A stretch of 63,439 nucleotides of DNA, counting the filler, from Stramenopiles sp. TOSAG23-3 (lineage: Eukaryota), in NCBI GenBank assembly GCA_900128585.1. It is 8 parts of 8 records of this genome, joined end to end, with 100 filler letters (N's around TTAATTAATTAA, not from the genome) between each part and the next. Parts side by side here need not be neighbours in the genome. Positions count along the whole stretch, not along the records: positions 1 to 9,944 come from LT642862.1; positions 10,045 to 19,981 come from LT642863.1; positions 20,082 to 30,017 come from LT642864.1; positions 30,118 to 40,047 come from LT642865.1; positions 40,148 to 50,075 come from LT642866.1; positions 50,176 to 60,100 come from LT642867.1; 2 more parts are not named here. One strand, 5' to 3'. Positions 1 to 63,439 of the stretch are shown one piece after another. Position numbers and translations under genes: made by a program. Under the pieces are notes generated by a model. The model was not told the DNA's origin. It was given only the letters and a program-made list of their open reading frames with translations, and ran no database searches. Positions within the stretch are counted from its first letter, which is position 1, and the number at the start of each line of letters is the position of its first letter.

Positions 1-242
1 ATTTAGTTTTTTAGTAGTACCAGTAGTAACACAATAATTGAATTATTATTATTTGACAGAGAAAGTGGTGTAGATTGTGCATTTCATTCATATCAAGTTA
101 GGCATAACATAACAATCGGAGGTGGCGGTGGTGGGTGGAAATTGTGATTTACATAAGAAAGGACCATTAATAACGACGAGTGAGGTAGTTTGGGGTTGAA
201 CTGGAAATTTATTATTCAATCGGCCAAGTGCAGGTAGGTGTA

Positions 243-1349
243 ATGGCGTCTTTGTCTGCGTTTGATGTTACGATTCAGGGTACTCAGCTCGGGACCCCGC
301 CTGGGACGCCGAAGGGGTCGCCTGCTAGGAAGAAGGGCGTTAAAAAGGGGGTATCGCCGAGGCGAAAGCAGAAACAGAAGCCTGGGCAACGTGGTGTAAA
401 GAAAAGAAATGTTCTTAAGCCTAAGCGGGCGAATAAAAGCCTTCTAGCCTCCCGCCGGGAAAATGATTCTGTGCCTGTGCCGAACAAAAAAAGGAGTACT
501 CGTGCCGCAAATAGAAAACCCCCGAGAACTAGGACTTCGATCAAACGCGGCGAGGTCTCGAATGCCCAGCGAGAAATTCGAGCGCTGATAAACAAAGTTT
601 CAAGCAAATTTGAAAACGAAGAAAAGTCTGTTGACGCGCACAGTGACGCCAGCGACAGGCGGAGCCCAGAGAGTACAATCGCTGCACGGCAGTTGGTAGG
701 GGATATAATTAAAAATAGTGGTTTATCGGACACAGGTTCCAAGAACGGTTTTATACTCCGGCGATCCGGGGATGGGAAACAACAGGCAAGCGATGTGGCG
801 CTTCCCATGCCAGGGCGTGTTTTCTTGAACGGTTCCGTATCCGATTCCATTGACGCTGGCAATGTGTTCAAACAGAATGAGATAGAGGTCAACAAAGACG
901 AAGAAAAATTGGCTCGTCGTGCCGCCAAGCTGCAGCAAGATATGAGTGATTTGCAGGAGAGAAAGTTGCGCTTAAAGTTAGCGAAGCTGGAGCAGAAATT
1001 GCGGAAGGATGCCAAGAAAGCCATGAGATCTCTTGCTGCCGAAACAAAGATAGTAATTGACGAGAAAATTACAGACTACAGAGAAAAATGCATGGTGCAA
1101 TCCGATGCGCTGCGCGCAGTTGAATTAGATTTAACCAAAAAAATAGAAGAAATGGTTCGGATGAAACGTACTGTGGAGCAGCAGAGGCTGCGGCTTCAGG
1201 ACATATGCCAGGTTGGAATAGAAGAGCTGGCGTTGTCGAGGGAGAAGGATCTGGAGCAAGAGAAACGTAGGTTGAGTGTGCATATTGCAAAATCGTTGAA
1301 AAAAGTAGCAAGGCAATCGGGTTGGGAGTTGGAAATGCCGAAGGCCTAA
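243..1349 (+). CDS. Hypothetical protein, Lys/Arg-rich N-terminus and C-terminal coiled coil
   Basis: Long GC-elevated ORF with first ATG at 243 (track starts at GTG 228), flanked by AT-rich DNA; heptad-like E/K/L-rich C-terminus; no recognisable catalytic motif. Confidence 0.8.
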   Translation: MASLSAFDVTIQGTQLGTPPGTPKGSPARKKGVKKGVSPRRKQKQKPGQRGVKKRNVLKPKRANKSLLASRRENDSVPVPNKKRSTRAANRKPPRTRTSIKRGEVSNAQREIRALINKVSSKFENEEKSVDAHSDASDRRSPESTIAARQLVGDIIKNSGLSDTGSKNGFILRRSGDGKQQASDVALPMPGRVFLNGSVSDSIDAGNVFKQNEIEVNKDEEKLARRAAKLQQDMSDLQERKLRLKLAKLEQKLRKDAKKAMRSLAAETKIVIDEKITDYREKCMVQSDALRAVELDLTKKIEEMVRMKRTVEQQRLRLQDICQVGIEELALSREKDLEQEKRRLSVHIAKSLKKVARQSGWELEMPKA

Positions 1350-1724
1350 TTCTTTTATCTTAAATTCTAAAAAACAAAATAATGGCCGATCAATATGAAA
1401 TTTAATTAGACAAAGTTACAATTCCACCACCACCAACAATTCTTCCTTTGCATTTTGTTTGTTGTTTTTTCATCTCTAAAAATAAATTAACAAATCTCTT
1501 CGTTATGAAAATGGAAGAAATATATTCCAACACAAAAGTTACAACAAACAATATATTTTGGTTAAAGTAAAATACATCTACACAGCATTAAACAAAAATA
1601 ACCAACTTTGTTTCAATGTACCAACAACAATTGTTCTTTTGTAATGTTTTTGTTTCTTTTTTTATTTTTCTCTCTTACAACAAAAAATGACAAAATTCCC
1701 ATTTTTTTCTAAAAAAAATAGAAA

Positions 1725-2105
1725 AGACGACCGTCGTTGTTTTTTTTTAAGTAAAAGACTTTGATAGACACCTGTTCAATTAAGTGTTCCGTGTCCTTGG
1801 CGCGAACAAGGGGGACGCCTAACTCCATAACATTAGATCAGTCGACGGCTCCTGTCACGACTTCCGCGCCTAAACAAACGTTTATAAATTGTTTGCCCTC
1901 AAATGACTTGGAAATGAGGTTCCTAGGGACAATTTTTTGTGAAATGGGCGATTTAGACCAAACGCCACCCGAGCAAACACTTACGCATTCGTTGGTGTTG
2001 GTAAAACGAGCCGTACTGTCATATTCTTAGCTATCTCAAAAGATATTTGAGCGTTTAAAATAGTAAACAAAATTCTTCATTCAGAAAGATCTCCTTGCCT
2101 CAAAT
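1725..2105. repeat. Dispersed non-coding element, copy 1 (381 bp)
   Basis: Aligns by hand to 35546-35987 at ~76% identity (92 mismatches in 381 positions) with a single 61-bp indel. Confidence 0.9.
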
Positions 2106-2185
2106 TATATATATTAAATTTTCACCAAAACGACTGAAAAAATAATAGTCGAATTTTAAAATCCCGCGACAACTTGTGATAAGAA

Positions 2186-5100
2186 TCACTTCATCTTCTC
2201 GATCAATATATTGATATCAATGTGAAGTTTTGCGGCCTTCTTTTTCAACTTCTTCACCCGCTTATGCGCCAGCTGGATCGTGGCCGCGGTCGCCGAATCC
2301 GGCAAAGGTTTATTGGTAAGAATTGCCCTTACCGAGTCCTTTAAGGTCGCCCGGGTGAGCGCCGCCTGGGTTTCTGCATCCCGTTGTGCTTCAAGGGCGT
2401 CGGCATGGGCCTTCACTTCATCGATGACACCGTACCTGTATTTGTGCAAATGGGCTCGTTGCTTTTCCCAAAAGGGGAGCCCTAGCGTAATATCGCACAG
2501 GGCCCACTGAAAATAGAACAGAGGGTACAGCAGCTGCGGAAACTTGTTATCCATTCGGCAAAAGTATTTGAAATTCCATTTTCCACTGCCGTCTCTAATG
2601 AACTCTTCTTCTGTAAGGCGAGTGTCGATCAATGTTCTAATTGTCCGTCGGCGCGTCTCCAGCGATTTTTTGTGTAGCTCCCACATCAAAGAGGGTATGA
2701 GCTCGAACGGTACTGCCCCATCCTTCATCGGATCTTGGGAATTAAATACCATGAGCAAGATTTGCTGCCGCCCCATAATGCACCAGATGCCACAGAGTTT
2801 CATAAAATCTGGCCAACGAATTTCTTCCTTCAAGGGAAGCTTCGCTATGTCCCACATTATTTCTACAAAGGCGCCATACTCGCTGGCCCCAAAACGTAGC
2901 CCTAAGTAATGGAACAGCTCTTCGACAGTAATGTACAGATCGGTGTTCACATCAGATTTTGCAAGTCGCCGAAATGCTTGGTACAAACCAATCACAGCCG
3001 AGTCGGGCAACCCGATGAATTCCACAACGTTACGGACAATTTCGTTTGCCTCGGGGTCCCCGGCCTGGTCGGCCAGGTACGAAGGGTCAATATCGGGAGG
3101 AATCCCATTTAGTCCACGAAATTCTATTTTAGCTTTTTCTGTTGCCTCATGCTCGAACTTGATTTCATCGTGAAACTCTTGCATGTATTTGAACCAAAAC
3201 CGTAAACCATGATCCATTCCAAAGTTTGACAAATCGACCGGGTGCATGATGTAACCGCCTTCCATACACGCCCGTTGCTCCATCCTCGTACGCGTCCACC
3301 GGGAAACCATTATGTCATCTATTGGGTTTTCATAGACAGCCTTTCGAATCCATATTGTGAACGGCAGCCGGGTCCAATGGTCTGGTTTTGGTATATCCCT
3401 GCTTTCGTTGGAGAACACTCTTTCAAAACCTGCTTTCCGGTTTTCGGCCCACCTCCCCCCGCCAAACATGTAATTCCCTTCGAACTTAATTTCACACACT
3501 AATCGAGGCTTTGCACTCCTACGAAACCATATGTACACCGGGAGGTCGTCGTTCGTCGAGCAGCGAATGTTTGCTCTTAAATCCAAATTTATGCACTCGT
3601 AATAATTCAATTTTTTTTGCAGGTTTCGCCTCTGGGCCGCGCACATAATTGAATTGTCTTTCTCCCCCAAGATAATCAGGATGTCGTCTATTCCTCTCCT
3701 AATCTTAGTGCTGACTTTACCTTTGGTGTAAATTGCATGTTTTGCTCGATGCTCAGCTATTTCGTCCAACAGCTGCTTTGCTCGTTTCTCTCGCCACCAA
3801 ACTTTTGTCAATGGTATGTGGGACAACATTTTCGTGCCAATCTTTCTTTCCCTGCGCTTTAGTTCTACCATTCCGTACTCAATTAGGACGGGGTCTTTTT
3901 CTCGGGCGCGCTCTTCCTTCTCTAACCGCTCCTTTTCCTTCTCTTCATCCTCGGCAGCAGCAACCAAATCCTTTATTTCTGCCGCTTTGTCTTCCAATTC
4001 TTTGCCTTCGTCTGTGAGACGTTTTGCCTCGTCGTTCATGCTTTCAATCTCCGATTTAACTTGTTTCACACGCTCCAAAATTTTATCGGTTTCATTTTTG
4101 AGCTGTATCACGCTCTGCAGCAAGGCTTGCTTTTCCTCTTCTACAGCCGTGCCCTCTATGTCTTTTAACAATTGGCTTTCTTGCTTTTCTTTACCCTCAG
4201 CGGATTCGAGAAGGTCCGCTTCCTCCGCCTCTTTTTCCTCCCGTGCAGCATGGACGCCCTTTGCCTCATCATACTTGGCATTTGCCAAACTCATGATGTA
4301 CTCAGGGCTATTGTTTTCTTCTTCGCCTTCCTCTTCCTCCGCGTCTCTTTCATCGGCGGCGTTTTCCTCGCCAGTGTCCCCTTCCTCTAATTTCCTAGCC
4401 TCTTCTGCTTCCACGGCTTTCAACCTTTCCATTTCTTCTCTTTCCATCATTGTGGCTTTCTTTTCAAAGTCATGCGCTTCCTCTTTTAGCTGCCTGGCCT
4501 GAGTCAGCAGAGACTCCCTGTCTTCCTCGTCTTCCTTCAAATGGGCTTGCTCTTGAATTTGCAACGCTTCTGCGCGGGCGACCTCGGCCTTTGCCTTGAG
4601 GCTGGCCGGTGTATCTGGGACTTCGGGCAACCGTAGTTCCGTTTCGCCCTTCAGGAGCCTGATCCATTTTCGTTGAAGCCTTTTTTCGATATGGTTGTCG
4701 AGGTACAAAACCTTGTAGGTAGTGCCTTCGTACATGTTGGACGGCGGGTTGATTCGCAATACTTGGGCCCGAAACCATCGTTGTCGCCCGTCCCAATTTC
4801 CCTCAATGATGCTCCCAACAACAATTGGGTTGGCTTCGTAATGTTTTCTCACTTTTCGCTTTTTTAAAGCTGTCGAAATGCTCAATTTATCGGCAAGAAC
4901 GCTGGTCATAGTACCACCTACTTTGGCGTGTTCTGCATCGGCATCTTGTTTGGGTTTCGCTTCGGGGGGTTTTACCAATCTAATTGCTTGCTTGAGACGC
5001 CGGATCACGCGGGCAGCAACACGAGATCTTATTTGTGATTGAATCGCCATCGCAGCAGCTTTTACCCGTATCTCATGCCTCTCCTTTACGATCTTGAAGT

Positions 5101-8100
5101 GTTGCCTAGCAAGGTATCCACGAGCACACGTTTGGATGATGGTTGCATTCTTTCTATGCAACTCCCGAAGTTGAACATGTTCCATATAATTTTGAAGGTC
5201 TTGCATCTTCTTGATTATCATTTCATTGGCTATCCTCTGGGCACGCTTTTTCATCGCCAGCCGTCGCATTCTTCTGGCTTCCCTGCAACGCCACGCGTTT
5301 TGTACGCGCACAGCCATACGGTTTAAATGCTGCCATTCTTCCCACTCTTCCCACTCAAGTTGCGCCCTCAACCGCCTATGGCGTAGCATTTTACGCATGT
5401 GAATCCGAAAGAGCCTACAACGCAGCAATTTTTGAATAACCTTGGCAGCCTCCCATTCAATCTTCGCGCGCCGAGGGTAGATGTATTCCCACATCCAGCG
5501 CTGTATGGTAATCGCAGCCCCTTCCATTCTCAGCGAGGTAATCTTAAGCACCCGTAAAAATCGCAATCGCTGCCATCGTCCTCGAAACCAGTGCTGAAGG
5601 CGCAGGCACGCAGTTCGTTCTAGTTGGAGTCGCAGCAGTATCCTTATCTTCATGATTGCGATGTTCTTCCTCGCGCGGTACCCACGGCACGCCATCTGGA
5701 TGATTTGGGCTTTTTGATTCAACAATCTTTCATGCAGTCTCTTCGAATACTCATGGCGGCCGGCCATGCCCCGGATGCGCCGTTGTATCCTTGTTGCCAT
5801 GGCACAGTCCATCTTATACATGTCCCAGTCTCTCTTTCTTTTAGCCAAGCGGGCAATGACGCCTTGGGATCTTCGCTGCTTTAAGAAGAGGCGCCTGCCC
5901 CAGTTGGCACGCCAGCGGGCTTGAAAGCGGCACAATAGTCGTTCGGCTCGTTCGAAGCGCTTTTGTGCCAATAATCTCTTCCCACGGGCCTTCAGAATCA
6001 GTCGCATAAGGCCACGCTTAATCATTTCGGAAGCCTTATTTTCTAGCCATTTTTGTATCCGTGCTCGTTCGTCCGCCAACTTTTTCAAGTATACCCGAAC
6101 AAATTTTTGAATGATCATCGCGGCAAAATCCCTCTTGTATTCCTCATCCACATCGTCAAGGGTAATATCTTGGTTCTGAAGGCTAAGCATGTACGCAAGT
6201 CTTGCTGCACGGAGCTCGGCGACCCTACGCCGTGATAACAATCCACGAATATGCCGTTGTACTAACTTTATGGACTTCAAATGACGCTGGAGCTCCTCGA
6301 GTTCTCGCCGTTTTCGTTCTATTTCTGAACACCTAAATTTGTACTTTCTCCAGCTCAACTGAATTAAGCGCGCCCTGTAATTTCTTCCCACTTTGTTCAA
6401 TATATTCCGTATCACTTTTCGTTCTCGTCTCCCTTTCTCCCTAGCAATTGCGAACATAACAGGATTCGAGTACCCGGAGACCCCACCAAAGAATCGTTCT
6501 CTTTGTTTCTCACTGAGTTTGGACCTTGCCTCTATATCCATGGCATCAACAAAAGCGTTTACATCGTAAGATCCGATGCTTTCGCTGGATTGGGTAGACG
6601 CATCGGATCGTGCAGACGCGGGGGTGACGTCACCTCCCACTCCTGTGAATGTCGCAGGTTGTCGATTTGCATGCTTTGTTAATTTTTGAGTAGGGGTTCG
6701 CTGGAGCGCGAGGTGCCTTTTGAACAGACGTTGGAGTTTAATGACTAATGTTTCCATCGCTGAGCGAGTGTTGCCCAGTTCATCCCTATACTTGAAAGTT
6801 TTTGCGTAGGGCCTCGGGAGAAAGTCAACCCCTCCCTCTTCTAAGTTCCATTCTGGAGTCGCGTACTTCAGCATTGGCGAAACGCGTATGATTGCGTCTT
6901 CGGACACCATTGGGCAAGCATGCAACGTTAGTGTTTCTATTTGCGGTCCCAGTTTGGCAATAAAGTAAAGAGCAGAGTCAGTCAACCGCCGGAGCCGCCC
7001 AACCTTTAAATGCGTCATATCCTTGCACCGGGTGTGAATGTACAATATACCACGCCCAGTGACTTCGAAACATCCTGTCATGTCTAGATCGACCAACTTT
7101 CTGGGAAACGTGCTCCACTCGTAAAGCCCCGAATCGGTGACTGCTGTGCAACCTGATATGTTTAAATGTTCTACGTTGAACAAGTTTTTTGCCATCAGAG
7201 ACAGGGATTTGTCGTCCATGCCTGGCGTGTGAGAAAGATCCAGAGTAATTATATGCAAAAAGTATCGTGCCAGAGAACCAAAGCCGGCACTAGTCACAGA
7301 GGTGCACCCTTGGAGACGCAAACATGTGCTGCCCCGGAAAAATGCTTCAACTTGTGCAAGGAGCAGGGGGCCAGAATTTGTCGTCTGTATACGAATGTAC
7401 CTTGCGCGTGCGCGCATATCCCATTTTACGCACCTGCCACCTTCTCGAAAACACTTCTTAATGATCGCGGGGTTGTCGGTACTAACATTAATCTTCTCGT
7501 TCCCCATAGGGGTTTCGGAGGCCAGGATCCACATTGGAAAATTGTAAGCAATCATTTCATCGAACGGGGGTGACCATATCCGTAATATTCCGATATCCCA
7601 AACTTCGGATAGATCAACCTCCCACCAGGGCGCATGTTCAAATGTGGTTTGCGATACATCGCCATTCTCGTCGTCGTACGATTGCCCATATGCACCCGCC
7701 CTACTACCATTAACAGCAATCGCCGCGTCTCTACATGCAAGCGTCGTGCTCTGACGTGCTGCTTTGCCCGTTGTCATGCTAAACCCCTTCGTGGTGCACG
7801 TTCTTACCTGGGTGACAATGGCAGTCACGCCCCGTTCGGTCAAACGTGGACAGTGCGACAGGTTGATTTCTTCGGCAAGGCGACAGTTTTTACCAATGGC
7901 ACGGGCAGAACGATCTCCAATCTTGAACAATCCCTCCAGGCCAATTGTGCGCACGTTTTGCAACACGGAACAAATGCTTTTTACGCCACTGTCGCTAATT
8001 AAACTGCAATAACTTATATTAAGGTGTTGCTGGCTCTTTGTGAGACTCTTTAGCCCCTTATCACTCACTCTGTAGCACCGCGAAACGTCCAGATTGGAGA

Positions 8101-9520
8101 TCTTAGCGCACCATTTCCCAATGAGTTCGAGGGAAACGTCGGTGACCAGCTCGCAGCGAGCTAAATTTAATTCTCTTAATTGCCGCGTTTTGGACAGCAG
8201 CCACGTCATTCCTTGGTCGCCTACACGGATACAATCGGCGGCGGAAAATTTACGAAGGGGCAAAAGTCCGCCCTGAGCATCTGTATAACCCCAAGCTATC
8301 TTCTGCGCGGATACTTTCGAAATGGCCTCGTCGTTAATCCAACAGGCACCGTTGAGGCGAATAGCTTTCAGAAAATGGCACTCGTGAAAAAGAAGCCCGA
8401 TTGCCTTCCCGAGCATTCCTGTGCCGCCCTTTATCGATAACATTTCTAGCTTTTTCAAGGGCAGCAGTGCTATCATACTATCATCGCTCATGCCGCTGTC
8501 CGTGTCGCATGAAAACTCTCGCAGGTTAGTTCCGTACTTTCCGACAAGCTGTAGGGTTTGTGTAGTTACGCTTTCGCAATGGCTGATATCCAACGACGAA
8601 AGGTGGGTACAAGACTGTAGCAGCGTTTGCAACCCGGCCTTCAGTTCGAGGCCCGAGCAGTACGCTAGGATCAGATGCTTCAACTGTGGCTGGGATTTTC
8701 CCAAAATAGACAAGCCTCTATCGGTTAATTTGAAATTTCCCTTGAGAGATAGCCGGGTGAGGTGCCTGTTTGACTGGCATATTAAGTACAATGTCTCGTC
8801 CGTGACCAGCCAGTGAGACAAATCAAGTGCAGTTCGAGGGTGGTACAGTGGTCGCTCGAGCAAAAGTTCTGGCGGCGCAGGCGGGTACTCTAGGGAATCT
8901 ATGAGGCTCTCTTCTGTATCGGTGCTAAAGTAATACGAAGAAGTTTTTTCTGTAGAGCCCTGTAAGACCTCAAAAGGCCTTTGCAGCCCGAAAAGCGGGG
9001 ACTCGGTATTTGAATTCATTGTACTGCCAAGCTTGCCACTGTAGCTGCGACTGGGTTGAGTGACGTAGCTAGTACCACCTTGGCTCACGCTTTCTATCGT
9101 CGACAGCCGCCCAAAGTTTTCAACGAGGCCTCCTTCGTTCACCCTTTGTGTTGCCCACTGAGTTTCATTCCGTTCGTGTTCTTGTGCATTGACGATGGAA
9201 CTGTCCGATGGGTAGTTTTCATTGTGCAAAAATATGCTCCTGGAGCCAGGGGTTCTGACCCGCTTGTTACTTCCTCTTTTCCCGCGACTGTACAGTTTGT
9301 CAACAGAGACAAATTTTGGAGCCACTACTGCATTAATTGCGCTGGCCGCTTCGACGACCTTTTCCGGAACATGGCTTTGCAGGTGGTTGTGGCATATCAT
9401 ACATTCTAAATTGCTAGGTGGCTGCAAATAATTGCATACTGTACACTTGACTTTCTTGCTACCAAAGGCGGCGGACTTGGGGCGCCGTAACGGCCGCCTT
9501 ATTGGAGAATACGACTGCAT
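2186..9520 (-). CDS. 2444-aa multidomain protein: RanBP2-like zinc finger, FBXL-type Cys-containing LRRs with inserted F-type-lectin/discoidin-like domain, IQ repeats, Tudor-like domain, coiled coil, MABP-like region, EF-hand-like C-terminus
   Basis: CTVC...CMIC; LxxLxLSxCxxxTD repeats; GKAARQSTT...AVNG...PWWEVDL...ARYIRI...LAQVEAF; many IQxxxRGxxxR motifs; GSIIEGNWDGRQRWFRAQV...YKVLYLD; IDDILII...DL...VYIWFRR. Domain names are from motif recognition only. Confidence 0.85.
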   Translation of the reverse strand: MQSYSPIRRPLRRPKSAAFGSKKVKCTVCNYLQPPSNLECMICHNHLQSHVPEKVVEAASAINAVVAPKFVSVDKLYSRGKRGSNKRVRTPGSRSIFLHNENYPSDSSIVNAQEHERNETQWATQRVNEGGLVENFGRLSTIESVSQGGTSYVTQPSRSYSGKLGSTMNSNTESPLFGLQRPFEVLQGSTEKTSSYYFSTDTEESLIDSLEYPPAPPELLLERPLYHPRTALDLSHWLVTDETLYLICQSNRHLTRLSLKGNFKLTDRGLSILGKSQPQLKHLILAYCSGLELKAGLQTLLQSCTHLSSLDISHCESVTTQTLQLVGKYGTNLREFSCDTDSGMSDDSMIALLPLKKLEMLSIKGGTGMLGKAIGLLFHECHFLKAIRLNGACWINDEAISKVSAQKIAWGYTDAQGGLLPLRKFSAADCIRVGDQGMTWLLSKTRQLRELNLARCELVTDVSLELIGKWCAKISNLDVSRCYRVSDKGLKSLTKSQQHLNISYCSLISDSGVKSICSVLQNVRTIGLEGLFKIGDRSARAIGKNCRLAEEINLSHCPRLTERGVTAIVTQVRTCTTKGFSMTTGKAARQSTTLACRDAAIAVNGSRAGAYGQSYDDENGDVSQTTFEHAPWWEVDLSEVWDIGILRIWSPPFDEMIAYNFPMWILASETPMGNEKINVSTDNPAIIKKCFREGGRCVKWDMRARARYIRIQTTNSGPLLLAQVEAFFRGSTCLRLQGCTSVTSAGFGSLARYFLHIITLDLSHTPGMDDKSLSLMAKNLFNVEHLNISGCTAVTDSGLYEWSTFPRKLVDLDMTGCFEVTGRGILYIHTRCKDMTHLKVGRLRRLTDSALYFIAKLGPQIETLTLHACPMVSEDAIIRVSPMLKYATPEWNLEEGGVDFLPRPYAKTFKYRDELGNTRSAMETLVIKLQRLFKRHLALQRTPTQKLTKHANRQPATFTGVGGDVTPASARSDASTQSSESIGSYDVNAFVDAMDIEARSKLSEKQRERFFGGVSGYSNPVMFAIAREKGRRERKVIRNILNKVGRNYRARLIQLSWRKYKFRCSEIERKRRELEELQRHLKSIKLVQRHIRGLLSRRRVAELRAARLAYMLSLQNQDITLDDVDEEYKRDFAAMIIQKFVRVYLKKLADERARIQKWLENKASEMIKRGLMRLILKARGKRLLAQKRFERAERLLCRFQARWRANWGRRLFLKQRRSQGVIARLAKRKRDWDMYKMDCAMATRIQRRIRGMAGRHEYSKRLHERLLNQKAQIIQMACRGYRARKNIAIMKIRILLRLQLERTACLRLQHWFRGRWQRLRFLRVLKITSLRMEGAAITIQRWMWEYIYPRRAKIEWEAAKVIQKLLRCRLFRIHMRKMLRHRRLRAQLEWEEWEEWQHLNRMAVRVQNAWRCREARRMRRLAMKKRAQRIANEMIIKKMQDLQNYMEHVQLRELHRKNATIIQTCARGYLARQHFKIVKERHEIRVKAAAMAIQSQIRSRVAARVIRRLKQAIRLVKPPEAKPKQDADAEHAKVGGTMTSVLADKLSISTALKKRKVRKHYEANPIVVGSIIEGNWDGRQRWFRAQVLRINPPSNMYEGTTYKVLYLDNHIEKRLQRKWIRLLKGETELRLPEVPDTPASLKAKAEVARAEALQIQEQAHLKEDEEDRESLLTQARQLKEEAHDFEKKATMMEREEMERLKAVEAEEARKLEEGDTGEENAADERDAEEEEGEEENNSPEYIMSLANAKYDEAKGVHAAREEKEAEEADLLESAEGKEKQESQLLKDIEGTAVEEEKQALLQSVIQLKNETDKILERVKQVKSEIESMNDEAKRLTDEGKELEDKAAEIKDLVAAAEDEEKEKERLEKEERAREKDPVLIEYGMVELKRRERKIGTKMLSHIPLTKVWWREKRAKQLLDEIAEHRAKHAIYTKGKVSTKIRRGIDDILIILGEKDNSIMCAAQRRNLQKKLNYYECINLDLRANIRCSTNDDLPVYIWFRRSAKPRLVCEIKFEGNYMFGGGRWAENRKAGFERVFSNESRDIPKPDHWTRLPFTIWIRKAVYENPIDDIMVSRWTRTRMEQRACMEGGYIMHPVDLSNFGMDHGLRFWFKYMQEFHDEIKFEHEATEKAKIEFRGLNGIPPDIDPSYLADQAGDPEANEIVRNVVEFIGLPDSAVIGLYQAFRRLAKSDVNTDLYITVEELFHYLGLRFGASEYGAFVEIMWDIAKLPLKEEIRWPDFMKLCGIWCIMGRQQILLMVFNSQDPMKDGAVPFELIPSLMWELHKKSLETRRRTIRTLIDTRLTEEEFIRDGSGKWNFKYFCRMDNKFPQLLYPLFYFQWALCDITLGLPFWEKQRAHLHKYRYGVIDEVKAHADALEAQRDAETQAALTRATLKDSVRAILTNKPLPDSATAATIQLAHKRVKKLKKKAAKLHIDINILIEKMK

Positions 9521-9830
9521 CGGTACAACGAAGCTGTTACACTTGCAACGCTACGGACATCTTAAATTTCGTTCGGCTGTCTCCTTTTTTTCTTACTTCG
9601 ATCTCTTCGCACTAGTTTTTCGAGTCTAATAGTGCACGTCCCCTCAACTGTTCAGAAAACGCATTAGAAATATTGAAAGCATACCAGTCCAACAGATACA
9701 TTGCATTGGTGTAGGCGATTGCATGAATTAAGCAACTGATTTTTTTGACAAGGAGGAGGGAGGGAGGGAGGGTGATGAATGATGATATATTCATGAAGTA
9801 TAACAATACAATGTAATAGAGTGTGGTGTC

Positions 9831-9886
9831 TGTACCGGTAGTCTGTACAGGTATACCGTACCTTCGAATACTCTAGTACCGTACCT
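9831..9886. promoter_or_regulatory. GTAC-word cluster (putative cis-element)
   Basis: Five GTAC in ~55 bp, ~310-365 bp upstream of the ATG at 9520; function is inference. Confidence 0.35.
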
Positions 9887-9944
9887 GGTGGTATGAAGCT
9901 GATTTTAATTATAAAATATTGTATTCTCCTCTTCTTCTTCTTCT

Positions 9945-10044
9945 NNNNNNNNNNNNNNNNNNNNNNNNNNNNNNNNNNNNNNNNNNNNTTAATTAATTAA
10001 NNNNNNNNNNNNNNNNNNNNNNNNNNNNNNNNNNNNNNNNNNNN
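9945..10044. other. Artificial contig linker (44N-TTAATTAATTAA-44N)
   Basis: Identical 100-nt construct with stops in all six frames, recurring seven times in the window. Confidence 0.98.
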
Positions 10045-11316
10045 AGCAGCATTTTTCCCCGTCACGACGCCTTCGTCGCCGGCATACGGCCCAGAAGTCA
10101 ATTTCACCCTGGCCCCTTCTCTCAAGTCAAGGGTCATTAATTGCCCATGGTAAACGCGATGTCCGTCTTCGTTGTAAGCGATGTGAAACACGTCTTCGTA
10201 CCCCGTCTCATTTGCAATAATTGGAGAGTAACCAGCAGTCATAGACGGAGATGTAATGTTAAGTTCGCCCAATAGCAATTTCATCACGTCGTCAATTCGA
10301 GCGAAAATCCGTAGACTGGAGATATGATCGAACTGAGTCTTCTGCAAGTTGACTATGACGCCTCCCAGCACGTTTTTTTCACCTCTCCGCGCTTTCCCGG
10401 CGCACGTTGTAAACACACGGTCGCTATTCATTCCGCACATTGACGTTCCCATGGACAAGCATAGGTCGGTTTTGTTTTCCCACTCAAGCATGTCTTCGAA
10501 GAGATCGTTTCGGAGATTCCCAGACATCATCACTACCGGATTGGTTGGGTCCCACCAGGCCCCATGGATTTCATTCATAGCCTCTTGCGGAAACCCGGAT
10601 TTTTGAGGGAGCCCATCATGATTCTGCTGTAGCCAGCGTTTCAGGAACCCTTTTTCGTAAAGCGATGTGCATGCATAGTGAGAATACGTCGGTTTTGCGA
10701 GCAACGGGCTGCGCGGCTTGGTAGATACGTTTTGCCTTGACAGACTCTCTTGGCCCACGCTTGCATAATCGTCGATCCCAGACGAGGTGGAAATCCCTGC
10801 GCCGGTGTAAAGCAGCATGGAACTTGATGCCTTGATCATTGTGGCAAGAAGTTTCACCTTTTGGGCAAGTACCGAAGGGTTGTCAACGTATTCGTGTGCC
10901 TTCTGTGTGTTGTAGCCGGGCCTAGCGTCCGCGTGGCACTCCGTCACCATTCTTGGCAGGGCCCACTTCGGGCTACCACGAAACCCATGGATCTCTTGCA
11001 TTCCGTATTCCTCTGAAGGGTGCAAAAACACGTCTCTTCCTGGTGCAACAGGGCGCGACATGACATCGATTGTACATTGCGACATGGTCTTGCCTTTCAC
11101 AACTGTTTCCGTTGGCTTCAACTGTGAACGGGACGATTCCAAGACCTGGGAGCTTAGAAAAGGGTGACGGGGCGGTGCTTGCGGTACCTGTGGTGGTGCC
11201 GGCGGTGGCCCTGGAGGTCCGCCGAAAAACAGAATCTCGTCGCGGGTTCTGACTGTAGTGGTGGTTGGTTTTAATGAGGCTCTCCTCGCTCGAAGCAGGT
11301 GATTGTTATACGACAT
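10045..11316 (-). CDS. Sir2-family (sirtuin) protein with N-terminal WH2-like/polyproline extension and C-terminal KOW-like motif; 3'-truncated by contig end
   Basis: YTGAGISTSSGIDDY, KPTYSH, QQNHDGL, EIHG, MGTS, VIVNLQKT are sirtuin motifs closest to the SIRT6/7-like pattern; no stop before the linker. Confidence 0.9.
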
Positions 11317-11789
11317 TTTGGTTTGTTTTAAATGTATTCGCTATCCTCTTTTTAAACGTTTCTATAAATTGAGTAATACTTACTGTATTCGTTCTTCTTC
11401 CTTTTCAATTTTGTATTGACCCATCATATTGCAATTATTAAAGGCGGTCTGCTGCGGGTGAAGAAGAAAAGAAGAAGAAAGAGAGAAGAAAGAAAAAAAA
11501 GAAGAAGAAAAAACTCCCCGCTCACTACACAGCAGCTACACAGCAGCCATCAAATAGACTAAAAAAAATGAAGATGTTGTTTGTTGTGCGTTGTTTTTCT
11601 TTTTTTTTTTTTATTTAATGCTGTATAAAGGAACCAAGCCGTAACAAGAAAAAGACAAGAACTTCATAATATACCAGCTAGACAGCAAAAAGATCGCCAA
11701 TTGAAAATGAAGAAAATTCCAAGGAAAGCGAAAATGAAATTGATGACTACAAACTACATAAAATTATATTCTAACAGTAATCTGATAGG

Positions 11790-14528
11790 TTATGTGTTAA
11801 AAAGACGACGTAATTTTCCCTTCCACCAAAGATATACGAGCAAAAGGATTGTGCCAAACCCTACGGTTCTTGGAACGAGATCTTTCAAAGGGCTTTTCCT
11901 TCGTCTACTTTGAACTACACCGCAATCGAGTTGGGCGGTAAAATATCTTCGAATAAGAGTTTCCACCAAAGTCATTTTCAGGGATCCTGTGGCTGATAGG
12001 GAAGGAAATAGAAACGGGTCCAGATTTCCTCCGTAAATGCACGCAATGAAGGAATTTTCCCGAAAGATGTCTTGCAGGAATTTGAGGGTTTTGTTGGTCT
12101 TGATTTCTTTCCAGCTTGCTATTGCATCTTTCAAAAAGACATCGATGGCTGGAACCGGTTCGGAGTTTCCGAGCTTCACCGTTCTCAATGCGTAAGGTGT
12201 CAGGGACAACTGCCACCCAGTTTGACACCGCTCTGGTTTTGCTGGGCATAGACTGAACAGGGTTGCAACTGAGTGGCCTCTTTTCTTCAGCTTCTTTATC
12301 ATGACTCCGCTCGGATCCTCCACCGCAATCACTGTTGAACCTTTGGCTCTCCACCTGCTATGCACAATTGTCATGCCATGAGACCGTAAGCCTTCCACGA
12401 CTTTTTCTGTGGCATTCCCCAAGGCTGTGTATTTCTCCACGTACCCGTCCACCCCAACCAGTTTCATGCTTGATATTGCACGAACTAAATCCTCTTGCAG
12501 TGGTTGAGCGCCTACCTTCGCATGGTGAGTCAAGGACGAAAGTGTGCCGTTCGTTCCAATGACAGTCGATATCCCTTTGTCCGTTCCAAGGTGTTTGTGG
12601 GCGTCGATCGTCAACAAAATCGGAGTAATTAATCTAGAGTCGAAAGCCATGTCCAAAACTCTCAGGTCTTTGTTGTGAAGCAGGACACTAAACGCCAAGC
12701 AGCAATCGTTTATTAAGGTGACCAAGGGTAAGATGGGGCGTTTCTTCATTCTCCTTTGGTTTTCTTCCTCGATGATCGCAACTATGTCCTCCAATGGATC
12801 GGTGATGCCATCGGTGTAGCTCAAAGTTTGCGCATAAACCGCAGCAACCTGGGAATCTTGGATCTTCTCTCTCAATAGCTTGGGCGACAACGCACCATCC
12901 TTAACGAGGCGAACCAGTTGAAATTGGAACCTGCGCTCCGCGCGTTCAACGGCCAGGTGTGGGTTTCCAGTCAACACTTTCATTTTTTTCTCGTTCCTTA
13001 CTTGAACCATTTTGCTGTTCCTAACTTCAAATTTGGCATTCCAATTTTGGTACAAGTTAATGACGCTCTCAAACGCAAGGTTTATGCTTCTTGTGCCTCC
13101 GCCTGTGCTGATGACTTCCAAGCCGTTCATCTTCGACCCACCTATGAACTGCTGCTGAAAGCACAAAAGCTCCGCTTCCAGGCGTGAACGAGCAAGACCG
13201 CCCCCTGGTCCCAAAGGTCTGCTTATCGACGCCTTTGCCCATGAAAGGACTTTGCTATACTCCTGTTTGGTGTAATGGGCAAAAGAGCGAGGCTGCGGGA
13301 GTTCACCATCCAATCGGGTGTAGACGATCGTCCGTTTTGGTTTTGAGACTTCACATGTGGCTATTTCGACCATCGCGCCCCACCCGAGACAGATCGTGCA
13401 GAGATCCGTGAACAATGGGGTCGACGCGCCAGAGCCTCCTTCATTGGGACTCATGTACGCCGTTTGCCAGCCGTACGAAACGTCAAGATGAAGGTCCCTT
13501 AGTCGGACGTCTCGATATACCGCGTAACCGCTCCGGAAAACTCCATCTTCTACGCTAATGCTCTTGAGTCCGGACGGCAATTGAAAGTGTACAGCTGCTT
13601 GCGGGTTTGTTGCAAATATCGTTCGAAAGTCCTTGTCCAGAACGTGGACGTGGTGCCCCAGTTTGCGCCTTGTGCAAAATGCTGCGATAGTGTCCATGTC
13701 TGGGTGGTTGAAGCCGCACATTACTACTGCTACATTGCTGGTGTTGTCGGAGGAGTCTTCCGACATGTACACCATGTCAACCAGGCTTTCTTCTAATTGC
13801 AAAGTCAGTCCAACACGCCCGCAGCATTTTCTCAAATTGGAAAACTCTTCCTCGCGCGCTTTGGAATCGGCCGTGCTGCCTTGAATGTACAGCGCAACGG
13901 CCCGCTTTCCGTTGCCGGGCACACGGGAGCGCTGTTTCTTTTCCCACAGCTGCCTGTAAGAATATAGGCAGAGGCTTAATATTTCGTTTCCGTCCGTAGC
14001 GTGGCAAGCGAAAGGAAATTGAAACATTTGTTTCACAAAGTTCAGAAGGTTGCCTATGACGCAGGAATCCAAGAGACCAGGGTGGAGACAGTTTCGATTT
14101 CTCAACTCGGGGTTCAGGAAGACTACTTCGAGCAGATCTACAGCCCGCCTCTGGTTTTCGCCCGATAACGATTTGTACATTGGAGTGTTCGCCACGGACG
14201 CCATAATGATCTCCGAGTTTATGCTGTGAAACATTTTATCGTCCACCCCGTACTTGTTCCCGGTTTCCACGGTGGGTTCAAGGGAGCGACCAAGTTGGAG
14301 CGCTTCTTCAAGAAACGAAGCCAATTGTTTCGCAGAGATTCCCTCAAAGGTAAATTCTATAGTGGACTTCATTCTATCTGTACATACTAATTTATTCCCA
14401 CCCACCAATAGCTCTTCGACCTGTTTCTGCACTGCTTTGAAGAGGGAAGGAATCGGGGGCACGACCCCGTTGCCGTAAGACTGAAACCGGGGCTGGTGAC
14501 CCAACGCTCGTGCTTTTTCGGACGGCAT
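11790..14528 (-). CDS. Fold-type I PLP-dependent enzyme, sphingosine-1-phosphate-lyase/group II decarboxylase-like, internally duplicated, with C-terminal hydrophobic helix
   Basis: STGGGTRSINLA, DGITDP, INDCCLA, TIDAHKHLG (PLP lysine); degenerate first repeat LHPG...ATDGNEILSLCLYSYR; first ATG 14528 (track starts at TTG 14588). Confidence 0.8.
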   Translation of the reverse strand: MPSEKARALGHQPRFQSYGNGVVPPIPSLFKAVQKQVEELLVGGNKLVCTDRMKSTIEFTFEGISAKQLASFLEEALQLGRSLEPTVETGNKYGVDDKMFHSINSEIIMASVANTPMYKSLSGENQRRAVDLLEVVFLNPELRNRNCLHPGLLDSCVIGNLLNFVKQMFQFPFACHATDGNEILSLCLYSYRQLWEKKQRSRVPGNGKRAVALYIQGSTADSKAREEEFSNLRKCCGRVGLTLQLEESLVDMVYMSEDSSDNTSNVAVVMCGFNHPDMDTIAAFCTRRKLGHHVHVLDKDFRTIFATNPQAAVHFQLPSGLKSISVEDGVFRSGYAVYRDVRLRDLHLDVSYGWQTAYMSPNEGGSGASTPLFTDLCTICLGWGAMVEIATCEVSKPKRTIVYTRLDGELPQPRSFAHYTKQEYSKVLSWAKASISRPLGPGGGLARSRLEAELLCFQQQFIGGSKMNGLEVISTGGGTRSINLAFESVINLYQNWNAKFEVRNSKMVQVRNEKKMKVLTGNPHLAVERAERRFQFQLVRLVKDGALSPKLLREKIQDSQVAAVYAQTLSYTDGITDPLEDIVAIIEEENQRRMKKRPILPLVTLINDCCLAFSVLLHNKDLRVLDMAFDSRLITPILLTIDAHKHLGTDKGISTVIGTNGTLSSLTHHAKVGAQPLQEDLVRAISSMKLVGVDGYVEKYTALGNATEKVVEGLRSHGMTIVHSRWRAKGSTVIAVEDPSGVMIKKLKKRGHSVATLFSLCPAKPERCQTGWQLSLTPYALRTVKLGNSEPVPAIDVFLKDAIASWKEIKTNKTLKFLQDIFRENSFIACIYGGNLDPFLFPSLSATGSLKMTLVETLIRRYFTAQLDCGVVQSRRRKSPLKDLVPRTVGFGTILLLVYLWWKGKLRRLFNT

Positions 14529-14956
14529 CGTAGCAAACCTCACAACTGTTTTTTGATCGTTTTCTCTTTCAATTTCTACCGAGCACAATGTTTGCCGTAT
14601 TTACCAATATAACCTTGGCCGATTACATTTCAAAACTAATTTCATACACGAACGAGTCTTGAATCGATTATCGTGCGACTATAAAAAAAAGCAGCGAAAG
14701 AACAACTTTCACCACAGCAGTATATATTACTACAGTCGTCGTCGTCATCATCATCAATAAATAAAATATAATAAAACAACAACGAACAATAAATAATAAA
14801 GTTGATGATGGTACGACGCTGTATATATATTAATATTATTTTGTTGTAAAATTTAGTCGTCATTTAATAATAAATATAATAAAAAAATACTCCTTTTTTT
14901 TTTTACTTATTACTTGGTACTTCGCAAGGAGGCGGTGGTGGTATTATTATTTATAC

Positions 14957-15003
14957 CCGTACGGTAGCTGGTACGTACGGTACCTGGGTACCGTACCGGT
15001 ACG
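14957..15003. promoter_or_regulatory. GTAC-word cluster (putative cis-element)
   Basis: Seven GTAC in 44 bp (14959-15002) in otherwise AT-rich intergenic DNA. Confidence 0.4.
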
Positions 15004-15203
15004 AACTAAAATAAACTTTGTAAGATTCTTAATAAGATTTCTCAGTTCCAAATTTTAATACGTACCGACGAATTACGAAGTTTTTAATACATCTTTTATC
15101 AGAACTAACAAAAAAATATAAGCGCGAGAGATAATTTCGATTGTTTCGTTGCACAAGGGGTAACACACACGTGACACACGCGCACACTTTACTAAAACGG
15201 CTT

Positions 15204-16622
15204 TTAGTTCGTCGTGTTGTGGTCTCGCATCACTTTATTAACGTCCATCAACCGCTTGCCCCGTTTCAACGCTACAAACTGTGCGCTTTCGTAACTCTCA
15301 AAGGCTTTCATAGTCGCGAGAACTATGCTGTATGGATTATGGCGCCCAAAAACTTTCGTGGTGCTGTCACGAACCCCTAACACGTCAAGAATACTACGCA
15401 CCCCCTTCCCTGCCTTGTTTCCTGCCCCGGCCGGGGCGGCACGTATCATCACTTTACAATTGTTGTGCTTTCCCACCAAATCGTGGTACAGGGTGCGCCC
15501 CTCGTACAATGGAATCCAAATAACGTCCCGAACGGCCAGCTTGAGCGCGTTATCCAGCGCCGTGCGTATATCGTCCCCTTTTCCAAACCCAACACCCACC
15601 CTTCCTTTCATGTCCCCGGCAACCATCAACGTGCGAAATGAGGCGGACCGTCCGGCTTTCCGCGTCACGGACACACGACCAATCTGAAGCACCCGCGAAC
15701 TCCAGTCCTTCATCCGGTCCATGGCCATCTTCTGGTGGATGCCGATGTCCCGCCGATCGACGAGGCTCGGGTTCCAATCTTCGTCAACTAACAGCTCATT
15801 CTTTTCCTGCCAGTCCAAAGATTTTTCCGTCTCAGTCATCGCCATCATGTTCTTCTCAACGTAAAGCTTGTCGAATATTTCATTCAACGTGACGCCGTTT
15901 TGCTCCACGTGCACCGAAGCGATGGGCGGGGGGCCCAAATGGCTGAAGTTGAGTTCCAAATCATGCCGGAACTTTTGGCCAAGGTCGTCTGGAAAAAAGA
16001 ATGCTGTCTCCTCTCGCGAAGCCTCTTGCCGCTTCACGCCGTCCATGAATAAGTTTCCTTCGTCGTCGAACATCGCATCGCCCCCCGTCGGCATCCCCGT
16101 CGGGGCCGGCATGTCCAGGATCTTGCTGGCAACGTGACCGGGCGGCTCGGGAAGTGGCGTGTACGCAGACAGGGCTTGCCTTGATCGGCCTGCTTCGACC
16201 AGCCCTTCTCTCTTGTCGATGTTGGGGTTGGTAGAACGGTGTCCAATATGAGGGCGGAGTATTCCCTTTCTTCTTTTCACGTCTCCCTCTGACGCTGATC
16301 GTGTGTGGCCACGACCGCCTCGACCGCCGCCTCGACCGCCGCCACGGCCTCCGCCTCGACCGCCGCCACGGCCTCCGCCTCGACCGCCTCCGCCTCGACC
16401 GCCTCGACCGCCTCGACCGCCGCCACGGCCTCCGCCTCGACCGCCTCCGCCTCGACCGCCTCCCCCGCGGCCTCCCCCACGCCCCCCCCCGCGGCCCCCC
16501 CCGCGGCCGTCTCTAGAGGCAACCCCAGTCGCATGGAACGACCGAGACGATAAAACCCGCGGTCCGTTCGCCTGGTTTGCTATTCTACCAAGCCCACGTC
16601 TTACGTAGGACGATAACATCAT
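15204..16622 (-). CDS. MRPS5: Mitochondrial ribosomal protein uS5m with long RGG/GAR tract
   Basis: RVSVTRKAGRSASFRTLMVAGDMKGRVGVGFGKG and APAGAGNKAG...ILDVLGVRD...RHNPYSIVLAT are uS5 signatures; Arg/Ser-rich transit-peptide-like N-terminus (RSFHAT). Confidence 0.92.
   Translation of the reverse strand: MMLSSYVRRGLGRIANQANGPRVLSSRSFHATGVASRDGRGGGRGGGRGGGRGGGGRGGGGRGGGRGGGRGGRGGRGGGGRGGGRGGGRGGGRGGGRGGGRGGRGHTRSASEGDVKRRKGILRPHIGHRSTNPNIDKREGLVEAGRSRQALSAYTPLPEPPGHVASKILDMPAPTGMPTGGDAMFDDEGNLFMDGVKRQEASREETAFFFPDDLGQKFRHDLELNFSHLGPPPIASVHVEQNGVTLNEIFDKLYVEKNMMAMTETEKSLDWQEKNELLVDEDWNPSLVDRRDIGIHQKMAMDRMKDWSSRVLQIGRVSVTRKAGRSASFRTLMVAGDMKGRVGVGFGKGDDIRTALDNALKLAVRDVIWIPLYEGRTLYHDLVGKHNNCKVMIRAAPAGAGNKAGKGVRSILDVLGVRDSTTKVFGRHNPYSIVLATMKAFESYESAQFVALKRGKRLMDVNKVMRDHNTTN
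16307..16508 (-). repeat. Coding GGGR/GGR tandem repeat
   Basis: 9- and 12-bp units encoding about 65 aa made almost entirely of Gly and Arg. Confidence 0.95.
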
Positions 16623-17100
16623 GCTTCCCTCGAGAATACTAACAAATCAACAAATAAAAGGATACTTCACTATTCCTTGTGTCGATCCGAGGAAATGATG
16701 CATATACATACAAATATAACACTTTCTACAACTACCGAAACAACACAAACAAAAAAATCTTTTCTCTGCTTGTTATATTTATTAATGCAAAATGGTTCTC
16801 ATTCATTCTTCTTCTATTTTTTGTTGTGCTGTTTATTTATTCTTCTTCAATTTATTTATTTATAATAATAAATTTTTATTTATTTGTTAAATTTTATTTG
16901 TATTTTTACTAGTACGAGTATTCGTAGTCTTTTCTTCTAGTACAAGCTATAAGCAAGACTAATAGAATCCAACTCTTTAAAAACGACCATTCACGCCTCC
17001 TTCCTATTTATTTAAACAGGTTTAGGTTAAAGTAGGACGATTATTAAAATAGACCTACGTACCTACGTACCACTCATTTTATTAATAAAAAACAAAAAGC

Positions 17101-17350
17101 AAGAAGAAAGAAGAAAGAAGAAGAAGAAGAAGAAGAAGAAGAAAGAAAAGAAGAAGAAGAAGAAGAAGAAGAAGAAGAAGAAGAAGAAGAAGAAAGAAGA
17201 AAGAAGAAGAAGAAGAAGAAGAAGAAGAAGAAAGAAGAAGAAGAAGAAGAAGAAGAAGAATGAAGAAAGAAGAAGAAAGAAGAAAAAGAAGAAAGAAGAA
17301 AAAGAAGAAAGAAGAAGAAAGAAGAAGAAAGAAGAAAGAAGAAGAAGAAA
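17101..17350 (+). repeat. (GAA)n/(GAAA)n polypurine microsatellite
   Basis: Visible directly. Confidence 0.97.
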
Positions 17351-17659
17351 TTAAAAAATAGAAATAAGAAGAAGATATAAATATTTAAATTAGATCTGAT
17401 TATCATACTTATAATATAATGAGACTACAGTAATATTATACCTATATAATTACTATTCTATATAGAGATACTATTGAGACGACTCTTGACTCGTAGGCTA
17501 CATACAGTACGCCTCCTCGTATGTCATTCTTTTTCTTTCCTCTTTCTTATTATTCTTCAATCCAATCAATCAATCCTCCTCCAACAGAGATATATTAGTC
17601 TATATTATTTTAATAAAAAAATAAGAATAAATAGTCTAGTCTAATAAAATGTAATCATC

Positions 17660-17880
17660 AAAGAAGAGAAAGAAGAGAAAGAAGAGAAAGAAGAGAAAGA
17701 AGAGAAAGAAGAGAAAGAAAGAAGAAGAAGAGAAAGAAAGAAGAAGAAGAAGAAGAAGAAGAAGAAAGAAGAAGAAGAAGAAAGAAGAAGAAGAAAGAAG
17801 AAGAAGAAAGAAGAAGAAGAAGAAAGAAAAAAATGTGAAGAAGAAGACAGAAGAAGAAGAAGAAGAAGGGAAAGAAAAAA
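17660..17880 (+). repeat. (AAAGAAGAG)n/(GAA)n polypurine microsatellite
   Basis: Visible directly. Confidence 0.97.
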
Positions 17881-18101
17881 AATTAAAAAATAATAATATA
17901 ATACGAATTATTATTATTGATTATTAATAGACTATTGAAACTGTATTCTATTTTGTACACAGAAATAAAAGAAAACACTCACACTCATCACCCTTCCCTT
18001 TCTCGTATGGTTCGTTTTTTGTTTCTGTTTTGTTCCGGCAGTGGCACTTCGTACACGCAAAGATATCATTTTGTTAGAGAGAAAAATACTCAAGAGTAAC
18101 G

Positions 18102-19595
18102 ATGAGTCGACCGTCCCACCCGTCCTTGGTTGTCGTTGTGTTACTAGTGTTGGCCCTGGGCCAGTTCCCCGCCCTGGCCGAATCGGACACTTCGACTTCG
18201 GTGCTAGTGTTGGACAGGAGTAATTTTGATGCGACCGTGTCCAAGTTTCCCTTCCTTCTAGTAAAGTTCTATGCCCCATGGTGCGGGCACTGCAAGGCGT
18301 TGGCGCCCGAGTACAAGAAGGCCGCAGAGATACTCAAGTATGAGGATCCACCGGTCATGCTGGCCAAAGTGGACGCGACCGTGGAAGAGTCCCTCGCATC
18401 GCGGTTCAAAGTACGAGGCTTTCCGACGCTGAAACTGTTTAAGCACGGGAAAGAGTACGAGTATGCTGGTGGACGAACGTCGAACACCATCATACCTTGG
18501 GTAAAAAAGCGAACCGGGGCGTCGACGAAACGGCTGACGACAGAGAAAGAGGTGGCTGACTTCCTGGCCTCTGCCGCCGGTGAAGTGAAAGGGATCGCTT
18601 TCTTGAGCGACGATTCCCCCGCCAAGAAGCCGGTGGAAGAAGTAGCAAGCAACTTCGATGACATTGAGTTTGCGGTGGCTCCCGAAGCTCTGGCAAGCGA
18701 TCATAGCCCGGACGGGCTGCCGGGCATCATCCTGTTCCGAAGCTTCGACTCGGGGAACATCATGTTCGAAGGTCCCATGGACGGCCCGGAGCTGGCGACC
18801 TCGCTCACCACGTGGATAGACGCCAAACGGTTCCCCCTCATCGTAAAGTTTACCACGGACACGGCGGCCAAAATCTTCGGCGGAGACACGAAAGTCCACA
18901 TCCTCGTGTTCTACGAAGAGGGGGATGAGAAACTGGAGGCTGCCATGAAGGAAAGTGCGCAGCGCCACGAGAACGAGCTGCTGTTCGTCAGCGTGGCCCC
19001 AGACCAAGAGCGCATTTACGAGTTTTTCGACATCACGAAGGCTGACTTGCCGCAAGTGCGCCTTGTCAACATGGGCGATGGCTCCACGGCTATGCGAAAG
19101 TACACCTTCCGGGGTGATGTCTTCTCGTCGAACGACTACGACAACTTCATAGCTGCCTTTAAGCGGGGGGAGATCGCGCCGGTTCTCAAGTCGCAAAAGG
19201 TCCCGGAGAAGAACGACGGGCCGGTCAAGACCGTTGTCGGGGACAACTTCAACGACATCGTCCTGGGGGACAAAGACGTGCTCGTCGAGTTCTACGCCCC
19301 CTGGTGCGGCCACTGCAAACGCCTGACGCCCGTGTGGGAGGAGTTGGGAGAGGCTTTTTCGAGCGTTGAATCGATAGTGATTGCAAAAATGGACGCAACC
19401 GCGAACGAGCACGAGCACGTGGACGTGAGCGGGTTCCCGACCATACAATTTTTTGCCGCAAATTCAAAAACCCCCGTGGATTTCGATGGCTCCCGCACGC
19501 TCGACGGGTTTGTTGCATTTTTAAAGAACCATGCGACAAAGAACGTGGAGGCCGTCGAAGCCATCGCAAATACCGAAAAAAAGGATGAATTGTAA
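18102..19595 (+). CDS. PDI: Protein disulfide-isomerase (a-b-b'-a')
   Basis: Signal peptide, two FYAPWCGHCK active sites, GFPT cis-Pro motifs, C-terminal KDEL. Confidence 0.98.
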   Translation: MSRPSHPSLVVVVLLVLALGQFPALAESDTSTSVLVLDRSNFDATVSKFPFLLVKFYAPWCGHCKALAPEYKKAAEILKYEDPPVMLAKVDATVEESLASRFKVRGFPTLKLFKHGKEYEYAGGRTSNTIIPWVKKRTGASTKRLTTEKEVADFLASAAGEVKGIAFLSDDSPAKKPVEEVASNFDDIEFAVAPEALASDHSPDGLPGIILFRSFDSGNIMFEGPMDGPELATSLTTWIDAKRFPLIVKFTTDTAAKIFGGDTKVHILVFYEEGDEKLEAAMKESAQRHENELLFVSVAPDQERIYEFFDITKADLPQVRLVNMGDGSTAMRKYTFRGDVFSSNDYDNFIAAFKRGEIAPVLKSQKVPEKNDGPVKTVVGDNFNDIVLGDKDVLVEFYAPWCGHCKRLTPVWEELGEAFSSVESIVIAKMDATANEHEHVDVSGFPTIQFFAANSKTPVDFDGSRTLDGFVAFLKNHATKNVEAVEAIANTEKKDEL

Positions 19596-19904
19596 ATTTA
19601 TTGCATCCGAACACACACGCACACGCACACAATTTATAAATTGAAAATAAATTTTTTTTTAAATCTCTCCATTTTGATTTTTTTTTGTGCTGTCTCGCTA
19701 TTTGTCTACCAAGTAGTATCAGTATAATATAATAAATACTACGGTAATATCTGTACCTGTACAACGAACCGCAGCAACTGAAATTTGTATTATTTTTACG
19801 TATGATTACAGTTATTATTACAGTAATAGTCGTCGTCTATTATTATTTCAAAATTGAATCTCCATCGTCGTTCTATAATAAAACAACAATCAGAAGGCAA
19901 ATAA

Positions 19905-19905
19905 A

Positions 19906-19981
<76 letters not shown>
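19905..19981 (+). repeat. (GAAA)n microsatellite at contig end
   Basis: Visible directly. Confidence 0.97.
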
Positions 19982-20081
19982 NNNNNNNNNNNNNNNNNNN
20001 NNNNNNNNNNNNNNNNNNNNNNNNNTTAATTAATTAANNNNNNNNNNNNNNNNNNNNNNNNNNNNNNNNNNNNNNNNNNNN
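19982..20081. other. Artificial contig linker
   Basis: 44N-TTAATTAATTAA-44N. Confidence 0.98.
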
Positions 20082-20443
20082 TCTTTCTTCTTCTTCTTCG
20101 TTACCGTAGTTCGTTGTGGTTATTTGGATACAAATTATATATTTTTAATTTACTTTTGAGATGATGATGATGATGTCTATTATAAAATATGATGTTGTGT
20201 TTATTTTGTAATAATATATTATTATTATTTATTTATTTTATATTATTATACGACATCATCATTTTTATACTCTTATTATTATATTATAATTGAAGGAAGG
20301 TAGTCGTAATTGTTAAAGACGGGAAGATGCTCTGGGATGTGTTGATCGGGTACAGACGGACAGAAATAGTTTCCGTTTATTACATTTATCACAGTTTCTC
20401 CTTCCCTCGCCATCTTTCGCTCATCCGTATACCACCCGTTACG

Positions 20444-23347
20444 ATGATTAATGAAGCAACATTTGTAGAGCAAGGCCAGCTTGTCGCTTTCGAGCACAAC
20501 GGGGACGAAGTCCTGGGGATAATCGGTAAACAGCGAAAGGGCAACTTGCTTCAGATCACATTTTCTGCTGCAGTAAACGATGGCTTTGTTCACACAAAAA
20601 ACTCCGTCGAGACGAAGGAGCGTTCTATTTTCGTGCCGTCAGAACGGCTCTTTCCACGCAATGATAATAGGAAGGGCGATAACAGTCGAACGAATCGAAT
20701 TCGGAGAAAACTGGATCAAATTAACCGAAAATGTGAAAAAATGCTGAGCCTTTTAGACTTAGCGACAAGTTCGGGTGGGAAGAAGGCCATACGAGAATGC
20801 TTGAAGCGCGCGCACGAAGTCAGAGGGGCTCTGATCGAAAAGTTGCGATCGCGCGTTCCTTACTTTCAGGGAACAGTCCAATCTGGCGCGCTGCCAAACG
20901 ATCCATGGGTACCGTCTCATCGTTATTGCAATTACTTCTTCAGGTTGCACTTCCACGGTCCCGTCAATGGCGCCACGGACTCTTCGCCCTCTTGCAACAC
21001 GTTTTTCCGGGCAACTGTTACTAACCTTACTGAACATTTTGGGTGGAAGACGGCCAGTTCGATCGAGAACAAAAGCGTACTCGTTCGTGGAAACCAATTG
21101 CTACATGTTACACTGATGGAATCGGACTCCGACCTGCAACGTTTCGTTAATGGGTCGGCGTGGTCACGCACGGCACCCCATGGGTGTGACATTGTCATGT
21201 TTTGCGGTGCATCTGCCGAGAACGTGCAAAGCGAAGTCGAAGGGATAAACGCGTGGTCTGCCGATAAGTTTTCTGGCAGAATTCTATTTCCAATAATTTT
21301 GCTGCCAAAACACAACGACCACGGAGCGTGCAAAGACGGCGTAAGCATTCTCTCGGCTGAAAACTTCCAGAAATGCACTGCCTTTTTAGTTTCATTGTTT
21401 GCCGTCACCAGGAACGAGATAGGTATGTCACATTTCCAGGAAAATGCCGCCCCAGCATCAATAAGCAATATGTCCTCACAGCTGCACCTGGCGGAGAGAC
21501 TAGCCATATTTCGAGGAAGGTCAAGTTTGCTTCCGGAGCCATGGACAATACTACCAGAAGAAATGAGAGTCATGTTCAACAACACCGACAGCGGGTTGGA
21601 GGCATTCTACAACCCTAGCGATAACCGGGTGCAGGCGGTGTGGCCAGACAATATCCCAAGCAGGAGAGCCCGGCAACTCGCGAGCAATGTGGCATGTTCA
21701 GGGGGAAAGGGCGTGCGATCGCGGACACTGCTACCAAATTTGTTGCCTTTGCTGGTCGAAGCAGAATTAAGAGGTTGGGGGCCCTACGATAAGGACGGTA
21801 AACACCAGCATTGGGGTCCCGGAAAGGTGTCGTCGACGTCATGGATCACAGAGATACAGGCTCGACTCATGGACCGACCCGAGCTATTGCGAAACTTTTC
21901 AACGAAAGGCAATCCTATCGACGAGCTTAATCGGTGCAGAAAAATATATGACATTTTGGCGTTGCTTGTTGCCCAATCGTCTGACACTGGAGAAGGCCCA
22001 AGTCGCGAGAAGGATGTCCGACCGAATCTGATTGGCCGGGCACAAATAGAAATGGAAGCCCAAAGTTACAAACTCATTACCAAGGATCGTCAAGTACTAG
22101 AAGAGTGTGTAAAAGGGGCCCCACTGACACCCAAAGATGTGACCCAGTCGCTTGCAACCGGTAATTCAGAGGACGAAGACGGTGGACCTCGCGTACGCCT
22201 TTCGTACCCCGTTGAAAACAGGCAGACTGCCTGGGGAACGGAAGGCGCCAAGATCACGGACGTCCGAGCACTCATCAATGTGGACCAGATGGAACCATCC
22301 GTAATGGAAAATTTGAAAAAGATTGTCAGCATAGACCTACGAGATCAACAGCTGACGTCGTTCCCAATCAAACGAAGTGCGAAGAAAGAGACAAAGGTGG
22401 TTAGGGAAGCGCTGCAACTAGAATGGTACAAGCACCTTCTTTTCTTGGATGTTTCAAAAAATATGCTGGTTACCCTTCATCCTATTAGCTCCATGTCGTT
22501 AGTTTCCCTTAATCTGTCTCATAACAGGCTGAGGCGACTGCCAACGCTACTGCTGCCAAATTTGGAAGTTTTTGATGTTTCTCATAATTTGTTGCGTGGG
22601 CGCGTTGACTTCGCCCTTGGGATAGCAGATGCATTGACAAGTGATAAGACAGTAAAACGCGGAAAAGTGCGCATATTTAAAAACCTGGGGGCATTGGATT
22701 TGTCCAACAACCATTTTTCGTGGGAGTTGGAAGGGGTTCACTTGGCAGCAAACACGCTCAGCCGATCCATGCCTGTTTTACAAAATTTATTTCTCCACTG
22801 CAATCCATTTGTCTCTCGTGTCACCGCATCACGAAAGGCCGTCCTTCGCATACGGTCAATGTTTGTAAACTGTTTGCCACAACTAAAGGCGTTTACTCCC
22901 CCTTGCCAAGATAGCAAGGTAAAAACCTTGTTGCATGTGCAGCATAGCAGATTATCCGGTCGTGTATGGATGAAACCCGGAGCGGAATCGAACATAGATG
23001 ACGTCTCGAAAATTGGACAGGCACGGCAAGGGACATTTTGCGGGATAAGAAACGAGTACATGGGCACAGAATCCATCGCATTTACAAAGAATGGCTCTGT
23101 TCATGTTTGGGGTGATAAAAATTTACCCGAGAACAAACCGTCCCACTCTGAAACAAAAGTTATTGTCGAAACCGAGGATCATGCCGTGGCACTGTATGCG
23201 AAAGAGAGGCTGCTGAAGGAGATCCAGACCATTAGTAATAATTTGGAGAAGAACAATGCGGTGCCAACATCAAATCAACTTGCGACGAGCGTTTCAAAAG
23301 CTCTATACGGCCACGAACGCGGCATCAAATATGCGAAGGGTCCTTAA
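20444..23347 (+). CDS. Leucine-rich-repeat protein with possible WW-like motif; probably continues into the next ORF
   Basis: LFLDVSKNML, LVSLNLSHNRL, LEVFDVSHNLL, LGALDLSNNHF, LQNLFLHCNPF; start ambiguous (ATG 20327 or 20444). Confidence 0.8.
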   Translation: MINEATFVEQGQLVAFEHNGDEVLGIIGKQRKGNLLQITFSAAVNDGFVHTKNSVETKERSIFVPSERLFPRNDNRKGDNSRTNRIRRKLDQINRKCEKMLSLLDLATSSGGKKAIRECLKRAHEVRGALIEKLRSRVPYFQGTVQSGALPNDPWVPSHRYCNYFFRLHFHGPVNGATDSSPSCNTFFRATVTNLTEHFGWKTASSIENKSVLVRGNQLLHVTLMESDSDLQRFVNGSAWSRTAPHGCDIVMFCGASAENVQSEVEGINAWSADKFSGRILFPIILLPKHNDHGACKDGVSILSAENFQKCTAFLVSLFAVTRNEIGMSHFQENAAPASISNMSSQLHLAERLAIFRGRSSLLPEPWTILPEEMRVMFNNTDSGLEAFYNPSDNRVQAVWPDNIPSRRARQLASNVACSGGKGVRSRTLLPNLLPLLVEAELRGWGPYDKDGKHQHWGPGKVSSTSWITEIQARLMDRPELLRNFSTKGNPIDELNRCRKIYDILALLVAQSSDTGEGPSREKDVRPNLIGRAQIEMEAQSYKLITKDRQVLEECVKGAPLTPKDVTQSLATGNSEDEDGGPRVRLSYPVENRQTAWGTEGAKITDVRALINVDQMEPSVMENLKKIVSIDLRDQQLTSFPIKRSAKKETKVVREALQLEWYKHLLFLDVSKNMLVTLHPISSMSLVSLNLSHNRLRRLPTLLLPNLEVFDVSHNLLRGRVDFALGIADALTSDKTVKRGKVRIFKNLGALDLSNNHFSWELEGVHLAANTLSRSMPVLQNLFLHCNPFVSRVTASRKAVLRIRSMFVNCLPQLKAFTPPCQDSKVKTLLHVQHSRLSGRVWMKPGAESNIDDVSKIGQARQGTFCGIRNEYMGTESIAFTKNGSVHVWGDKNLPENKPSHSETKVIVETEDHAVALYAKERLLKEIQTISNNLEKNNAVPTSNQLATSVSKALYGHERGIKYAKGP

Positions 23348-23993
23348 AAAGGTGAGCATTGCCCGAATGGCAAAGGTTCTCTCCCGAATTGCTTACATAA
23401 ATCGCATGCAGCAAATGGTACCATCTTCTCAGACTGAGGCGATGGTGGCAGATGCGTTTCGTACATGGAAAATAGTGGATACCAGAGCAAAATGTGTCGT
23501 GCAGGCTGCCTACCGAGTGAAAGGCTTTCAAACTGTTCAGAAAATGAGAGCAATGAAAACCGTCATCAAATTGCTTCGAAGGCGTAAAAGTGATATCCTC
23601 GGGTGCGTCTTTGCACGGCTAAAATTCGCAACAGGAGCTGTAGTAATGCTTTCGAAAACTGAATCCAAACGCAAAGCCCTTGAAAGTTTAGAGACTACGA
23701 AGGCGGAGACGAAAAAGATTCGCAGCAACACGAACCATATGATGCGACGCTTCCGGAGCAACTTCAATGAGAAAGCAAATATCATAGAAGAGCTACTGCA
23801 AGAGCGACAGCAATTAGACAAAATCAAGCGTGATACGGAAATCATGAGGTTGAAAGCGGATGAACTTGCCCAGAAAATACGGGATTGGGAAAGCGGAAAA
23901 CGTACCTCAGATTTTCTACACTACGAAAATGTGGAAACTATGACTGCACGCGGCAAACCTTCGCAAAACAATATGGTTGTGGAGCTCATATAA
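23256..23993 (+). CDS. Basic helical/coiled-coil ORF overlapping the LRR ORF in the +1 frame (likely C-terminal part of the same gene)
   Basis: Coding-like composition with no AT-rich spacer or promoter before it; LRRAFQKL, ADAFRTWK and GCVFARLK helical repeats. Confidence 0.65.
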   Translation: MRCQHQINLRRAFQKLYTATNAASNMRRVLKKVSIARMAKVLSRIAYINRMQQMVPSSQTEAMVADAFRTWKIVDTRAKCVVQAAYRVKGFQTVQKMRAMKTVIKLLRRRKSDILGCVFARLKFATGAVVMLSKTESKRKALESLETTKAETKKIRSNTNHMMRRFRSNFNEKANIIEELLQERQQLDKIKRDTEIMRLKADELAQKIRDWESGKRTSDFLHYENVETMTARGKPSQNNMVVELI

Positions 23994-24108
23994 TAAAAAG
24001 AAGAAGAGCGATAAAGCAGCGTATGATGATGGTGTCTTCAGGTATTTTGTGCATATAAAGCGTGTATATCTATCGATCATATTAAGTTTTAATAAACAAT
24101 TAACAATC

Positions 24109-24399
24109 ATATTTTATACACAAGACGAGTTGTACACAGACATCTTTAACACTGTCGAGTATTTCCTTGAAGAGGGTTATGAACCTGTCGGAGCATCAGA
24201 ACAGAGAGCAGCGTTTAACTTATTATATGCATTCATTCATACGCATACGAGTACACCTGAGTCGCGATATGAAAAAATTGATGAATAATACATTGCTTAA
24301 GAGAAGGCATTTAAAACAATACATCACACAGCACTGTATTCCGAGTATCAACAGGCACTTACGCAGGTCTTTGACTCTTCATCGGACAGCGAGTCTTGA
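24109..24399 (+). pseudogene. Possible degraded ORF fragment with two in-frame TAA
   Basis: Frame reads IFYTQDELYTDIFNTVEYFLEEGYEP...EKIDE*YIA*EKAFKTIHHTALYSEYQQALTQVFDSSSDSES*; protein-like on both sides of the stops; no homology assigned. Confidence 0.3.
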
Positions 24400-24798
24400 G
24401 TGTATAATACCTGAGATCCTGAGATTCGTTTACTTTTGATACGATCAAGTACATTTCACGAACAAGCACATCAACACACATATATATGCCCCCGCCCCCC
24501 GCCTCCTTCTTCTTATAGAAAAATTATATTATTAGGAGAAGAAGAAGACGACTAAAAATTATTATTAATTATTATTAGAAAATAATGCGAGAAATATTTA
24601 TATTATTTATTTATCACGAAATCAAGCTGAGGAGGTCGTGCTGCGTTTTATTATTTACTAAAAGAATAAATAATAATAAAAAACATTTTTTTTGGCTCTG
24701 TTGTCAACGTGAACAAACTTAAGAAAGGATTCACAAAAGAAACTTTAACACTTTATTAGACACATTTGTTTACGCTACTCGCACACCCCCGAGCAACA

Positions 24799-26682
24799 AT
24801 GCAGGACGCTTTGCCTATCACGGAGCGCTCGAATGACCTCACCACATCGTTGGATATGCAAGACCCGTTGGGCATCGTCCGGCTTCTTCGTGGCTGTGAT
24901 GGGCAGCTGTTTTCTGGTTATCAGTCTTTTCCAGGTTTGACGGATAAATCAATCTTCTCTAGCATGCAATTCGTGTCCAAAAAAACTGCGGAAATAATAA
25001 GATCCGATAATGGGGTTGTAGTCATGAGCGGCTCTGGCACCAGTGGAAGAATTGCCTTTCTAGTTGCGAGGGATATGAACAGAGTCCTAGTAAACGCAGG
25101 CAAAAGGCCATGCTTCAAGTACTTGTGCTCCGGCGGTGACGCTGCTTTACTGCTGTCTGACGAACTCCCAGAAGACGACACGATAACAGCAGTGAAAGAT
25201 TTGTTATTGGTGACTTCCGAGCAGTCAGAAAAAGACGAAGTTTTAGTCATAGGAATCACGTGTGGAATGTCGGCCCCTTATGTCGCCGGGCAGCTTGACT
25301 ATGCTCTGGATATGTGCGAGAATACTTGGAATAATGCGATTGTTAAAGCGCCAGACAGTCCGCCAAAGTACACGTGTGCACTAGTAGGATTTAATCCAGT
25401 GGTATTTTCCCGGCCAAACCCTATCGAAATGTGGAGCAGTAGGCCAGAGAACCTCTCCAAAACTATGTTTGATGTTGTGCAACGTTTGCAGAAGGCCTCG
25501 TTTTCCAAGAAAAGAAACTTAAGGGATGAACCAGTACAAACTCACGCCATTCTTAATCCTGTGGTGGGCCCGGAAGCAGTGTGCGCATCATCTCGGATGA
25601 AAGGTGGGTCCGCAACCTTAATAATCTTGACGGCCTGCTTTGGTCCTGCCGTTGCTGCAGCAACGCAACAAACGCGTAAACTCTCGATAGCCAATGTTCT
25701 GGATGGAATGGAGAAGGCGTACCAGCGGACATACCTAGTGGCAAAGGAAATATCGAAAATCTTAGAAATGTGCGGGGAGTCTATTAAAAATGGGGGTCAT
25801 GTTTATTGGCTTGGAGAAGGCAGTGCAGGTATTTTGGGTTTTGTGGATGCGTCTGAAATGCCAGATACGTACGGAGCAGCATTTACTGAATTTCGTGGTT
25901 TTTGTGACAAGGGCTGGAGTGGCATCCAAACCGTGGAAGGAGACTTGTCAGACCGTGGAAGCTTGTATAGGATTTCCCTGGAACAGTTTGAAGACGACAT
26001 TTTTCCAAACCTAACTGCCTGTGATACTGTCATCGGACTGTACGCGCACGCGCTCGACTGCCATTGCCCGAACCGTGCTATCGAGGAGCTGTTGCTCAAA
26101 ATTGCAACAGAAAAGCAGAGCGTGTCCACTGCACGCGTGGTCTGTGGCCCTACACATCAAGAAAATGCCCATGCAGTGAACATGAACTGTTTCGTCGAAC
26201 TACCATCTACGGAGGCGGCATTTTTGAATGATTATGCTGCGTATTCCCAATTTAGTCTCAAACTTGTTTTGAATGCAATAAGCACAGGGGCCCAAATAAT
26301 GAAAGGCATGGTTTGCCAAAACCACATGATTAATACCGGGCCGACAAACAATAAGATATACCACCGCTGCATTCGACTAATCATGGAGTTTGCCAATGTC
26401 GGCGAGGAGGTTGCAACCCAGGCGTTATGGAAAGCTATCTATGAAGTCAACGATCTATCTGCGGCACCTGGAGACGCTCCAGTGCAGGACCGACCTCTAT
26501 CGGACCATATTCGAGCGGCAACCCCTGCCGAAGATGATGCAAGCCGGGGACAAGACCAAACCATACTTCCTCTTGCAATATTGATCGGGTCCGGGATGAC
26601 TGTCGAAAGTTCAAAGGCGGCGTTGGTCGAGCACAAAATTGTGCGGAAGGCTATTAACGCGAGCATCGGAAAGTCGGCGTAA
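24799..26682 (+). CDS. Glucokinase-regulatory-protein-like double-SIS protein (MurQ N-acetylmuramate-6-phosphate etherase family)
   Basis: PITERSNDLT, IVRLLRGCD, SGSGTSGRIAF, GITCGMSAPYVAG, LVGFNPV, GPEAVCASSRMKGGSAT, VDASEMPDTYG, KLVLNAISTGA, NNKIYHR; ATG at 24799. Confidence 0.92.
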   Translation: MQDALPITERSNDLTTSLDMQDPLGIVRLLRGCDGQLFSGYQSFPGLTDKSIFSSMQFVSKKTAEIIRSDNGVVVMSGSGTSGRIAFLVARDMNRVLVNAGKRPCFKYLCSGGDAALLLSDELPEDDTITAVKDLLLVTSEQSEKDEVLVIGITCGMSAPYVAGQLDYALDMCENTWNNAIVKAPDSPPKYTCALVGFNPVVFSRPNPIEMWSSRPENLSKTMFDVVQRLQKASFSKKRNLRDEPVQTHAILNPVVGPEAVCASSRMKGGSATLIILTACFGPAVAAATQQTRKLSIANVLDGMEKAYQRTYLVAKEISKILEMCGESIKNGGHVYWLGEGSAGILGFVDASEMPDTYGAAFTEFRGFCDKGWSGIQTVEGDLSDRGSLYRISLEQFEDDIFPNLTACDTVIGLYAHALDCHCPNRAIEELLLKIATEKQSVSTARVVCGPTHQENAHAVNMNCFVELPSTEAAFLNDYAAYSQFSLKLVLNAISTGAQIMKGMVCQNHMINTGPTNNKIYHRCIRLIMEFANVGEEVATQALWKAIYEVNDLSAAPGDAPVQDRPLSDHIRAATPAEDDASRGQDQTILPLAILIGSGMTVESSKAALVEHKIVRKAINASIGKSA

Positions 26683-26882
26683 AAGAGGTTGTTTGGGATA
26701 CACCGTATGACGGTAGTGCCCCAAGACCCAAGAAAGAAGTGTTAAACCCCCAGTAGCTCCGTAGGGCTGTAAAATACACGATTATAGGTTACCAACCACG
26801 TCGGTAGGTTGGTTTTTGCAAAATGTACTTACTCGTGCGAACTCTTATAAACATTTTTAATTTAAAATGTCTAAATCTAGAT

Positions 26883-26936
26883 TTCAGTTCGCAGTACATT
26901 AATTTTAATTACTTATCAGCCAATTTTCTTGTTTTT
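26883..26936 (-). repeat. 3'-end element copy downstream of DDX46
   Basis: Reverse complement AAAAACAAGAAAATTGGCTGATAAGTAATTAAAATTAATGTACTGCGAACTGAA, closely matching 57458-57515. Confidence 0.9.
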
Positions 26937-26982
26937 ATATGGAATTGAGGTGTTTTAACCCCAAAACCCAAACGCTCTCTTT

Positions 26983-29493
26983 TTACAAATTCATGATTGA
27001 TTTCAGACTACCCCCATGGCTGATTTGCCTGGTGCATTTGTCCAGAAGACGGTGTATTTCTTCTGTGCAAATGTTTAATTTGATCTTTGTCGGGGCTTCA
27101 ACGATGAGATGTAGTCGTTCTTCTCCAGCTACTAACTTTTTGCCGTCTGGGATAAATTGTCCACGTGACACGACGGCCGCCCCGTCGGCGATTTCTGCCA
27201 ATCTTCTGATCGTAGCTTTGTGCATGATAAATTGCCGAACCTCTTGAGGGTATGGGTTAATCTCTATCCTGGATTCGAAATGGACAAGTCCGCTTGTAGG
27301 CACTCGCTTCGCGCCTTTCGTTATTGACTCTGCTATGGCTCTGGCTTTTAATAGCCGTGAATCAATGCTTGAGGATTCGGATGCACTTTCGACGCGTTCT
27401 ACGTTGCCTTCGGTTTGCCCCGTACTTGCAGTTTTCCTTTTACCCTTTCCTTTGGTCGAATTTACCTCCGGCGTAGAATGCTCGTCCAATGCCGACAGAA
27501 ACTTTAATTTTTCGCGTTGCTGATAATGCTGCTCTTCTGTCATTTCTTCCCTCGCAAAGCTGAACCCTTTGGTAGCTTTATATTGGTTGATTGATTTACT
27601 GGCATCCCCGCTCTCTATTTTTTTGCGAAAGGAAGCGGCCATTGCAGAGACTTCCTCAGGCACATGCACACCACTTTTTTGGAGGGCCTTGACTATGTCG
27701 GGAGAAAACTTTTCGTCCGCTGGAGTCAAAAATGTGTAAGCGGTGCCGGAATTACCAGCTCTCCCAGTTCGTCCGATGCGGTGAACGTACTCTTCCATGT
27801 GGTTGGGGCAGCAAAAGTTCACCACTAACTTGAGTTCGGGGACATCTAGTCCTCTTCCAGCAACACCTGTCGCCACCATAATTGTACGCACTTGATTTGT
27901 AAAATCTTTAATTGTAAAGTCTCGATCGACTTGATCCTTCCCTCCATGCAAAGACAATGCCGGATACCCAACTTTACCGAGCTGATGGAACAGCTCATCG
28001 CAAAGCTTTTGCGTGTCAACGAAGATCAAAATGTTCCCTTTGTCTTGCCACTTTCCAAGAAGCTGCAATAAGCGTGGAAACCGCTCCGATACGGCATGCA
28101 GTTCTACTATTTGGGTAATGCTGTCGGCGGCAACGGATCGACCCCCAAGCGATATTGAGATGGGATTGTTCAGGGACCCCCGAGCTAACGCCTCTACATT
28201 GCGCGGAAATGTCGCTGAAAACAAGGCAACCTGTCGGTCTGGCCTTATATTGTTCAAAATCATTGTAATCTGTGGCTCAAACCCCATATCAAACATTCTA
28301 TCAGCCTCGTCTAGCACAACGAAGGTTACCCTTTTCAAACCCATGACGCGGCCCTTGTTCAACGATAGAATGTCAACAAGTCGCCCTGGGGTGCCAACTA
28401 CTATTTCCACCCCTCGCTTTACCGAAGCAATCTGTTCTTTCAAGCTGGCCCCACCGTAGGCACAAGTAACCCTAACGTTCTCTTCTTTGCACAACATCGC
28501 CGCTGTTTTGTATATCTGGACGGCCAGTTCCCGGGCCGGGGCCATAACCAGGGCGATGGGCCCTTCGCTTCCAGTCGAAGGCTGTTGGTCCCGCACGTGA
28601 CGAACCAGCGGTAACAAAAATGCCAGAGTTTTTCCCGACCCTGTTTTGGCCACACAGATAACGTCGTGCCCGCTCATTATGGCAGGGACCGCCTGTTTTT
28701 GAATTGAAAATGGGGTTTTGAAGCCTAAATTATGCAGCTGCCGAATGCACATGAGCGACAGCCCCGCTTTATCCCATACATCAATGGGTCCCGGGCAAAC
28801 GCCTTTCACAGTTAGGCCTATGGTTTTCCGCAATTGTTCTATGTCACCAGCTGCCCTCGAGTCCGAATCTAACAGAAAGCATTTCCGAAATGGCCGGTAA
28901 TCGACTTCGGAATGGTTGACAGGCACTATTTGCTTTCTTCGATTTTTCTCTTGCAAAGCATGCAATTCGTTATGCCGCGATTCCGCCGGGCCATCACCAG
29001 CGGGGCCATTGTTCCCCACATCCTCTTCGTAGTCGTAAAATTTCTTCGAGTCACTCTCTGCTATACCAGGCTTTCCGTCGTCAGCGAACAACAATTTCAT
29101 CTCGGCTGCATCCTTTTGTTCCTGGGCCTCAATGGTCTTCATAAATTCCGCGAGCGAATCTTTCTTACCACATGGTGCTTCTATATTCACCACCGCCTTG
29201 CTTAGCCTCCCCTGTTCGGGCCTCTTGCTGGCATTTTCTGACGCGTTCAAACCAACACCTGCTCCCCCCGCTTTCAGAAGGGAGCTGGTCGCCTTGCGAC
29301 GGCGATTCTTTTTCCTACTTTTTAAAGATGTGCTGTTCACTATTTTTGTCGACATGCTAAATGCGTTTTGTGCCAGCTTTACAGGGCCATGGGTCCCTGC
29401 CCGTTGCCTATCTTTCCACCGTTCGAGCCGCTCGAGCCGTAAGTGCTGTTCTCGCCCGTTCGCGCGCTTGAACGCGTACTTACGTGTCGACAT
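26983..29493 (-). CDS. DDX46: DEAD-box RNA helicase DDX46/Prp5
   Basis: VNHSEVDYRPFRKCF, AKTGSGKT, DEADRMFDMGFEPQ, SAT, LHGGKDQVDR, HRIGRTGRAG, and the Prp5-type KH-like tail IEINPYPQEVR...ERLHLIVEA. Confidence 0.95.
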   Translation of the reverse strand: MSTRKYAFKRANGREQHLRLERLERWKDRQRAGTHGPVKLAQNAFSMSTKIVNSTSLKSRKKNRRRKATSSLLKAGGAGVGLNASENASKRPEQGRLSKAVVNIEAPCGKKDSLAEFMKTIEAQEQKDAAEMKLLFADDGKPGIAESDSKKFYDYEEDVGNNGPAGDGPAESRHNELHALQEKNRRKQIVPVNHSEVDYRPFRKCFLLDSDSRAAGDIEQLRKTIGLTVKGVCPGPIDVWDKAGLSLMCIRQLHNLGFKTPFSIQKQAVPAIMSGHDVICVAKTGSGKTLAFLLPLVRHVRDQQPSTGSEGPIALVMAPARELAVQIYKTAAMLCKEENVRVTCAYGGASLKEQIASVKRGVEIVVGTPGRLVDILSLNKGRVMGLKRVTFVVLDEADRMFDMGFEPQITMILNNIRPDRQVALFSATFPRNVEALARGSLNNPISISLGGRSVAADSITQIVELHAVSERFPRLLQLLGKWQDKGNILIFVDTQKLCDELFHQLGKVGYPALSLHGGKDQVDRDFTIKDFTNQVRTIMVATGVAGRGLDVPELKLVVNFCCPNHMEEYVHRIGRTGRAGNSGTAYTFLTPADEKFSPDIVKALQKSGVHVPEEVSAMAASFRKKIESGDASKSINQYKATKGFSFAREEMTEEQHYQQREKLKFLSALDEHSTPEVNSTKGKGKRKTASTGQTEGNVERVESASESSSIDSRLLKARAIAESITKGAKRVPTSGLVHFESRIEINPYPQEVRQFIMHKATIRRLAEIADGAAVVSRGQFIPDGKKLVAGEERLHLIVEAPTKIKLNICTEEIHRLLDKCTRQISHGGSLKSIMNL

Positions 29494-29896
29494 ATTCCAC
29501 TAGATAGTGTGCGCCAAAGTGAACGTGTACGAACAGTATCTTTTCTTCCACTACAAGTATTTTTTTAACTTTTTTTAACTGCAAAGGCAATCGAAATTGT
29601 TTTCTTCTTCTTCTTTTTTTCTTTGTTAATCAAATCTTGCCTTTGTTGTTTATTGTAGATGCTTTGTTTGCTTTTACAAATACATCAACATTTCAATAGA
29701 AACGGAAACAAACAAAAACAAATGATGGGTGGACGGAGAAGGAAGAAGACGAAAGAAGAGAAGAGAAAAAAAAAAGAAGAAGAAGAAGAAGAAAGAAAAG
29801 AAGATGATGAGCAAAGCCACACAATACACAACACATCATAATGAGAAGATAAAATAGAATAGACTACAATATATCATATAATATAGGCATAGGCTA

Positions 29897-30017
29897 TAGA
29901 AGAAGAAAGAAGAAAGAAGAAAGAAGAAAGAAGAAAGAAGAAAGAAGAAAAAGAGAAGAAGAAAGAAGAAAGAAGAAAAAAGAAGAAAGAAGAAAGAAGA
30001 AAGAAGAAAGAAGAAAG
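29897..30017 (+). repeat. (GAAGAAA)n microsatellite at contig end
   Basis: Visible directly. Confidence 0.97.
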
Positions 30018-30117
30018 NNNNNNNNNNNNNNNNNNNNNNNNNNNNNNNNNNNNNNNNNNNNTTAATTAATTAANNNNNNNNNNNNNNNNNNNNNNNNNNN
30101 NNNNNNNNNNNNNNNNN
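30018..30117. other. Artificial contig linker
   Basis: 44N-TTAATTAATTAA-44N. Confidence 0.98.
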
Positions 30118-30264
30118 TAAAATTGTTTGAGACAGTGGGTATTATTGTTTTGTTGAGCCCTGGCTCTATCCCAAAACGTATTATGATGATCATAAATTTG
30201 ATGTTTATTTCCTGAAAACAAAATTAAAATGGCTGTTATATTGAATTTAAGTGTAAACAGAATG

Positions 30265-30402
30265 GAGTTCAGTTCGCCGTACATCTAATTTTAATTATTT
30301 AAATAACAGCCAATTTTTTGTTTTTAAATTTTCTGTTTTTAACACCCAATTTTTTGTGTTTAATTATCTTAAATAACAGCCAATTTTCTTGTTTTTATCT
30401 TA
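30265..30402 (-). repeat. Two 3'-end element copies downstream of the cytochrome b561 gene
   Basis: TAAATAACAGCCAATTTT at 30300 and 30370; the first extends to GAGTTCAGTTCGCCGTACAT. Confidence 0.9.
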
Positions 30403-30456
30403 TGATAAAAGAAATAGTTGTTTCTCAAGTTTTACGAGTAGTGTTTTTTATTTGTC

Positions 30457-31095
30457 TTACGAAGTTAACAGCCGTGGGACAAAGAGGAGTGCCCATACAA
30501 TCGCCAGCAATTGAGATTCGAAATTCAAGTCATGCTTGATAAGTCCAAGGTATCCAGCCACAAATGCCAGCGTACTGCCAGCCGTGCCTAGCAGGTAATG
30601 CAATTTCCTCAACGTCACCTTTCCAGTCGCAACACCCTTTCCTTTGCCCAGGTTCTTCAAAATGCCCAGTGCAAAATGGGGCAAATCCTTCGCTGTTGTG
30701 AAAAGCATCCAACCCATGATCATCGTTAAGGACATCACAGCCCCCCATATAACTCCAGTCCATCCATGGTTAGACGGCATTCTCCCAGAAACGAAGAGGA
30801 GGCCTTTGCCGTGAACAACTTTGTTGTACATAATTGCGCTAATGCCTAAAAAGTACATAACGCCCGACGCCCACATCCCATACATGTGCTTCACCCTCAG
30901 GCCCTCTTTCTTTTCCTTATTTCGGCACAGTCTGGCTTCCATTGACCAAGCTATACTAAATACCATGCTTATGGTAAATGCAATGAAACAAAGAGGATGA
31001 TAAGAAAATAAACTTTTAAACGGGTAATACTTCTTCCCGACAAGAAAACCCCAACCCAAAATCAGGACTTTCGCCAGGCTCCGTAAAAGCTCCAT
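30457..31095 (-). CDS. Cytochrome b561-domain membrane protein
   Basis: About six hydrophobic helices with four His in b561 spacing: SYHP, VKHM, SNHGW, KLHY. Confidence 0.8.
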   Translation of the reverse strand: MELLRSLAKVLILGWGFLVGKKYYPFKSLFSYHPLCFIAFTISMVFSIAWSMEARLCRNKEKKEGLRVKHMYGMWASGVMYFLGISAIMYNKVVHGKGLLFVSGRMPSNHGWTGVIWGAVMSLTMIMGWMLFTTAKDLPHFALGILKNLGKGKGVATGKVTLRKLHYLLGTAGSTLAFVAGYLGLIKHDLNFESQLLAIVWALLFVPRLLTS

Positions 31096-31353
31096 GTCGC
31101 TACCGTACTGCCCAACACCAAAATTATATCAAAGAGAGAACCCCGCCTGAAAAAAATTGAAGAAACAATCAATATTTTACAAGCATTATCGCCTATTTCA
31201 TTTCGTGCAACTGTGGTCCACATTCACTTTATCAACAAGAATCAAACCAAATATAAGAACAAAGTATAAAATATGAATCCATTGAATTATTCTAATTTTT
31301 TTATTATTAGTTCTAATTAGACGACTATTATAAATAATATTAATATTTCTTTT

Positions 31354-31443
31354 NNNNNNNNNNNNNNNNNNNNNNNNNNNNNNNNNNNNNNNNNNNNNNN
31401 NNNNNNNNNNNNNNNNNNNNNNNNNNNNNNNNNNNNNNNNNNN
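31354..31443. other. Scaffold gap (90 N, no linker)
   Basis: N run without TTAATTAATTAA, flanked by low-complexity DNA. Confidence 0.95.
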
Positions 31444-31806
31444 ATTTATCTCTCCTCTCTCTCCTCTCTCTCCTCTCCTCCTCCTCCGCGGTTTCTTTTC
31501 TCAATCACACCTCCGTCCTACAATAAATATCGGTCCGTTGAATTACGACGGAGGACTTTATGTTTTGGTTTCCAATGCAAAATTGGTTGTGTTGAAGTAG
31601 GATTGAGATGACTACAGAATAGAATAAATTATGAATTACATCGAAATGCAACTAGAGTGTCAAATTGAATAATAGTACAAAAACAATTCAACGAAATTGC
31701 ATAGAGGTATAGAAATAGAGAGAGTGACAGGCCGTCGCTGTACATAGACATCTCCACTTCGAAGGAGTCGGAGAAGAAAGGGGGCTTCGGTTCGACCAGG
31801 TTTGCA

Positions 31807-33159
31807 ATGGAAATTCAGCCAAAAGTACATGGTGGAATTTCTGCGTCGGAATTTCCGTTGTCAGGAGGAAGCAGTTTGCTGTCAGCCGGCGGGAGTGCGT
31901 TGTTTGCGAATGCTGCGAATCAAAGTGGCCTGGGAGACGGCAGCAGTTCAGTTCCTACGGACGCTGATAATGATAATTCTAGCAAACCAAGCACATCGCT
32001 ATTGTTCATAGCACCAAAAGAAAAAAAGCTTTCGTTTGAAGATTATTGGGCAAGTAGGGGAATGTCATCCCCCGATCGTAACGCCAATATTCCATTCGAT
32101 GATACTTTAACGGAAATGGACACTCCGCGCAACTGGAAAGTAAGGCCGACGTCACCGTCTGCAAAACGAGTTGCTAAAATTGCGACAGACCGCAGACACC
32201 AATTTGCGAAAAGTTCAGACAGCACCATAACGGCCCATGCGCCGGAGTACAAACCGGTCGCGCCGTCTCGTTTCCTTGACAAGGTGGAATTTTTGATGCA
32301 ATTAGAGGCAAAGAGGAAAAAGTTTAAAGACGAGACGATGGACAGCGAGTTTTGGAGAAGCATGATGCTACCAGATGTTGATTTTCGAGAGTTATTAGAT
32401 CCTCGAAGCAAAGACGAAATAGAACAAGAACTTCGAGTAGCGGAAGAGCAGGCAAAGTTTGAAAATAGAGTAATGGCCCGGTGGGAGCTCTTGAACGATC
32501 GCACCCTGTACAACACAAAGACTGAAGAGAATTTTGCTGCCGGCCGCTACGGAGAGGCTCTAAACTATAGCAGACTGTACAGATCGAAGTGCGAAGCCGA
32601 GAAGATGCAGATGGCGCTGGAGCGGGAGGAAGAAATTTTGCGATTGATGGGGGCTAACTTTCACATTGGCGCAGGGACAAAAGGAGGGAGCCGAAAGTAC
32701 AAGACTCCCAATGAGTTGCACATGGACTTGTACCAGTTAAAAGTGAGAAATAGTAAAGAAACTGTAGCAAGTTTGAATGCCCGCCCGACGGGGAAGAAAC
32801 TCCAGAGGGTTGGGGAGAAGAAAAAGAGTACGACAAATAAGCTGAAAAAGAGGAACCCTTTCTCCGAAATTAACTTTAAGCGTCCGAACAGTGTCCTCCG
32901 CCTGAACAAAAGTAAGAGCGAGACCAAAAAACTGCTGGACGAGGTTAAGAAGAGCATGCTAAAAGTTAAACGGCAGGGCATTAAATTGCCAAGCACTACG
33001 CAGAAAAAGAAAACTTTGCGTGCTATTAATTTCAATTCTTGTCGGACAAGCGTCGGAGCGAAAGGCCCGTCGAAGAAAGGCCAGGGGAAGAAGAAGAGAG
33101 GTGCTCGTAAGGTAACTTTACGAAAAAAACGACCAGCGCGCAAGCTCGACACTAGATAA
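31807..33159 (+). CDS. Hypothetical protein with Lys-rich C-terminus
   Basis: 450-aa ATG ORF with coding-like composition; no recognisable domain. Confidence 0.8.
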   Translation: MEIQPKVHGGISASEFPLSGGSSLLSAGGSALFANAANQSGLGDGSSSVPTDADNDNSSKPSTSLLFIAPKEKKLSFEDYWASRGMSSPDRNANIPFDDTLTEMDTPRNWKVRPTSPSAKRVAKIATDRRHQFAKSSDSTITAHAPEYKPVAPSRFLDKVEFLMQLEAKRKKFKDETMDSEFWRSMMLPDVDFRELLDPRSKDEIEQELRVAEEQAKFENRVMARWELLNDRTLYNTKTEENFAAGRYGEALNYSRLYRSKCEAEKMQMALEREEEILRLMGANFHIGAGTKGGSRKYKTPNELHMDLYQLKVRNSKETVASLNARPTGKKLQRVGEKKKSTTNKLKKRNPFSEINFKRPNSVLRLNKSKSETKKLLDEVKKSMLKVKRQGIKLPSTTQKKKTLRAINFNSCRTSVGAKGPSKKGQGKKKRGARKVTLRKKRPARKLDTR

Positions 33160-33610
33160 AAACAAAAAACTGGCTGTTATTTAATTACGTAATGAAAAAC
33201 GAAAAATTGGCTGCTATTTAAAGAAAGTTATTGGGAAAAAATCTTAGATTTCGAAGAATCAAAGACTGATAGTAATTGAGCGTCTTGAAGCATACTAATT
33301 GAGAGTCTTAAAGCATACTATCATATCATATATAAATTATAATATCATTCATTAGTTAGTTTTTATATATTATAATATTTTATTTTTTTTAAAAATAAAA
33401 CAAGAAAATTGGCTGTTATTTTTTAAGTCATTAAAATTTATCTAAAACAAGAAAATTAAAATTTATCTTCTTCATATAACTGAGAAGTTATCTCTGCTAG
33501 TAAGTAATTACTTTGTAAAATTTATCTTCCTCGTGTACCGCAAAAACGAATCTGTTCCTTTTGTCCATTACAGGTTTATGTTCCTTCATGTACTGCGAAC
33601 TTATCTCTCT
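33154..33610 (+). repeat. Cluster of 3'-end element copies and their internal sub-repeats
   Basis: TGGCTG(T/C)TATTT cores at ~33171, ~33208 and ~33410; AAATTTATCTTC modules at ~33459 and ~33518; TTCCTTCATGTACTGCGAACT at 33581. Confidence 0.85.
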
Positions 33611-33749
33611 ACTCTTGTGGTTTTACTAATCAATATCATGCCCTTGTCACTTAGTCTTGACTATCATGCTCAGATGTACTCAATACGTGCAACTAGATAA
33701 TTCTTTAAAAAATTACAGAGTGTGGCTCATTTTTTTAAACCCGAATTTA

Positions 33750-35057
33750 CTACTTGCTTGAATTTATTTCCTTCCACTCTGCATATGATAGACTGCCCAC
33801 ACCGACAGCTCCGTACCGCTGGGGGGATCTCGGGAGGGAGTACGTTTCCTCCTCCACGGGCTTTGCCCTCTCTTCCTCGTCCAGAGGAATTCTCATCTTC
33901 TTCTTCAACAGCCTTACACACTTTTTGTGCCCGTGCACTTTTGCGTAATCCAGCGCGTTCGATCCAGTATACCAGTCCGTCGTCCAAAGATCGCAGTTGT
34001 TGTCTAACAATTCTTTGAGAATTCTTGAGTTGCCCTTATTTGCCGCTTCCATCAAAGGTGTCCAGCCAGGCTCGTCATCGTTCATTCCGCTTTGAACATC
34101 TACATCTATACCCGCCTCGATCAGTGCCCTAACCAATTTGACACTGTTCGTATTCCGGCAAGCCCAATGCAGCGCTGTGCATCCGAACTTGTCCGTTTTC
34201 CAAATGTCCAGTTCGAGCTCTGCCATGACTCGCAAAATCATTCGCACTTTCTTCACACTCCCCACTTTGGATGCCTCTATCAACAGCTTCACGTACTTCT
34301 TGTTCACCTCGTCCTTGGAAAGTTTTGCCCTGGGCAGCTTGATTTTCTGCTTTTTTATTTCTCGGTTTTTTTCACACCTGGCACTTTTGTAAACAGCCTC
34401 AGCTTCCAGCAGCGTTTTGTGAGCCTGCTCAAACCTTTCTTTTTGCTTCAAAAAGTTTTGCCTCGCGGCCTCTAAACGTGTCGTAGCAGCCTGCATAGCG
34501 CTGAATTTTTTGTCTGTACCATCTTCAGGCGCAGCAGCGTCTGACTCCAGGTCTGGATCCCCGTCCCATTCTTCTTCGACCGCTTCTTCTCCGTCGTCAG
34601 CTTCTTTGCTTTCGAGGTCTTGCTCTTCGTTTTCGGGATCTATTCCAGGATTGTCGTCATTTGCGTCCAAATCCAGATCGTTTTCGTCTAACTCTTCTTC
34701 GCCATTCTCGCTTTCGTCTTGGTCTACGTCTTCTTCCTCTTCTTCCTTCGCCTCGCTGTCTGAGTACTGTTCGTTTTTGTCCGTTCTGTCATCTTCTTCA
34801 TCGTCAATTGCATCATCATTTTCGTCCGCTTCTTCTTCACTACCAACTCCGTTTTCGCTTTCCTGGAACTCCTCACTTGCCCCGCCTTCATCCACTTTGT
34901 TTGTCTCAGTATTAAAATCTTCCCGACTTTCTCCAACCTTTTCCTCACTGTCTATTTCTTCCTCGTTCTCGCTCACATCTTCACTGTATACCTCATCATC
35001 ATTTTCCTCGACTCCTTCCGAGTCTCTATCAAAGGATTCACCGCTGCTGTCACTCAT
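33750..35057 (-). CDS. Ankyrin-repeat protein with long Asp/Glu-rich N-terminus
   Basis: GCTALHWAC, GWTPLMEAANKGN, GSNALDYA; about 175-aa acidic tract; ATG 35057. Confidence 0.9.
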   Translation of the reverse strand: MSDSSGESFDRDSEGVEENDDEVYSEDVSENEEEIDSEEKVGESREDFNTETNKVDEGGASEEFQESENGVGSEEEADENDDAIDDEEDDRTDKNEQYSDSEAKEEEEEDVDQDESENGEEELDENDLDLDANDDNPGIDPENEEQDLESKEADDGEEAVEEEWDGDPDLESDAAAPEDGTDKKFSAMQAATTRLEAARQNFLKQKERFEQAHKTLLEAEAVYKSARCEKNREIKKQKIKLPRAKLSKDEVNKKYVKLLIEASKVGSVKKVRMILRVMAELELDIWKTDKFGCTALHWACRNTNSVKLVRALIEAGIDVDVQSGMNDDEPGWTPLMEAANKGNSRILKELLDNNCDLWTTDWYTGSNALDYAKVHGHKKCVRLLKKKMRIPLDEEERAKPVEEETYSLPRSPQRYGAVGVGSLSYAEWKEINSSK

Positions 35058-35545
35058 CTCTATTGGTTCTAGCAAAACACTGGTAAATAAATGAGAGAAA
35101 CGAGAATCTATCTATGGTTTTTGTGATAATGTATTATTGGACCTCAAACGATTATTTTCAAATTTTATAATCGCGTACAGGACGACTTAATTGGTCGATA
35201 CGTACTTTTGCTGTTTTAAGTTGGGCAAAGAAGAAGTCAATGTTCATGGTCATTCCTCGCAGTTCGTACCCAAATGAAAACTCTTTTTTTTATGGTGCTG
35301 CTGTGTCCCTTGTTCAAAAAAGAGGAATGGGGGTAAAATGCGTTTCAGACCTTTATATAGCTATAGCATAGATAAAAATATGCAATTTAATAATATTTTA
35401 CTCAGGTGCTATGTTTATGTATTCGTATTCCACAGCAAACGATTCGTCACTTTTATATTTCTCGAAGAATATTATTTGTGCCAATAATTTGCAATTAGAA
35501 AAGCTCTTATGCTCTATATCAAAAATATTTGATCAAACAACGACC

Positions 35546-35987
35546 AGACGACCGTCGTTGTTTTTCTTGAAGTAAAAGGCCATACTGTTCACCTGTTTAA
35601 TAAAGTGTTCAGTGTCCTTGGCGCGAAAAAAAATCCGACTCGATTTTCAAAGTATGGAAGTGTTCGGCCAGAAAATGACAAATGAAAGCAAGGGAGACGC
35701 ATAACTGCTTAAGTTTAGGTCAGCCAATCGTTCCGACCACGATGTCTGCGCCTCCACGAACGTTTATAAATTGTTTGCCCCCGAATGACTTGGAATTACG
35801 GTTCCTAGGGACAATTTTTTGTGAAATGGACGATTTGGACCAAATATCGCCGGGACAAACTCTTATTCGTTTGTAAGATTGGGGGAAACGAGTCATAGGG
35901 GAACAATTATATATAACTGAAAGGGCATTTGACTGTTTAAAATTATGAAAATTATCCTTTTTTCATAAAGATCTCTTCGTCTCAAAT
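35546..35987. repeat. Dispersed non-coding element, copy 2 (442 bp)
   Basis: Homologous to 1725-2105 with an extra 61 bp at 35628-35688. Confidence 0.9.
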
Positions 35988-36345
35988 AGTTAACACCAAT
36001 TCGTTTGCACTTTTTCAATTCCGCGCCAAAGATACCGACCTCGCGGATCTCATTGAGAAGATGTATTCTTCGTTCGTCAATGCTGTGTTGATGCTATTGA
36101 TTATTCGACGACGAAGAAGAGAAAGAAGAAGCGAAAAAAAGAAGACGGAAAGAAAAGATAAATTTTAAATTCCACAGAAACCTTGATGACTTCTTCCTTT
36201 TTTCATATTTTGCAATTGCATTGCTAGTTTGATACTTTCATCACTAACCTGCTTTGTAAACTGGAGAATGCAAATGCGGTTATTTTTTATGATTAAATTC
36301 CTCCGACGACAATACAAGGGGAAATATTCGAATATAGTCGGAGCG

Positions 36346-39300
36346 ATGTTTCGTTTCATGGCGAGCTGTGTGTGGGTGACCTTGCTCTTCTTGTTTGCCA
36401 CAGCTACGGGCAGCGTTCGAAATCCTTCATTTCCTGTGTTTGTGGCAATCCTACCGGTCAGATCCGAACACCCGTTGCCGGCTACGTGTCTTCTGCCAAG
36501 GCTAGTGTTTAAACCATATGATGCGGTAAAGGGAAAAGTAATATCTGGACCGCCTTCGATAGTTGTAGATACACATGGAGAATATATTGTATCGTGCACC
36601 GGGAAAGACGCTTTGCTAAAATACAAAGCAGTTGCGTTCGGCACTCCAGGAGGGCGAGCAACAAGTTACGAGCTGCTGAGCGACAGTTTCGGTGGCGATA
36701 AAAAAAAAACTTCATCCGACCGTCGGTTCAATTTTTGGAAGTTTGTAACGGGCGTTGACGACTTAGTGTACAAGGTTTCGTTGCCAAGTGATGACCACGG
36801 TGTAGTGAACGGACGCTCGAATTTCTTTCTTGAACCCGTTCAATACACTTTGAAAGGCGTACTGCCACACGTAGGCGCCTCGCTTGCTGTTAGGTCAGCT
36901 TCGCGTCTGGCAGGAAATCAACATGGTTTGCGCCTAGTGGTGAACAGTACAACGCGAGAAGTTGCATTTTTCAGTCTTGGGAAAGAAATGTACCGTGAAC
37001 CGTTCGAAAAACGATGCGAGGGAGAACTTTCTGTAGTGCTGCAGTTGAATGCACGTAATTTCTCTGTCGAATGGGGGGGGTGCAGCAGAAATGCGTCGAG
37101 GACGCCAGCTCGTGGAAGCCACGGCGTGAACTTTCGCAACTTTGGGGGAAGGGGTCACGCGCGCACGCAACTTTGGCTTCATTGGGAAGAGAAGTCTCCC
37201 AATGCCTCGTTCGAAATCAAATCGCTCCTGGTGCCAGGGGAAGACCCACTACGCCCCGTCTCGACTCTGCCCCAGCCTGCCGCCATGCCTGCCGTAGAAT
37301 CTGACGAAGTTGGCGGCTTTGGGCCGCTGGATCTTCCACTGGGCGAAGAGCAACCGATGGCTTCGATGGGGTTCCTTGATGTAACAGGACCACCATTTTT
37401 TGCAGACCCTAGTGGAAAGCGAGATTCCACTTTGGCAATCCAGCATGCGGTCGACTTCGCCAGATGGCATTACCTGGCCGTTTGGCTGCCGGTCGGCGAA
37501 TACCACATCAGTGACACTATCATTGCCAAGCAGACTACACGGCTAATGATGACAGGGGACATTCCTGGAGAGAAATTGAAGGGTTTTACACGAGATTTTC
37601 TCCTCGACGGTGTGAGTTCTCGCTATGCTCCTCATCACATTCGTGGTGAAGTGAAGGCCAGCAATGCCCGCGCAACGATTTATGTGCCACCATTTACGAC
37701 AGGGTTCATGAACGCATCGTCCCCCAAAACGTGTATTGACATGCGGTACATTAATCCTGTGGGGGAAGAGGAGCCGAATGCCCAGTACAATACCAACATC
37801 ATCGGCGTTGGGATTAAAATCGGAGCAGGAAACGCGGGGGCGGTCGGGCTGCGCCTCCGTGCTGCACAAGGAAGTGGGGCGGAAGATGTAGAGATCACCT
37901 TCGAAGGGGGCTCTGATCCCAGTGCGGGCCTTGCAGGTATCGTGGGAGGGTGCGGCTCCGGCGGTGCTCACCACAGTGTGAAAGTAAGTGGCGGACGTTA
38001 CGGACTGGACCTCAGAATGACACAGCCTGCAAGTACTATAAGTGGCATTCTTTTGGAGAACCAATCTTGTTCTGCAATTGTGTACGAAGGTTTTGAAACT
38101 TTGACTGCTGTTGGGGTCAACATAAGTGAATTCCACGGCACAAAAGCTGTGGTGGCAGGGTTTCAACCCTTGCTGCCCAGTGGGGGAGACTGTTATTTGC
38201 CAACAATGGGGGGTAATTATCAGAAAACAAATGGCGTTATTGCTGGAAGGATGTCGTTTGTTGATTCTTGCATACGCTTTTCGTCACCGTCGCGGGGTAC
38301 TGGTGAACCCGTTGCATTTACCACAAACAGAAGCCTGTTCCTAAAAAATGTTTGGATTTTTGGTGCATCCTACGTTGCAAAGTTTGAAAATGGTGCATTG
38401 AACAGTGGAAAGATGGGCTGGACGAATGTCGTTGTATTTGCACGGGGAGAGAACAGTTCAGCATACGCATCGCACTCAGAGTGGGTGTTGCAGTCACCGA
38501 CGTACATCGATGGCCGCCGCTATGAAACGGGCAAAGCCGTTCTTAACACTATAAAGCACGGCGCTGCAGCGGTTCCCCCTCAGGGGTTGGTATCCCAGCA
38601 TTCGTGGGGGCCTGCGAACGAATTCCCTTCTTTCACCAGCAAACATGTACGGAACGTCCGTAAGGCACCGTACAATGCAGTGGGCGATGGTGTCACAGAC
38701 GACACGACGGCTATTCAGCGCGCGTTAGATGATGCCGCCAATGCTGTTAAAACATCCTTGACCCCCCTGGGTGCCGGCTCGTGCCAAATTGTTCTTCTCC
38801 CAAGAGGGCAGTACGCAATTAAGCGAACATTACAAGTGAAGAACGGTGTTGCTTTGATTGGTGTCGCAAAGCATTTGTCCAGGTTGGTAATGTTCTTTGA
38901 CGACAGACTGTTCTCCCGCAACGCAAACGACGAAATACAGGCGATGGTAGAAACGGACACCGATGCCGCTTTTACCCTGCTGGCCTTCTTTTCGATGACA
39001 GTATGGAACACAGCACCTAGTGTTGCAGCGATACGGTGGCAGGCGAAGGGCGGTCTGGTTCGTGGCATCCACTTCAATCGTGCCAATCGATGTGGGTCCT
39101 ACGATGGCCACGGCTGTAAACTGCCGACGCCGATCAACCACCCAATGATGAGTATAACAGGGAAAAATGCTTCGTTAAAATTTTTTACCTTCTTCTTGGA
39201 GGACTGCTGTCGAACAGAAACTTTCTCTGACCCTTCGACATTTTGGAAAGGGTACCTGGCTGGACCTCAAGAAGCTCACTACCGCCACTTGCTGGTAACC

Positions 39301-39744
39301 AACGGGGCAGGACCAGTGCAGTTCTACCACTTGAATTGCGAGCATGGAACAGGGGAGGCCATATGCGAATTTTCAAACGGTGCGCATGACATTGACATTT
39401 ACGGGTTTAAGGCGGAAGGAAACACAGTCGCTCTTTGGATTAGAGATTGCGACAATATTAAGTCATTTGGGTCTGGAGGGTGTGGGTGCGTCGATAACAA
39501 GACAGTGTGGCCGCCCTCCTTTGAGCAGGACGCTCCATCGTTCTACCGGATTCAGCGAAGCACCAATATTCTTCTGGCAAATGTAATGGACCAAGGTTCA
39601 CAACGCACGAAGCCAGAAGGAAACCCTTTCAACGAAGTAGGGTGTAACCCGAACGCTGAAAACAAAATTCTGGCTGAAGCCAAGGGAGAACAAATCCTCA
39701 CGGACGTGTTTGATCGGCCGGTAGCATTTATCGTAAATGGATAA
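36346..39744 (+). CDS. Secreted double beta-helix glycoside hydrolase/lyase (Pectate_lyase_3, GH55-like)
   Basis: Signal peptide MFRFMASCVWVTLLFLFATATG; two beta-helix cap motifs: DVTGPPFFADPSGKRDSTLAIQHAV...VWLPVGEY and NVRKAPYNAVGDGVTDDTTAIQRAL...VLLPRGQY. Confidence 0.85.
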   Translation: MFRFMASCVWVTLLFLFATATGSVRNPSFPVFVAILPVRSEHPLPATCLLPRLVFKPYDAVKGKVISGPPSIVVDTHGEYIVSCTGKDALLKYKAVAFGTPGGRATSYELLSDSFGGDKKKTSSDRRFNFWKFVTGVDDLVYKVSLPSDDHGVVNGRSNFFLEPVQYTLKGVLPHVGASLAVRSASRLAGNQHGLRLVVNSTTREVAFFSLGKEMYREPFEKRCEGELSVVLQLNARNFSVEWGGCSRNASRTPARGSHGVNFRNFGGRGHARTQLWLHWEEKSPNASFEIKSLLVPGEDPLRPVSTLPQPAAMPAVESDEVGGFGPLDLPLGEEQPMASMGFLDVTGPPFFADPSGKRDSTLAIQHAVDFARWHYLAVWLPVGEYHISDTIIAKQTTRLMMTGDIPGEKLKGFTRDFLLDGVSSRYAPHHIRGEVKASNARATIYVPPFTTGFMNASSPKTCIDMRYINPVGEEEPNAQYNTNIIGVGIKIGAGNAGAVGLRLRAAQGSGAEDVEITFEGGSDPSAGLAGIVGGCGSGGAHHSVKVSGGRYGLDLRMTQPASTISGILLENQSCSAIVYEGFETLTAVGVNISEFHGTKAVVAGFQPLLPSGGDCYLPTMGGNYQKTNGVIAGRMSFVDSCIRFSSPSRGTGEPVAFTTNRSLFLKNVWIFGASYVAKFENGALNSGKMGWTNVVVFARGENSSAYASHSEWVLQSPTYIDGRRYETGKAVLNTIKHGAAAVPPQGLVSQHSWGPANEFPSFTSKHVRNVRKAPYNAVGDGVTDDTTAIQRALDDAANAVKTSLTPLGAGSCQIVLLPRGQYAIKRTLQVKNGVALIGVAKHLSRLVMFFDDRLFSRNANDEIQAMVETDTDAAFTLLAFFSMTVWNTAPSVAAIRWQAKGGLVRGIHFNRANRCGSYDGHGCKLPTPINHPMMSITGKNASLKFFTFFLEDCCRTETFSDPSTFWKGYLAGPQEAHYRHLLVTNGAGPVQFYHLNCEHGTGEAICEFSNGAHDIDIYGFKAEGNTVALWIRDCDNIKSFGSGGCGCVDNKTVWPPSFEQDAPSFYRIQRSTNILLANVMDQGSQRTKPEGNPFNEVGCNPNAENKILAEAKGEQILTDVFDRPVAFIVNG

Positions 39745-39777
39745 AAACGACACGAGGAACCCTTTACAAGTAAAAAT

Positions 39778-39818
39778 AAACACAAGAAAATTGGCTGTTA
39801 TTTAAGTATAAGATAAAA
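39778..39818 (+). repeat. 3'-end element copy downstream of the GH55-like gene
   Basis: AAACACAAGAAAATTGGCTGTTATTTAAGTA, 34 bp after the stop. Confidence 0.9.
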
Positions 39819-40047
39819 TATGTTTATATGAGAGGAAGCTGAAGTTTTAATTACTCTAAATATCATGGAAATCGCTGACCGGCCTAGCCGTTTAGGAGCC
39901 CCAGAAGGTACACTTACATCTGTATGCGTATACGACCACGAAACGATCAAACTCAATACCGATCATTCTTTCATTGAGCAGTACCACAGACAACGAGCCC
40001 CTTTAAAACATTTATGCCGCTGTGTACTTTTAAGACCAATCAATTGG

Positions 40048-40147
40048 NNNNNNNNNNNNNNNNNNNNNNNNNNNNNNNNNNNNNNNNNNNNTTAATTAAT
40101 TAANNNNNNNNNNNNNNNNNNNNNNNNNNNNNNNNNNNNNNNNNNNN
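40048..40147. other. Artificial contig linker
   Basis: 44N-TTAATTAATTAA-44N. Confidence 0.98.
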
Positions 40148-40226
40148 GGCGCAGGATTGCGAGCTGTGTGTTCCCCGGTGCATGGCTTGCATGTGCGCCT
40201 CCAACCGCAACCATTTCTCCTGCAGT
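40148..40226 (-). other. Exact 79-bp inverted copy of coding sequence 44084-44162 at contig start (probable amplification chimera)
   Basis: Reverse complement is identical to 44084-44162. Confidence 0.9.
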
Positions 40227-40661
40227 CTTTCTTTCTTTCTTCAACAAAATATTATTAATATTATTATAATAAATAAATATGTACGTATGTATACATAGGA
40301 TAGCAGGGACTTACTGATGGGGGGCGGGGCGGGGCGGGATGGAATAGTAGAGTAGAGTAGAGGAGACTCATTCTATATTATTATATTATTTATATAATAA
40401 AAATTATTAGTCCAAAATTAGAATTGTTTTGTTTCCGCCTGGTTGGTTAAAGGTCAACTGTGTTCGGTCCAGACCTTACCTACGGGCTGGAATGAAACTC
40501 CTAGCAGCCCTTATAGTCACGTGCACCTGGGGCTAGAAAAAAAAGTCTTTGTCCGTCCAAGGCACTGTCGATTTTTTTGATACGCGCAGAGGAACGGGAA
40601 AGTAGACTGTTGTTTCGTGGAGACAAAAAAAACCTTTTTCTTCCACAAGTCTTTCAGAAGG

Positions 40662-41582
40662 ATGCTTTCTGTCAGGGCTGTATGTGTGATTAGCACACTC
40701 TTAGTTGGGGCGACAGGGCTTAACCTTCGCTCGGGGGCGTCCGTCGACCCCCCATTAGATAGCGCATACAACATGCACGCGCCTTACGTTGAGCCAAAAG
40801 GCAAGATAGAGCAGTACGCCGTGTCCCCGGCACCGTACGGGAAAGGCCAACCACCCTTGAGCGCGGGTGCCACCTATGCCAACCCTATGGGAAGCCCAAC
40901 TCCCGCGAAATCGATAGGAGGCGTTTATGGGATGACACCAGGCGCCCTGAACACCCCAGCTAGTCACCAGCCCACCCTGTCGGGTTTGTCGAAGAAGCCA
41001 GAAAATGGAATGATCCGCAACAACGATGCACAGCCTATCCCAGGGGCGTCCGGTTACTTGCCGCCTGCTCCTATTACGATGGACAAGGACGAAAAGGGGG
41101 CAGCTTATTTAGGCCTTCATCCAGGAAACAAACCGCAGATGCTGCCAACAACAAACCCCTCTGCGTATCCAGTCGACGTTGCCGCCGCTCGTGTACCCGG
41201 AGGCGTCATAGGGGCGAAAGGCTGGCCCGCCAATAGCCCACTGGAAGCAAGCCCCCATAACGGCAACCCTGCCGGCGCCGGTTTGTTCGGCCTGTCCGCA
41301 AAACCGTTCCAGGAGGTCCCGGGGTCAAGACCACGGCCGATTAGTGCACCAGGTTTTCCATATGCAGGCAACTCAGTGTTAGGAGAAGGTACAACACACG
41401 ATCGCAGTAACCCATACTTCCCAGGGACAACGTCGAATTCTGTGGTTGGCCAAGTCGAGGCGAAAGACGGTTACATTGCCCGCGACCCTGCGGCATCGGC
41501 GAGAGAAAATGCACAAGGTTTGTCGGACGAAGAAGAGGATCTTCTGGGACATCACCGTATGAACAAAGCCCATCGCCGGTAA
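40662..41582 (+). CDS. Secreted Pro/Gly/Ala-rich low-complexity protein
   Basis: Signal-peptide-like MLSVRAVCVISTLLVGATG then LNLRS; P/G-rich body; ATG 40662. Confidence 0.8.
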   Translation: MLSVRAVCVISTLLVGATGLNLRSGASVDPPLDSAYNMHAPYVEPKGKIEQYAVSPAPYGKGQPPLSAGATYANPMGSPTPAKSIGGVYGMTPGALNTPASHQPTLSGLSKKPENGMIRNNDAQPIPGASGYLPPAPITMDKDEKGAAYLGLHPGNKPQMLPTTNPSAYPVDVAAARVPGGVIGAKGWPANSPLEASPHNGNPAGAGLFGLSAKPFQEVPGSRPRPISAPGFPYAGNSVLGEGTTHDRSNPYFPGTTSNSVVGQVEAKDGYIARDPAASARENAQGLSDEEEDLLGHHRMNKAHRR

Positions 41583-41861
41583 ATTTGTGTTTTTAGCTTT
41601 GTAAAATACGCACAGACACAGGGGGAAAGGGGAAGAAAAGGGAGTGTCGCCAAAATAATAAAAAATTGGCCTGGGTTATTTAAAGTATATAAAAATAAAA
41701 TTTAAAACTACGAAACACATGTATTTTTCGCTTACTTCTAGAAACACACGCACACACGTAATACACACACGTAAATTTATTTTGACTGAGATTCATTTAC
41801 CGTGCACACTTTTCCAAGCATTTAATTTAGGGCCCATCTCTGGTTTACCCCACACTGCGAA

Positions 41862-42908
41862 TCATTCCTTCGCAATCATACTTTGGTGCCTCCGATTTTT
41901 CCGACTCTTCTTTTTCTCCACCAAGCTACCGGAACCTTCCATCAGCGCCGAAGATGAATTGACCATGTGCGTTTCGACGGCTTTACGCTTCGCACGTTCG
42001 GCTTTCGTCAAAACGTCAGCCTCTTCGGCGTCGCCGCCCACGCCAAAGAAAAAATTGACAATGGACACAGGGTTGAACGGGCTTAGCCCACTGACCATTT
42101 CTTCCTCTGTTTCTTTGACTGCCATGGCTTCAATCCTCTTCTCTTTTTCCTCCGCAGCTCTCCTCTTCATTCTAGCATACTTTTTTTCCTGTTTACGAAT
42201 CTGATCCTCTAAAGCTTCGTTTTCTTGTGACAACCGATCGCGTATCCGTAAATCTTCGTTTTCTTCCCGCAATTTCTCCAGATTTTCTGCCGTCTCTTGC
42301 ACGATTTTCATGGACTCCATAACATTTGACGCGCCGCTATCTTGCGCCAGGAACAACCGCAAGGCATTGCAGGTGTTCAACAAGTCAGACGAGCTCATAT
42401 CAGCAAAGGTCCCAAAATCTTTCTCGCTCAGCCCTTTGGGTACCCTGTACCGCTCTGGTGCAGAGCTTCCCAAGAGCGCGTCGTAAACGCCCTGTTTCAA
42501 TGCCTGGTCTCGCCCCATTTTTGCCAAATTCTTTCTTTGTTTTTGGATAGACTTTTCTAAAATAGGCAACGTCTTATAATTGGGGCCTTCCGACTTTTTT
42601 ACATCTTTTATCTTTTGCTGGAGAATAGAAACATTTTCTTCCTCCTCTGCCGCTTCTTTCCGGGCATCCAAAACGTTGTGCTGTATTTCATTGATCTCAT
42701 CGTCTAACTGTTTTACTTGGTCTCTATTCGAAAGGATTTTATCACACATATTGAACAGATCTTGGGATTTCCCTTCCGGGATGGATCCCAAGTTGTGAAA
42801 GTCATGCAAGGCCTGCATCCGTTCCTTTACCGAATAATGGCCCAACTCCTCCCCGTGTTTGCTCATGAGCAAACGAAAGTGAGAGGGATCTTCCAATTCT
42901 TCAGCCAT
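41862..42908 (-). CDS. Hypothetical coiled-coil protein
   Basis: E/K/Q-rich heptads; first ATG 42908 in CCATGG context. Confidence 0.8.
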   Translation of the reverse strand: MAEELEDPSHFRLLMSKHGEELGHYSVKERMQALHDFHNLGSIPEGKSQDLFNMCDKILSNRDQVKQLDDEINEIQHNVLDARKEAAEEEENVSILQQKIKDVKKSEGPNYKTLPILEKSIQKQRKNLAKMGRDQALKQGVYDALLGSSAPERYRVPKGLSEKDFGTFADMSSSDLLNTCNALRLFLAQDSGASNVMESMKIVQETAENLEKLREENEDLRIRDRLSQENEALEDQIRKQEKKYARMKRRAAEEKEKRIEAMAVKETEEEMVSGLSPFNPVSIVNFFFGVGGDAEEADVLTKAERAKRKAVETHMVNSSSALMEGSGSLVEKKKSRKNRRHQSMIAKE

Positions 42909-43010
42909 GGTTGTCACCCTACTATGAAATGCCCAATTGGTAAATGTACCAAACGAGGGCACAACGAAGTACTTGCGAAATGAAATGGGTATTATTGATT
43001 AGTAAAATCT

Positions 43011-43088
43011 GAGGAGCAGAGATAACTTCGCAGTATATGAAGACGATAAATTTTAATTAATTTAAATAACAGACAACTTTTCGTTTTT
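43011..43088 (-). repeat. 3'-end element copy lying upstream of a gene (positional exception)
   Basis: Reverse complement AAAAACGAAAAGTTGTCTGTTATTTAAATTAATTAAAATTTATCGTCTTCATATACTGCGAAGTTATCTCTGCT; its tail matches 33458-33498. Confidence 0.8.
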
Positions 43089-43772
43089 AAAATGAAATGC
43101 TTCAATGCCGACGATGTCTTGAGACTAAAGACACGCTGAATTTTTCATATATTAATGAAGAATGCGTAATCCTCCTTCTCTCACACAGCAGTGATGATCA
43201 TCCCTTGTTGAGAACTAATTTTACATACTATTTTTTAGTTAATAGTATAGTATTACTACTATATAAAATAATAATAATATTGTGTGCTAGTATGCTGCTA
43301 TGTGTCAAAATATTTTTTATTTTATCGTTACAAAAAAAGCGAAGAAAGATCTCTCCTGAGTGAGTTCCCAGTCCTCCCCTCCGTCCTCCACCCCCGCCGA
43401 ATATTTTCATAAAATGTATTGTAAAAAAAAACATTGACACAGCACCCTTTCATCATCATCCTCAATCCCATCATCATCCTCAATAATCATACATCATCCA
43501 TATTATCATATCATCATCATCTAACTATCATCATCCATCAGGGGATTTTTTTTTATATATATAAATAATACCGTTGTTTAAAAAGAAATTTTGGAAAGAG
43601 AAGAAGATATACTACTGCAGTACAATCCTCCATGTTTTAACAAAGAAAAAGGGGAAACGATTTGTGCAAACATTCCGTATCTAACTATATTATACCCGCT
43701 TTGGGTTTGTGTGTACAAAAATATAAGCGAAACGACGGTGGGGTGACTTCTGGAAAGTTGCCATTAGTTACC

Positions 43773-46106
43773 ATGATGCGACCCGCGACAGCAGGGTCGA
43801 GGTTGAACAAACCGAGAAACGAGAAAAAATACCTTCGGCCGAAGACTGCGACCCCTATCATTTATCGAAAGAAGCAAAAGCAGACCAACCCTCGAGAAAT
43901 TAGACAAATATCTCGACCGGATGAAGCGTCAAAACTCCTGTTTCGGCGTTTGTGGCAAGCGCCCGTTCGCATCCCTGAATTGGCTATATTTGGGGAAGAT
44001 GGTGAGCTGGAAGAGTGGATGTTTTACAGCAACGAAAAGCGTTGTATACTGAGAAAAAAGTATGAAAACGCAACGATTGAAAAACTGCAGGAGAAATGGT
44101 TGCGGTTGGAGGCGCACATGCAAGCCATGCACCGGGGAACACACAGCTCGCAATCCTGCGCCTCCTGCGCCCACTTAGAAGGACGAGGTGGCCGAGCGGT
44201 GATACTGCGCGATTCGTTTGAAAAAATGATGCTTGACGCGCAGAAGCAGCGCGACCGTAAAATAGAGATTCGCACGACGGGGAAAATTTCCCGGAACGAT
44301 TTAAAGAATAAACGAGAGAGGTACTTTTTTGGTCCAGCGCTGCTGAAGAAATACACACAGCCGGCGCAAAATACCGTGCTGACGTGCAAGTACGAGCGGA
44401 CGCTCGACCGACCGAAAAATATAGTCGAAGCTCGAAAAATCGATTTCAAGATGGAATCTTTGGAATTTGGACAGATTTCCCACAACGCAGCGTACGATGA
44501 CATCGACGGCAATGCTGCAGAAATACGGGTCTTGACCATGCCCTTGGCCCCAAAAGCAATCGCCACCATGCAATCGCACTACGTACCAGACGCACAACGG
44601 TCTTCTCTGGAGGACTTTGTCTTGCACGGTGTGTACTGCCGCCACAAGCGAATTCAATCGAGCACCCGGGCCCACAAACGGCTGCGACGAATCGTGGATG
44701 AGATTCTGCAGTGGCTGGAGCGACGGCATGGGATGGTAGTCACAAAAATTGATTTAGAGTTTATGATTCGAGCAAATCGCAAAGACATGTCGTCAATGTC
44801 CAACCCGATCATGGTGACCGCGTGTACAAAGCTAGCCTGGGTCCAAGCCGAGCCAATGTGGGAAATACCGGTTGGTTTTGACCGTCGGTTAAGCCCTACG
44901 AAACGACCGGAAACATGGAGCCTAGAGCGCACAACAGCCCCCACGGTCCCTTTGGCCAGCCTTCGAGGACGCGGGGGGATGAGCGACGACGAGGACGACA
45001 ACGACATCATCATAGAGGTCGCTACCGACCCGTTTGCGAAAAAGACGCTGAACGCGCATCGAATGGCGCTGCCACGGAACTACATCACCGGGCTGGACAA
45101 GCTTCGTCCACTTGCCCGAACGGGTTCTGAGCTGTTGATGGCCGAGCAAATGGAGGCCCATGCGCTGAACGCGAACAAGCAGCACGAGGAGGCAAACCAC
45201 CTCGTGGATATTGCCCTCCGAAACTTTAAACAGAGTTGCAAATTGATGAAGCGCGTCGACAACGCTGAGTCACAAAGTATCAAGCACCAGCGCGATAGGG
45301 AGCGGGATAATGAAACTGCCAAGAAGAACCAGGTCGCGGAGGTAAAGCGCCGAAAAGCAGCGGAGCTCGAAATAGGCCGGCTGCAACGTGAAATGCACGA
45401 CATGAAAGAGAAAATGAAAATCATCAAGAAGCGATTGATGCATTACGAGGGCGAAGTCAAGGTCATGGATGAATTGCACATGGCTGGCGAAAAAGAGAGG
45501 CAGCGAGAGCTCAATTTGCAGTTCAAAAGGGACAAGGCAATGGACGTCCTGGTCGCCAGCGTTGGCTTTGTGGCAAGGCCGAAAAAGAAGGAGAAGAAAG
45601 GCAAGAAGAAATTGACCGAGGAGCGCAAGAAAGACATTGCTGCCAACATATTTGCGAAAAAGGAGGACAAGGACAAGGCCCGCAAACAGAAAGCGGCGTT
45701 GGAGGCTTCAAAGCCGCCCACTATAAAAGACAACAAGGAGGCAATATCAAAGATAGATCGGCTTCTAAAGGTCCTTGTGGCGCCAGGTTCGGAGGGATAC
45801 TTCGGGGAAACAATTGGCGGGTTCTTGGACGTCTTCTCCGCAATCGATGTCAACGACAATGGAGAGATAACCACGGACCAGTTCTGCGAAGCCATGGAGA
45901 TCTTGAAAATTAAGCGGCTCGACACGGACTCCATAAAACTCCTTGCAGAGGCAATCGACTCGGACAAGAGCGGTACTATTGAGTACAGCGAATTTGTTAA
46001 TGCACTATTGGACCGGATGCAACACGCTCGGAAGAAGCTGATTGCGGCAGAAGAGGAGAAGAACAGTTTTAAGAACCAGAAACTTCCGAAACGGTCGACG
46101 TTGTAA
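43773..46106 (+). CDS. Coiled-coil protein with C-terminal EF-hand pair
   Basis: DVNDNGEITTDQF and DSDKSGTIEYSEF; ATG 43773 (MMRPATAG). Confidence 0.88.
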   Translation: MMRPATAGSRLNKPRNEKKYLRPKTATPIIYRKKQKQTNPREIRQISRPDEASKLLFRRLWQAPVRIPELAIFGEDGELEEWMFYSNEKRCILRKKYENATIEKLQEKWLRLEAHMQAMHRGTHSSQSCASCAHLEGRGGRAVILRDSFEKMMLDAQKQRDRKIEIRTTGKISRNDLKNKRERYFFGPALLKKYTQPAQNTVLTCKYERTLDRPKNIVEARKIDFKMESLEFGQISHNAAYDDIDGNAAEIRVLTMPLAPKAIATMQSHYVPDAQRSSLEDFVLHGVYCRHKRIQSSTRAHKRLRRIVDEILQWLERRHGMVVTKIDLEFMIRANRKDMSSMSNPIMVTACTKLAWVQAEPMWEIPVGFDRRLSPTKRPETWSLERTTAPTVPLASLRGRGGMSDDEDDNDIIIEVATDPFAKKTLNAHRMALPRNYITGLDKLRPLARTGSELLMAEQMEAHALNANKQHEEANHLVDIALRNFKQSCKLMKRVDNAESQSIKHQRDRERDNETAKKNQVAEVKRRKAAELEIGRLQREMHDMKEKMKIIKKRLMHYEGEVKVMDELHMAGEKERQRELNLQFKRDKAMDVLVASVGFVARPKKKEKKGKKKLTEERKKDIAANIFAKKEDKDKARKQKAALEASKPPTIKDNKEAISKIDRLLKVLVAPGSEGYFGETIGGFLDVFSAIDVNDNGEITTDQFCEAMEILKIKRLDTDSIKLLAEAIDSDKSGTIEYSEFVNALLDRMQHARKKLIAAEEEKNSFKNQKLPKRSTL

Positions 46107-46184
46107 TAACTTCGCAACCCAAGCAAAATTACCGGGGAATCAAATGGATTTAAAAAAGACCTTACATCCAGAGCTTGCTTATCT

Positions 46185-46490
46185 GAAAAACAAAATAATG
46201 GCTGTTGTCCTTTAATGGGCAAAAGGATCAGATTCGTTTTCACGGTACATGAGGAAGATAAATTTTAATTGCTGGAATAACAGAGCCTCTTTTTTGTTTT
46301 AATTTTTCTACTCTCAGTATAAATAAAATGTACTTACTTAATAAATTTATGTTATCACATTAAAAAGTAAGATAACATAATTGTTTCCACCATGCTATCA
46401 TATCATATTTGTCAAATGGATTTAAACTTTAATTTTTTTAACATAAAGACCAAAATAAAATAAAAGAAATAACAGCCATTATTTTTTAGG
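46185..46490. repeat. Opposed 3'-end element copies between two convergent genes
   Basis: Plus-strand AAAAACAAAATAATGGCTGTT at 46186; minus-strand long copy 46208-46300 matching 33517-33574; minus-strand core AATAACAGCCATT at 46468. Confidence 0.8.
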
Positions 46491-46500
46491 GGAAAACATT

Positions 46501-47076
46501 CTATGGGTATTGCCTGAACCCACTGCTCGCCACTTTCCCCTTGTCTTTCATATTGTTTATCTGTCCCATCTGCACTTCGTACACAAGGGTGGAGTTGCCC
46601 GGGATGTAGGCAGCCCCAAACTTCCCGTACGCCAACTGGGCTGGCACAGTAATGCGCCTTATTTCCCCAGTGCACATACCACGGATCCCTTGCAAAAAGC
46701 CCTTGATCATGTACGGGGCATTATCATCTTCAAACTTGATTGTTAACTCTTTGCCTTCCTCCTCGTAATACGCGTCAAAAACAGAGCAGTTTTTATAGAA
46801 CCACGCTACATAGTTTAGCTTAGCGCTGTTTGAAAGGAACGGCGAAAATTTCTGTTTGGTCCCATCGCAATCGCCTTTTTCTTTCACACCAATCCGGAGG
46901 TCAGCGCCAGGGGATAAATCTTTTCCCTTCGGCGTACAACCTTCCATCACCCGCTCAGGACTCGTGGCTGGCACCACAATCTCATTCCCAACAATCGCCA
47001 CGTCTGCCTCACCCAACCAAGGCAACACCACAGCCAAGGCAAGGACAACCAGACCCCAACGCTTGACCCAAACCAT
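46501..47076 (-). CDS. FKBP-type peptidyl-prolyl isomerase, secretory pathway (FKBP2/13-like)
   Basis: Signal peptide; LRIGVK...C; IKGFLQGIRGMCTGEIRRITVPAQLAYGKFGAAYIPGNSTLVYEV. Confidence 0.93.
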   Translation of the reverse strand: MVWVKRWGLVVLALAVVLPWLGEADVAIVGNEIVVPATSPERVMEGCTPKGKDLSPGADLRIGVKEKGDCDGTKQKFSPFLSNSAKLNYVAWFYKNCSVFDAYYEEEGKELTIKFEDDNAPYMIKGFLQGIRGMCTGEIRRITVPAQLAYGKFGAAYIPGNSTLVYEVQMGQINNMKDKGKVASSGFRQYP

Positions 47077-47502
47077 CTATCACTCACCTTCTTGCCCAAC
47101 CTTCAATTGACAATGCCAAAGAACTGTTTCTATCAACAGATCCCACAATATACATATAATTTCCCCTTATCAAAATTGCACAACATAAAGTCCTACAAAG
47201 TTTTTAAAAATCCAATCATCCATTCAGATTTATATATATAATACAGTAATTAGACTGTAATCACAAGTGTAAATCAATTATTTTATTTTTTATTACACGG
47301 TATTATTATTATTATTATAATATTATATTTATAATTATACTCTCCTCCTCTATTATTATTATGACGATGATGATGATGGACTATTATTTTTTTTTATATT
47401 TAATAAAAAAATAATAAAGAAGAAGAAGATGTTTGTCACTGATTGGTCGTTGTGTTGAATTATTTATTATCGACTTGGTTCCCGTCAGGTCCTCGTTATA
47501 AC

Positions 47503-47726
47503 AGGTACGGTACCTAACGGTAGAACGACGAGGTCACAGCGACACATTATTAGGGCCCCAGGTCCCAGGGGGGTATTATACCGGTGTACATTATACAAGG
47601 TATACCTGTGGTACCGAATTCTTTTCTTCTTCCTGGTTGATATTTTTATATTACATTTTAAATACCAGATACCGTACGGTACCTGGTATTATACCGGTAT
47701 TATTTATGGTAATACCTTGTAGTACT
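47503..47726. promoter_or_regulatory. GTAC/GGTA/TACC-word cluster (putative cis-element)
   Basis: Seven GTAC plus many GGTAT/ATACC words between the amidase stop and the FKBP start. Confidence 0.35.
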
Positions 47727-47890
47727 ACTGTGTCCACCAAGTGATAAATGTCGCGCATTTTAAAATTATTTTGGAAACCTACCCCCCTTTTATTTCACTT
47801 GGACTGTATTAATTAATACGATCAAGAAAGAAGAAAGAACGTGAAACCGTTCAAGAATTCGTATTATAGTATTATGTTTTGTCATTCTCA

Positions 47891-49456
47891 TCAATTCAAT
47901 CTGCTTTCTAATGCCATTCCAACTTCGATCAACTTTTTATCTTCCCAGGGCTTTCCGTACAGCAAAAATCCTGCGGTCAACGCTGGCCCTTCGATCCCCT
48001 CATGGACAGCCTTCGTTGGCATGGCGAGCGAGGGGATGCTCAGTTCGTTCAGTGCGGCTATGCCACTGGACGGTCCGACAACAACCCCGAAATCGCTTCT
48101 AATGTTCTTAAAATCTTGAAACTCTTCCGTAGTGCGTTGCTTCGGGGGTGGTCCATGAATGGTTGGTGTAATCATAAAGTCCAGGCCGTTGTCTGCGAGG
48201 AACTTGGAATACTTTGCTTCGTACTCCTTGAGCTCCTCGGCAAATTTTGCCTCGGCCGCTTCCCGTTCGCTTTCTGGGATGTCATTCACTTTGATCAGGT
48301 CCGAGCCAGAGTACTTACCAAATGGTCCTAACAAATTAAAGAATGCATGGATGGTTCCTTTCCAGAATGATTTCTCTATGACCTCTCCCGCCGTTCGATT
48401 GCAATTTGGATGGGACGCAATGTAATCTTCCAAACCTTTCATTCGGTAATCGATCTGCTTCTCATGCTGAAAGCCCGTGACGCCTTCCCAAAATTCTACA
48501 TCTTTCGTCGTGGCACCTGCAGCAACAAGGACCTCCTTGGCCAAGTCGATCGCATTCTTGTGCCCAGGGACCGCCGCAGCGTACAGGGCAGAATCCACCC
48601 CAACACAAAGGCCAGTCAAATCGGCAGGCTTGTAGTCTTGGGGGGGGGCTTCGCCTGTGATAACAGCGTCCAAAACGGCTATGTCAGCGACAGAGGCCGC
48701 CATGGGGCCTGCGGTATCATGGGAGGCATTGCAGGGAACGATGCCGGAACCGGGGTACCTTCCCCGAGACGGACGCAGTCCGACGATGGCGCAGCAGTCC
48801 GCTGGCATTCGCAGCGAGCCCATCGTGTCCGATCCTAGCCCTACTTGCACCATTCCTGCAGCAATCCCGGCCGCCGTCCCAGCACTCGAACCTGTCGTGC
48901 TGTACCTTTTGTTCCGGGGGTTAAGTGTGGTGCCATGCAGGCTGCTGAATCCGTAGGGACCGAACGCGGCTTCTGGCATGTTCGTTTTCGCTACGACAAT
49001 CGCACCTGCCTCAATCAATTTTTGTACCACCGGGGCGGTCGTTTCAGGACGCCAATCTGCAAAGCCGGGCATGCTGGCCGTGCTAAGGGTGCCCGCAACG
49101 TCAATGTTTACCTTTACAATTATAGGTACGCCTTCCAAGGCTCGGCGCGCGCCGCCGTCAGCAAGTTTAGCGTCCGCTGCAGCGGCTTGGGCAATTGCCT
49201 GTTCCGCGAGAACTTCGGCGCAAGCTTTGATTTCGCCGTCGAGGGCATTGATACGATCCAGTGCCTCTTGGACCCGAGCAACGCATGTCTTCGAAGTGTC
49301 CGCCTGGACTTGGAGCATTGATTGTTTTGGCCCCACACTGGAGCTCAGGACAAGCCGTAAGCGCGCAACTTCCGCAACCGCAGCGTCCCTGTCCGCAATG
49401 TCCGAGGCGTCCAGCGGTTTCGCCATTTCAGCTTGTATTGAAGCGCCAGCACCCAT
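47891..49456 (-). CDS. Amidase-signature family enzyme with predicted N-myristoylation
   Basis: LEGVPIIVK, KTNMPE, GSSAG, LGSDTMGSLRMPA (Lys-cisSer-Ser triad); N-terminus MGAGAS. Confidence 0.95.
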   Translation of the reverse strand: MGAGASIQAEMAKPLDASDIADRDAAVAEVARLRLVLSSSVGPKQSMLQVQADTSKTCVARVQEALDRINALDGEIKACAEVLAEQAIAQAAAADAKLADGGARRALEGVPIIVKVNIDVAGTLSTASMPGFADWRPETTAPVVQKLIEAGAIVVAKTNMPEAAFGPYGFSSLHGTTLNPRNKRYSTTGSSAGTAAGIAAGMVQVGLGSDTMGSLRMPADCCAIVGLRPSRGRYPGSGIVPCNASHDTAGPMAASVADIAVLDAVITGEAPPQDYKPADLTGLCVGVDSALYAAAVPGHKNAIDLAKEVLVAAGATTKDVEFWEGVTGFQHEKQIDYRMKGLEDYIASHPNCNRTAGEVIEKSFWKGTIHAFFNLLGPFGKYSGSDLIKVNDIPESEREAAEAKFAEELKEYEAKYSKFLADNGLDFMITPTIHGPPPKQRTTEEFQDFKNIRSDFGVVVGPSSGIAALNELSIPSLAMPTKAVHEGIEGPALTAGFLLYGKPWEDKKLIEVGMALESRLN

Positions 49457-49710
49457 CGTTGGTTGCTTAAGTTTGCAGTATTGTGATTGTGTATATTATG
49501 TGGCTGGTTTGAATCTTGATAAATAAAATTAACATAAATTAACAGGTAGTATTTTATTTCGTCAGATTTATAGTTTATATATAATAATACTCCATGGATT
49601 ATTATATTTGAGTTCGAGGACGAAGAACAACCCAACAAAAAACAAGTTGTTGTTTGTTATATTATTAAAATAATTAATAACCAACATCTGAACTCTTTGG
49701 TTATTATTCT

Positions 49711-49798
49711 ACCGGTACGGTAGTACAATACGGTACCAGGTATTACCCGTTCGGTATTATGGGTTCCGTACACCTGGTATTTACCTGGTACCGGTACT
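49711..49798. promoter_or_regulatory. GTAC-word cluster (putative cis-element)
   Basis: Six GTAC in ~85 bp, ~260-340 bp upstream of the amidase ATG. Confidence 0.4.
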
Positions 49799-50075
49799 GA
49801 CTATATAGTCTAATATTACACCTCCATCTTCTTCGTACACATCACACATCATCATCAATCATTGCATCATCATCATATTATTATTTCATGTAATCTATAC
49901 CGGTATACGGACACTGTGATGATTACTGATTTCATTATGAAGTATAAAGCAAACAGGGGTGACCATATGCGAACATTGAGCAATTAAACAAATATATATT
50001 TATGTGAAAAGCGTGATAAGACAATCATCGTCAAGTTAAAAAAACATCGTTGTACTTTACCCCCCCCCCCCCCCC

Positions 50076-50175
50076 NNNNNNNNNNNNNNNNNNNNNNNNN
50101 NNNNNNNNNNNNNNNNNNNTTAATTAATTAANNNNNNNNNNNNNNNNNNNNNNNNNNNNNNNNNNNNNNNNNNNN
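50076..50175. other. Artificial contig linker
   Basis: 44N-TTAATTAATTAA-44N. Confidence 0.98.
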
Positions 50176-50176
50176 C

Positions 50177-53100
50177 GCTGCGAGCGTGCGGGAAGAAATA
50201 GCAGAGAATTTAGAGCAAAAGTTGAAAGAGGTGTCGTCGAAGCCCCCCGCCGCGGTTGGAGACATATGCGATAAGGTGATGCAACGGTTTTTGTACGGGG
50301 AGAAGAACGTCGTGTACCACGATTGCTGGACGGCAATGATGTGGGTGACGGGAACGACTCTCTTTCCGAGCGATGAGCGGCGGCCACTTGCCACAGCCAC
50401 AAAACTATTTATGAAAGACTGTTTGGTTCCAATCGTAAAGCACTTGCTCGTGCAAGACGTCAATATAGGGTCGGAAGAAGCTTACCAGGTGTGCACAGCG
50501 ATAAAATGTTTTGTATATTTAACGGCTGTAGAGATAGAGCAAGGGGAAACCAGGTGCCTTGAGGCGATGGCGGCAATTTTGAACCCCGGGAAAAGCCTGT
50601 ACAAGCATATTGTTATGTACAGCGACAAGGAAAGGGACCCCTTCGCAAGCGTCCAGGGGAGGCAGCAGCCGAAGCTAGCAAGATCCGAGTATTGGCACAG
50701 CATCAACGCATTTCTGAGCATTGCGGCGCGAAGAAACGTGTATGGCTCCATCCAAACCTTGTTTGAGCAGAACGTGCACTGGATCGGCGTAAAAGCCACT
50801 GCCGATGCGTTCAGCACGATATACTTCTCTCGGCACGTTCTGGAGGGCGATTACGTGGCTAAGGTATGCGAGTGCGCAATTCAGGCGCTCGAAAAGGTGG
50901 ATCCAGACGAACTGATGCGACAGACGAACGGCGAGAAGGAGCATCTTGCAACGTTAATAAAGTATTTAGCGCGGCTAACCAATGGCAACGAGAGCACAAT
51001 GCTTCGATGGATGGACGGTGTTGTGTTAAAGTTGTTTCGGTCCAGCAATTTGCAGCAACGGATTTTTGCGGTGGAACAAATGGTCTGGTGGTCGCAGCAG
51101 ATTTCTACGGGCACGGCGGCCGAACAAAATGGGTGGTGCGACCATACCCTGTACGTTCGATGGCTGCGCCACAATAATGTGCTGGAGCAATTGTTTGAGT
51201 CAGATCGAATGCGGGTGGAAATTTTCAACCGGAGCACGAAACTGCTCCTGTACTTGGCGCACCGGTTGAGTGCAGGGGACGCCTCAGCTTTGGCAACGGA
51301 TGACCTGGCCATAATATGGAAATCGTGCCTCCAGCGCGATCATCGAATTGTTAAGTCAGTGTCGTTGTTGTTGATAGCCCTGATAAAAGAGTTGCCCGTC
51401 GAAACATCCCTTCCACTCTTTGGGTTCTGGGCCGAGTCCACCAACGATGACGTTCGTGAGCTGGTGACGCTTATGTCCTCCTTTTCCACGAACGACGACA
51501 ACTTGCTGGTTCTCTCTAGGAATCGAGTGTGCTCCGTCACGAGCCAAATTCTGTGGGGTCTAATTATGGGCACAAAGAACCGGGAGGCGGTCTCGGCCAG
51601 CGGCTTGGCTAGTTTGATCAAAACCCTTTGCGGAATTCTCAACTCTAGCGAGACTTCAGGCAACGACGAGATACTCAAACAGCGAACCTTTTGCTACCGA
51701 AAGTGCATAGCAAATGTGCTTCACCGGGACAAGGTCCATATTTCTTTGGACATATTGAAGGAAACAGTGATAGAAAATTCGTACATAAGCACCGCCAGCA
51801 GTAGGGTTTACGTTTCCCGTCTCAATGAAATAAACGAACTGTGCGTCGATATAAACAAAAGTGGCCCTGGGCTTTTTGATCGCCGAGAGGATGGACACAG
51901 CGGCAAAGTCCATGTGTCGTTGTTGGGAGTAATTCTTACGGCGATAAAGTGGAGCAAGCTGGACAGTAGGGTCAACAAAAAGAACACGCTGAAGCAGTTG
52001 CAATTTTTAGACGCTGTTGCGTGCCGGTCGGACGTCAAACTGGGGAAGCGGGAGCTGTACGATATCTGGATGTCATTGGACTCGCAAATCGGCAGACAAG
52101 CGCTATTTTCATGGCTGGGAGAAACGAAGTGGAGCAAGTACCCGGAGTTGGGAGCGTTTGAAGAAGAGGCCCGGGAGTATTTTTTTATTCACCTTCTGTG
52201 TGAAAAATCCGATTTCAGTAAAATGTCTTCTGAAAGTTACCAGTGCTTTTGTGAACACTTTGTCCGTTTAAATGACGACCACGTCGTTACTCATTTTGAC
52301 AACATCGAGGAGGTTTCGAAGCGGAACCTTTTGGGGAAAAAATACTTGTGGAATATAATGCTTTTGGCTCCAGAGAAAGTGTCATCCAAGGCAATGAAGT
52401 TTTTCCTCCAACTATTCCATGCCTTGAAAAAGGACAAGGACACCGAAAGACTGACAATAATGGAAGAGTTTTTAAGATTCGTCAACGAGGATACGGATGG
52501 GTCCGACCCAGCAGAAAGGACCCGATTGCATAGATGTTTTCGATTGTTGCAGCAAATGGTGAAAGAGGACAGAGACAGCTCAGACGGTGGCGGGGTCATG
52601 CGGTCGCACTCGGAGACTGGAAGGGGAGAGCCCCTTCGCATCACCGTGAGCGCAGCCCCAAAAAACAGTGATGGTGGCCTGCCACTAAAGGCCGAAGCGA
52701 CCAAGTTGTCTGCCACGGCGAGCAGTGGGGCCACATTGGACAACCTGGACCAGAAAGGCAATATCGAGTTCACGATTGAGACGCACACAAATGCAGTTCT
52801 TTGGGAAGTCCGAAAAAATATATCGTTGCTGTTGGCTCAAAAATCAGCGCAGCTTCAAATCAATAGTGGCATACCAAGCGTGATTGATGACGAGGATTAC
52901 AAACGCCTAAAGATGTCAGTTCGTGGGAATGTGCTGAATGGCAGGAACGTGCTGTTGGGATGGACATCGTTGGAAGATGGAGATAGCATTGACGTTGAGA
53001 TGGTTCTGTTCGACCAGGAAAAAGCCGGCAAGTCGCCCATTGGTCGAAGTAATTTGAGAGTGCTCTCATCTTTAAAATCTAGATCAACTTCGCCCATTGA

Positions 53101-56100
53101 TCTGACAGATTACGACGGCAGCACTTTCCGTGTGGAAGACAGCAGTACATCTTCTCAATCGAAGTTTGGAACGAAGATGTCTAACATATTACGGAACAAC
53201 AATGATTTCTACAACAGGACAATTAGATTAGTTTTGAAGGCAAAACATTCAGACCACGGCTCGAGTTGGCAGGATAGGCTGTGGGGCTACCTTGTGGAAG
53301 CTCCAGCGTGGGAAAAAGTTGCAGAAGTGATTGAAGCGAAGCGAACGTGGGAGAATTTTTACGACGAGATCCGGGAGTACCCTTACAGAGCGTACTTTGT
53401 GATGGCAATGCATGCTAGACTGATTCCTGCATATGATGGCGATTTCGGCCAGGCCGTCTCCTGGCGACGACAATTTGTGGCTAGGGGAGGGTTTTTGTTT
53501 TTGCTTGATTTTTTTATGTCTCACACAGGGCACGAGACTGGCAATATGCGTCGTTGCGGTTTGTCAACGGCCTTGAAGTGCGTAAAGTTCCTCGTCCTTG
53601 GGGCTGTTCAGGCCACGGGCACTGGAGGATCGTCAACGCCTTCGAAGGCATCGTCCAATGCCAGCAAGAGCTTCATTAGCCCGCCACGGATTGGAAAAAT
53701 GTTTGAAGAAGATGCCATAACCCCTCTGAGAACGTTTTCTGCGGAGACCGCGAACAAAATTCGAGACACTCTGGAAGAACAAGACTTCTTTCTGAAGCTC
53801 GCCAGTATCTCGATAAACCTCCATCAGCGGGAGTCCCCCCAAAATCGCAAAAAATCGGGAGGAATGGTTGTCCTTAACGCTCTCCATGCAATGGAAGAGT
53901 TAATTCGTGGAATGCCAGAGATGGCACACAGTTTTTCAGAGTTGGCCATAAAACATAAAATTATCGAATTGGCCATTCACAGCAGCTCAGAATTGCACAG
54001 AAAGGCCGCGTCTGCTGTCATCAAATCGTTGTGGCAAAGTTTTCTCGTGCTTGAAAGAGAGCAGGAAGGCACCGCGCCAATTTTAGGACACACGCTGAGC
54101 TGTGCAATCCAGGAAAACATATCATCGCTAAACGGCAGTTCAAACGGGAGGTATTTGGAGTTATCGCAAGCCGTCGAGTTTCACATTAGGCAGTGCATCT
54201 CTGGAAACAGCCAGGACGAAAAGCGTAGAAACTGGAATTTGGCGCTGGAAACTCTGCTGTACACACTGCCTAATGATAGCAGTGATAGAGATGGCACAGT
54301 GTCCGAGTCTCGGTGTTTTGATCCTGCCAACAGCATGCGAAAAGAGAACATTTTGAGTGGTATTTTGTCTAATTTGGTGGCTCTAACGTCCACTTCCGAC
54401 TCAAACGTCGCAAACGTGGGCTTGCTGCGATTCATTGTCCAGCGGTGCTTATTTTACGTTCCTAAAGAGCGCAAGGATACCGGCCGGGCGCTCTGTCGCA
54501 CTGGGAAAACAAGAGCCTTGGCGTTCCATTTACTAAATTCCAACAGCAGAGACAGTGGGGTGCGAGAAGACGTCTTTGTGAATATTTATAGCTTGTATGA
54601 GTCTTTGCAGGAACAAGAATCTTTTCTTTCGTTACCTGCATCGATGCGGTGGAAATACGACCCGTCCGACGCGGAATTAAAACCCCACGGCTTCTGCGGG
54701 CTGACAAACCAGGGGGCCACGTGCTACATGAACTCCTTGCTCCAACAGTTTTTTATGTGTGACAAAATTCGCGAAGGGGTTTTGGCAGCCGAATTTGACG
54801 AAGACGTTCAGCCAGACAATGTCACGTCGATTTTGAAGGAGTTGAAACGCGCATTCACATTTTTGCAAAACAGTGAATCAAAAAGTTTCAACACGACAGC
54901 TTTTGTGGAAAGCTGTCGGCCGTTGGGCCTGACGAACGACATTTTATCGCAAAACGACACCGCTGAATTTTGCGACAAGTTGGTCGATTGCTTGGAAGTT
55001 GTCCTCAAGGGTACTTGGAAAGTTTTTTCCGGCCTTGTCATGCACGAAACAGACTTTGTTGGAGTACAATACCGCTCCGAAAGGGAGCAACCCTTCATAT
55101 TTTTGCCGTTGCCGATCGTGGGGACCCCTGTTGCGACCCTTGAAAAGTCACTACAAGAATTTGTTAAGGCAGAAAAGATGGACGGAGAGAATCAAGTGGA
55201 GTGCGAAGAAGCGGGGAACAGAAAGTTCGATGCTTTTCGAAGGGACTGGGTGTCCCAGTTGCCAGAGCTTTTGATAGTGCATTTGAAGCGGTGGCAACTG
55301 GACTATCAGACATTCGCCATGAAAAAAATAAATAGCCGATGTGAATTTCCCATGGAGTTGGACATGATGCCGTACGTCAAGCAGCGGGGGTCCAGCTCTG
55401 CCCCTCGCGACGATGAGGCAAGCTACAAGTACGCATTGTCGGGCATTTTGGTCCACCGTGGCCCAGCAGGGGGCGGGCATTATTTCTCAATAATTAAAGA
55501 CAGGGCTTCTGGCAAGTGGTACAAGTTCAACGACGAGACGGTGGTTGAGTTCCAGGCGGGCAGAATCGACGCTGCTTCATTTGGACGAAGCAACGGGGAC
55601 CAGAGTGCTTACATGCTTTTTTACGACAGATTGAACCGAAGTTGGCCAGGCCAGACGGGCAGCGAGTCGCGCATAATCAACAAAGGCGTTGTCCCTGACA
55701 GTTGCACCTCGTTCCAGGCTCGACTGGACACCGAAATGTCCAATTACAACGCTTCGTTTATCCAGCGTCAGTTTTTGTACGACCCGGAACTCGCGAAATT
55801 TCTATACAACGACATGAACGCTTTTGATTATGATATTGACGACAAGAAAATGGCCCTGGCCTTCTTCATGGATGTTTTGGCACGTTCGTACCACACCACT
55901 ATACTAGCACAGTTTGTAGAATGTTTGGTAAGGCACTTGCGCTCCGACGAGCAGTTGTCATCCTGGGTGTTGAAACAGTTCTGTAATACCAGCGCCCAGG
56001 ACTGGGGAGGCAGCTGGCTGGACGGTTTGGTCGAGTGTTCCGAGAAATCAAAGAGGCACGCAACAGGGCGAATCATACGGACTGCTGTATCTACGTGCGC

Positions 56101-57454
56101 GAAGGCCGCGGGCAAGTTGGAGCAAGGCTCCGACATGTATGGCCATGTCAATTTATTTTGCGGTATCTTTATGAACATGATGTGGAAGGTTGCAAAGAAG
56201 TGGCGCCAGAGCACCGAGTACTTTGATTGCCTTCGACAAATCGCCAAACAAAAGCTGTGCGCGCAGCTGTTTGTTGAGACCGGAGCAATTCCCCGGTTGG
56301 TTCACTACTTTCTTGGCAGTGAAAGCACGAACACCGATTTCCCTCCTCTGTTGTCTTGGGAATCGGCATCGAGCTCCTGGGGATACGCGACCGAGCCGCC
56401 CGATCGCACGCTTCCCTTAAAGGTTCTGGTGTCGCTCTCTGAATACGCCCAAGGGCAAATGTTAGGTGACGTTAACGATACTGACATGTTGAGATGTGGC
56501 GATGCGTTTTACAAGTACGCCGTGGATTTGTTTGACGGGGGTACGGCGCCGTTTCGCCTTATCGAACGCATAGCATCGACGGAGGGCATCGTGCTGGAAG
56601 ATTTGAAGCAGAAACTGTTCATTGGCAAGCTTGCCTGCGAGGGCGAATCCAACAGTATCACATTCGGGTCCAAAGAGATGTACACAGGGTCCATGTATGC
56701 CATCGCCACAATCTTTGTGATGAACCACGAGGTGCCCATTGATGGCATTGTGACCTCCGCACGTTTGTGCATCACAAACCACAGAGAGCGACCATCGACA
56801 AAAGCAAGCTGCGACTACGAAGTGTGTGTTTACGAAAAGGCAAATCGGGAAAGGGACCCTATTTGTTTTGACGACGGCACGAAGCTGACAGTGAAGTACA
56901 TCGGAAAGGAAGAGGTTCGGACGTTTGAGCCCGGGCACAGGGTGTCGGCCATGAAAATTGATGCTACGACGGGTGATATGGGAGATTTCGAAAACGGAAT
57001 GATCAAAGAGGTCGACCCCGAGTCAGGAACGTACACGGTTTATTTCGACGACACCACGGTTGCCCCTAATGTCATCGGTGATTTTATCAGTGCATCGGCT
57101 GCCCCGTTCCCGGAAGATCGACAGTGTTTCACTATTGTGGCTCGGCGCAGCATAGACGTGGACGTTCGAAAGGCTGAAGTCCAGGAATTTTTTGACCTGG
57201 ACATGCCGGTGAAAAAAGGCCAGTACATTGGCATTGTTAATCACATCGACAAGCTATGGCTCTCTTGGGAGCAGCAGTGGAAGTCAAGCGACGAATTTCA
57301 CTTCAAGAACTGGTACACAACGAAGTATACTGCTACGAAAAAAAGTAATTCTCGACAGGAAGGGAGCACCGTGATGAACTTGAGGATGTCCACGTCAAGG
57401 CCTCAGTACTCGGTGAAAATTGTAAGTTTGGCTGAGAGGAAGAAAGTCACGTAA
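50177..57454 (+). CDS. Large ubiquitin-specific protease, USP9/24/34-like; 5'-truncated
   Basis: Cys box GLTNQGATCYMNSLLQQ, QNDTAEF, His box LSGILVHRG...GGHYFS, WYKFNDETV, SAYMLFY; helical N-terminus and UBL-like segment; frame open to the contig edge. Confidence 0.95.
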   Translation, partial: AASVREEIAENLEQKLKEVSSKPPAAVGDICDKVMQRFLYGEKNVVYHDCWTAMMWVTGTTLFPSDERRPLATATKLFMKDCLVPIVKHLLVQDVNIGSEEAYQVCTAIKCFVYLTAVEIEQGETRCLEAMAAILNPGKSLYKHIVMYSDKERDPFASVQGRQQPKLARSEYWHSINAFLSIAARRNVYGSIQTLFEQNVHWIGVKATADAFSTIYFSRHVLEGDYVAKVCECAIQALEKVDPDELMRQTNGEKEHLATLIKYLARLTNGNESTMLRWMDGVVLKLFRSSNLQQRIFAVEQMVWWSQQISTGTAAEQNGWCDHTLYVRWLRHNNVLEQLFESDRMRVEIFNRSTKLLLYLAHRLSAGDASALATDDLAIIWKSCLQRDHRIVKSVSLLLIALIKELPVETSLPLFGFWAESTNDDVRELVTLMSSFSTNDDNLLVLSRNRVCSVTSQILWGLIMGTKNREAVSASGLASLIKTLCGILNSSETSGNDEILKQRTFCYRKCIANVLHRDKVHISLDILKETVIENSYISTASSRVYVSRLNEINELCVDINKSGPGLFDRREDGHSGKVHVSLLGVILTAIKWSKLDSRVNKKNTLKQLQFLDAVACRSDVKLGKRELYDIWMSLDSQIGRQALFSWLGETKWSKYPELGAFEEEAREYFFIHLLCEKSDFSKMSSESYQCFCEHFVRLNDDHVVTHFDNIEEVSKRNLLGKKYLWNIMLLAPEKVSSKAMKFFLQLFHALKKDKDTERLTIMEEFLRFVNEDTDGSDPAERTRLHRCFRLLQQMVKEDRDSSDGGGVMRSHSETGRGEPLRITVSAAPKNSDGGLPLKAEATKLSATASSGATLDNLDQKGNIEFTIETHTNAVLWEVRKNISLLLAQKSAQLQINSGIPSVIDDEDYKRLKMSVRGNVLNGRNVLLGWTSLEDGDSIDVEMVLFDQEKAGKSPIGRSNLRVLSSLKSRSTSPIDLTDYDGSTFRVEDSSTSSQSKFGTKMSNILRNNNDFYNRTIRLVLKAKHSDHGSSWQDRLWGYLVEAPAWEKVAEVIEAKRTWENFYDEIREYPYRAYFVMAMHARLIPAYDGDFGQAVSWRRQFVARGGFLFLLDFFMSHTGHETGNMRRCGLSTALKCVKFLVLGAVQATGTGGSSTPSKASSNASKSFISPPRIGKMFEEDAITPLRTFSAETANKIRDTLEEQDFFLKLASISINLHQRESPQNRKKSGGMVVLNALHAMEELIRGMPEMAHSFSELAIKHKIIELAIHSSSELHRKAASAVIKSLWQSFLVLEREQEGTAPILGHTLSCAIQENISSLNGSSNGRYLELSQAVEFHIRQCISGNSQDEKRRNWNLALETLLYTLPNDSSDRDGTVSESRCFDPANSMRKENILSGILSNLVALTSTSDSNVANVGLLRFIVQRCLFYVPKERKDTGRALCRTGKTRALAFHLLNSNSRDSGVREDVFVNIYSLYESLQEQESFLSLPASMRWKYDPSDAELKPHGFCGLTNQGATCYMNSLLQQFFMCDKIREGVLAAEFDEDVQPDNVTSILKELKRAFTFLQNSESKSFNTTAFVESCRPLGLTNDILSQNDTAEFCDKLVDCLEVVLKGTWKVFSGLVMHETDFVGVQYRSEREQPFIFLPLPIVGTPVATLEKSLQEFVKAEKMDGENQVECEEAGNRKFDAFRRDWVSQLPELLIVHLKRWQLDYQTFAMKKINSRCEFPMELDMMPYVKQRGSSSAPRDDEASYKYALSGILVHRGPAGGGHYFSIIKDRASGKWYKFNDETVVEFQAGRIDAASFGRSNGDQSAYMLFYDRLNRSWPGQTGSESRIINKGVVPDSCTSFQARLDTEMSNYNASFIQRQFLYDPELAKFLYNDMNAFDYDIDDKKMALAFFMDVLARSYHTTILAQFVECLVRHLRSDEQLSSWVLKQFCNTSAQDWGGSWLDGLVECSEKSKRHATGRIIRTAVSTCAKAAGKLEQGSDMYGHVNLFCGIFMNMMWKVAKKWRQSTEYFDCLRQIAKQKLCAQLFVETGAIPRLVHYFLGSESTNTDFPPLLSWESASSSWGYATEPPDRTLPLKVLVSLSEYAQGQMLGDVNDTDMLRCGDAFYKYAVDLFDGGTAPFRLIERIASTEGIVLEDLKQKLFIGKLACEGESNSITFGSKEMYTGSMYAIATIFVMNHEVPIDGIVTSARLCITNHRERPSTKASCDYEVCVYEKANRERDPICFDDGTKLTVKYIGKEEVRTFEPGHRVSAMKIDATTGDMGDFENGMIKEVDPESGTYTVYFDDTTVAPNVIGDFISASAAPFPEDRQCFTIVARRSIDVDVRKAEVQEFFDLDMPVKKGQYIGIVNHIDKLWLSWEQQWKSSDEFHFKNWYTTKYTATKKSNSRQEGSTVMNLRMSTSRPQYSVKIVSLAERKKVT

Positions 57455-57550
57455 GATAAAACACAAGAAAATTGGCTGTTATTTAAGTAATTAAAATTAA
57501 TGTACTGCGAACTGAACTCTGACATTCGAGGTTTACATTCCTTCATGTAA
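57452..57550 (+). repeat. 3'-end element copy overlapping the USP stop codon
   Basis: TAAGATAAAACACAAGAAAATTGGCTGTTATTTAAGTAATTAAAATTAATGTACTGCGAACTGAACTCT. Confidence 0.92.
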
Positions 57551-57726
57551 GATATTGACTTTTTAAGATAATCGTAAAGATCTAAATAAACATCAGCACA
57601 TATTAATATTTTTTGTTTTTCATAAAACATTAAATCGCTTTCTTATACGCATTTTGATTTTTTTAAATAAAAGAGTGATAGACAACCAACAACGAAACAA
57701 AATTACAGAACCAGTTTAGGTTTAGG

Positions 57727-57838
57727 GTAAGAGGAATGCTAAATTTAATTACTTAATAAATGAAGCTAAATTTAATTACTTAAATAACAGCCAATTTTCT
57801 TGTTTTTAAAATAAATAACAGCCAATTTTCTTGTTTTT
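57727..57838 (-). repeat. Tandem 3'-end element copies downstream of the kinesin gene
   Basis: TAAATAACAGCCAATTTTCTTGTTTTTA twice (57781, 57812) and GCTAAATTTAATTACTTAA twice. Confidence 0.92.
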
Positions 57839-57916
57839 AGAGTGAATGGTATTTAATGACGACTTAAAATATCTCTTTTTACATCTTGAGGTACGTTCTC
57901 TTTCACACTCCCCCCT

Positions 57917-60100
57917 TCACTCTTCAACGAACGCGCGCCTTCGCACCATAAGATTTGTACGACGCTTCACCAGGTCTTCATAAATCTTAAGAGAAGTTCC
58001 TCCACCACCGGCCTTCTTCTTCAACCTTTCTATGCCCATTTCACAGCTGGACAATGCCGAGTCAATTGCTTCAAGCGCTTTCCCTTTGCTTGCCACTGCA
58101 TTTCTTGTGACGTTGGTAATCATACTACATCTTTCTCCAAAGTACAGTGCTTGCAGTGTTTCTGCCGCGTGCTCATCGTCCATTCTGCAGGTGACAATGG
58201 CCGAGGTGACACTGTTTCCCCCAAATGCCCCTCGCAACAGTGTCGTTAGACTACTCTCGAAATACGGCACATGACTTTTTTCCTCCACTAAGCTTTTTAT
58301 CACTTTCCCAAGGACCATCAACGAACTGTTGATTCCAATGGCCTCCCCCCTTTTTTTCCCCACAACCTTACTCTTTTTAATCCGCTCGCTCCCGGCCAAG
58401 TCAACCATTTGCAGCTGGGATGTCAGAAGCTCATCAGTGCCTGGCCGGGTTTGGTTGATGCTTACGATTAGGACCGTGTGCGCTCGACTCGATCGATGGT
58501 TCATTGCCGTTTCAGCGTAGTGCTTGTACTGCTCGCCAGTCTTTAAGATATCAAAAAAATCAGAAATGTTCTCCACAAAGTGCTGTGAACTGCCTGCAAG
58601 CGCACCATTGCTCTTTATTAGGCGCACCGGGTTCCCTGAGGTGAGATCGAACACCTTGTTGTTGTATATTTGGACGTACTGCACGCTCACATTCATGCGG
58701 ATTTCTTCCTGCCGCGTCACCATGCTGTCAAAGATGTCTGTCATTGCTCGGATGGCAATCCCGCACTTTGTCAACCGCGCACCGGCTTGAATCTCGTTAT
58801 GAGTGGTCTGTTCCCAGCCTTCTCCCCCAAAGATCGTGTAGGTTTTCCCACTGCCCGTTTGTCCGTAAGTAAGAAGGCTTGCGTTGAACCCGTTTAGCGC
58901 TGCCATGACCACGTGCCGCCCTGTCTGTAAATAAAGCGTTTGCTGCCCCGTGTTTCCGTCGTAGCATCTCGAGAACGTGAACGGGCGCAGGCCTGCTCCT
59001 GGAACGTACATTGATACCCTGTTAGGCTTGACTCCAATGACCCTAGGGAGTTCCTTGTGTCTTTTTGGTCCACTAGACACGTTTCGCTTTCGTCCCGCGG
59101 AAAGTATTGAATCTCCCGTGCTCTTGGATCGTCTGTCTCCCGGGACGGACGGAAGTTCTTCCCCGTTTCCTTCTCGGTTCAAAATTTGCCCATTGTTTTC
59201 GTCCGTCGCAATAGAACGATTGAAGTGGTGACCCGCAGAACCGTTTACCGACCTGTGCGTCTCAGGGCGATGCTGGGCCTGGCGCTCGCTTTTGATTTCT
59301 GCCAGCTCTGTGGCCCGGGAAAGACGCTCTGCTTCGACCAGCGCCTCCACGATTTCTGCGGTCAGTTCAGACCCCTCTTGGTCTGCCATTGTCGCGACAG
59401 CGCCGACACTGACCCTGACGTCATTTGGTTGGTTCTTGGTCTTTTCCCGGTGCGCCTCAATGTCACTCCTCATTTTTGGGCATTCCGCCAGCACTTCGGG
59501 GCGGAGTGGCGTGCCGTCAAACGGGTCTTGCGCCTGTACCAAAAGGCAGCGTAAGGCAGTCTTTCGGTCCATGAACTTTCCGGATGAGGGTAGCTGGACG
59601 GGGTCGTTCATCAAAACCCCCGTGAGGGCGTCTTTCCACTCCTCTTTGGCTTGGACCGGCCCACCAAGCGCGGGCATTGCCGACTTTGAGGCCCGGCGCA
59701 TCTTGAGGAATTGGTGAAGGGGCAGTTGAAGCCCCCCTTTGCTTTTCGTCCCTGGGCGGAAACGAGCGGCTACTTCAATGTTGAACGAGGACGAGCTGGT
59801 CTCTTCGCCATACCCTGCTGTCCATTTGTTGCGTGCTGGCCAGAGATTGGCGTGGAAAAACTTTTTCCAGCTGAGCACCGGCCCAGACCGTTCGACGGGC
59901 ATGTAAAGCCCGTTGGTCTTTGCCAGAGAGTAGCATGCCGAGTACCACGTCGCCGCCTCGTTATTTTCGAACAACTCGGAAGTTTCTTTGGATAGAAATT
60001 TAAAAAGGCCCAGCATGTCCTGTATCGGGCACATGGTCAGAAAGTTCGCGTGCGTAAATACACGAACAAAACTACTGTTCAAAAGCGCGTTGCGCTGTGG
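57917..60100 (-). CDS. Kinesin motor protein with internal U-box and F-box-like N-terminus; possibly 5'-truncated
   Basis: IEVAARFRP, GFNASLLTYGQTGSGKTYT, NHRSSRAH, VDLAGSE, HVPYFESSLTTLL; U-box pattern DALTGVLMNDPVQLPSSGKFMDR...DPFDGTPL; frame open to the contig edge. Confidence 0.93.
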   Translation of the reverse strand, partial: PQRNALLNSSFVRVFTHANFLTMCPIQDMLGLFKFLSKETSELFENNEAATWYSACYSLAKTNGLYMPVERSGPVLSWKKFFHANLWPARNKWTAGYGEETSSSSFNIEVAARFRPGTKSKGGLQLPLHQFLKMRRASKSAMPALGGPVQAKEEWKDALTGVLMNDPVQLPSSGKFMDRKTALRCLLVQAQDPFDGTPLRPEVLAECPKMRSDIEAHREKTKNQPNDVRVSVGAVATMADQEGSELTAEIVEALVEAERLSRATELAEIKSERQAQHRPETHRSVNGSAGHHFNRSIATDENNGQILNREGNGEELPSVPGDRRSKSTGDSILSAGRKRNVSSGPKRHKELPRVIGVKPNRVSMYVPGAGLRPFTFSRCYDGNTGQQTLYLQTGRHVVMAALNGFNASLLTYGQTGSGKTYTIFGGEGWEQTTHNEIQAGARLTKCGIAIRAMTDIFDSMVTRQEEIRMNVSVQYVQIYNNKVFDLTSGNPVRLIKSNGALAGSSQHFVENISDFFDILKTGEQYKHYAETAMNHRSSRAHTVLIVSINQTRPGTDELLTSQLQMVDLAGSERIKKSKVVGKKRGEAIGINSSLMVLGKVIKSLVEEKSHVPYFESSLTTLLRGAFGGNSVTSAIVTCRMDDEHAAETLQALYFGERCSMITNVTRNAVASKGKALEAIDSALSSCEMGIERLKKKAGGGGTSLKIYEDLVKRRTNLMVRRRAFVEE

Positions 60101-60200
60101 NNNNNNNNNNNNNNNNNNNNNNNNNNNNNNNNNNNNNNNNNNNNTTAATTAATTAANNNNNNNNNNNNNNNNNNNNNNNNNNNNNNNNNNNNNNNNNNNN
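60101..60200. other. Artificial contig linker
   Basis: 44N-TTAATTAATTAA-44N. Confidence 0.98.
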
Positions 60201-60203
60201 GGG

Positions 60204-61770
60204 ATGGCGATCCCTACGAACGCAGCAAAAGGGACAAAGTCTCAGATTGTAGTCTTTGATGCCGGGAGCAGTGGGACCCGGGTCCACGTGTTCGACTGCT
60301 ATCGAGACAAGCGTGGTTCAAACCCGCTGCCTGTCGTCGATTTGACCGCCCGAGAGAAGCAAACGTTAAAAGTAAAACCAGGGCTCTCGGCGTTGGCGAA
60401 AACGAAGGATCGGGAAGGGACCGTCCGGGCAATGAAAGAACTCTTGGACTTTGTCAACCGGTTTGTCCCAGTCTCGAAGCGCCCGGCGACGCCGTTGCTC
60501 CTGAAAGCGACGGCGGGGCTGCGCGCCGTGCCGGCGGACGACAGCGAGCTCGTGCTGAGTGCCGTCCGGGACGTGTTCCGAAAGAGCGACTACAAGTTTG
60601 TGTCCGAGTGGGCGGGGATCATCCCAGGGAACGAAGAGGGAGGGCTCTCGTGGGTCGCCGCAAACTACCTGCAGGGAACGTTCGATGCGAAGGCCACGGG
60701 CCGACAAGACGTCCATGACTCCAAGTCCGATAGCGGGTCGGTCGGGGTCATCGAGCTCGGTGGGGGGTCGATCCAAGTCACCGCACAAATCGATGCCGTG
60801 CGAAACATTCGGCCAAACGACAAGTTCGAGTTCTTCATCCCGGGGGGGGGCGGCAGTACCACGTCTACGCCCACAGCTACATGAACTACGGGCAAGACTA
60901 CGTTCAGAAAACCCTCGTCGACAGCGGAAAGTACGGCTCGAAGCGATTGGAAGGGTCTTCCCCTGCTGCGCCGCAGGGAGACCCGTGCTACCCGACGGGG
61001 TACTCCCGGTCATGGACGGTCGGGGCGTGCGCCTCGAGCCCGGGGAGCGACGCCGCGGCATGCACGAGTGCTGCAACCCAAAAGGTACAGGGCAAGGGAA
61101 AATTTGAAGGGTGCACAGCGCTCGCAAAGCAATTTTTGGACGATTCCACCGACGTAAGTACAGGACTCTCCCGTCTTCTCTTTTCCTTTCTTTCTTTCTC
61201 TCTCACTTTCGTCCCTTGATGCAACATTGGCCCAGCAGCGCGCTAACCTTTTTTTCCCTTCTTCTTACAGGGCCCCGGGCGTTACCAAGGCGAACCGCCC
61301 TTGAAGGGACACTTCATCGCGATCGAAAACTTCTTTTACGTCCGAAACGACATGAAAGCACCGCTGGACGCTTCCCCGGGCGCTCAAAAATCGGCCGGGA
61401 CGACGGCGTGCTCGAAAACGGCCACAGAGAGTGAGGGAAAGCTGATGAAAACGTGCTACGCCCTTTCGTACCAAAACATGCTGCTGGAAGCGCTCAAGGC
61501 CACGAAAGCGAACGACGTCGATGTTGACATCGTCCATCAGTTGAACGGCGCCGATGTGGACTGGGCGTTGGGGGCAGCAATTGCCCAGTACATCTCACAG
61601 TCCCACACGGTCGTTATTTCTGAGGACCCGCTGGACGTCGGGCGTGGCGCTCTTCCGTCGTCCGTAAAGATGGCGGCCGAGGCCGGCGCGTTCATCATTG
61701 GCGTGTCTTTGCTGTACGTGTTTGTGGTGCGGGACAACATCTTTGGAAGCGGAAACGTAGTGATGAGCAC
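60204..61770 (+). CDS. GDA1/CD39 apyrase (NTPDase); frameshift at G9 run 60842-60850; one intron; truncated at contig end
   Basis: ACR1 FDAGSSGTRVHVF, ACR2 ATAGLR, ACR3 GNEEG, ACR4 ELGGGSIQ, then in the shifted frame YHVYAHSYMNYGQD and DPCYP, then after the intron ENFFY and ACR5 DWALG; C-terminal hydrophobic helix. Confidence 0.9.
61154..61270 (+). other. U2-type spliceosomal intron (117 nt, phase 0)
   Basis: GTAAGT donor, GCTAAC branch site at ~61242, polypyrimidine tract, TTACAG acceptor; removal joins DSTD|GPGRYQGEPPLKGHF in frame and removes the TGA at 61217. Confidence 0.92.
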
Positions 61771-61870
61771 NNNNNNNNNNNNNNNNNNNNNNNNNNNNNN
61801 NNNNNNNNNNNNNNTTAATTAATTAANNNNNNNNNNNNNNNNNNNNNNNNNNNNNNNNNNNNNNNNNNNN
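61771..61870. other. Artificial contig linker
   Basis: 44N-TTAATTAATTAA-44N. Confidence 0.98.
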
Positions 61871-63439
61871 CCTTCCTGGTATTTTGTATTTGGAAATATT
61901 TAACGTATTCAGCGCTTCGTAATTTTTGCCAAACTTTGTGACATTGATTCCCGTTATTTGTGTCCCGTTTATGTACGAAGCATTCAATGTTACTTCCACG
62001 TATCCTTTTACCACATTATGGGTTGACCCTGTTGCTACAAATAATTCCTTGTTTGTGAGTTTCAGAATGTCACCGACATTAAACACCGTTGTGCCCGCAT
62101 CAACAACATCGATTGAGATTGACGTAATATTGTCTGTACCAGCGGTAAGATTAAGTCTACAATCGCCACAAAAAGCAGGATTTAACAAAGAATACGTGCC
62201 GACATTGATCTTAAAAGCTTTTACATCCGTAAATGTGTCTGAGCTGAACGCAATACTGCCAACATTCAACGGTCCACCACCAACAATTGCTATTTCCAGG
62301 TTTTCATCTTTCTGGCTCGTATTATTTCGCTCAGTAATTATGTCAGTGGCGGCAATAATATGTACACCTGGGGTTATTGGCCCATTTCTACCTTGTGATA
62401 TACTTCCCAGCAATGCATTTTTAGTTGTATCAAGATGCGTTGTAGGACCACTAAAGTCGTGATCAATGCACCATACAGTAACAGTATTATTTGATGCGTT
62501 TATTGAAACGTTTACAATTTTCCACGAAAATGGTGCATGCATCAACCGATTTCCAAAACCGGTTGTTACTTCAAATCCCGTGCCTGTAGTCAATCCAGGA
62601 CTGTACAATTTAAAAGCTGTACCATCATCTAAATTATCGGTTACAATCGCTACTGGATTCTCCACCGACGCAGAAGTGGTGCGTAAATGTAACAACTTCC
62701 CACTTGTCAGCGCGGTGTTATCGACCATTTCCAGCACTGTCCCTTCTGTAAGTTGAGGCGCACCCAATCGAACCATTGTCCCAGTCGTAAGTTTAGGGGC
62801 TACAATATCCATCATTGTGCCTGTTGTCGTATTGGGAGCTCGCAAATTAATGAGTTTACTTGACTTTTCCACACTCTTTGAATTTGTTTCTATATCTATA
62901 ATGCTTGCTTCTTTTATTTGATCACTGCTAATTCGCACGACTACACCATCTTCCACGGAGTCAGCATTGAGACTAAAAACACCGTTTTGTGCTTGAGAAG
63001 ATGTTGTAACCAAATCCAATAGTTTTCCAGTAGTCATTTTGTTTCCACTAGTAATTTTCATACCTGTACCAGAAACTAATGATGTTGCACTAATTTCTAA
63101 CATGACACCTTCTGTTTGTTTATCGGCTTCAATGCTTACTATTTTCCCCGTTACTCGATCTGCGCGTCCACCTTCGGCCGTGTCTCCGACGTATGCGGTA
63201 AATGACGAGGTGTTTACCGCAGCAGTGCCGGCTTTGTTGTAAAGCTCGAACGTATTCTCAGTTTCTTTTTTAACAGTATAGACATTACCGTTTAGTTCTG
63301 TCATACCAGCTTCCTCTCCAATTCCTGTTATTCGTATTTGGTCGCCATCAAACAAACCATGTTGAGTTTCAGTCGTTACAACACCTGCGTTAGCCTTTGT
63401 CACAGTTTTTATTTTTACAGTAATTGGGTCCTTAGCTAG
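61871..63439 (-). CDS. Internal fragment of a large Thr/Gly/Val/Ile-rich beta-strand protein (E1-FCCH-like module plus LTTG beta-helix repeats; phage-tail-like)
   Basis: Frame open at both ends; VTKANAGVVTTETQHGLFDGDQIRITGI...GMTELNGNVYTV...TFEL; about 14-aa repeats LVSGTG, MTTGKL, LTTGTM, LTEGTV, LTSGKL, LTTGTG; lower GC than the other CDSs. Confidence 0.75.

Follow-up and report, generated by a model that had tools for sequence, protein, structure and literature searches.

The window analysed here, a 63,439-nt stretch of the Stramenopiles sp. TOSAG23-3 genome (GCA_900128585.1), is made of eight contigs joined by N-linkers, and copies of one motif lie behind the stop codons of ten of its genes. 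Gene structure and marine sequencing runs hint that the host may be a MAST-type stramenopile. The element pieces of the window, with the strand given for the parent element and two target-site duplications (TSDs) included, are as follows.

1369..1390, minus strand: weak and doubtful trace of a terminus, 20 bp past the stop at 1349; recognised by eye only, with no BLAST match
26866..26937, plus strand: truncated subfamily B copy in a convergent gap, ~48 bp behind the DEAD-box helicase stop
30150..30245, minus strand: pieces of opposite orientation, one associated with family D (30150-30211) and one a degenerate terminus (30215-30245)
30252..30397, plus strand: two termini with subfamily B body (30252-30328, 30359-30397), downstream of the gene at 30457-31095
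33157..33226, minus strand: two short termini, starting on the TAA of the gene that ends at 33159
33297..33321, plus strand: near-terminal piece of family D, with a second degenerate piece directly to its left
33397..33690, minus strand: terminus with subfamily C bodies (33397-33478, 33516-33690), against the strand rule first proposed; the ankyrin gene stop is 60 bp off
39777..39808, minus strand: stub of 32 bp, 33 bp past the stop at 39744
39986..40022, plus strand: fragment of the element ORF tail, opposite in orientation to the 39777 stub
41652..41688, minus strand: degenerate terminus in a convergent gap, read by eye
42978..43091, plus strand: subfamily C copy in a divergent gap, on the promoter side of a minus-strand gene whose first ATG (42908) is ~70 bp away; a counter-example
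46186..46206, minus strand: degenerate terminus, 80 bp past the stop of the EF-hand gene, read by eye
46209..46305, plus strand: subfamily C copy of opposite orientation, abutting the 46186..46206 stub
46467..46488, plus strand: degenerate terminus, 13 bp behind the FKBP stop, read by eye
57451..57458, plus strand: left TSD GTAAGATA, host DNA that includes the USP TAA stop
57459..57546, minus strand: 5'-truncated subfamily B 3'UTR and terminus, 88 bp; the motif reads plus and begins 5 bp behind the USP stop
57547..57554, plus strand: right TSD GTAAGATA, adjoining the 5' truncation point
57662..57839, plus strand: subfamily A cluster (body 57662-57756, termini 57762-57810 and 57812-57839), ~80 bp behind the kinesin stop

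The preliminary description had taken these copies for a strand-specific conserved element parked just downstream of stop codons. Every copy that it listed was recovered within a few tens of bases, those at 1370, 41660, 46186 and 46468 in degenerate form, and the ten genes indeed carry a copy within ~80 bp of the stop that reads in the gene's sense. Neither the strand rule nor the gene-3' placement proved strict, as opposite copies occur at 30215-30245, 33397-33690 (ankyrin) and 46209-46305 (EF-hand), and the copy at 42978-43091, previously missed, lies in a divergent, promoter-side gap. At the USP gene, the TAA placed inside the element at 57452 belongs to the host: TAAGATA is host sequence, and an insert of 88 bp is flanked by GTAAGATA on both sides, at 57451-57458 and at 57547-57554.

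Across the 28.4-Mb assembly, a 28-mer of the motif occurred in 437 exact copies against none for its reversed control, which bears out recurrence beyond chance, and a relaxed detector gave 29 matches in 263 kb, with none for the reversed and complemented controls. Longer copies showed where the motif comes from: its reverse complement forms the 3' terminus of non-LTR retrotransposons of one family, which encode a restriction-like endonuclease (RLE). In these copies the RLE ORF is followed by a 3'UTR of ~130-160 bp and then by the motif, and one 1.8-kb array (L111) shows the order RLE ORF, acidic tail, 3'UTR and reverse complement of the motif. For 36 ORF-end matches followed by 250 bp or more of sequence, the next terminus stood in element sense in 22, in the sense in which the motif had first been read in 5, and was absent in 9. 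As read from DNA copies, the RNA of the element terminates in ...AAAUAACAGCCAAUUUUCUUGUUUU and carries a U-tract instead of poly(A). The extensions described earlier as optional modules of a signal are the 3'UTRs of three subfamilies (A, B and C) that have the terminal ~40 nt in common, and other copies, assigned to a second family D, end in GAGAGTCTTAAAACATACTATATAATTTGTTTTTT. Motif copies have a fixed 3' end and variable 5' truncation, and LTRs and TIRs are absent from them; most are 5'-truncated stubs, with a body of 29-445 bp in 88 of 89 anchored loci (the remaining locus scored 0). We consider it probable (roughly 0.85) that the motif is the first-strand cDNA start of an RLE non-LTR retrotransposon, CRE/R2-like, whose copies have gathered behind genes, mostly in convergent gaps. 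The motif-bearing family is undescribed in the literature searched, the kind of element is already known, and the unusual traits are the U-tract end, the very short stubs and the several subfamilies with one terminus.

The sequences P0001-P0003 and L111 carry, at their C-terminal side, C-x8-H-x3-C-x8-PHN, QADG, WDVHF and E-x2-K-x2-KY, corresponding to a CCHC knuckle and PD..D..E..K-type motifs, and full-length-type relatives likewise have the CCHC and D-V..E..K-Y motifs; a Pfam search of the RLE part of the ORF gave no match. The family's own reverse transcriptase (RT) is represented only by thumb-region fragments of uncertain family assignment, and the assembly yielded no full-length motif-bearing element and no stretch in which an intact RT adjoins the motif, so the connection to an RT is made through a sister family. 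This sister family encodes an RT (RVT_1 match at E 8e-7, just under the cut-off), and in P0155 that RT is joined to a homologous RLE region (35% identity to P0002, 527 aa, E 1e-74). A profile of RT relatives matched R2 at 1e-36 to 1e-19 and L1 ORF2 at 1e-17 among solved structures; direct phmmer of the RT against solved structures gave no match, and homologue searches with the RT returned no named CRE reference protein. The sister-family RT motifs are, we assume, CRE-like, and Ulp1-like motifs are also present, with the protease-like part C-terminal. The family RT was reached only by walking outward from the RLE; the eight matches of a Pfam RVT_1 genome search were all Gypsy-like or DIRS/Ngaro-like by translation, and none has the motif as its own end.

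Other element classes were examined and rejected. A SINE does not fit copies that have no fixed 5' end and bodies running on into the RLE ORF. A Penelope-like element was dropped on the grounds that the ORF is RLE-type and that no Rfam hammerhead reached the gathering score in the 3' parts scanned; a reverse-strand peptide ending FNYLNNSQFSCF had invited the same reading, but the real ORF stops upstream and is RLE-type. MITEs and other DNA transposons were set aside as TSD lengths vary and as the facing pairs in convergent gaps, which do face as originally described, consist of independent copies, each from a different subfamily, and do not represent terminal inverted repeats. The earlier idea of a mobile element at gene 3' ends stands in kind, by its TSDs, one fixed and one ragged end and the link to the RLE ORF, but SINE identity and fixed orientation do not: what the copies represent is an autonomous-type LINE cut down to its 3' end, read from the opposite strand and only weakly biased in orientation.

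The other idea put forward, a lineage-wide 3'-processing or termination signal, was not supported. Of the gaps in an unselected 200 kb, 14 of the 22 convergent and 26 of the 28 tandem ones held no detectable copy, the terminus was exact in only 6 of 22 body-anchored copies, and the terminus formed no stable fold (four folds, z +0.4 to +1.2 against shuffles, with no Rfam match). High copy number and closeness to stops would suit a host-born signal, or a SINE or MITE, but continuity with the RLE ORF, ragged 5' ends and TSDs leave these origins hardly credible. Stubs of the retrotransposon may instead have been domesticated as poly(A), termination or mRNA-stability elements, comparable to SIDER2 in Leishmania. 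Copies often lie within 100 bp of stops, ATTAAA occurs on the strand on which the motif was first read, and a contig from an RNA run enters the terminus 34 nt past the USP stop, a weak pointer as such contigs show neither ends nor strand and may derive from DNA. However, most gene ends carry no copy and both orientations occur, which, together with the inexact terminus and the unremarkable folds, makes domestication improbable.

The TSD check that had been suggested was carried out and found duplications of 8-17 bp around a minority of copies. TSD-like repeats of at least 12 bp flanked 17 of 164 copies, compared with a mean of 3.3 and a maximum of 7 in 20 permutations; on inspection by eye, 12 of these lie directly against the truncation point and the other 5 are the element's own repeats, and TSDs of at least 8 bp were absent in 110 of the 164. 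Some TSDs are made of element sequence, indicating that newer copies inserted into older ones. On the strand of the motif, the junction consensus is W-T-A-A then AAAC, and the flanks of the 164 copies have only W-T-A-A in common. The density of this target word was about equal in the three gap classes (17-22 per kb, elements unmasked), against 4.5 per kb in CDS. Stop-codon TAA as a favoured target was discarded, as TAA stood at 11 of 21 near-stop ends versus 157 of 339 others, with no clear excess. An Rfam scan of the window and five loci returned no family, and no multicopy-gene target was encountered there.

Judging from these junctions, the protein would nick host DNA at a short A/T word, and the A-rich 3' end at the nick would prime reverse transcription on the U-tract of the RNA. 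Synthesis would usually halt after 30-150 nt, the lengths seen in the copies, and a staggered second nick would give the 8-17 bp TSD seen for a minority; the terminal ~40 nt common to A, B and C are presumably the part recognised by the protein. Placement most likely combines purging from coding and promoter DNA, nesting in older copies and a mild intrinsic lean (~1.7:1) toward gene 3' ends and sense-strand priming.

Placement was scored at the 89 anchored loci, of which 64 were callable: 57 lay in convergent gaps, 7 in tandem gaps and none in divergent gaps or genes, with 25 unclassed. In the unselected 200 kb, copies occupied 8 of 22 convergent, 2 of 28 tandem and 0 of 22 divergent gaps, and 0 of 19 element matches lay inside genes. 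This absence from genes and divergent gaps is what random insertion at WTAA words would leave if copies survived only in convergent gaps, which have no promoter, in a large marine population. An unrelated control repeat leans in the same direction (convergent 6 and divergent 1 of 11 callable, with 7 of 16 loci examined uncallable), and strict orientation is lacking; we give selection as the sole cause somewhat less than an even chance. Selection alone, however, leaves unexplained that the convergent share of the motif family exceeds that of the control repeat (Fisher p = 0.012), and it also leaves a strand lean: of the element pieces that come first within 100 bp of 360 gene ends, 87 read in the gene's sense and 52 in the opposite sense (p = 0.004; ~1.7:1), compared with a ratio of 139:115 for the target word where 3' ends are free of elements. 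The strand rule of the preliminary description shrinks to a bias of only ~1.7:1, since within a convergent gap each strand reads as sense for one of the two genes. A fixed antisense orientation, suggested by 27 of 30 upstream ORFs in sense, was dropped after contexts had been classed, and a conservation symmetry test was uninformative, with n = 1 in the reverse arm.

Both the excess over the control repeat and the strand lean would be accounted for if the same element targeted its sites actively, its RNP being tethered to, or opening DNA at, convergent Pol II termination zones. Among 74 loci with full flanks (56 convergent, 7 tandem, 11 unclassed), the convergent share of 56/63 is above the 69% expected under equal gene ends (p = 3e-4, per-gene-end null; the placement nulls come from 200 kb with 77 genes on five long contigs and a home-made gene caller), and family D occupies the same gaps. 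Yet the control repeat shuns promoter gaps too, so selection alone pushes in the same direction as targeting. Moreover, with repeats masked, copies are spread over the full width of the convergent gap, the sense stop being the closer one for only 33 of 57, counts are inflated by nesting, and one window copy sits in a divergent gap. Tested copies also look fixed, and therefore selection has acted: in a comparison of one convergent gap with contigs of four runs, short-sided joints from other copies excluded, the terminal part of the 57459..57546 copy was carried in contigs of X1, X4 and X8, the site was filled where covered, no contig joined cleanly across the gap, and no empty site was seen. 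A share of active targeting in placement is possible, somewhat against the odds, and so is a route through, for example, termination factors, R-loops or positive supercoils as a safe-harbour strategy in a gene-dense genome.

As an RLE retrotransposon, the motif family resembles the CRE group (CRE1/2, SLACS, Cnl1, MoTeR, FoTeR) in having an RT, shown here for the sister family, followed by a CCHC knuckle and a PD-(D/E)xK-type endonuclease, in 5'-truncated copies outnumbering full ones, and in nested arrays from insertion into its own copies, which the available portion of PMC9942834 reports for Cnl1. In contrast to that group, it lacks a multicopy target of the kind that spliced-leader genes or telomere repeats provide, is dispersed over thousands of gaps between single-copy genes, and shows a U-tract 3' end, extreme truncation, RHN replaced by PHN/PHK, R/KPD by QAD/QPD, and a long insert between RT thumb and knuckle. 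Its RLE-motif pattern diverges from the SLACS/CRE pattern in PMC12857005, which also covers the REL motif. R2 (R2Bm, R2Tg) offers the best structural relatives of the RT profile and a like TPRT mechanism. NeSL and Utopia-1_TSP have Ulp1-like motifs as does the sister family, with the protease part N-terminal there and C-terminal here, and the R2, R4, NeSL, HERO and Utopia clades are mostly site-specific for rRNA, snRNA or microsatellites (both from excerpts of PMC4640811), whereas the sequence target here is about four bases. Leishmania SIDER1/2 are likewise short retroposon relics, numerous in a compact protist genome and confined almost entirely to the DNA downstream of stop codons (PMC2323293). 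SIDERs derive from ingi/L1Tc, have a 5' 79-bp signature in common, an A-rich 3' end and a demonstrated mRNA-decay role; copies of the motif family have their 3' end in common and an RLE-type parent, and any host function is putative.

Position-based targeting is known from Dictyostelium TRE and Tf1, and the sites sought by the elements described so far that target by position are, to our knowledge, promoters, Pol III genes or heterochromatin. Mu, P, Ds, piggyBac, T1 and Hermes are also placed by gene geography and not by long sequence; they favour starts, starts and ends alike, or divergent gaps, and shun convergent gaps, as far as the available text of PMC7337890 and PMC9942834 goes. The motif family shows the mirror pattern, seen for old, selected copies only. 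More speculatively, and rather unlikely at present, it may represent an early-branching RLE LINE lineage without long sequence targets that homes on convergent Pol II termination zones, priming on the A-rich sense strand just behind stops by means of a U-tailed RNA, in a position-defined safe harbour common to several co-resident families of an intron-poor marine protist, as a mirror of promoter-seeking transposons. RLE proteins are now in use as genome writers, and a convergent-terminator-seeking element, if true, would provide a new safe-harbour rule and a handle on RLE site choice. In itself the motif has an unexceptional identity, which disposes of a misleading hint at a long eukaryotic 3'-end signal, and the family should be masked in motif searches of the TOSAG23-3 genome.

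Drawn as eight contigs with N-linkers from a 28.4-Mb, 7088-contig eukaryotic assembly, the window carries host genes that are long ORFs in the standard code and intronless for the most part, and the sequencing runs containing its DNA are marine. Searching the assembly for an exact 28-mer of the conserved core gave 437 matches vs 0 for the reversed control, and a relaxed detector gave 19 hits across 200 kb of unselected contigs and another 10 in the window (controls, 0), which extrapolates to an estimated ~2,700 copies genome-wide (long contigs only). The window copies in the preliminary description were confirmed, four of them being degenerate, and ten genes indeed have a copy in reader-sense (the strand of that description; element-sense is its reverse complement) within ~80 bp of the stop. 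Elsewhere in the window, plus-strand ORFs 20294-23347 and 23217-23993 overlap in different frames (20294-23993), possibly as a single gene with an intron or frameshift, and long degenerate AAG-type purine tracts occupy a divergent gap at 17066-17392 and 17640-17892.

We conclude that the motif is the truncated 3' end of a high-copy LINE family with a restriction-like endonuclease (RLE), concentrated between convergent genes. The core is a constant end; beyond it, copies continue into one of three alternative sequences, each of ragged length. Walking into the longest continuations led to contig L111, in which an ORF carrying endonuclease motifs (QADG, WDVHF, E-x2-K-x2-KY, then MSLSGAFS and FQRNIS..VAKS) leads into an acidic tail of low complexity, after which come a 3'UTR and the motif's reverse complement. 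Among 36 ORF-end matches with ≥250 bp downstream (two matches at some loci), the next terminus was in element-sense for 22 and in reader-sense for 5, with none present for the remaining 9, indicating that the ORF-motif link is general and not confined to L111; the distance from ORF end to terminus was typically 130-160 bp. Searching the assembly with the RLE ORF gave 55 matches, and longer metagenomic relatives of this ORF contain a CCHC knuckle. The subfamily A 3'UTR also holds telomere-like CCCTAA(A) words (window 57690-57720), probably by coincidence.

Target-site duplications, raised as a check in the preliminary description, are a hallmark of target-primed reverse transcription. Flank repeats of ≥12 bp were found at 17 of 164 distinct copies vs a mean of 3.3 (maximum 7) over 20 permutations; 110 of the 164 lack any flank repeat of ≥8 bp. 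Visual inspection placed 12 of the 17 flush with the point of truncation and showed the other 5 to be the element's own repeats. In roughly half of the clean cases the duplicated stretch is element sequence, so older copies frequently serve as the landing site for new ones. At the 3' junction the consensus is just W-T-A-A (T in 71% at -3, A in 65% at -2, A in 84% at -1; 164 copies). Window copy 57459-57546 (88 bp) has GTAAGATA on either side, so that the TAA stop of the adjoining USP gene, earlier placed inside the element at 57452, lies in the flanking duplicate and is host target DNA. Body length was 29-445 bp at 88 of 89 loci, mostly <130. The element ends in a T-tract in DNA copies, and an A-rich nicked strand would prime on the U-tract of the element RNA. 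Many termini (L031-L060) show frequent 2-6 nt micro-duplications (e.g. doubled TTATTT, GGC, AAT) as well as stubs of 25-40 nt lying back to back; reverse transcription that stutters or re-initiates as it begins could account for these, as could slippage at a later time.

Placement was scored at 89 loci, namely the first 100 of the 437 28-mer matches listed, minus 11 (contig ends, duplicates, sequence not retrieved). Both flanking genes were callable at 64 (25 unclassed), and among these listed matches 57 were convergent, 4 tandem-sense, 3 tandem-antisense, and none divergent or inside genes. A null in which any gene end may receive a copy, run under identical windowing and gene calling, predicts 69% convergent placement at callable loci; among the matches listed, 56/63 were observed (p 3e-4). 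With unclassed loci kept, the figures were 56/74 observed vs 55% expected (p 4e-4). In unselected DNA, copies occupied 8/22 convergent, 2/28 tandem and 0/22 divergent gaps. One window copy, 42978-43091, sits in a divergent gap. The target word is equally common in all three gap classes; sequence alone is therefore insufficient to explain convergent placement.

Orientation, described earlier as fixed, proved to be a lean. Counting the first element piece at each of 360 gene ends, reader-sense:opposite ratios were 32:16 within 30 bp (p 0.03), 57:34 within 60 bp (p 0.02), 87:52 within 100 bp (p 0.004) and 103:76 within 150 bp (p 0.05), compared with a ratio of 139:115 shown by the target word at gene ends lacking the element. 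After repeat masking, 33 of 57 convergent copies lay nearer the sense stop, and opposite-orientation pieces adjoin window stops at 30215, 33397-33690 and 46209-46305. Most of the apparent strand rule follows from the geometry of convergent pairs, in which each strand is sense to one of the two genes.

An unrelated dispersed repeat (length ~450-700 bp, 40 or more copies scored, 71-90% identity, conserved end TTCCGCGCCAAAGATACT) served as control:
Window 1714-2105, extending further on both sides: control repeat
Window 35535-35987, extending further on both sides: control repeat
L253-L268: genome loci of the control repeat

Nine of 16 loci examined were callable (convergent 5, tandem 4, divergent 0); adding the two copies in the window brought these counts to 6, 4 and 1 of 11, so that the control repeat lies mostly behind gene ends. 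Pure selection is a plausible source of the convergent placement, if short of an even chance: the control repeat likewise shuns promoter gaps, and the tested copies look fixed and selection-filtered, since the 57459 terminus is present in contigs of three out of four runs, and contigs of all four yielded no clean empty allele there (the best of the DNA runs could itself be the source sample). Polymorphism is very low, at about two SNPs per 4.5 kb over window 55500-60000 across runs X1, X4, X5 and X8 (2015-2023, four studies). Real targeting of convergent gaps, which we rate slightly lower, draws on the LINE stubs having a higher convergent share than the control repeat (Fisher p 0.012). Our working reading is a mixture of selection and targeting, and we think it rather unlikely that unselected insertions would bear out active targeting of convergent terminators. 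In published work, T1 and Hermes avoid convergent gaps and Cnl1 forms nested, 5'-truncated arrays (PMC9942834), integration types are associated with starts and with ends (PMC7337890), RLE clades are mostly target-specific (PMC4640811), and the REL motif pattern and truncated copies have been described (PMC12857005). Main texts of the open-access literature, Repbase aside, yielded no description of this family and no LINE with a convergent-gap preference, absences that weigh little.

A 3'-processing or termination signal, proposed earlier, is unsupported, because most gene ends in unselected contigs have no copy, the terminus is exact in just 6 of 22 body-anchored copies, four folds of it were no more stable than shuffles, Rfam gave no match, and an RNA-run contig entering the terminus by 34 nt behind the USP stop leaves the poly(A) site unreadable. 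Single copies may have been co-opted later for host function; SIDERs are located in 3'UTRs (PMC2323293).

Walking upstream revealed, on contig L170, a reverse transcriptase (RT; RVT_1 E 8e-7, 29.4 bits vs cut-off 29.6) that is a sister family's, not the motif family's own. Relative protein P0155 joins this RT to an RLE region with 35% identity over 527 aa to P0002 of the motif family. The single RT sequence matched no solved structure, and a profile of 12 RT relatives hit R2 structures (E 1e-36 to 1e-19) above L1 ORF2 (1e-17); the RT motifs look CRE-like. Sister RLE families bear cysteine-protease-like motifs C-terminal to the endonuclease, and family D has another terminus:
L143:1-1584 (-): sister family, protease-like motifs
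L145:6677-7984 (+): sister family, protease-like motifs
L149:1155-2021 (+): sister family, protease-like motifs
Window 33280-33321; L149:2043; L033; L061: family D

One such motif is Ulp1-like (Pfam C48 weak, E 0.093) and another, by eye, OTU-like; NeSL and Utopia-1_TSP have Ulp1 at the N terminus (PMC4640811), whereas the motifs here are C-terminal. Family D differs from the motif in terminus sequence, has the identical TTTGTTTTTT tract and occupies the same convergent gaps, and the genome hosts no fewer than three to four RLE families side by side. Unrelated to the motif, Gypsy-like (L104, L105, L106) and DIRS/Ngaro-like (L107, L108, L109, L101, L110) retrotransposons, of the LTR and tyrosine-recombinase classes, have long open frames, with gag-pol intact-looking in some.
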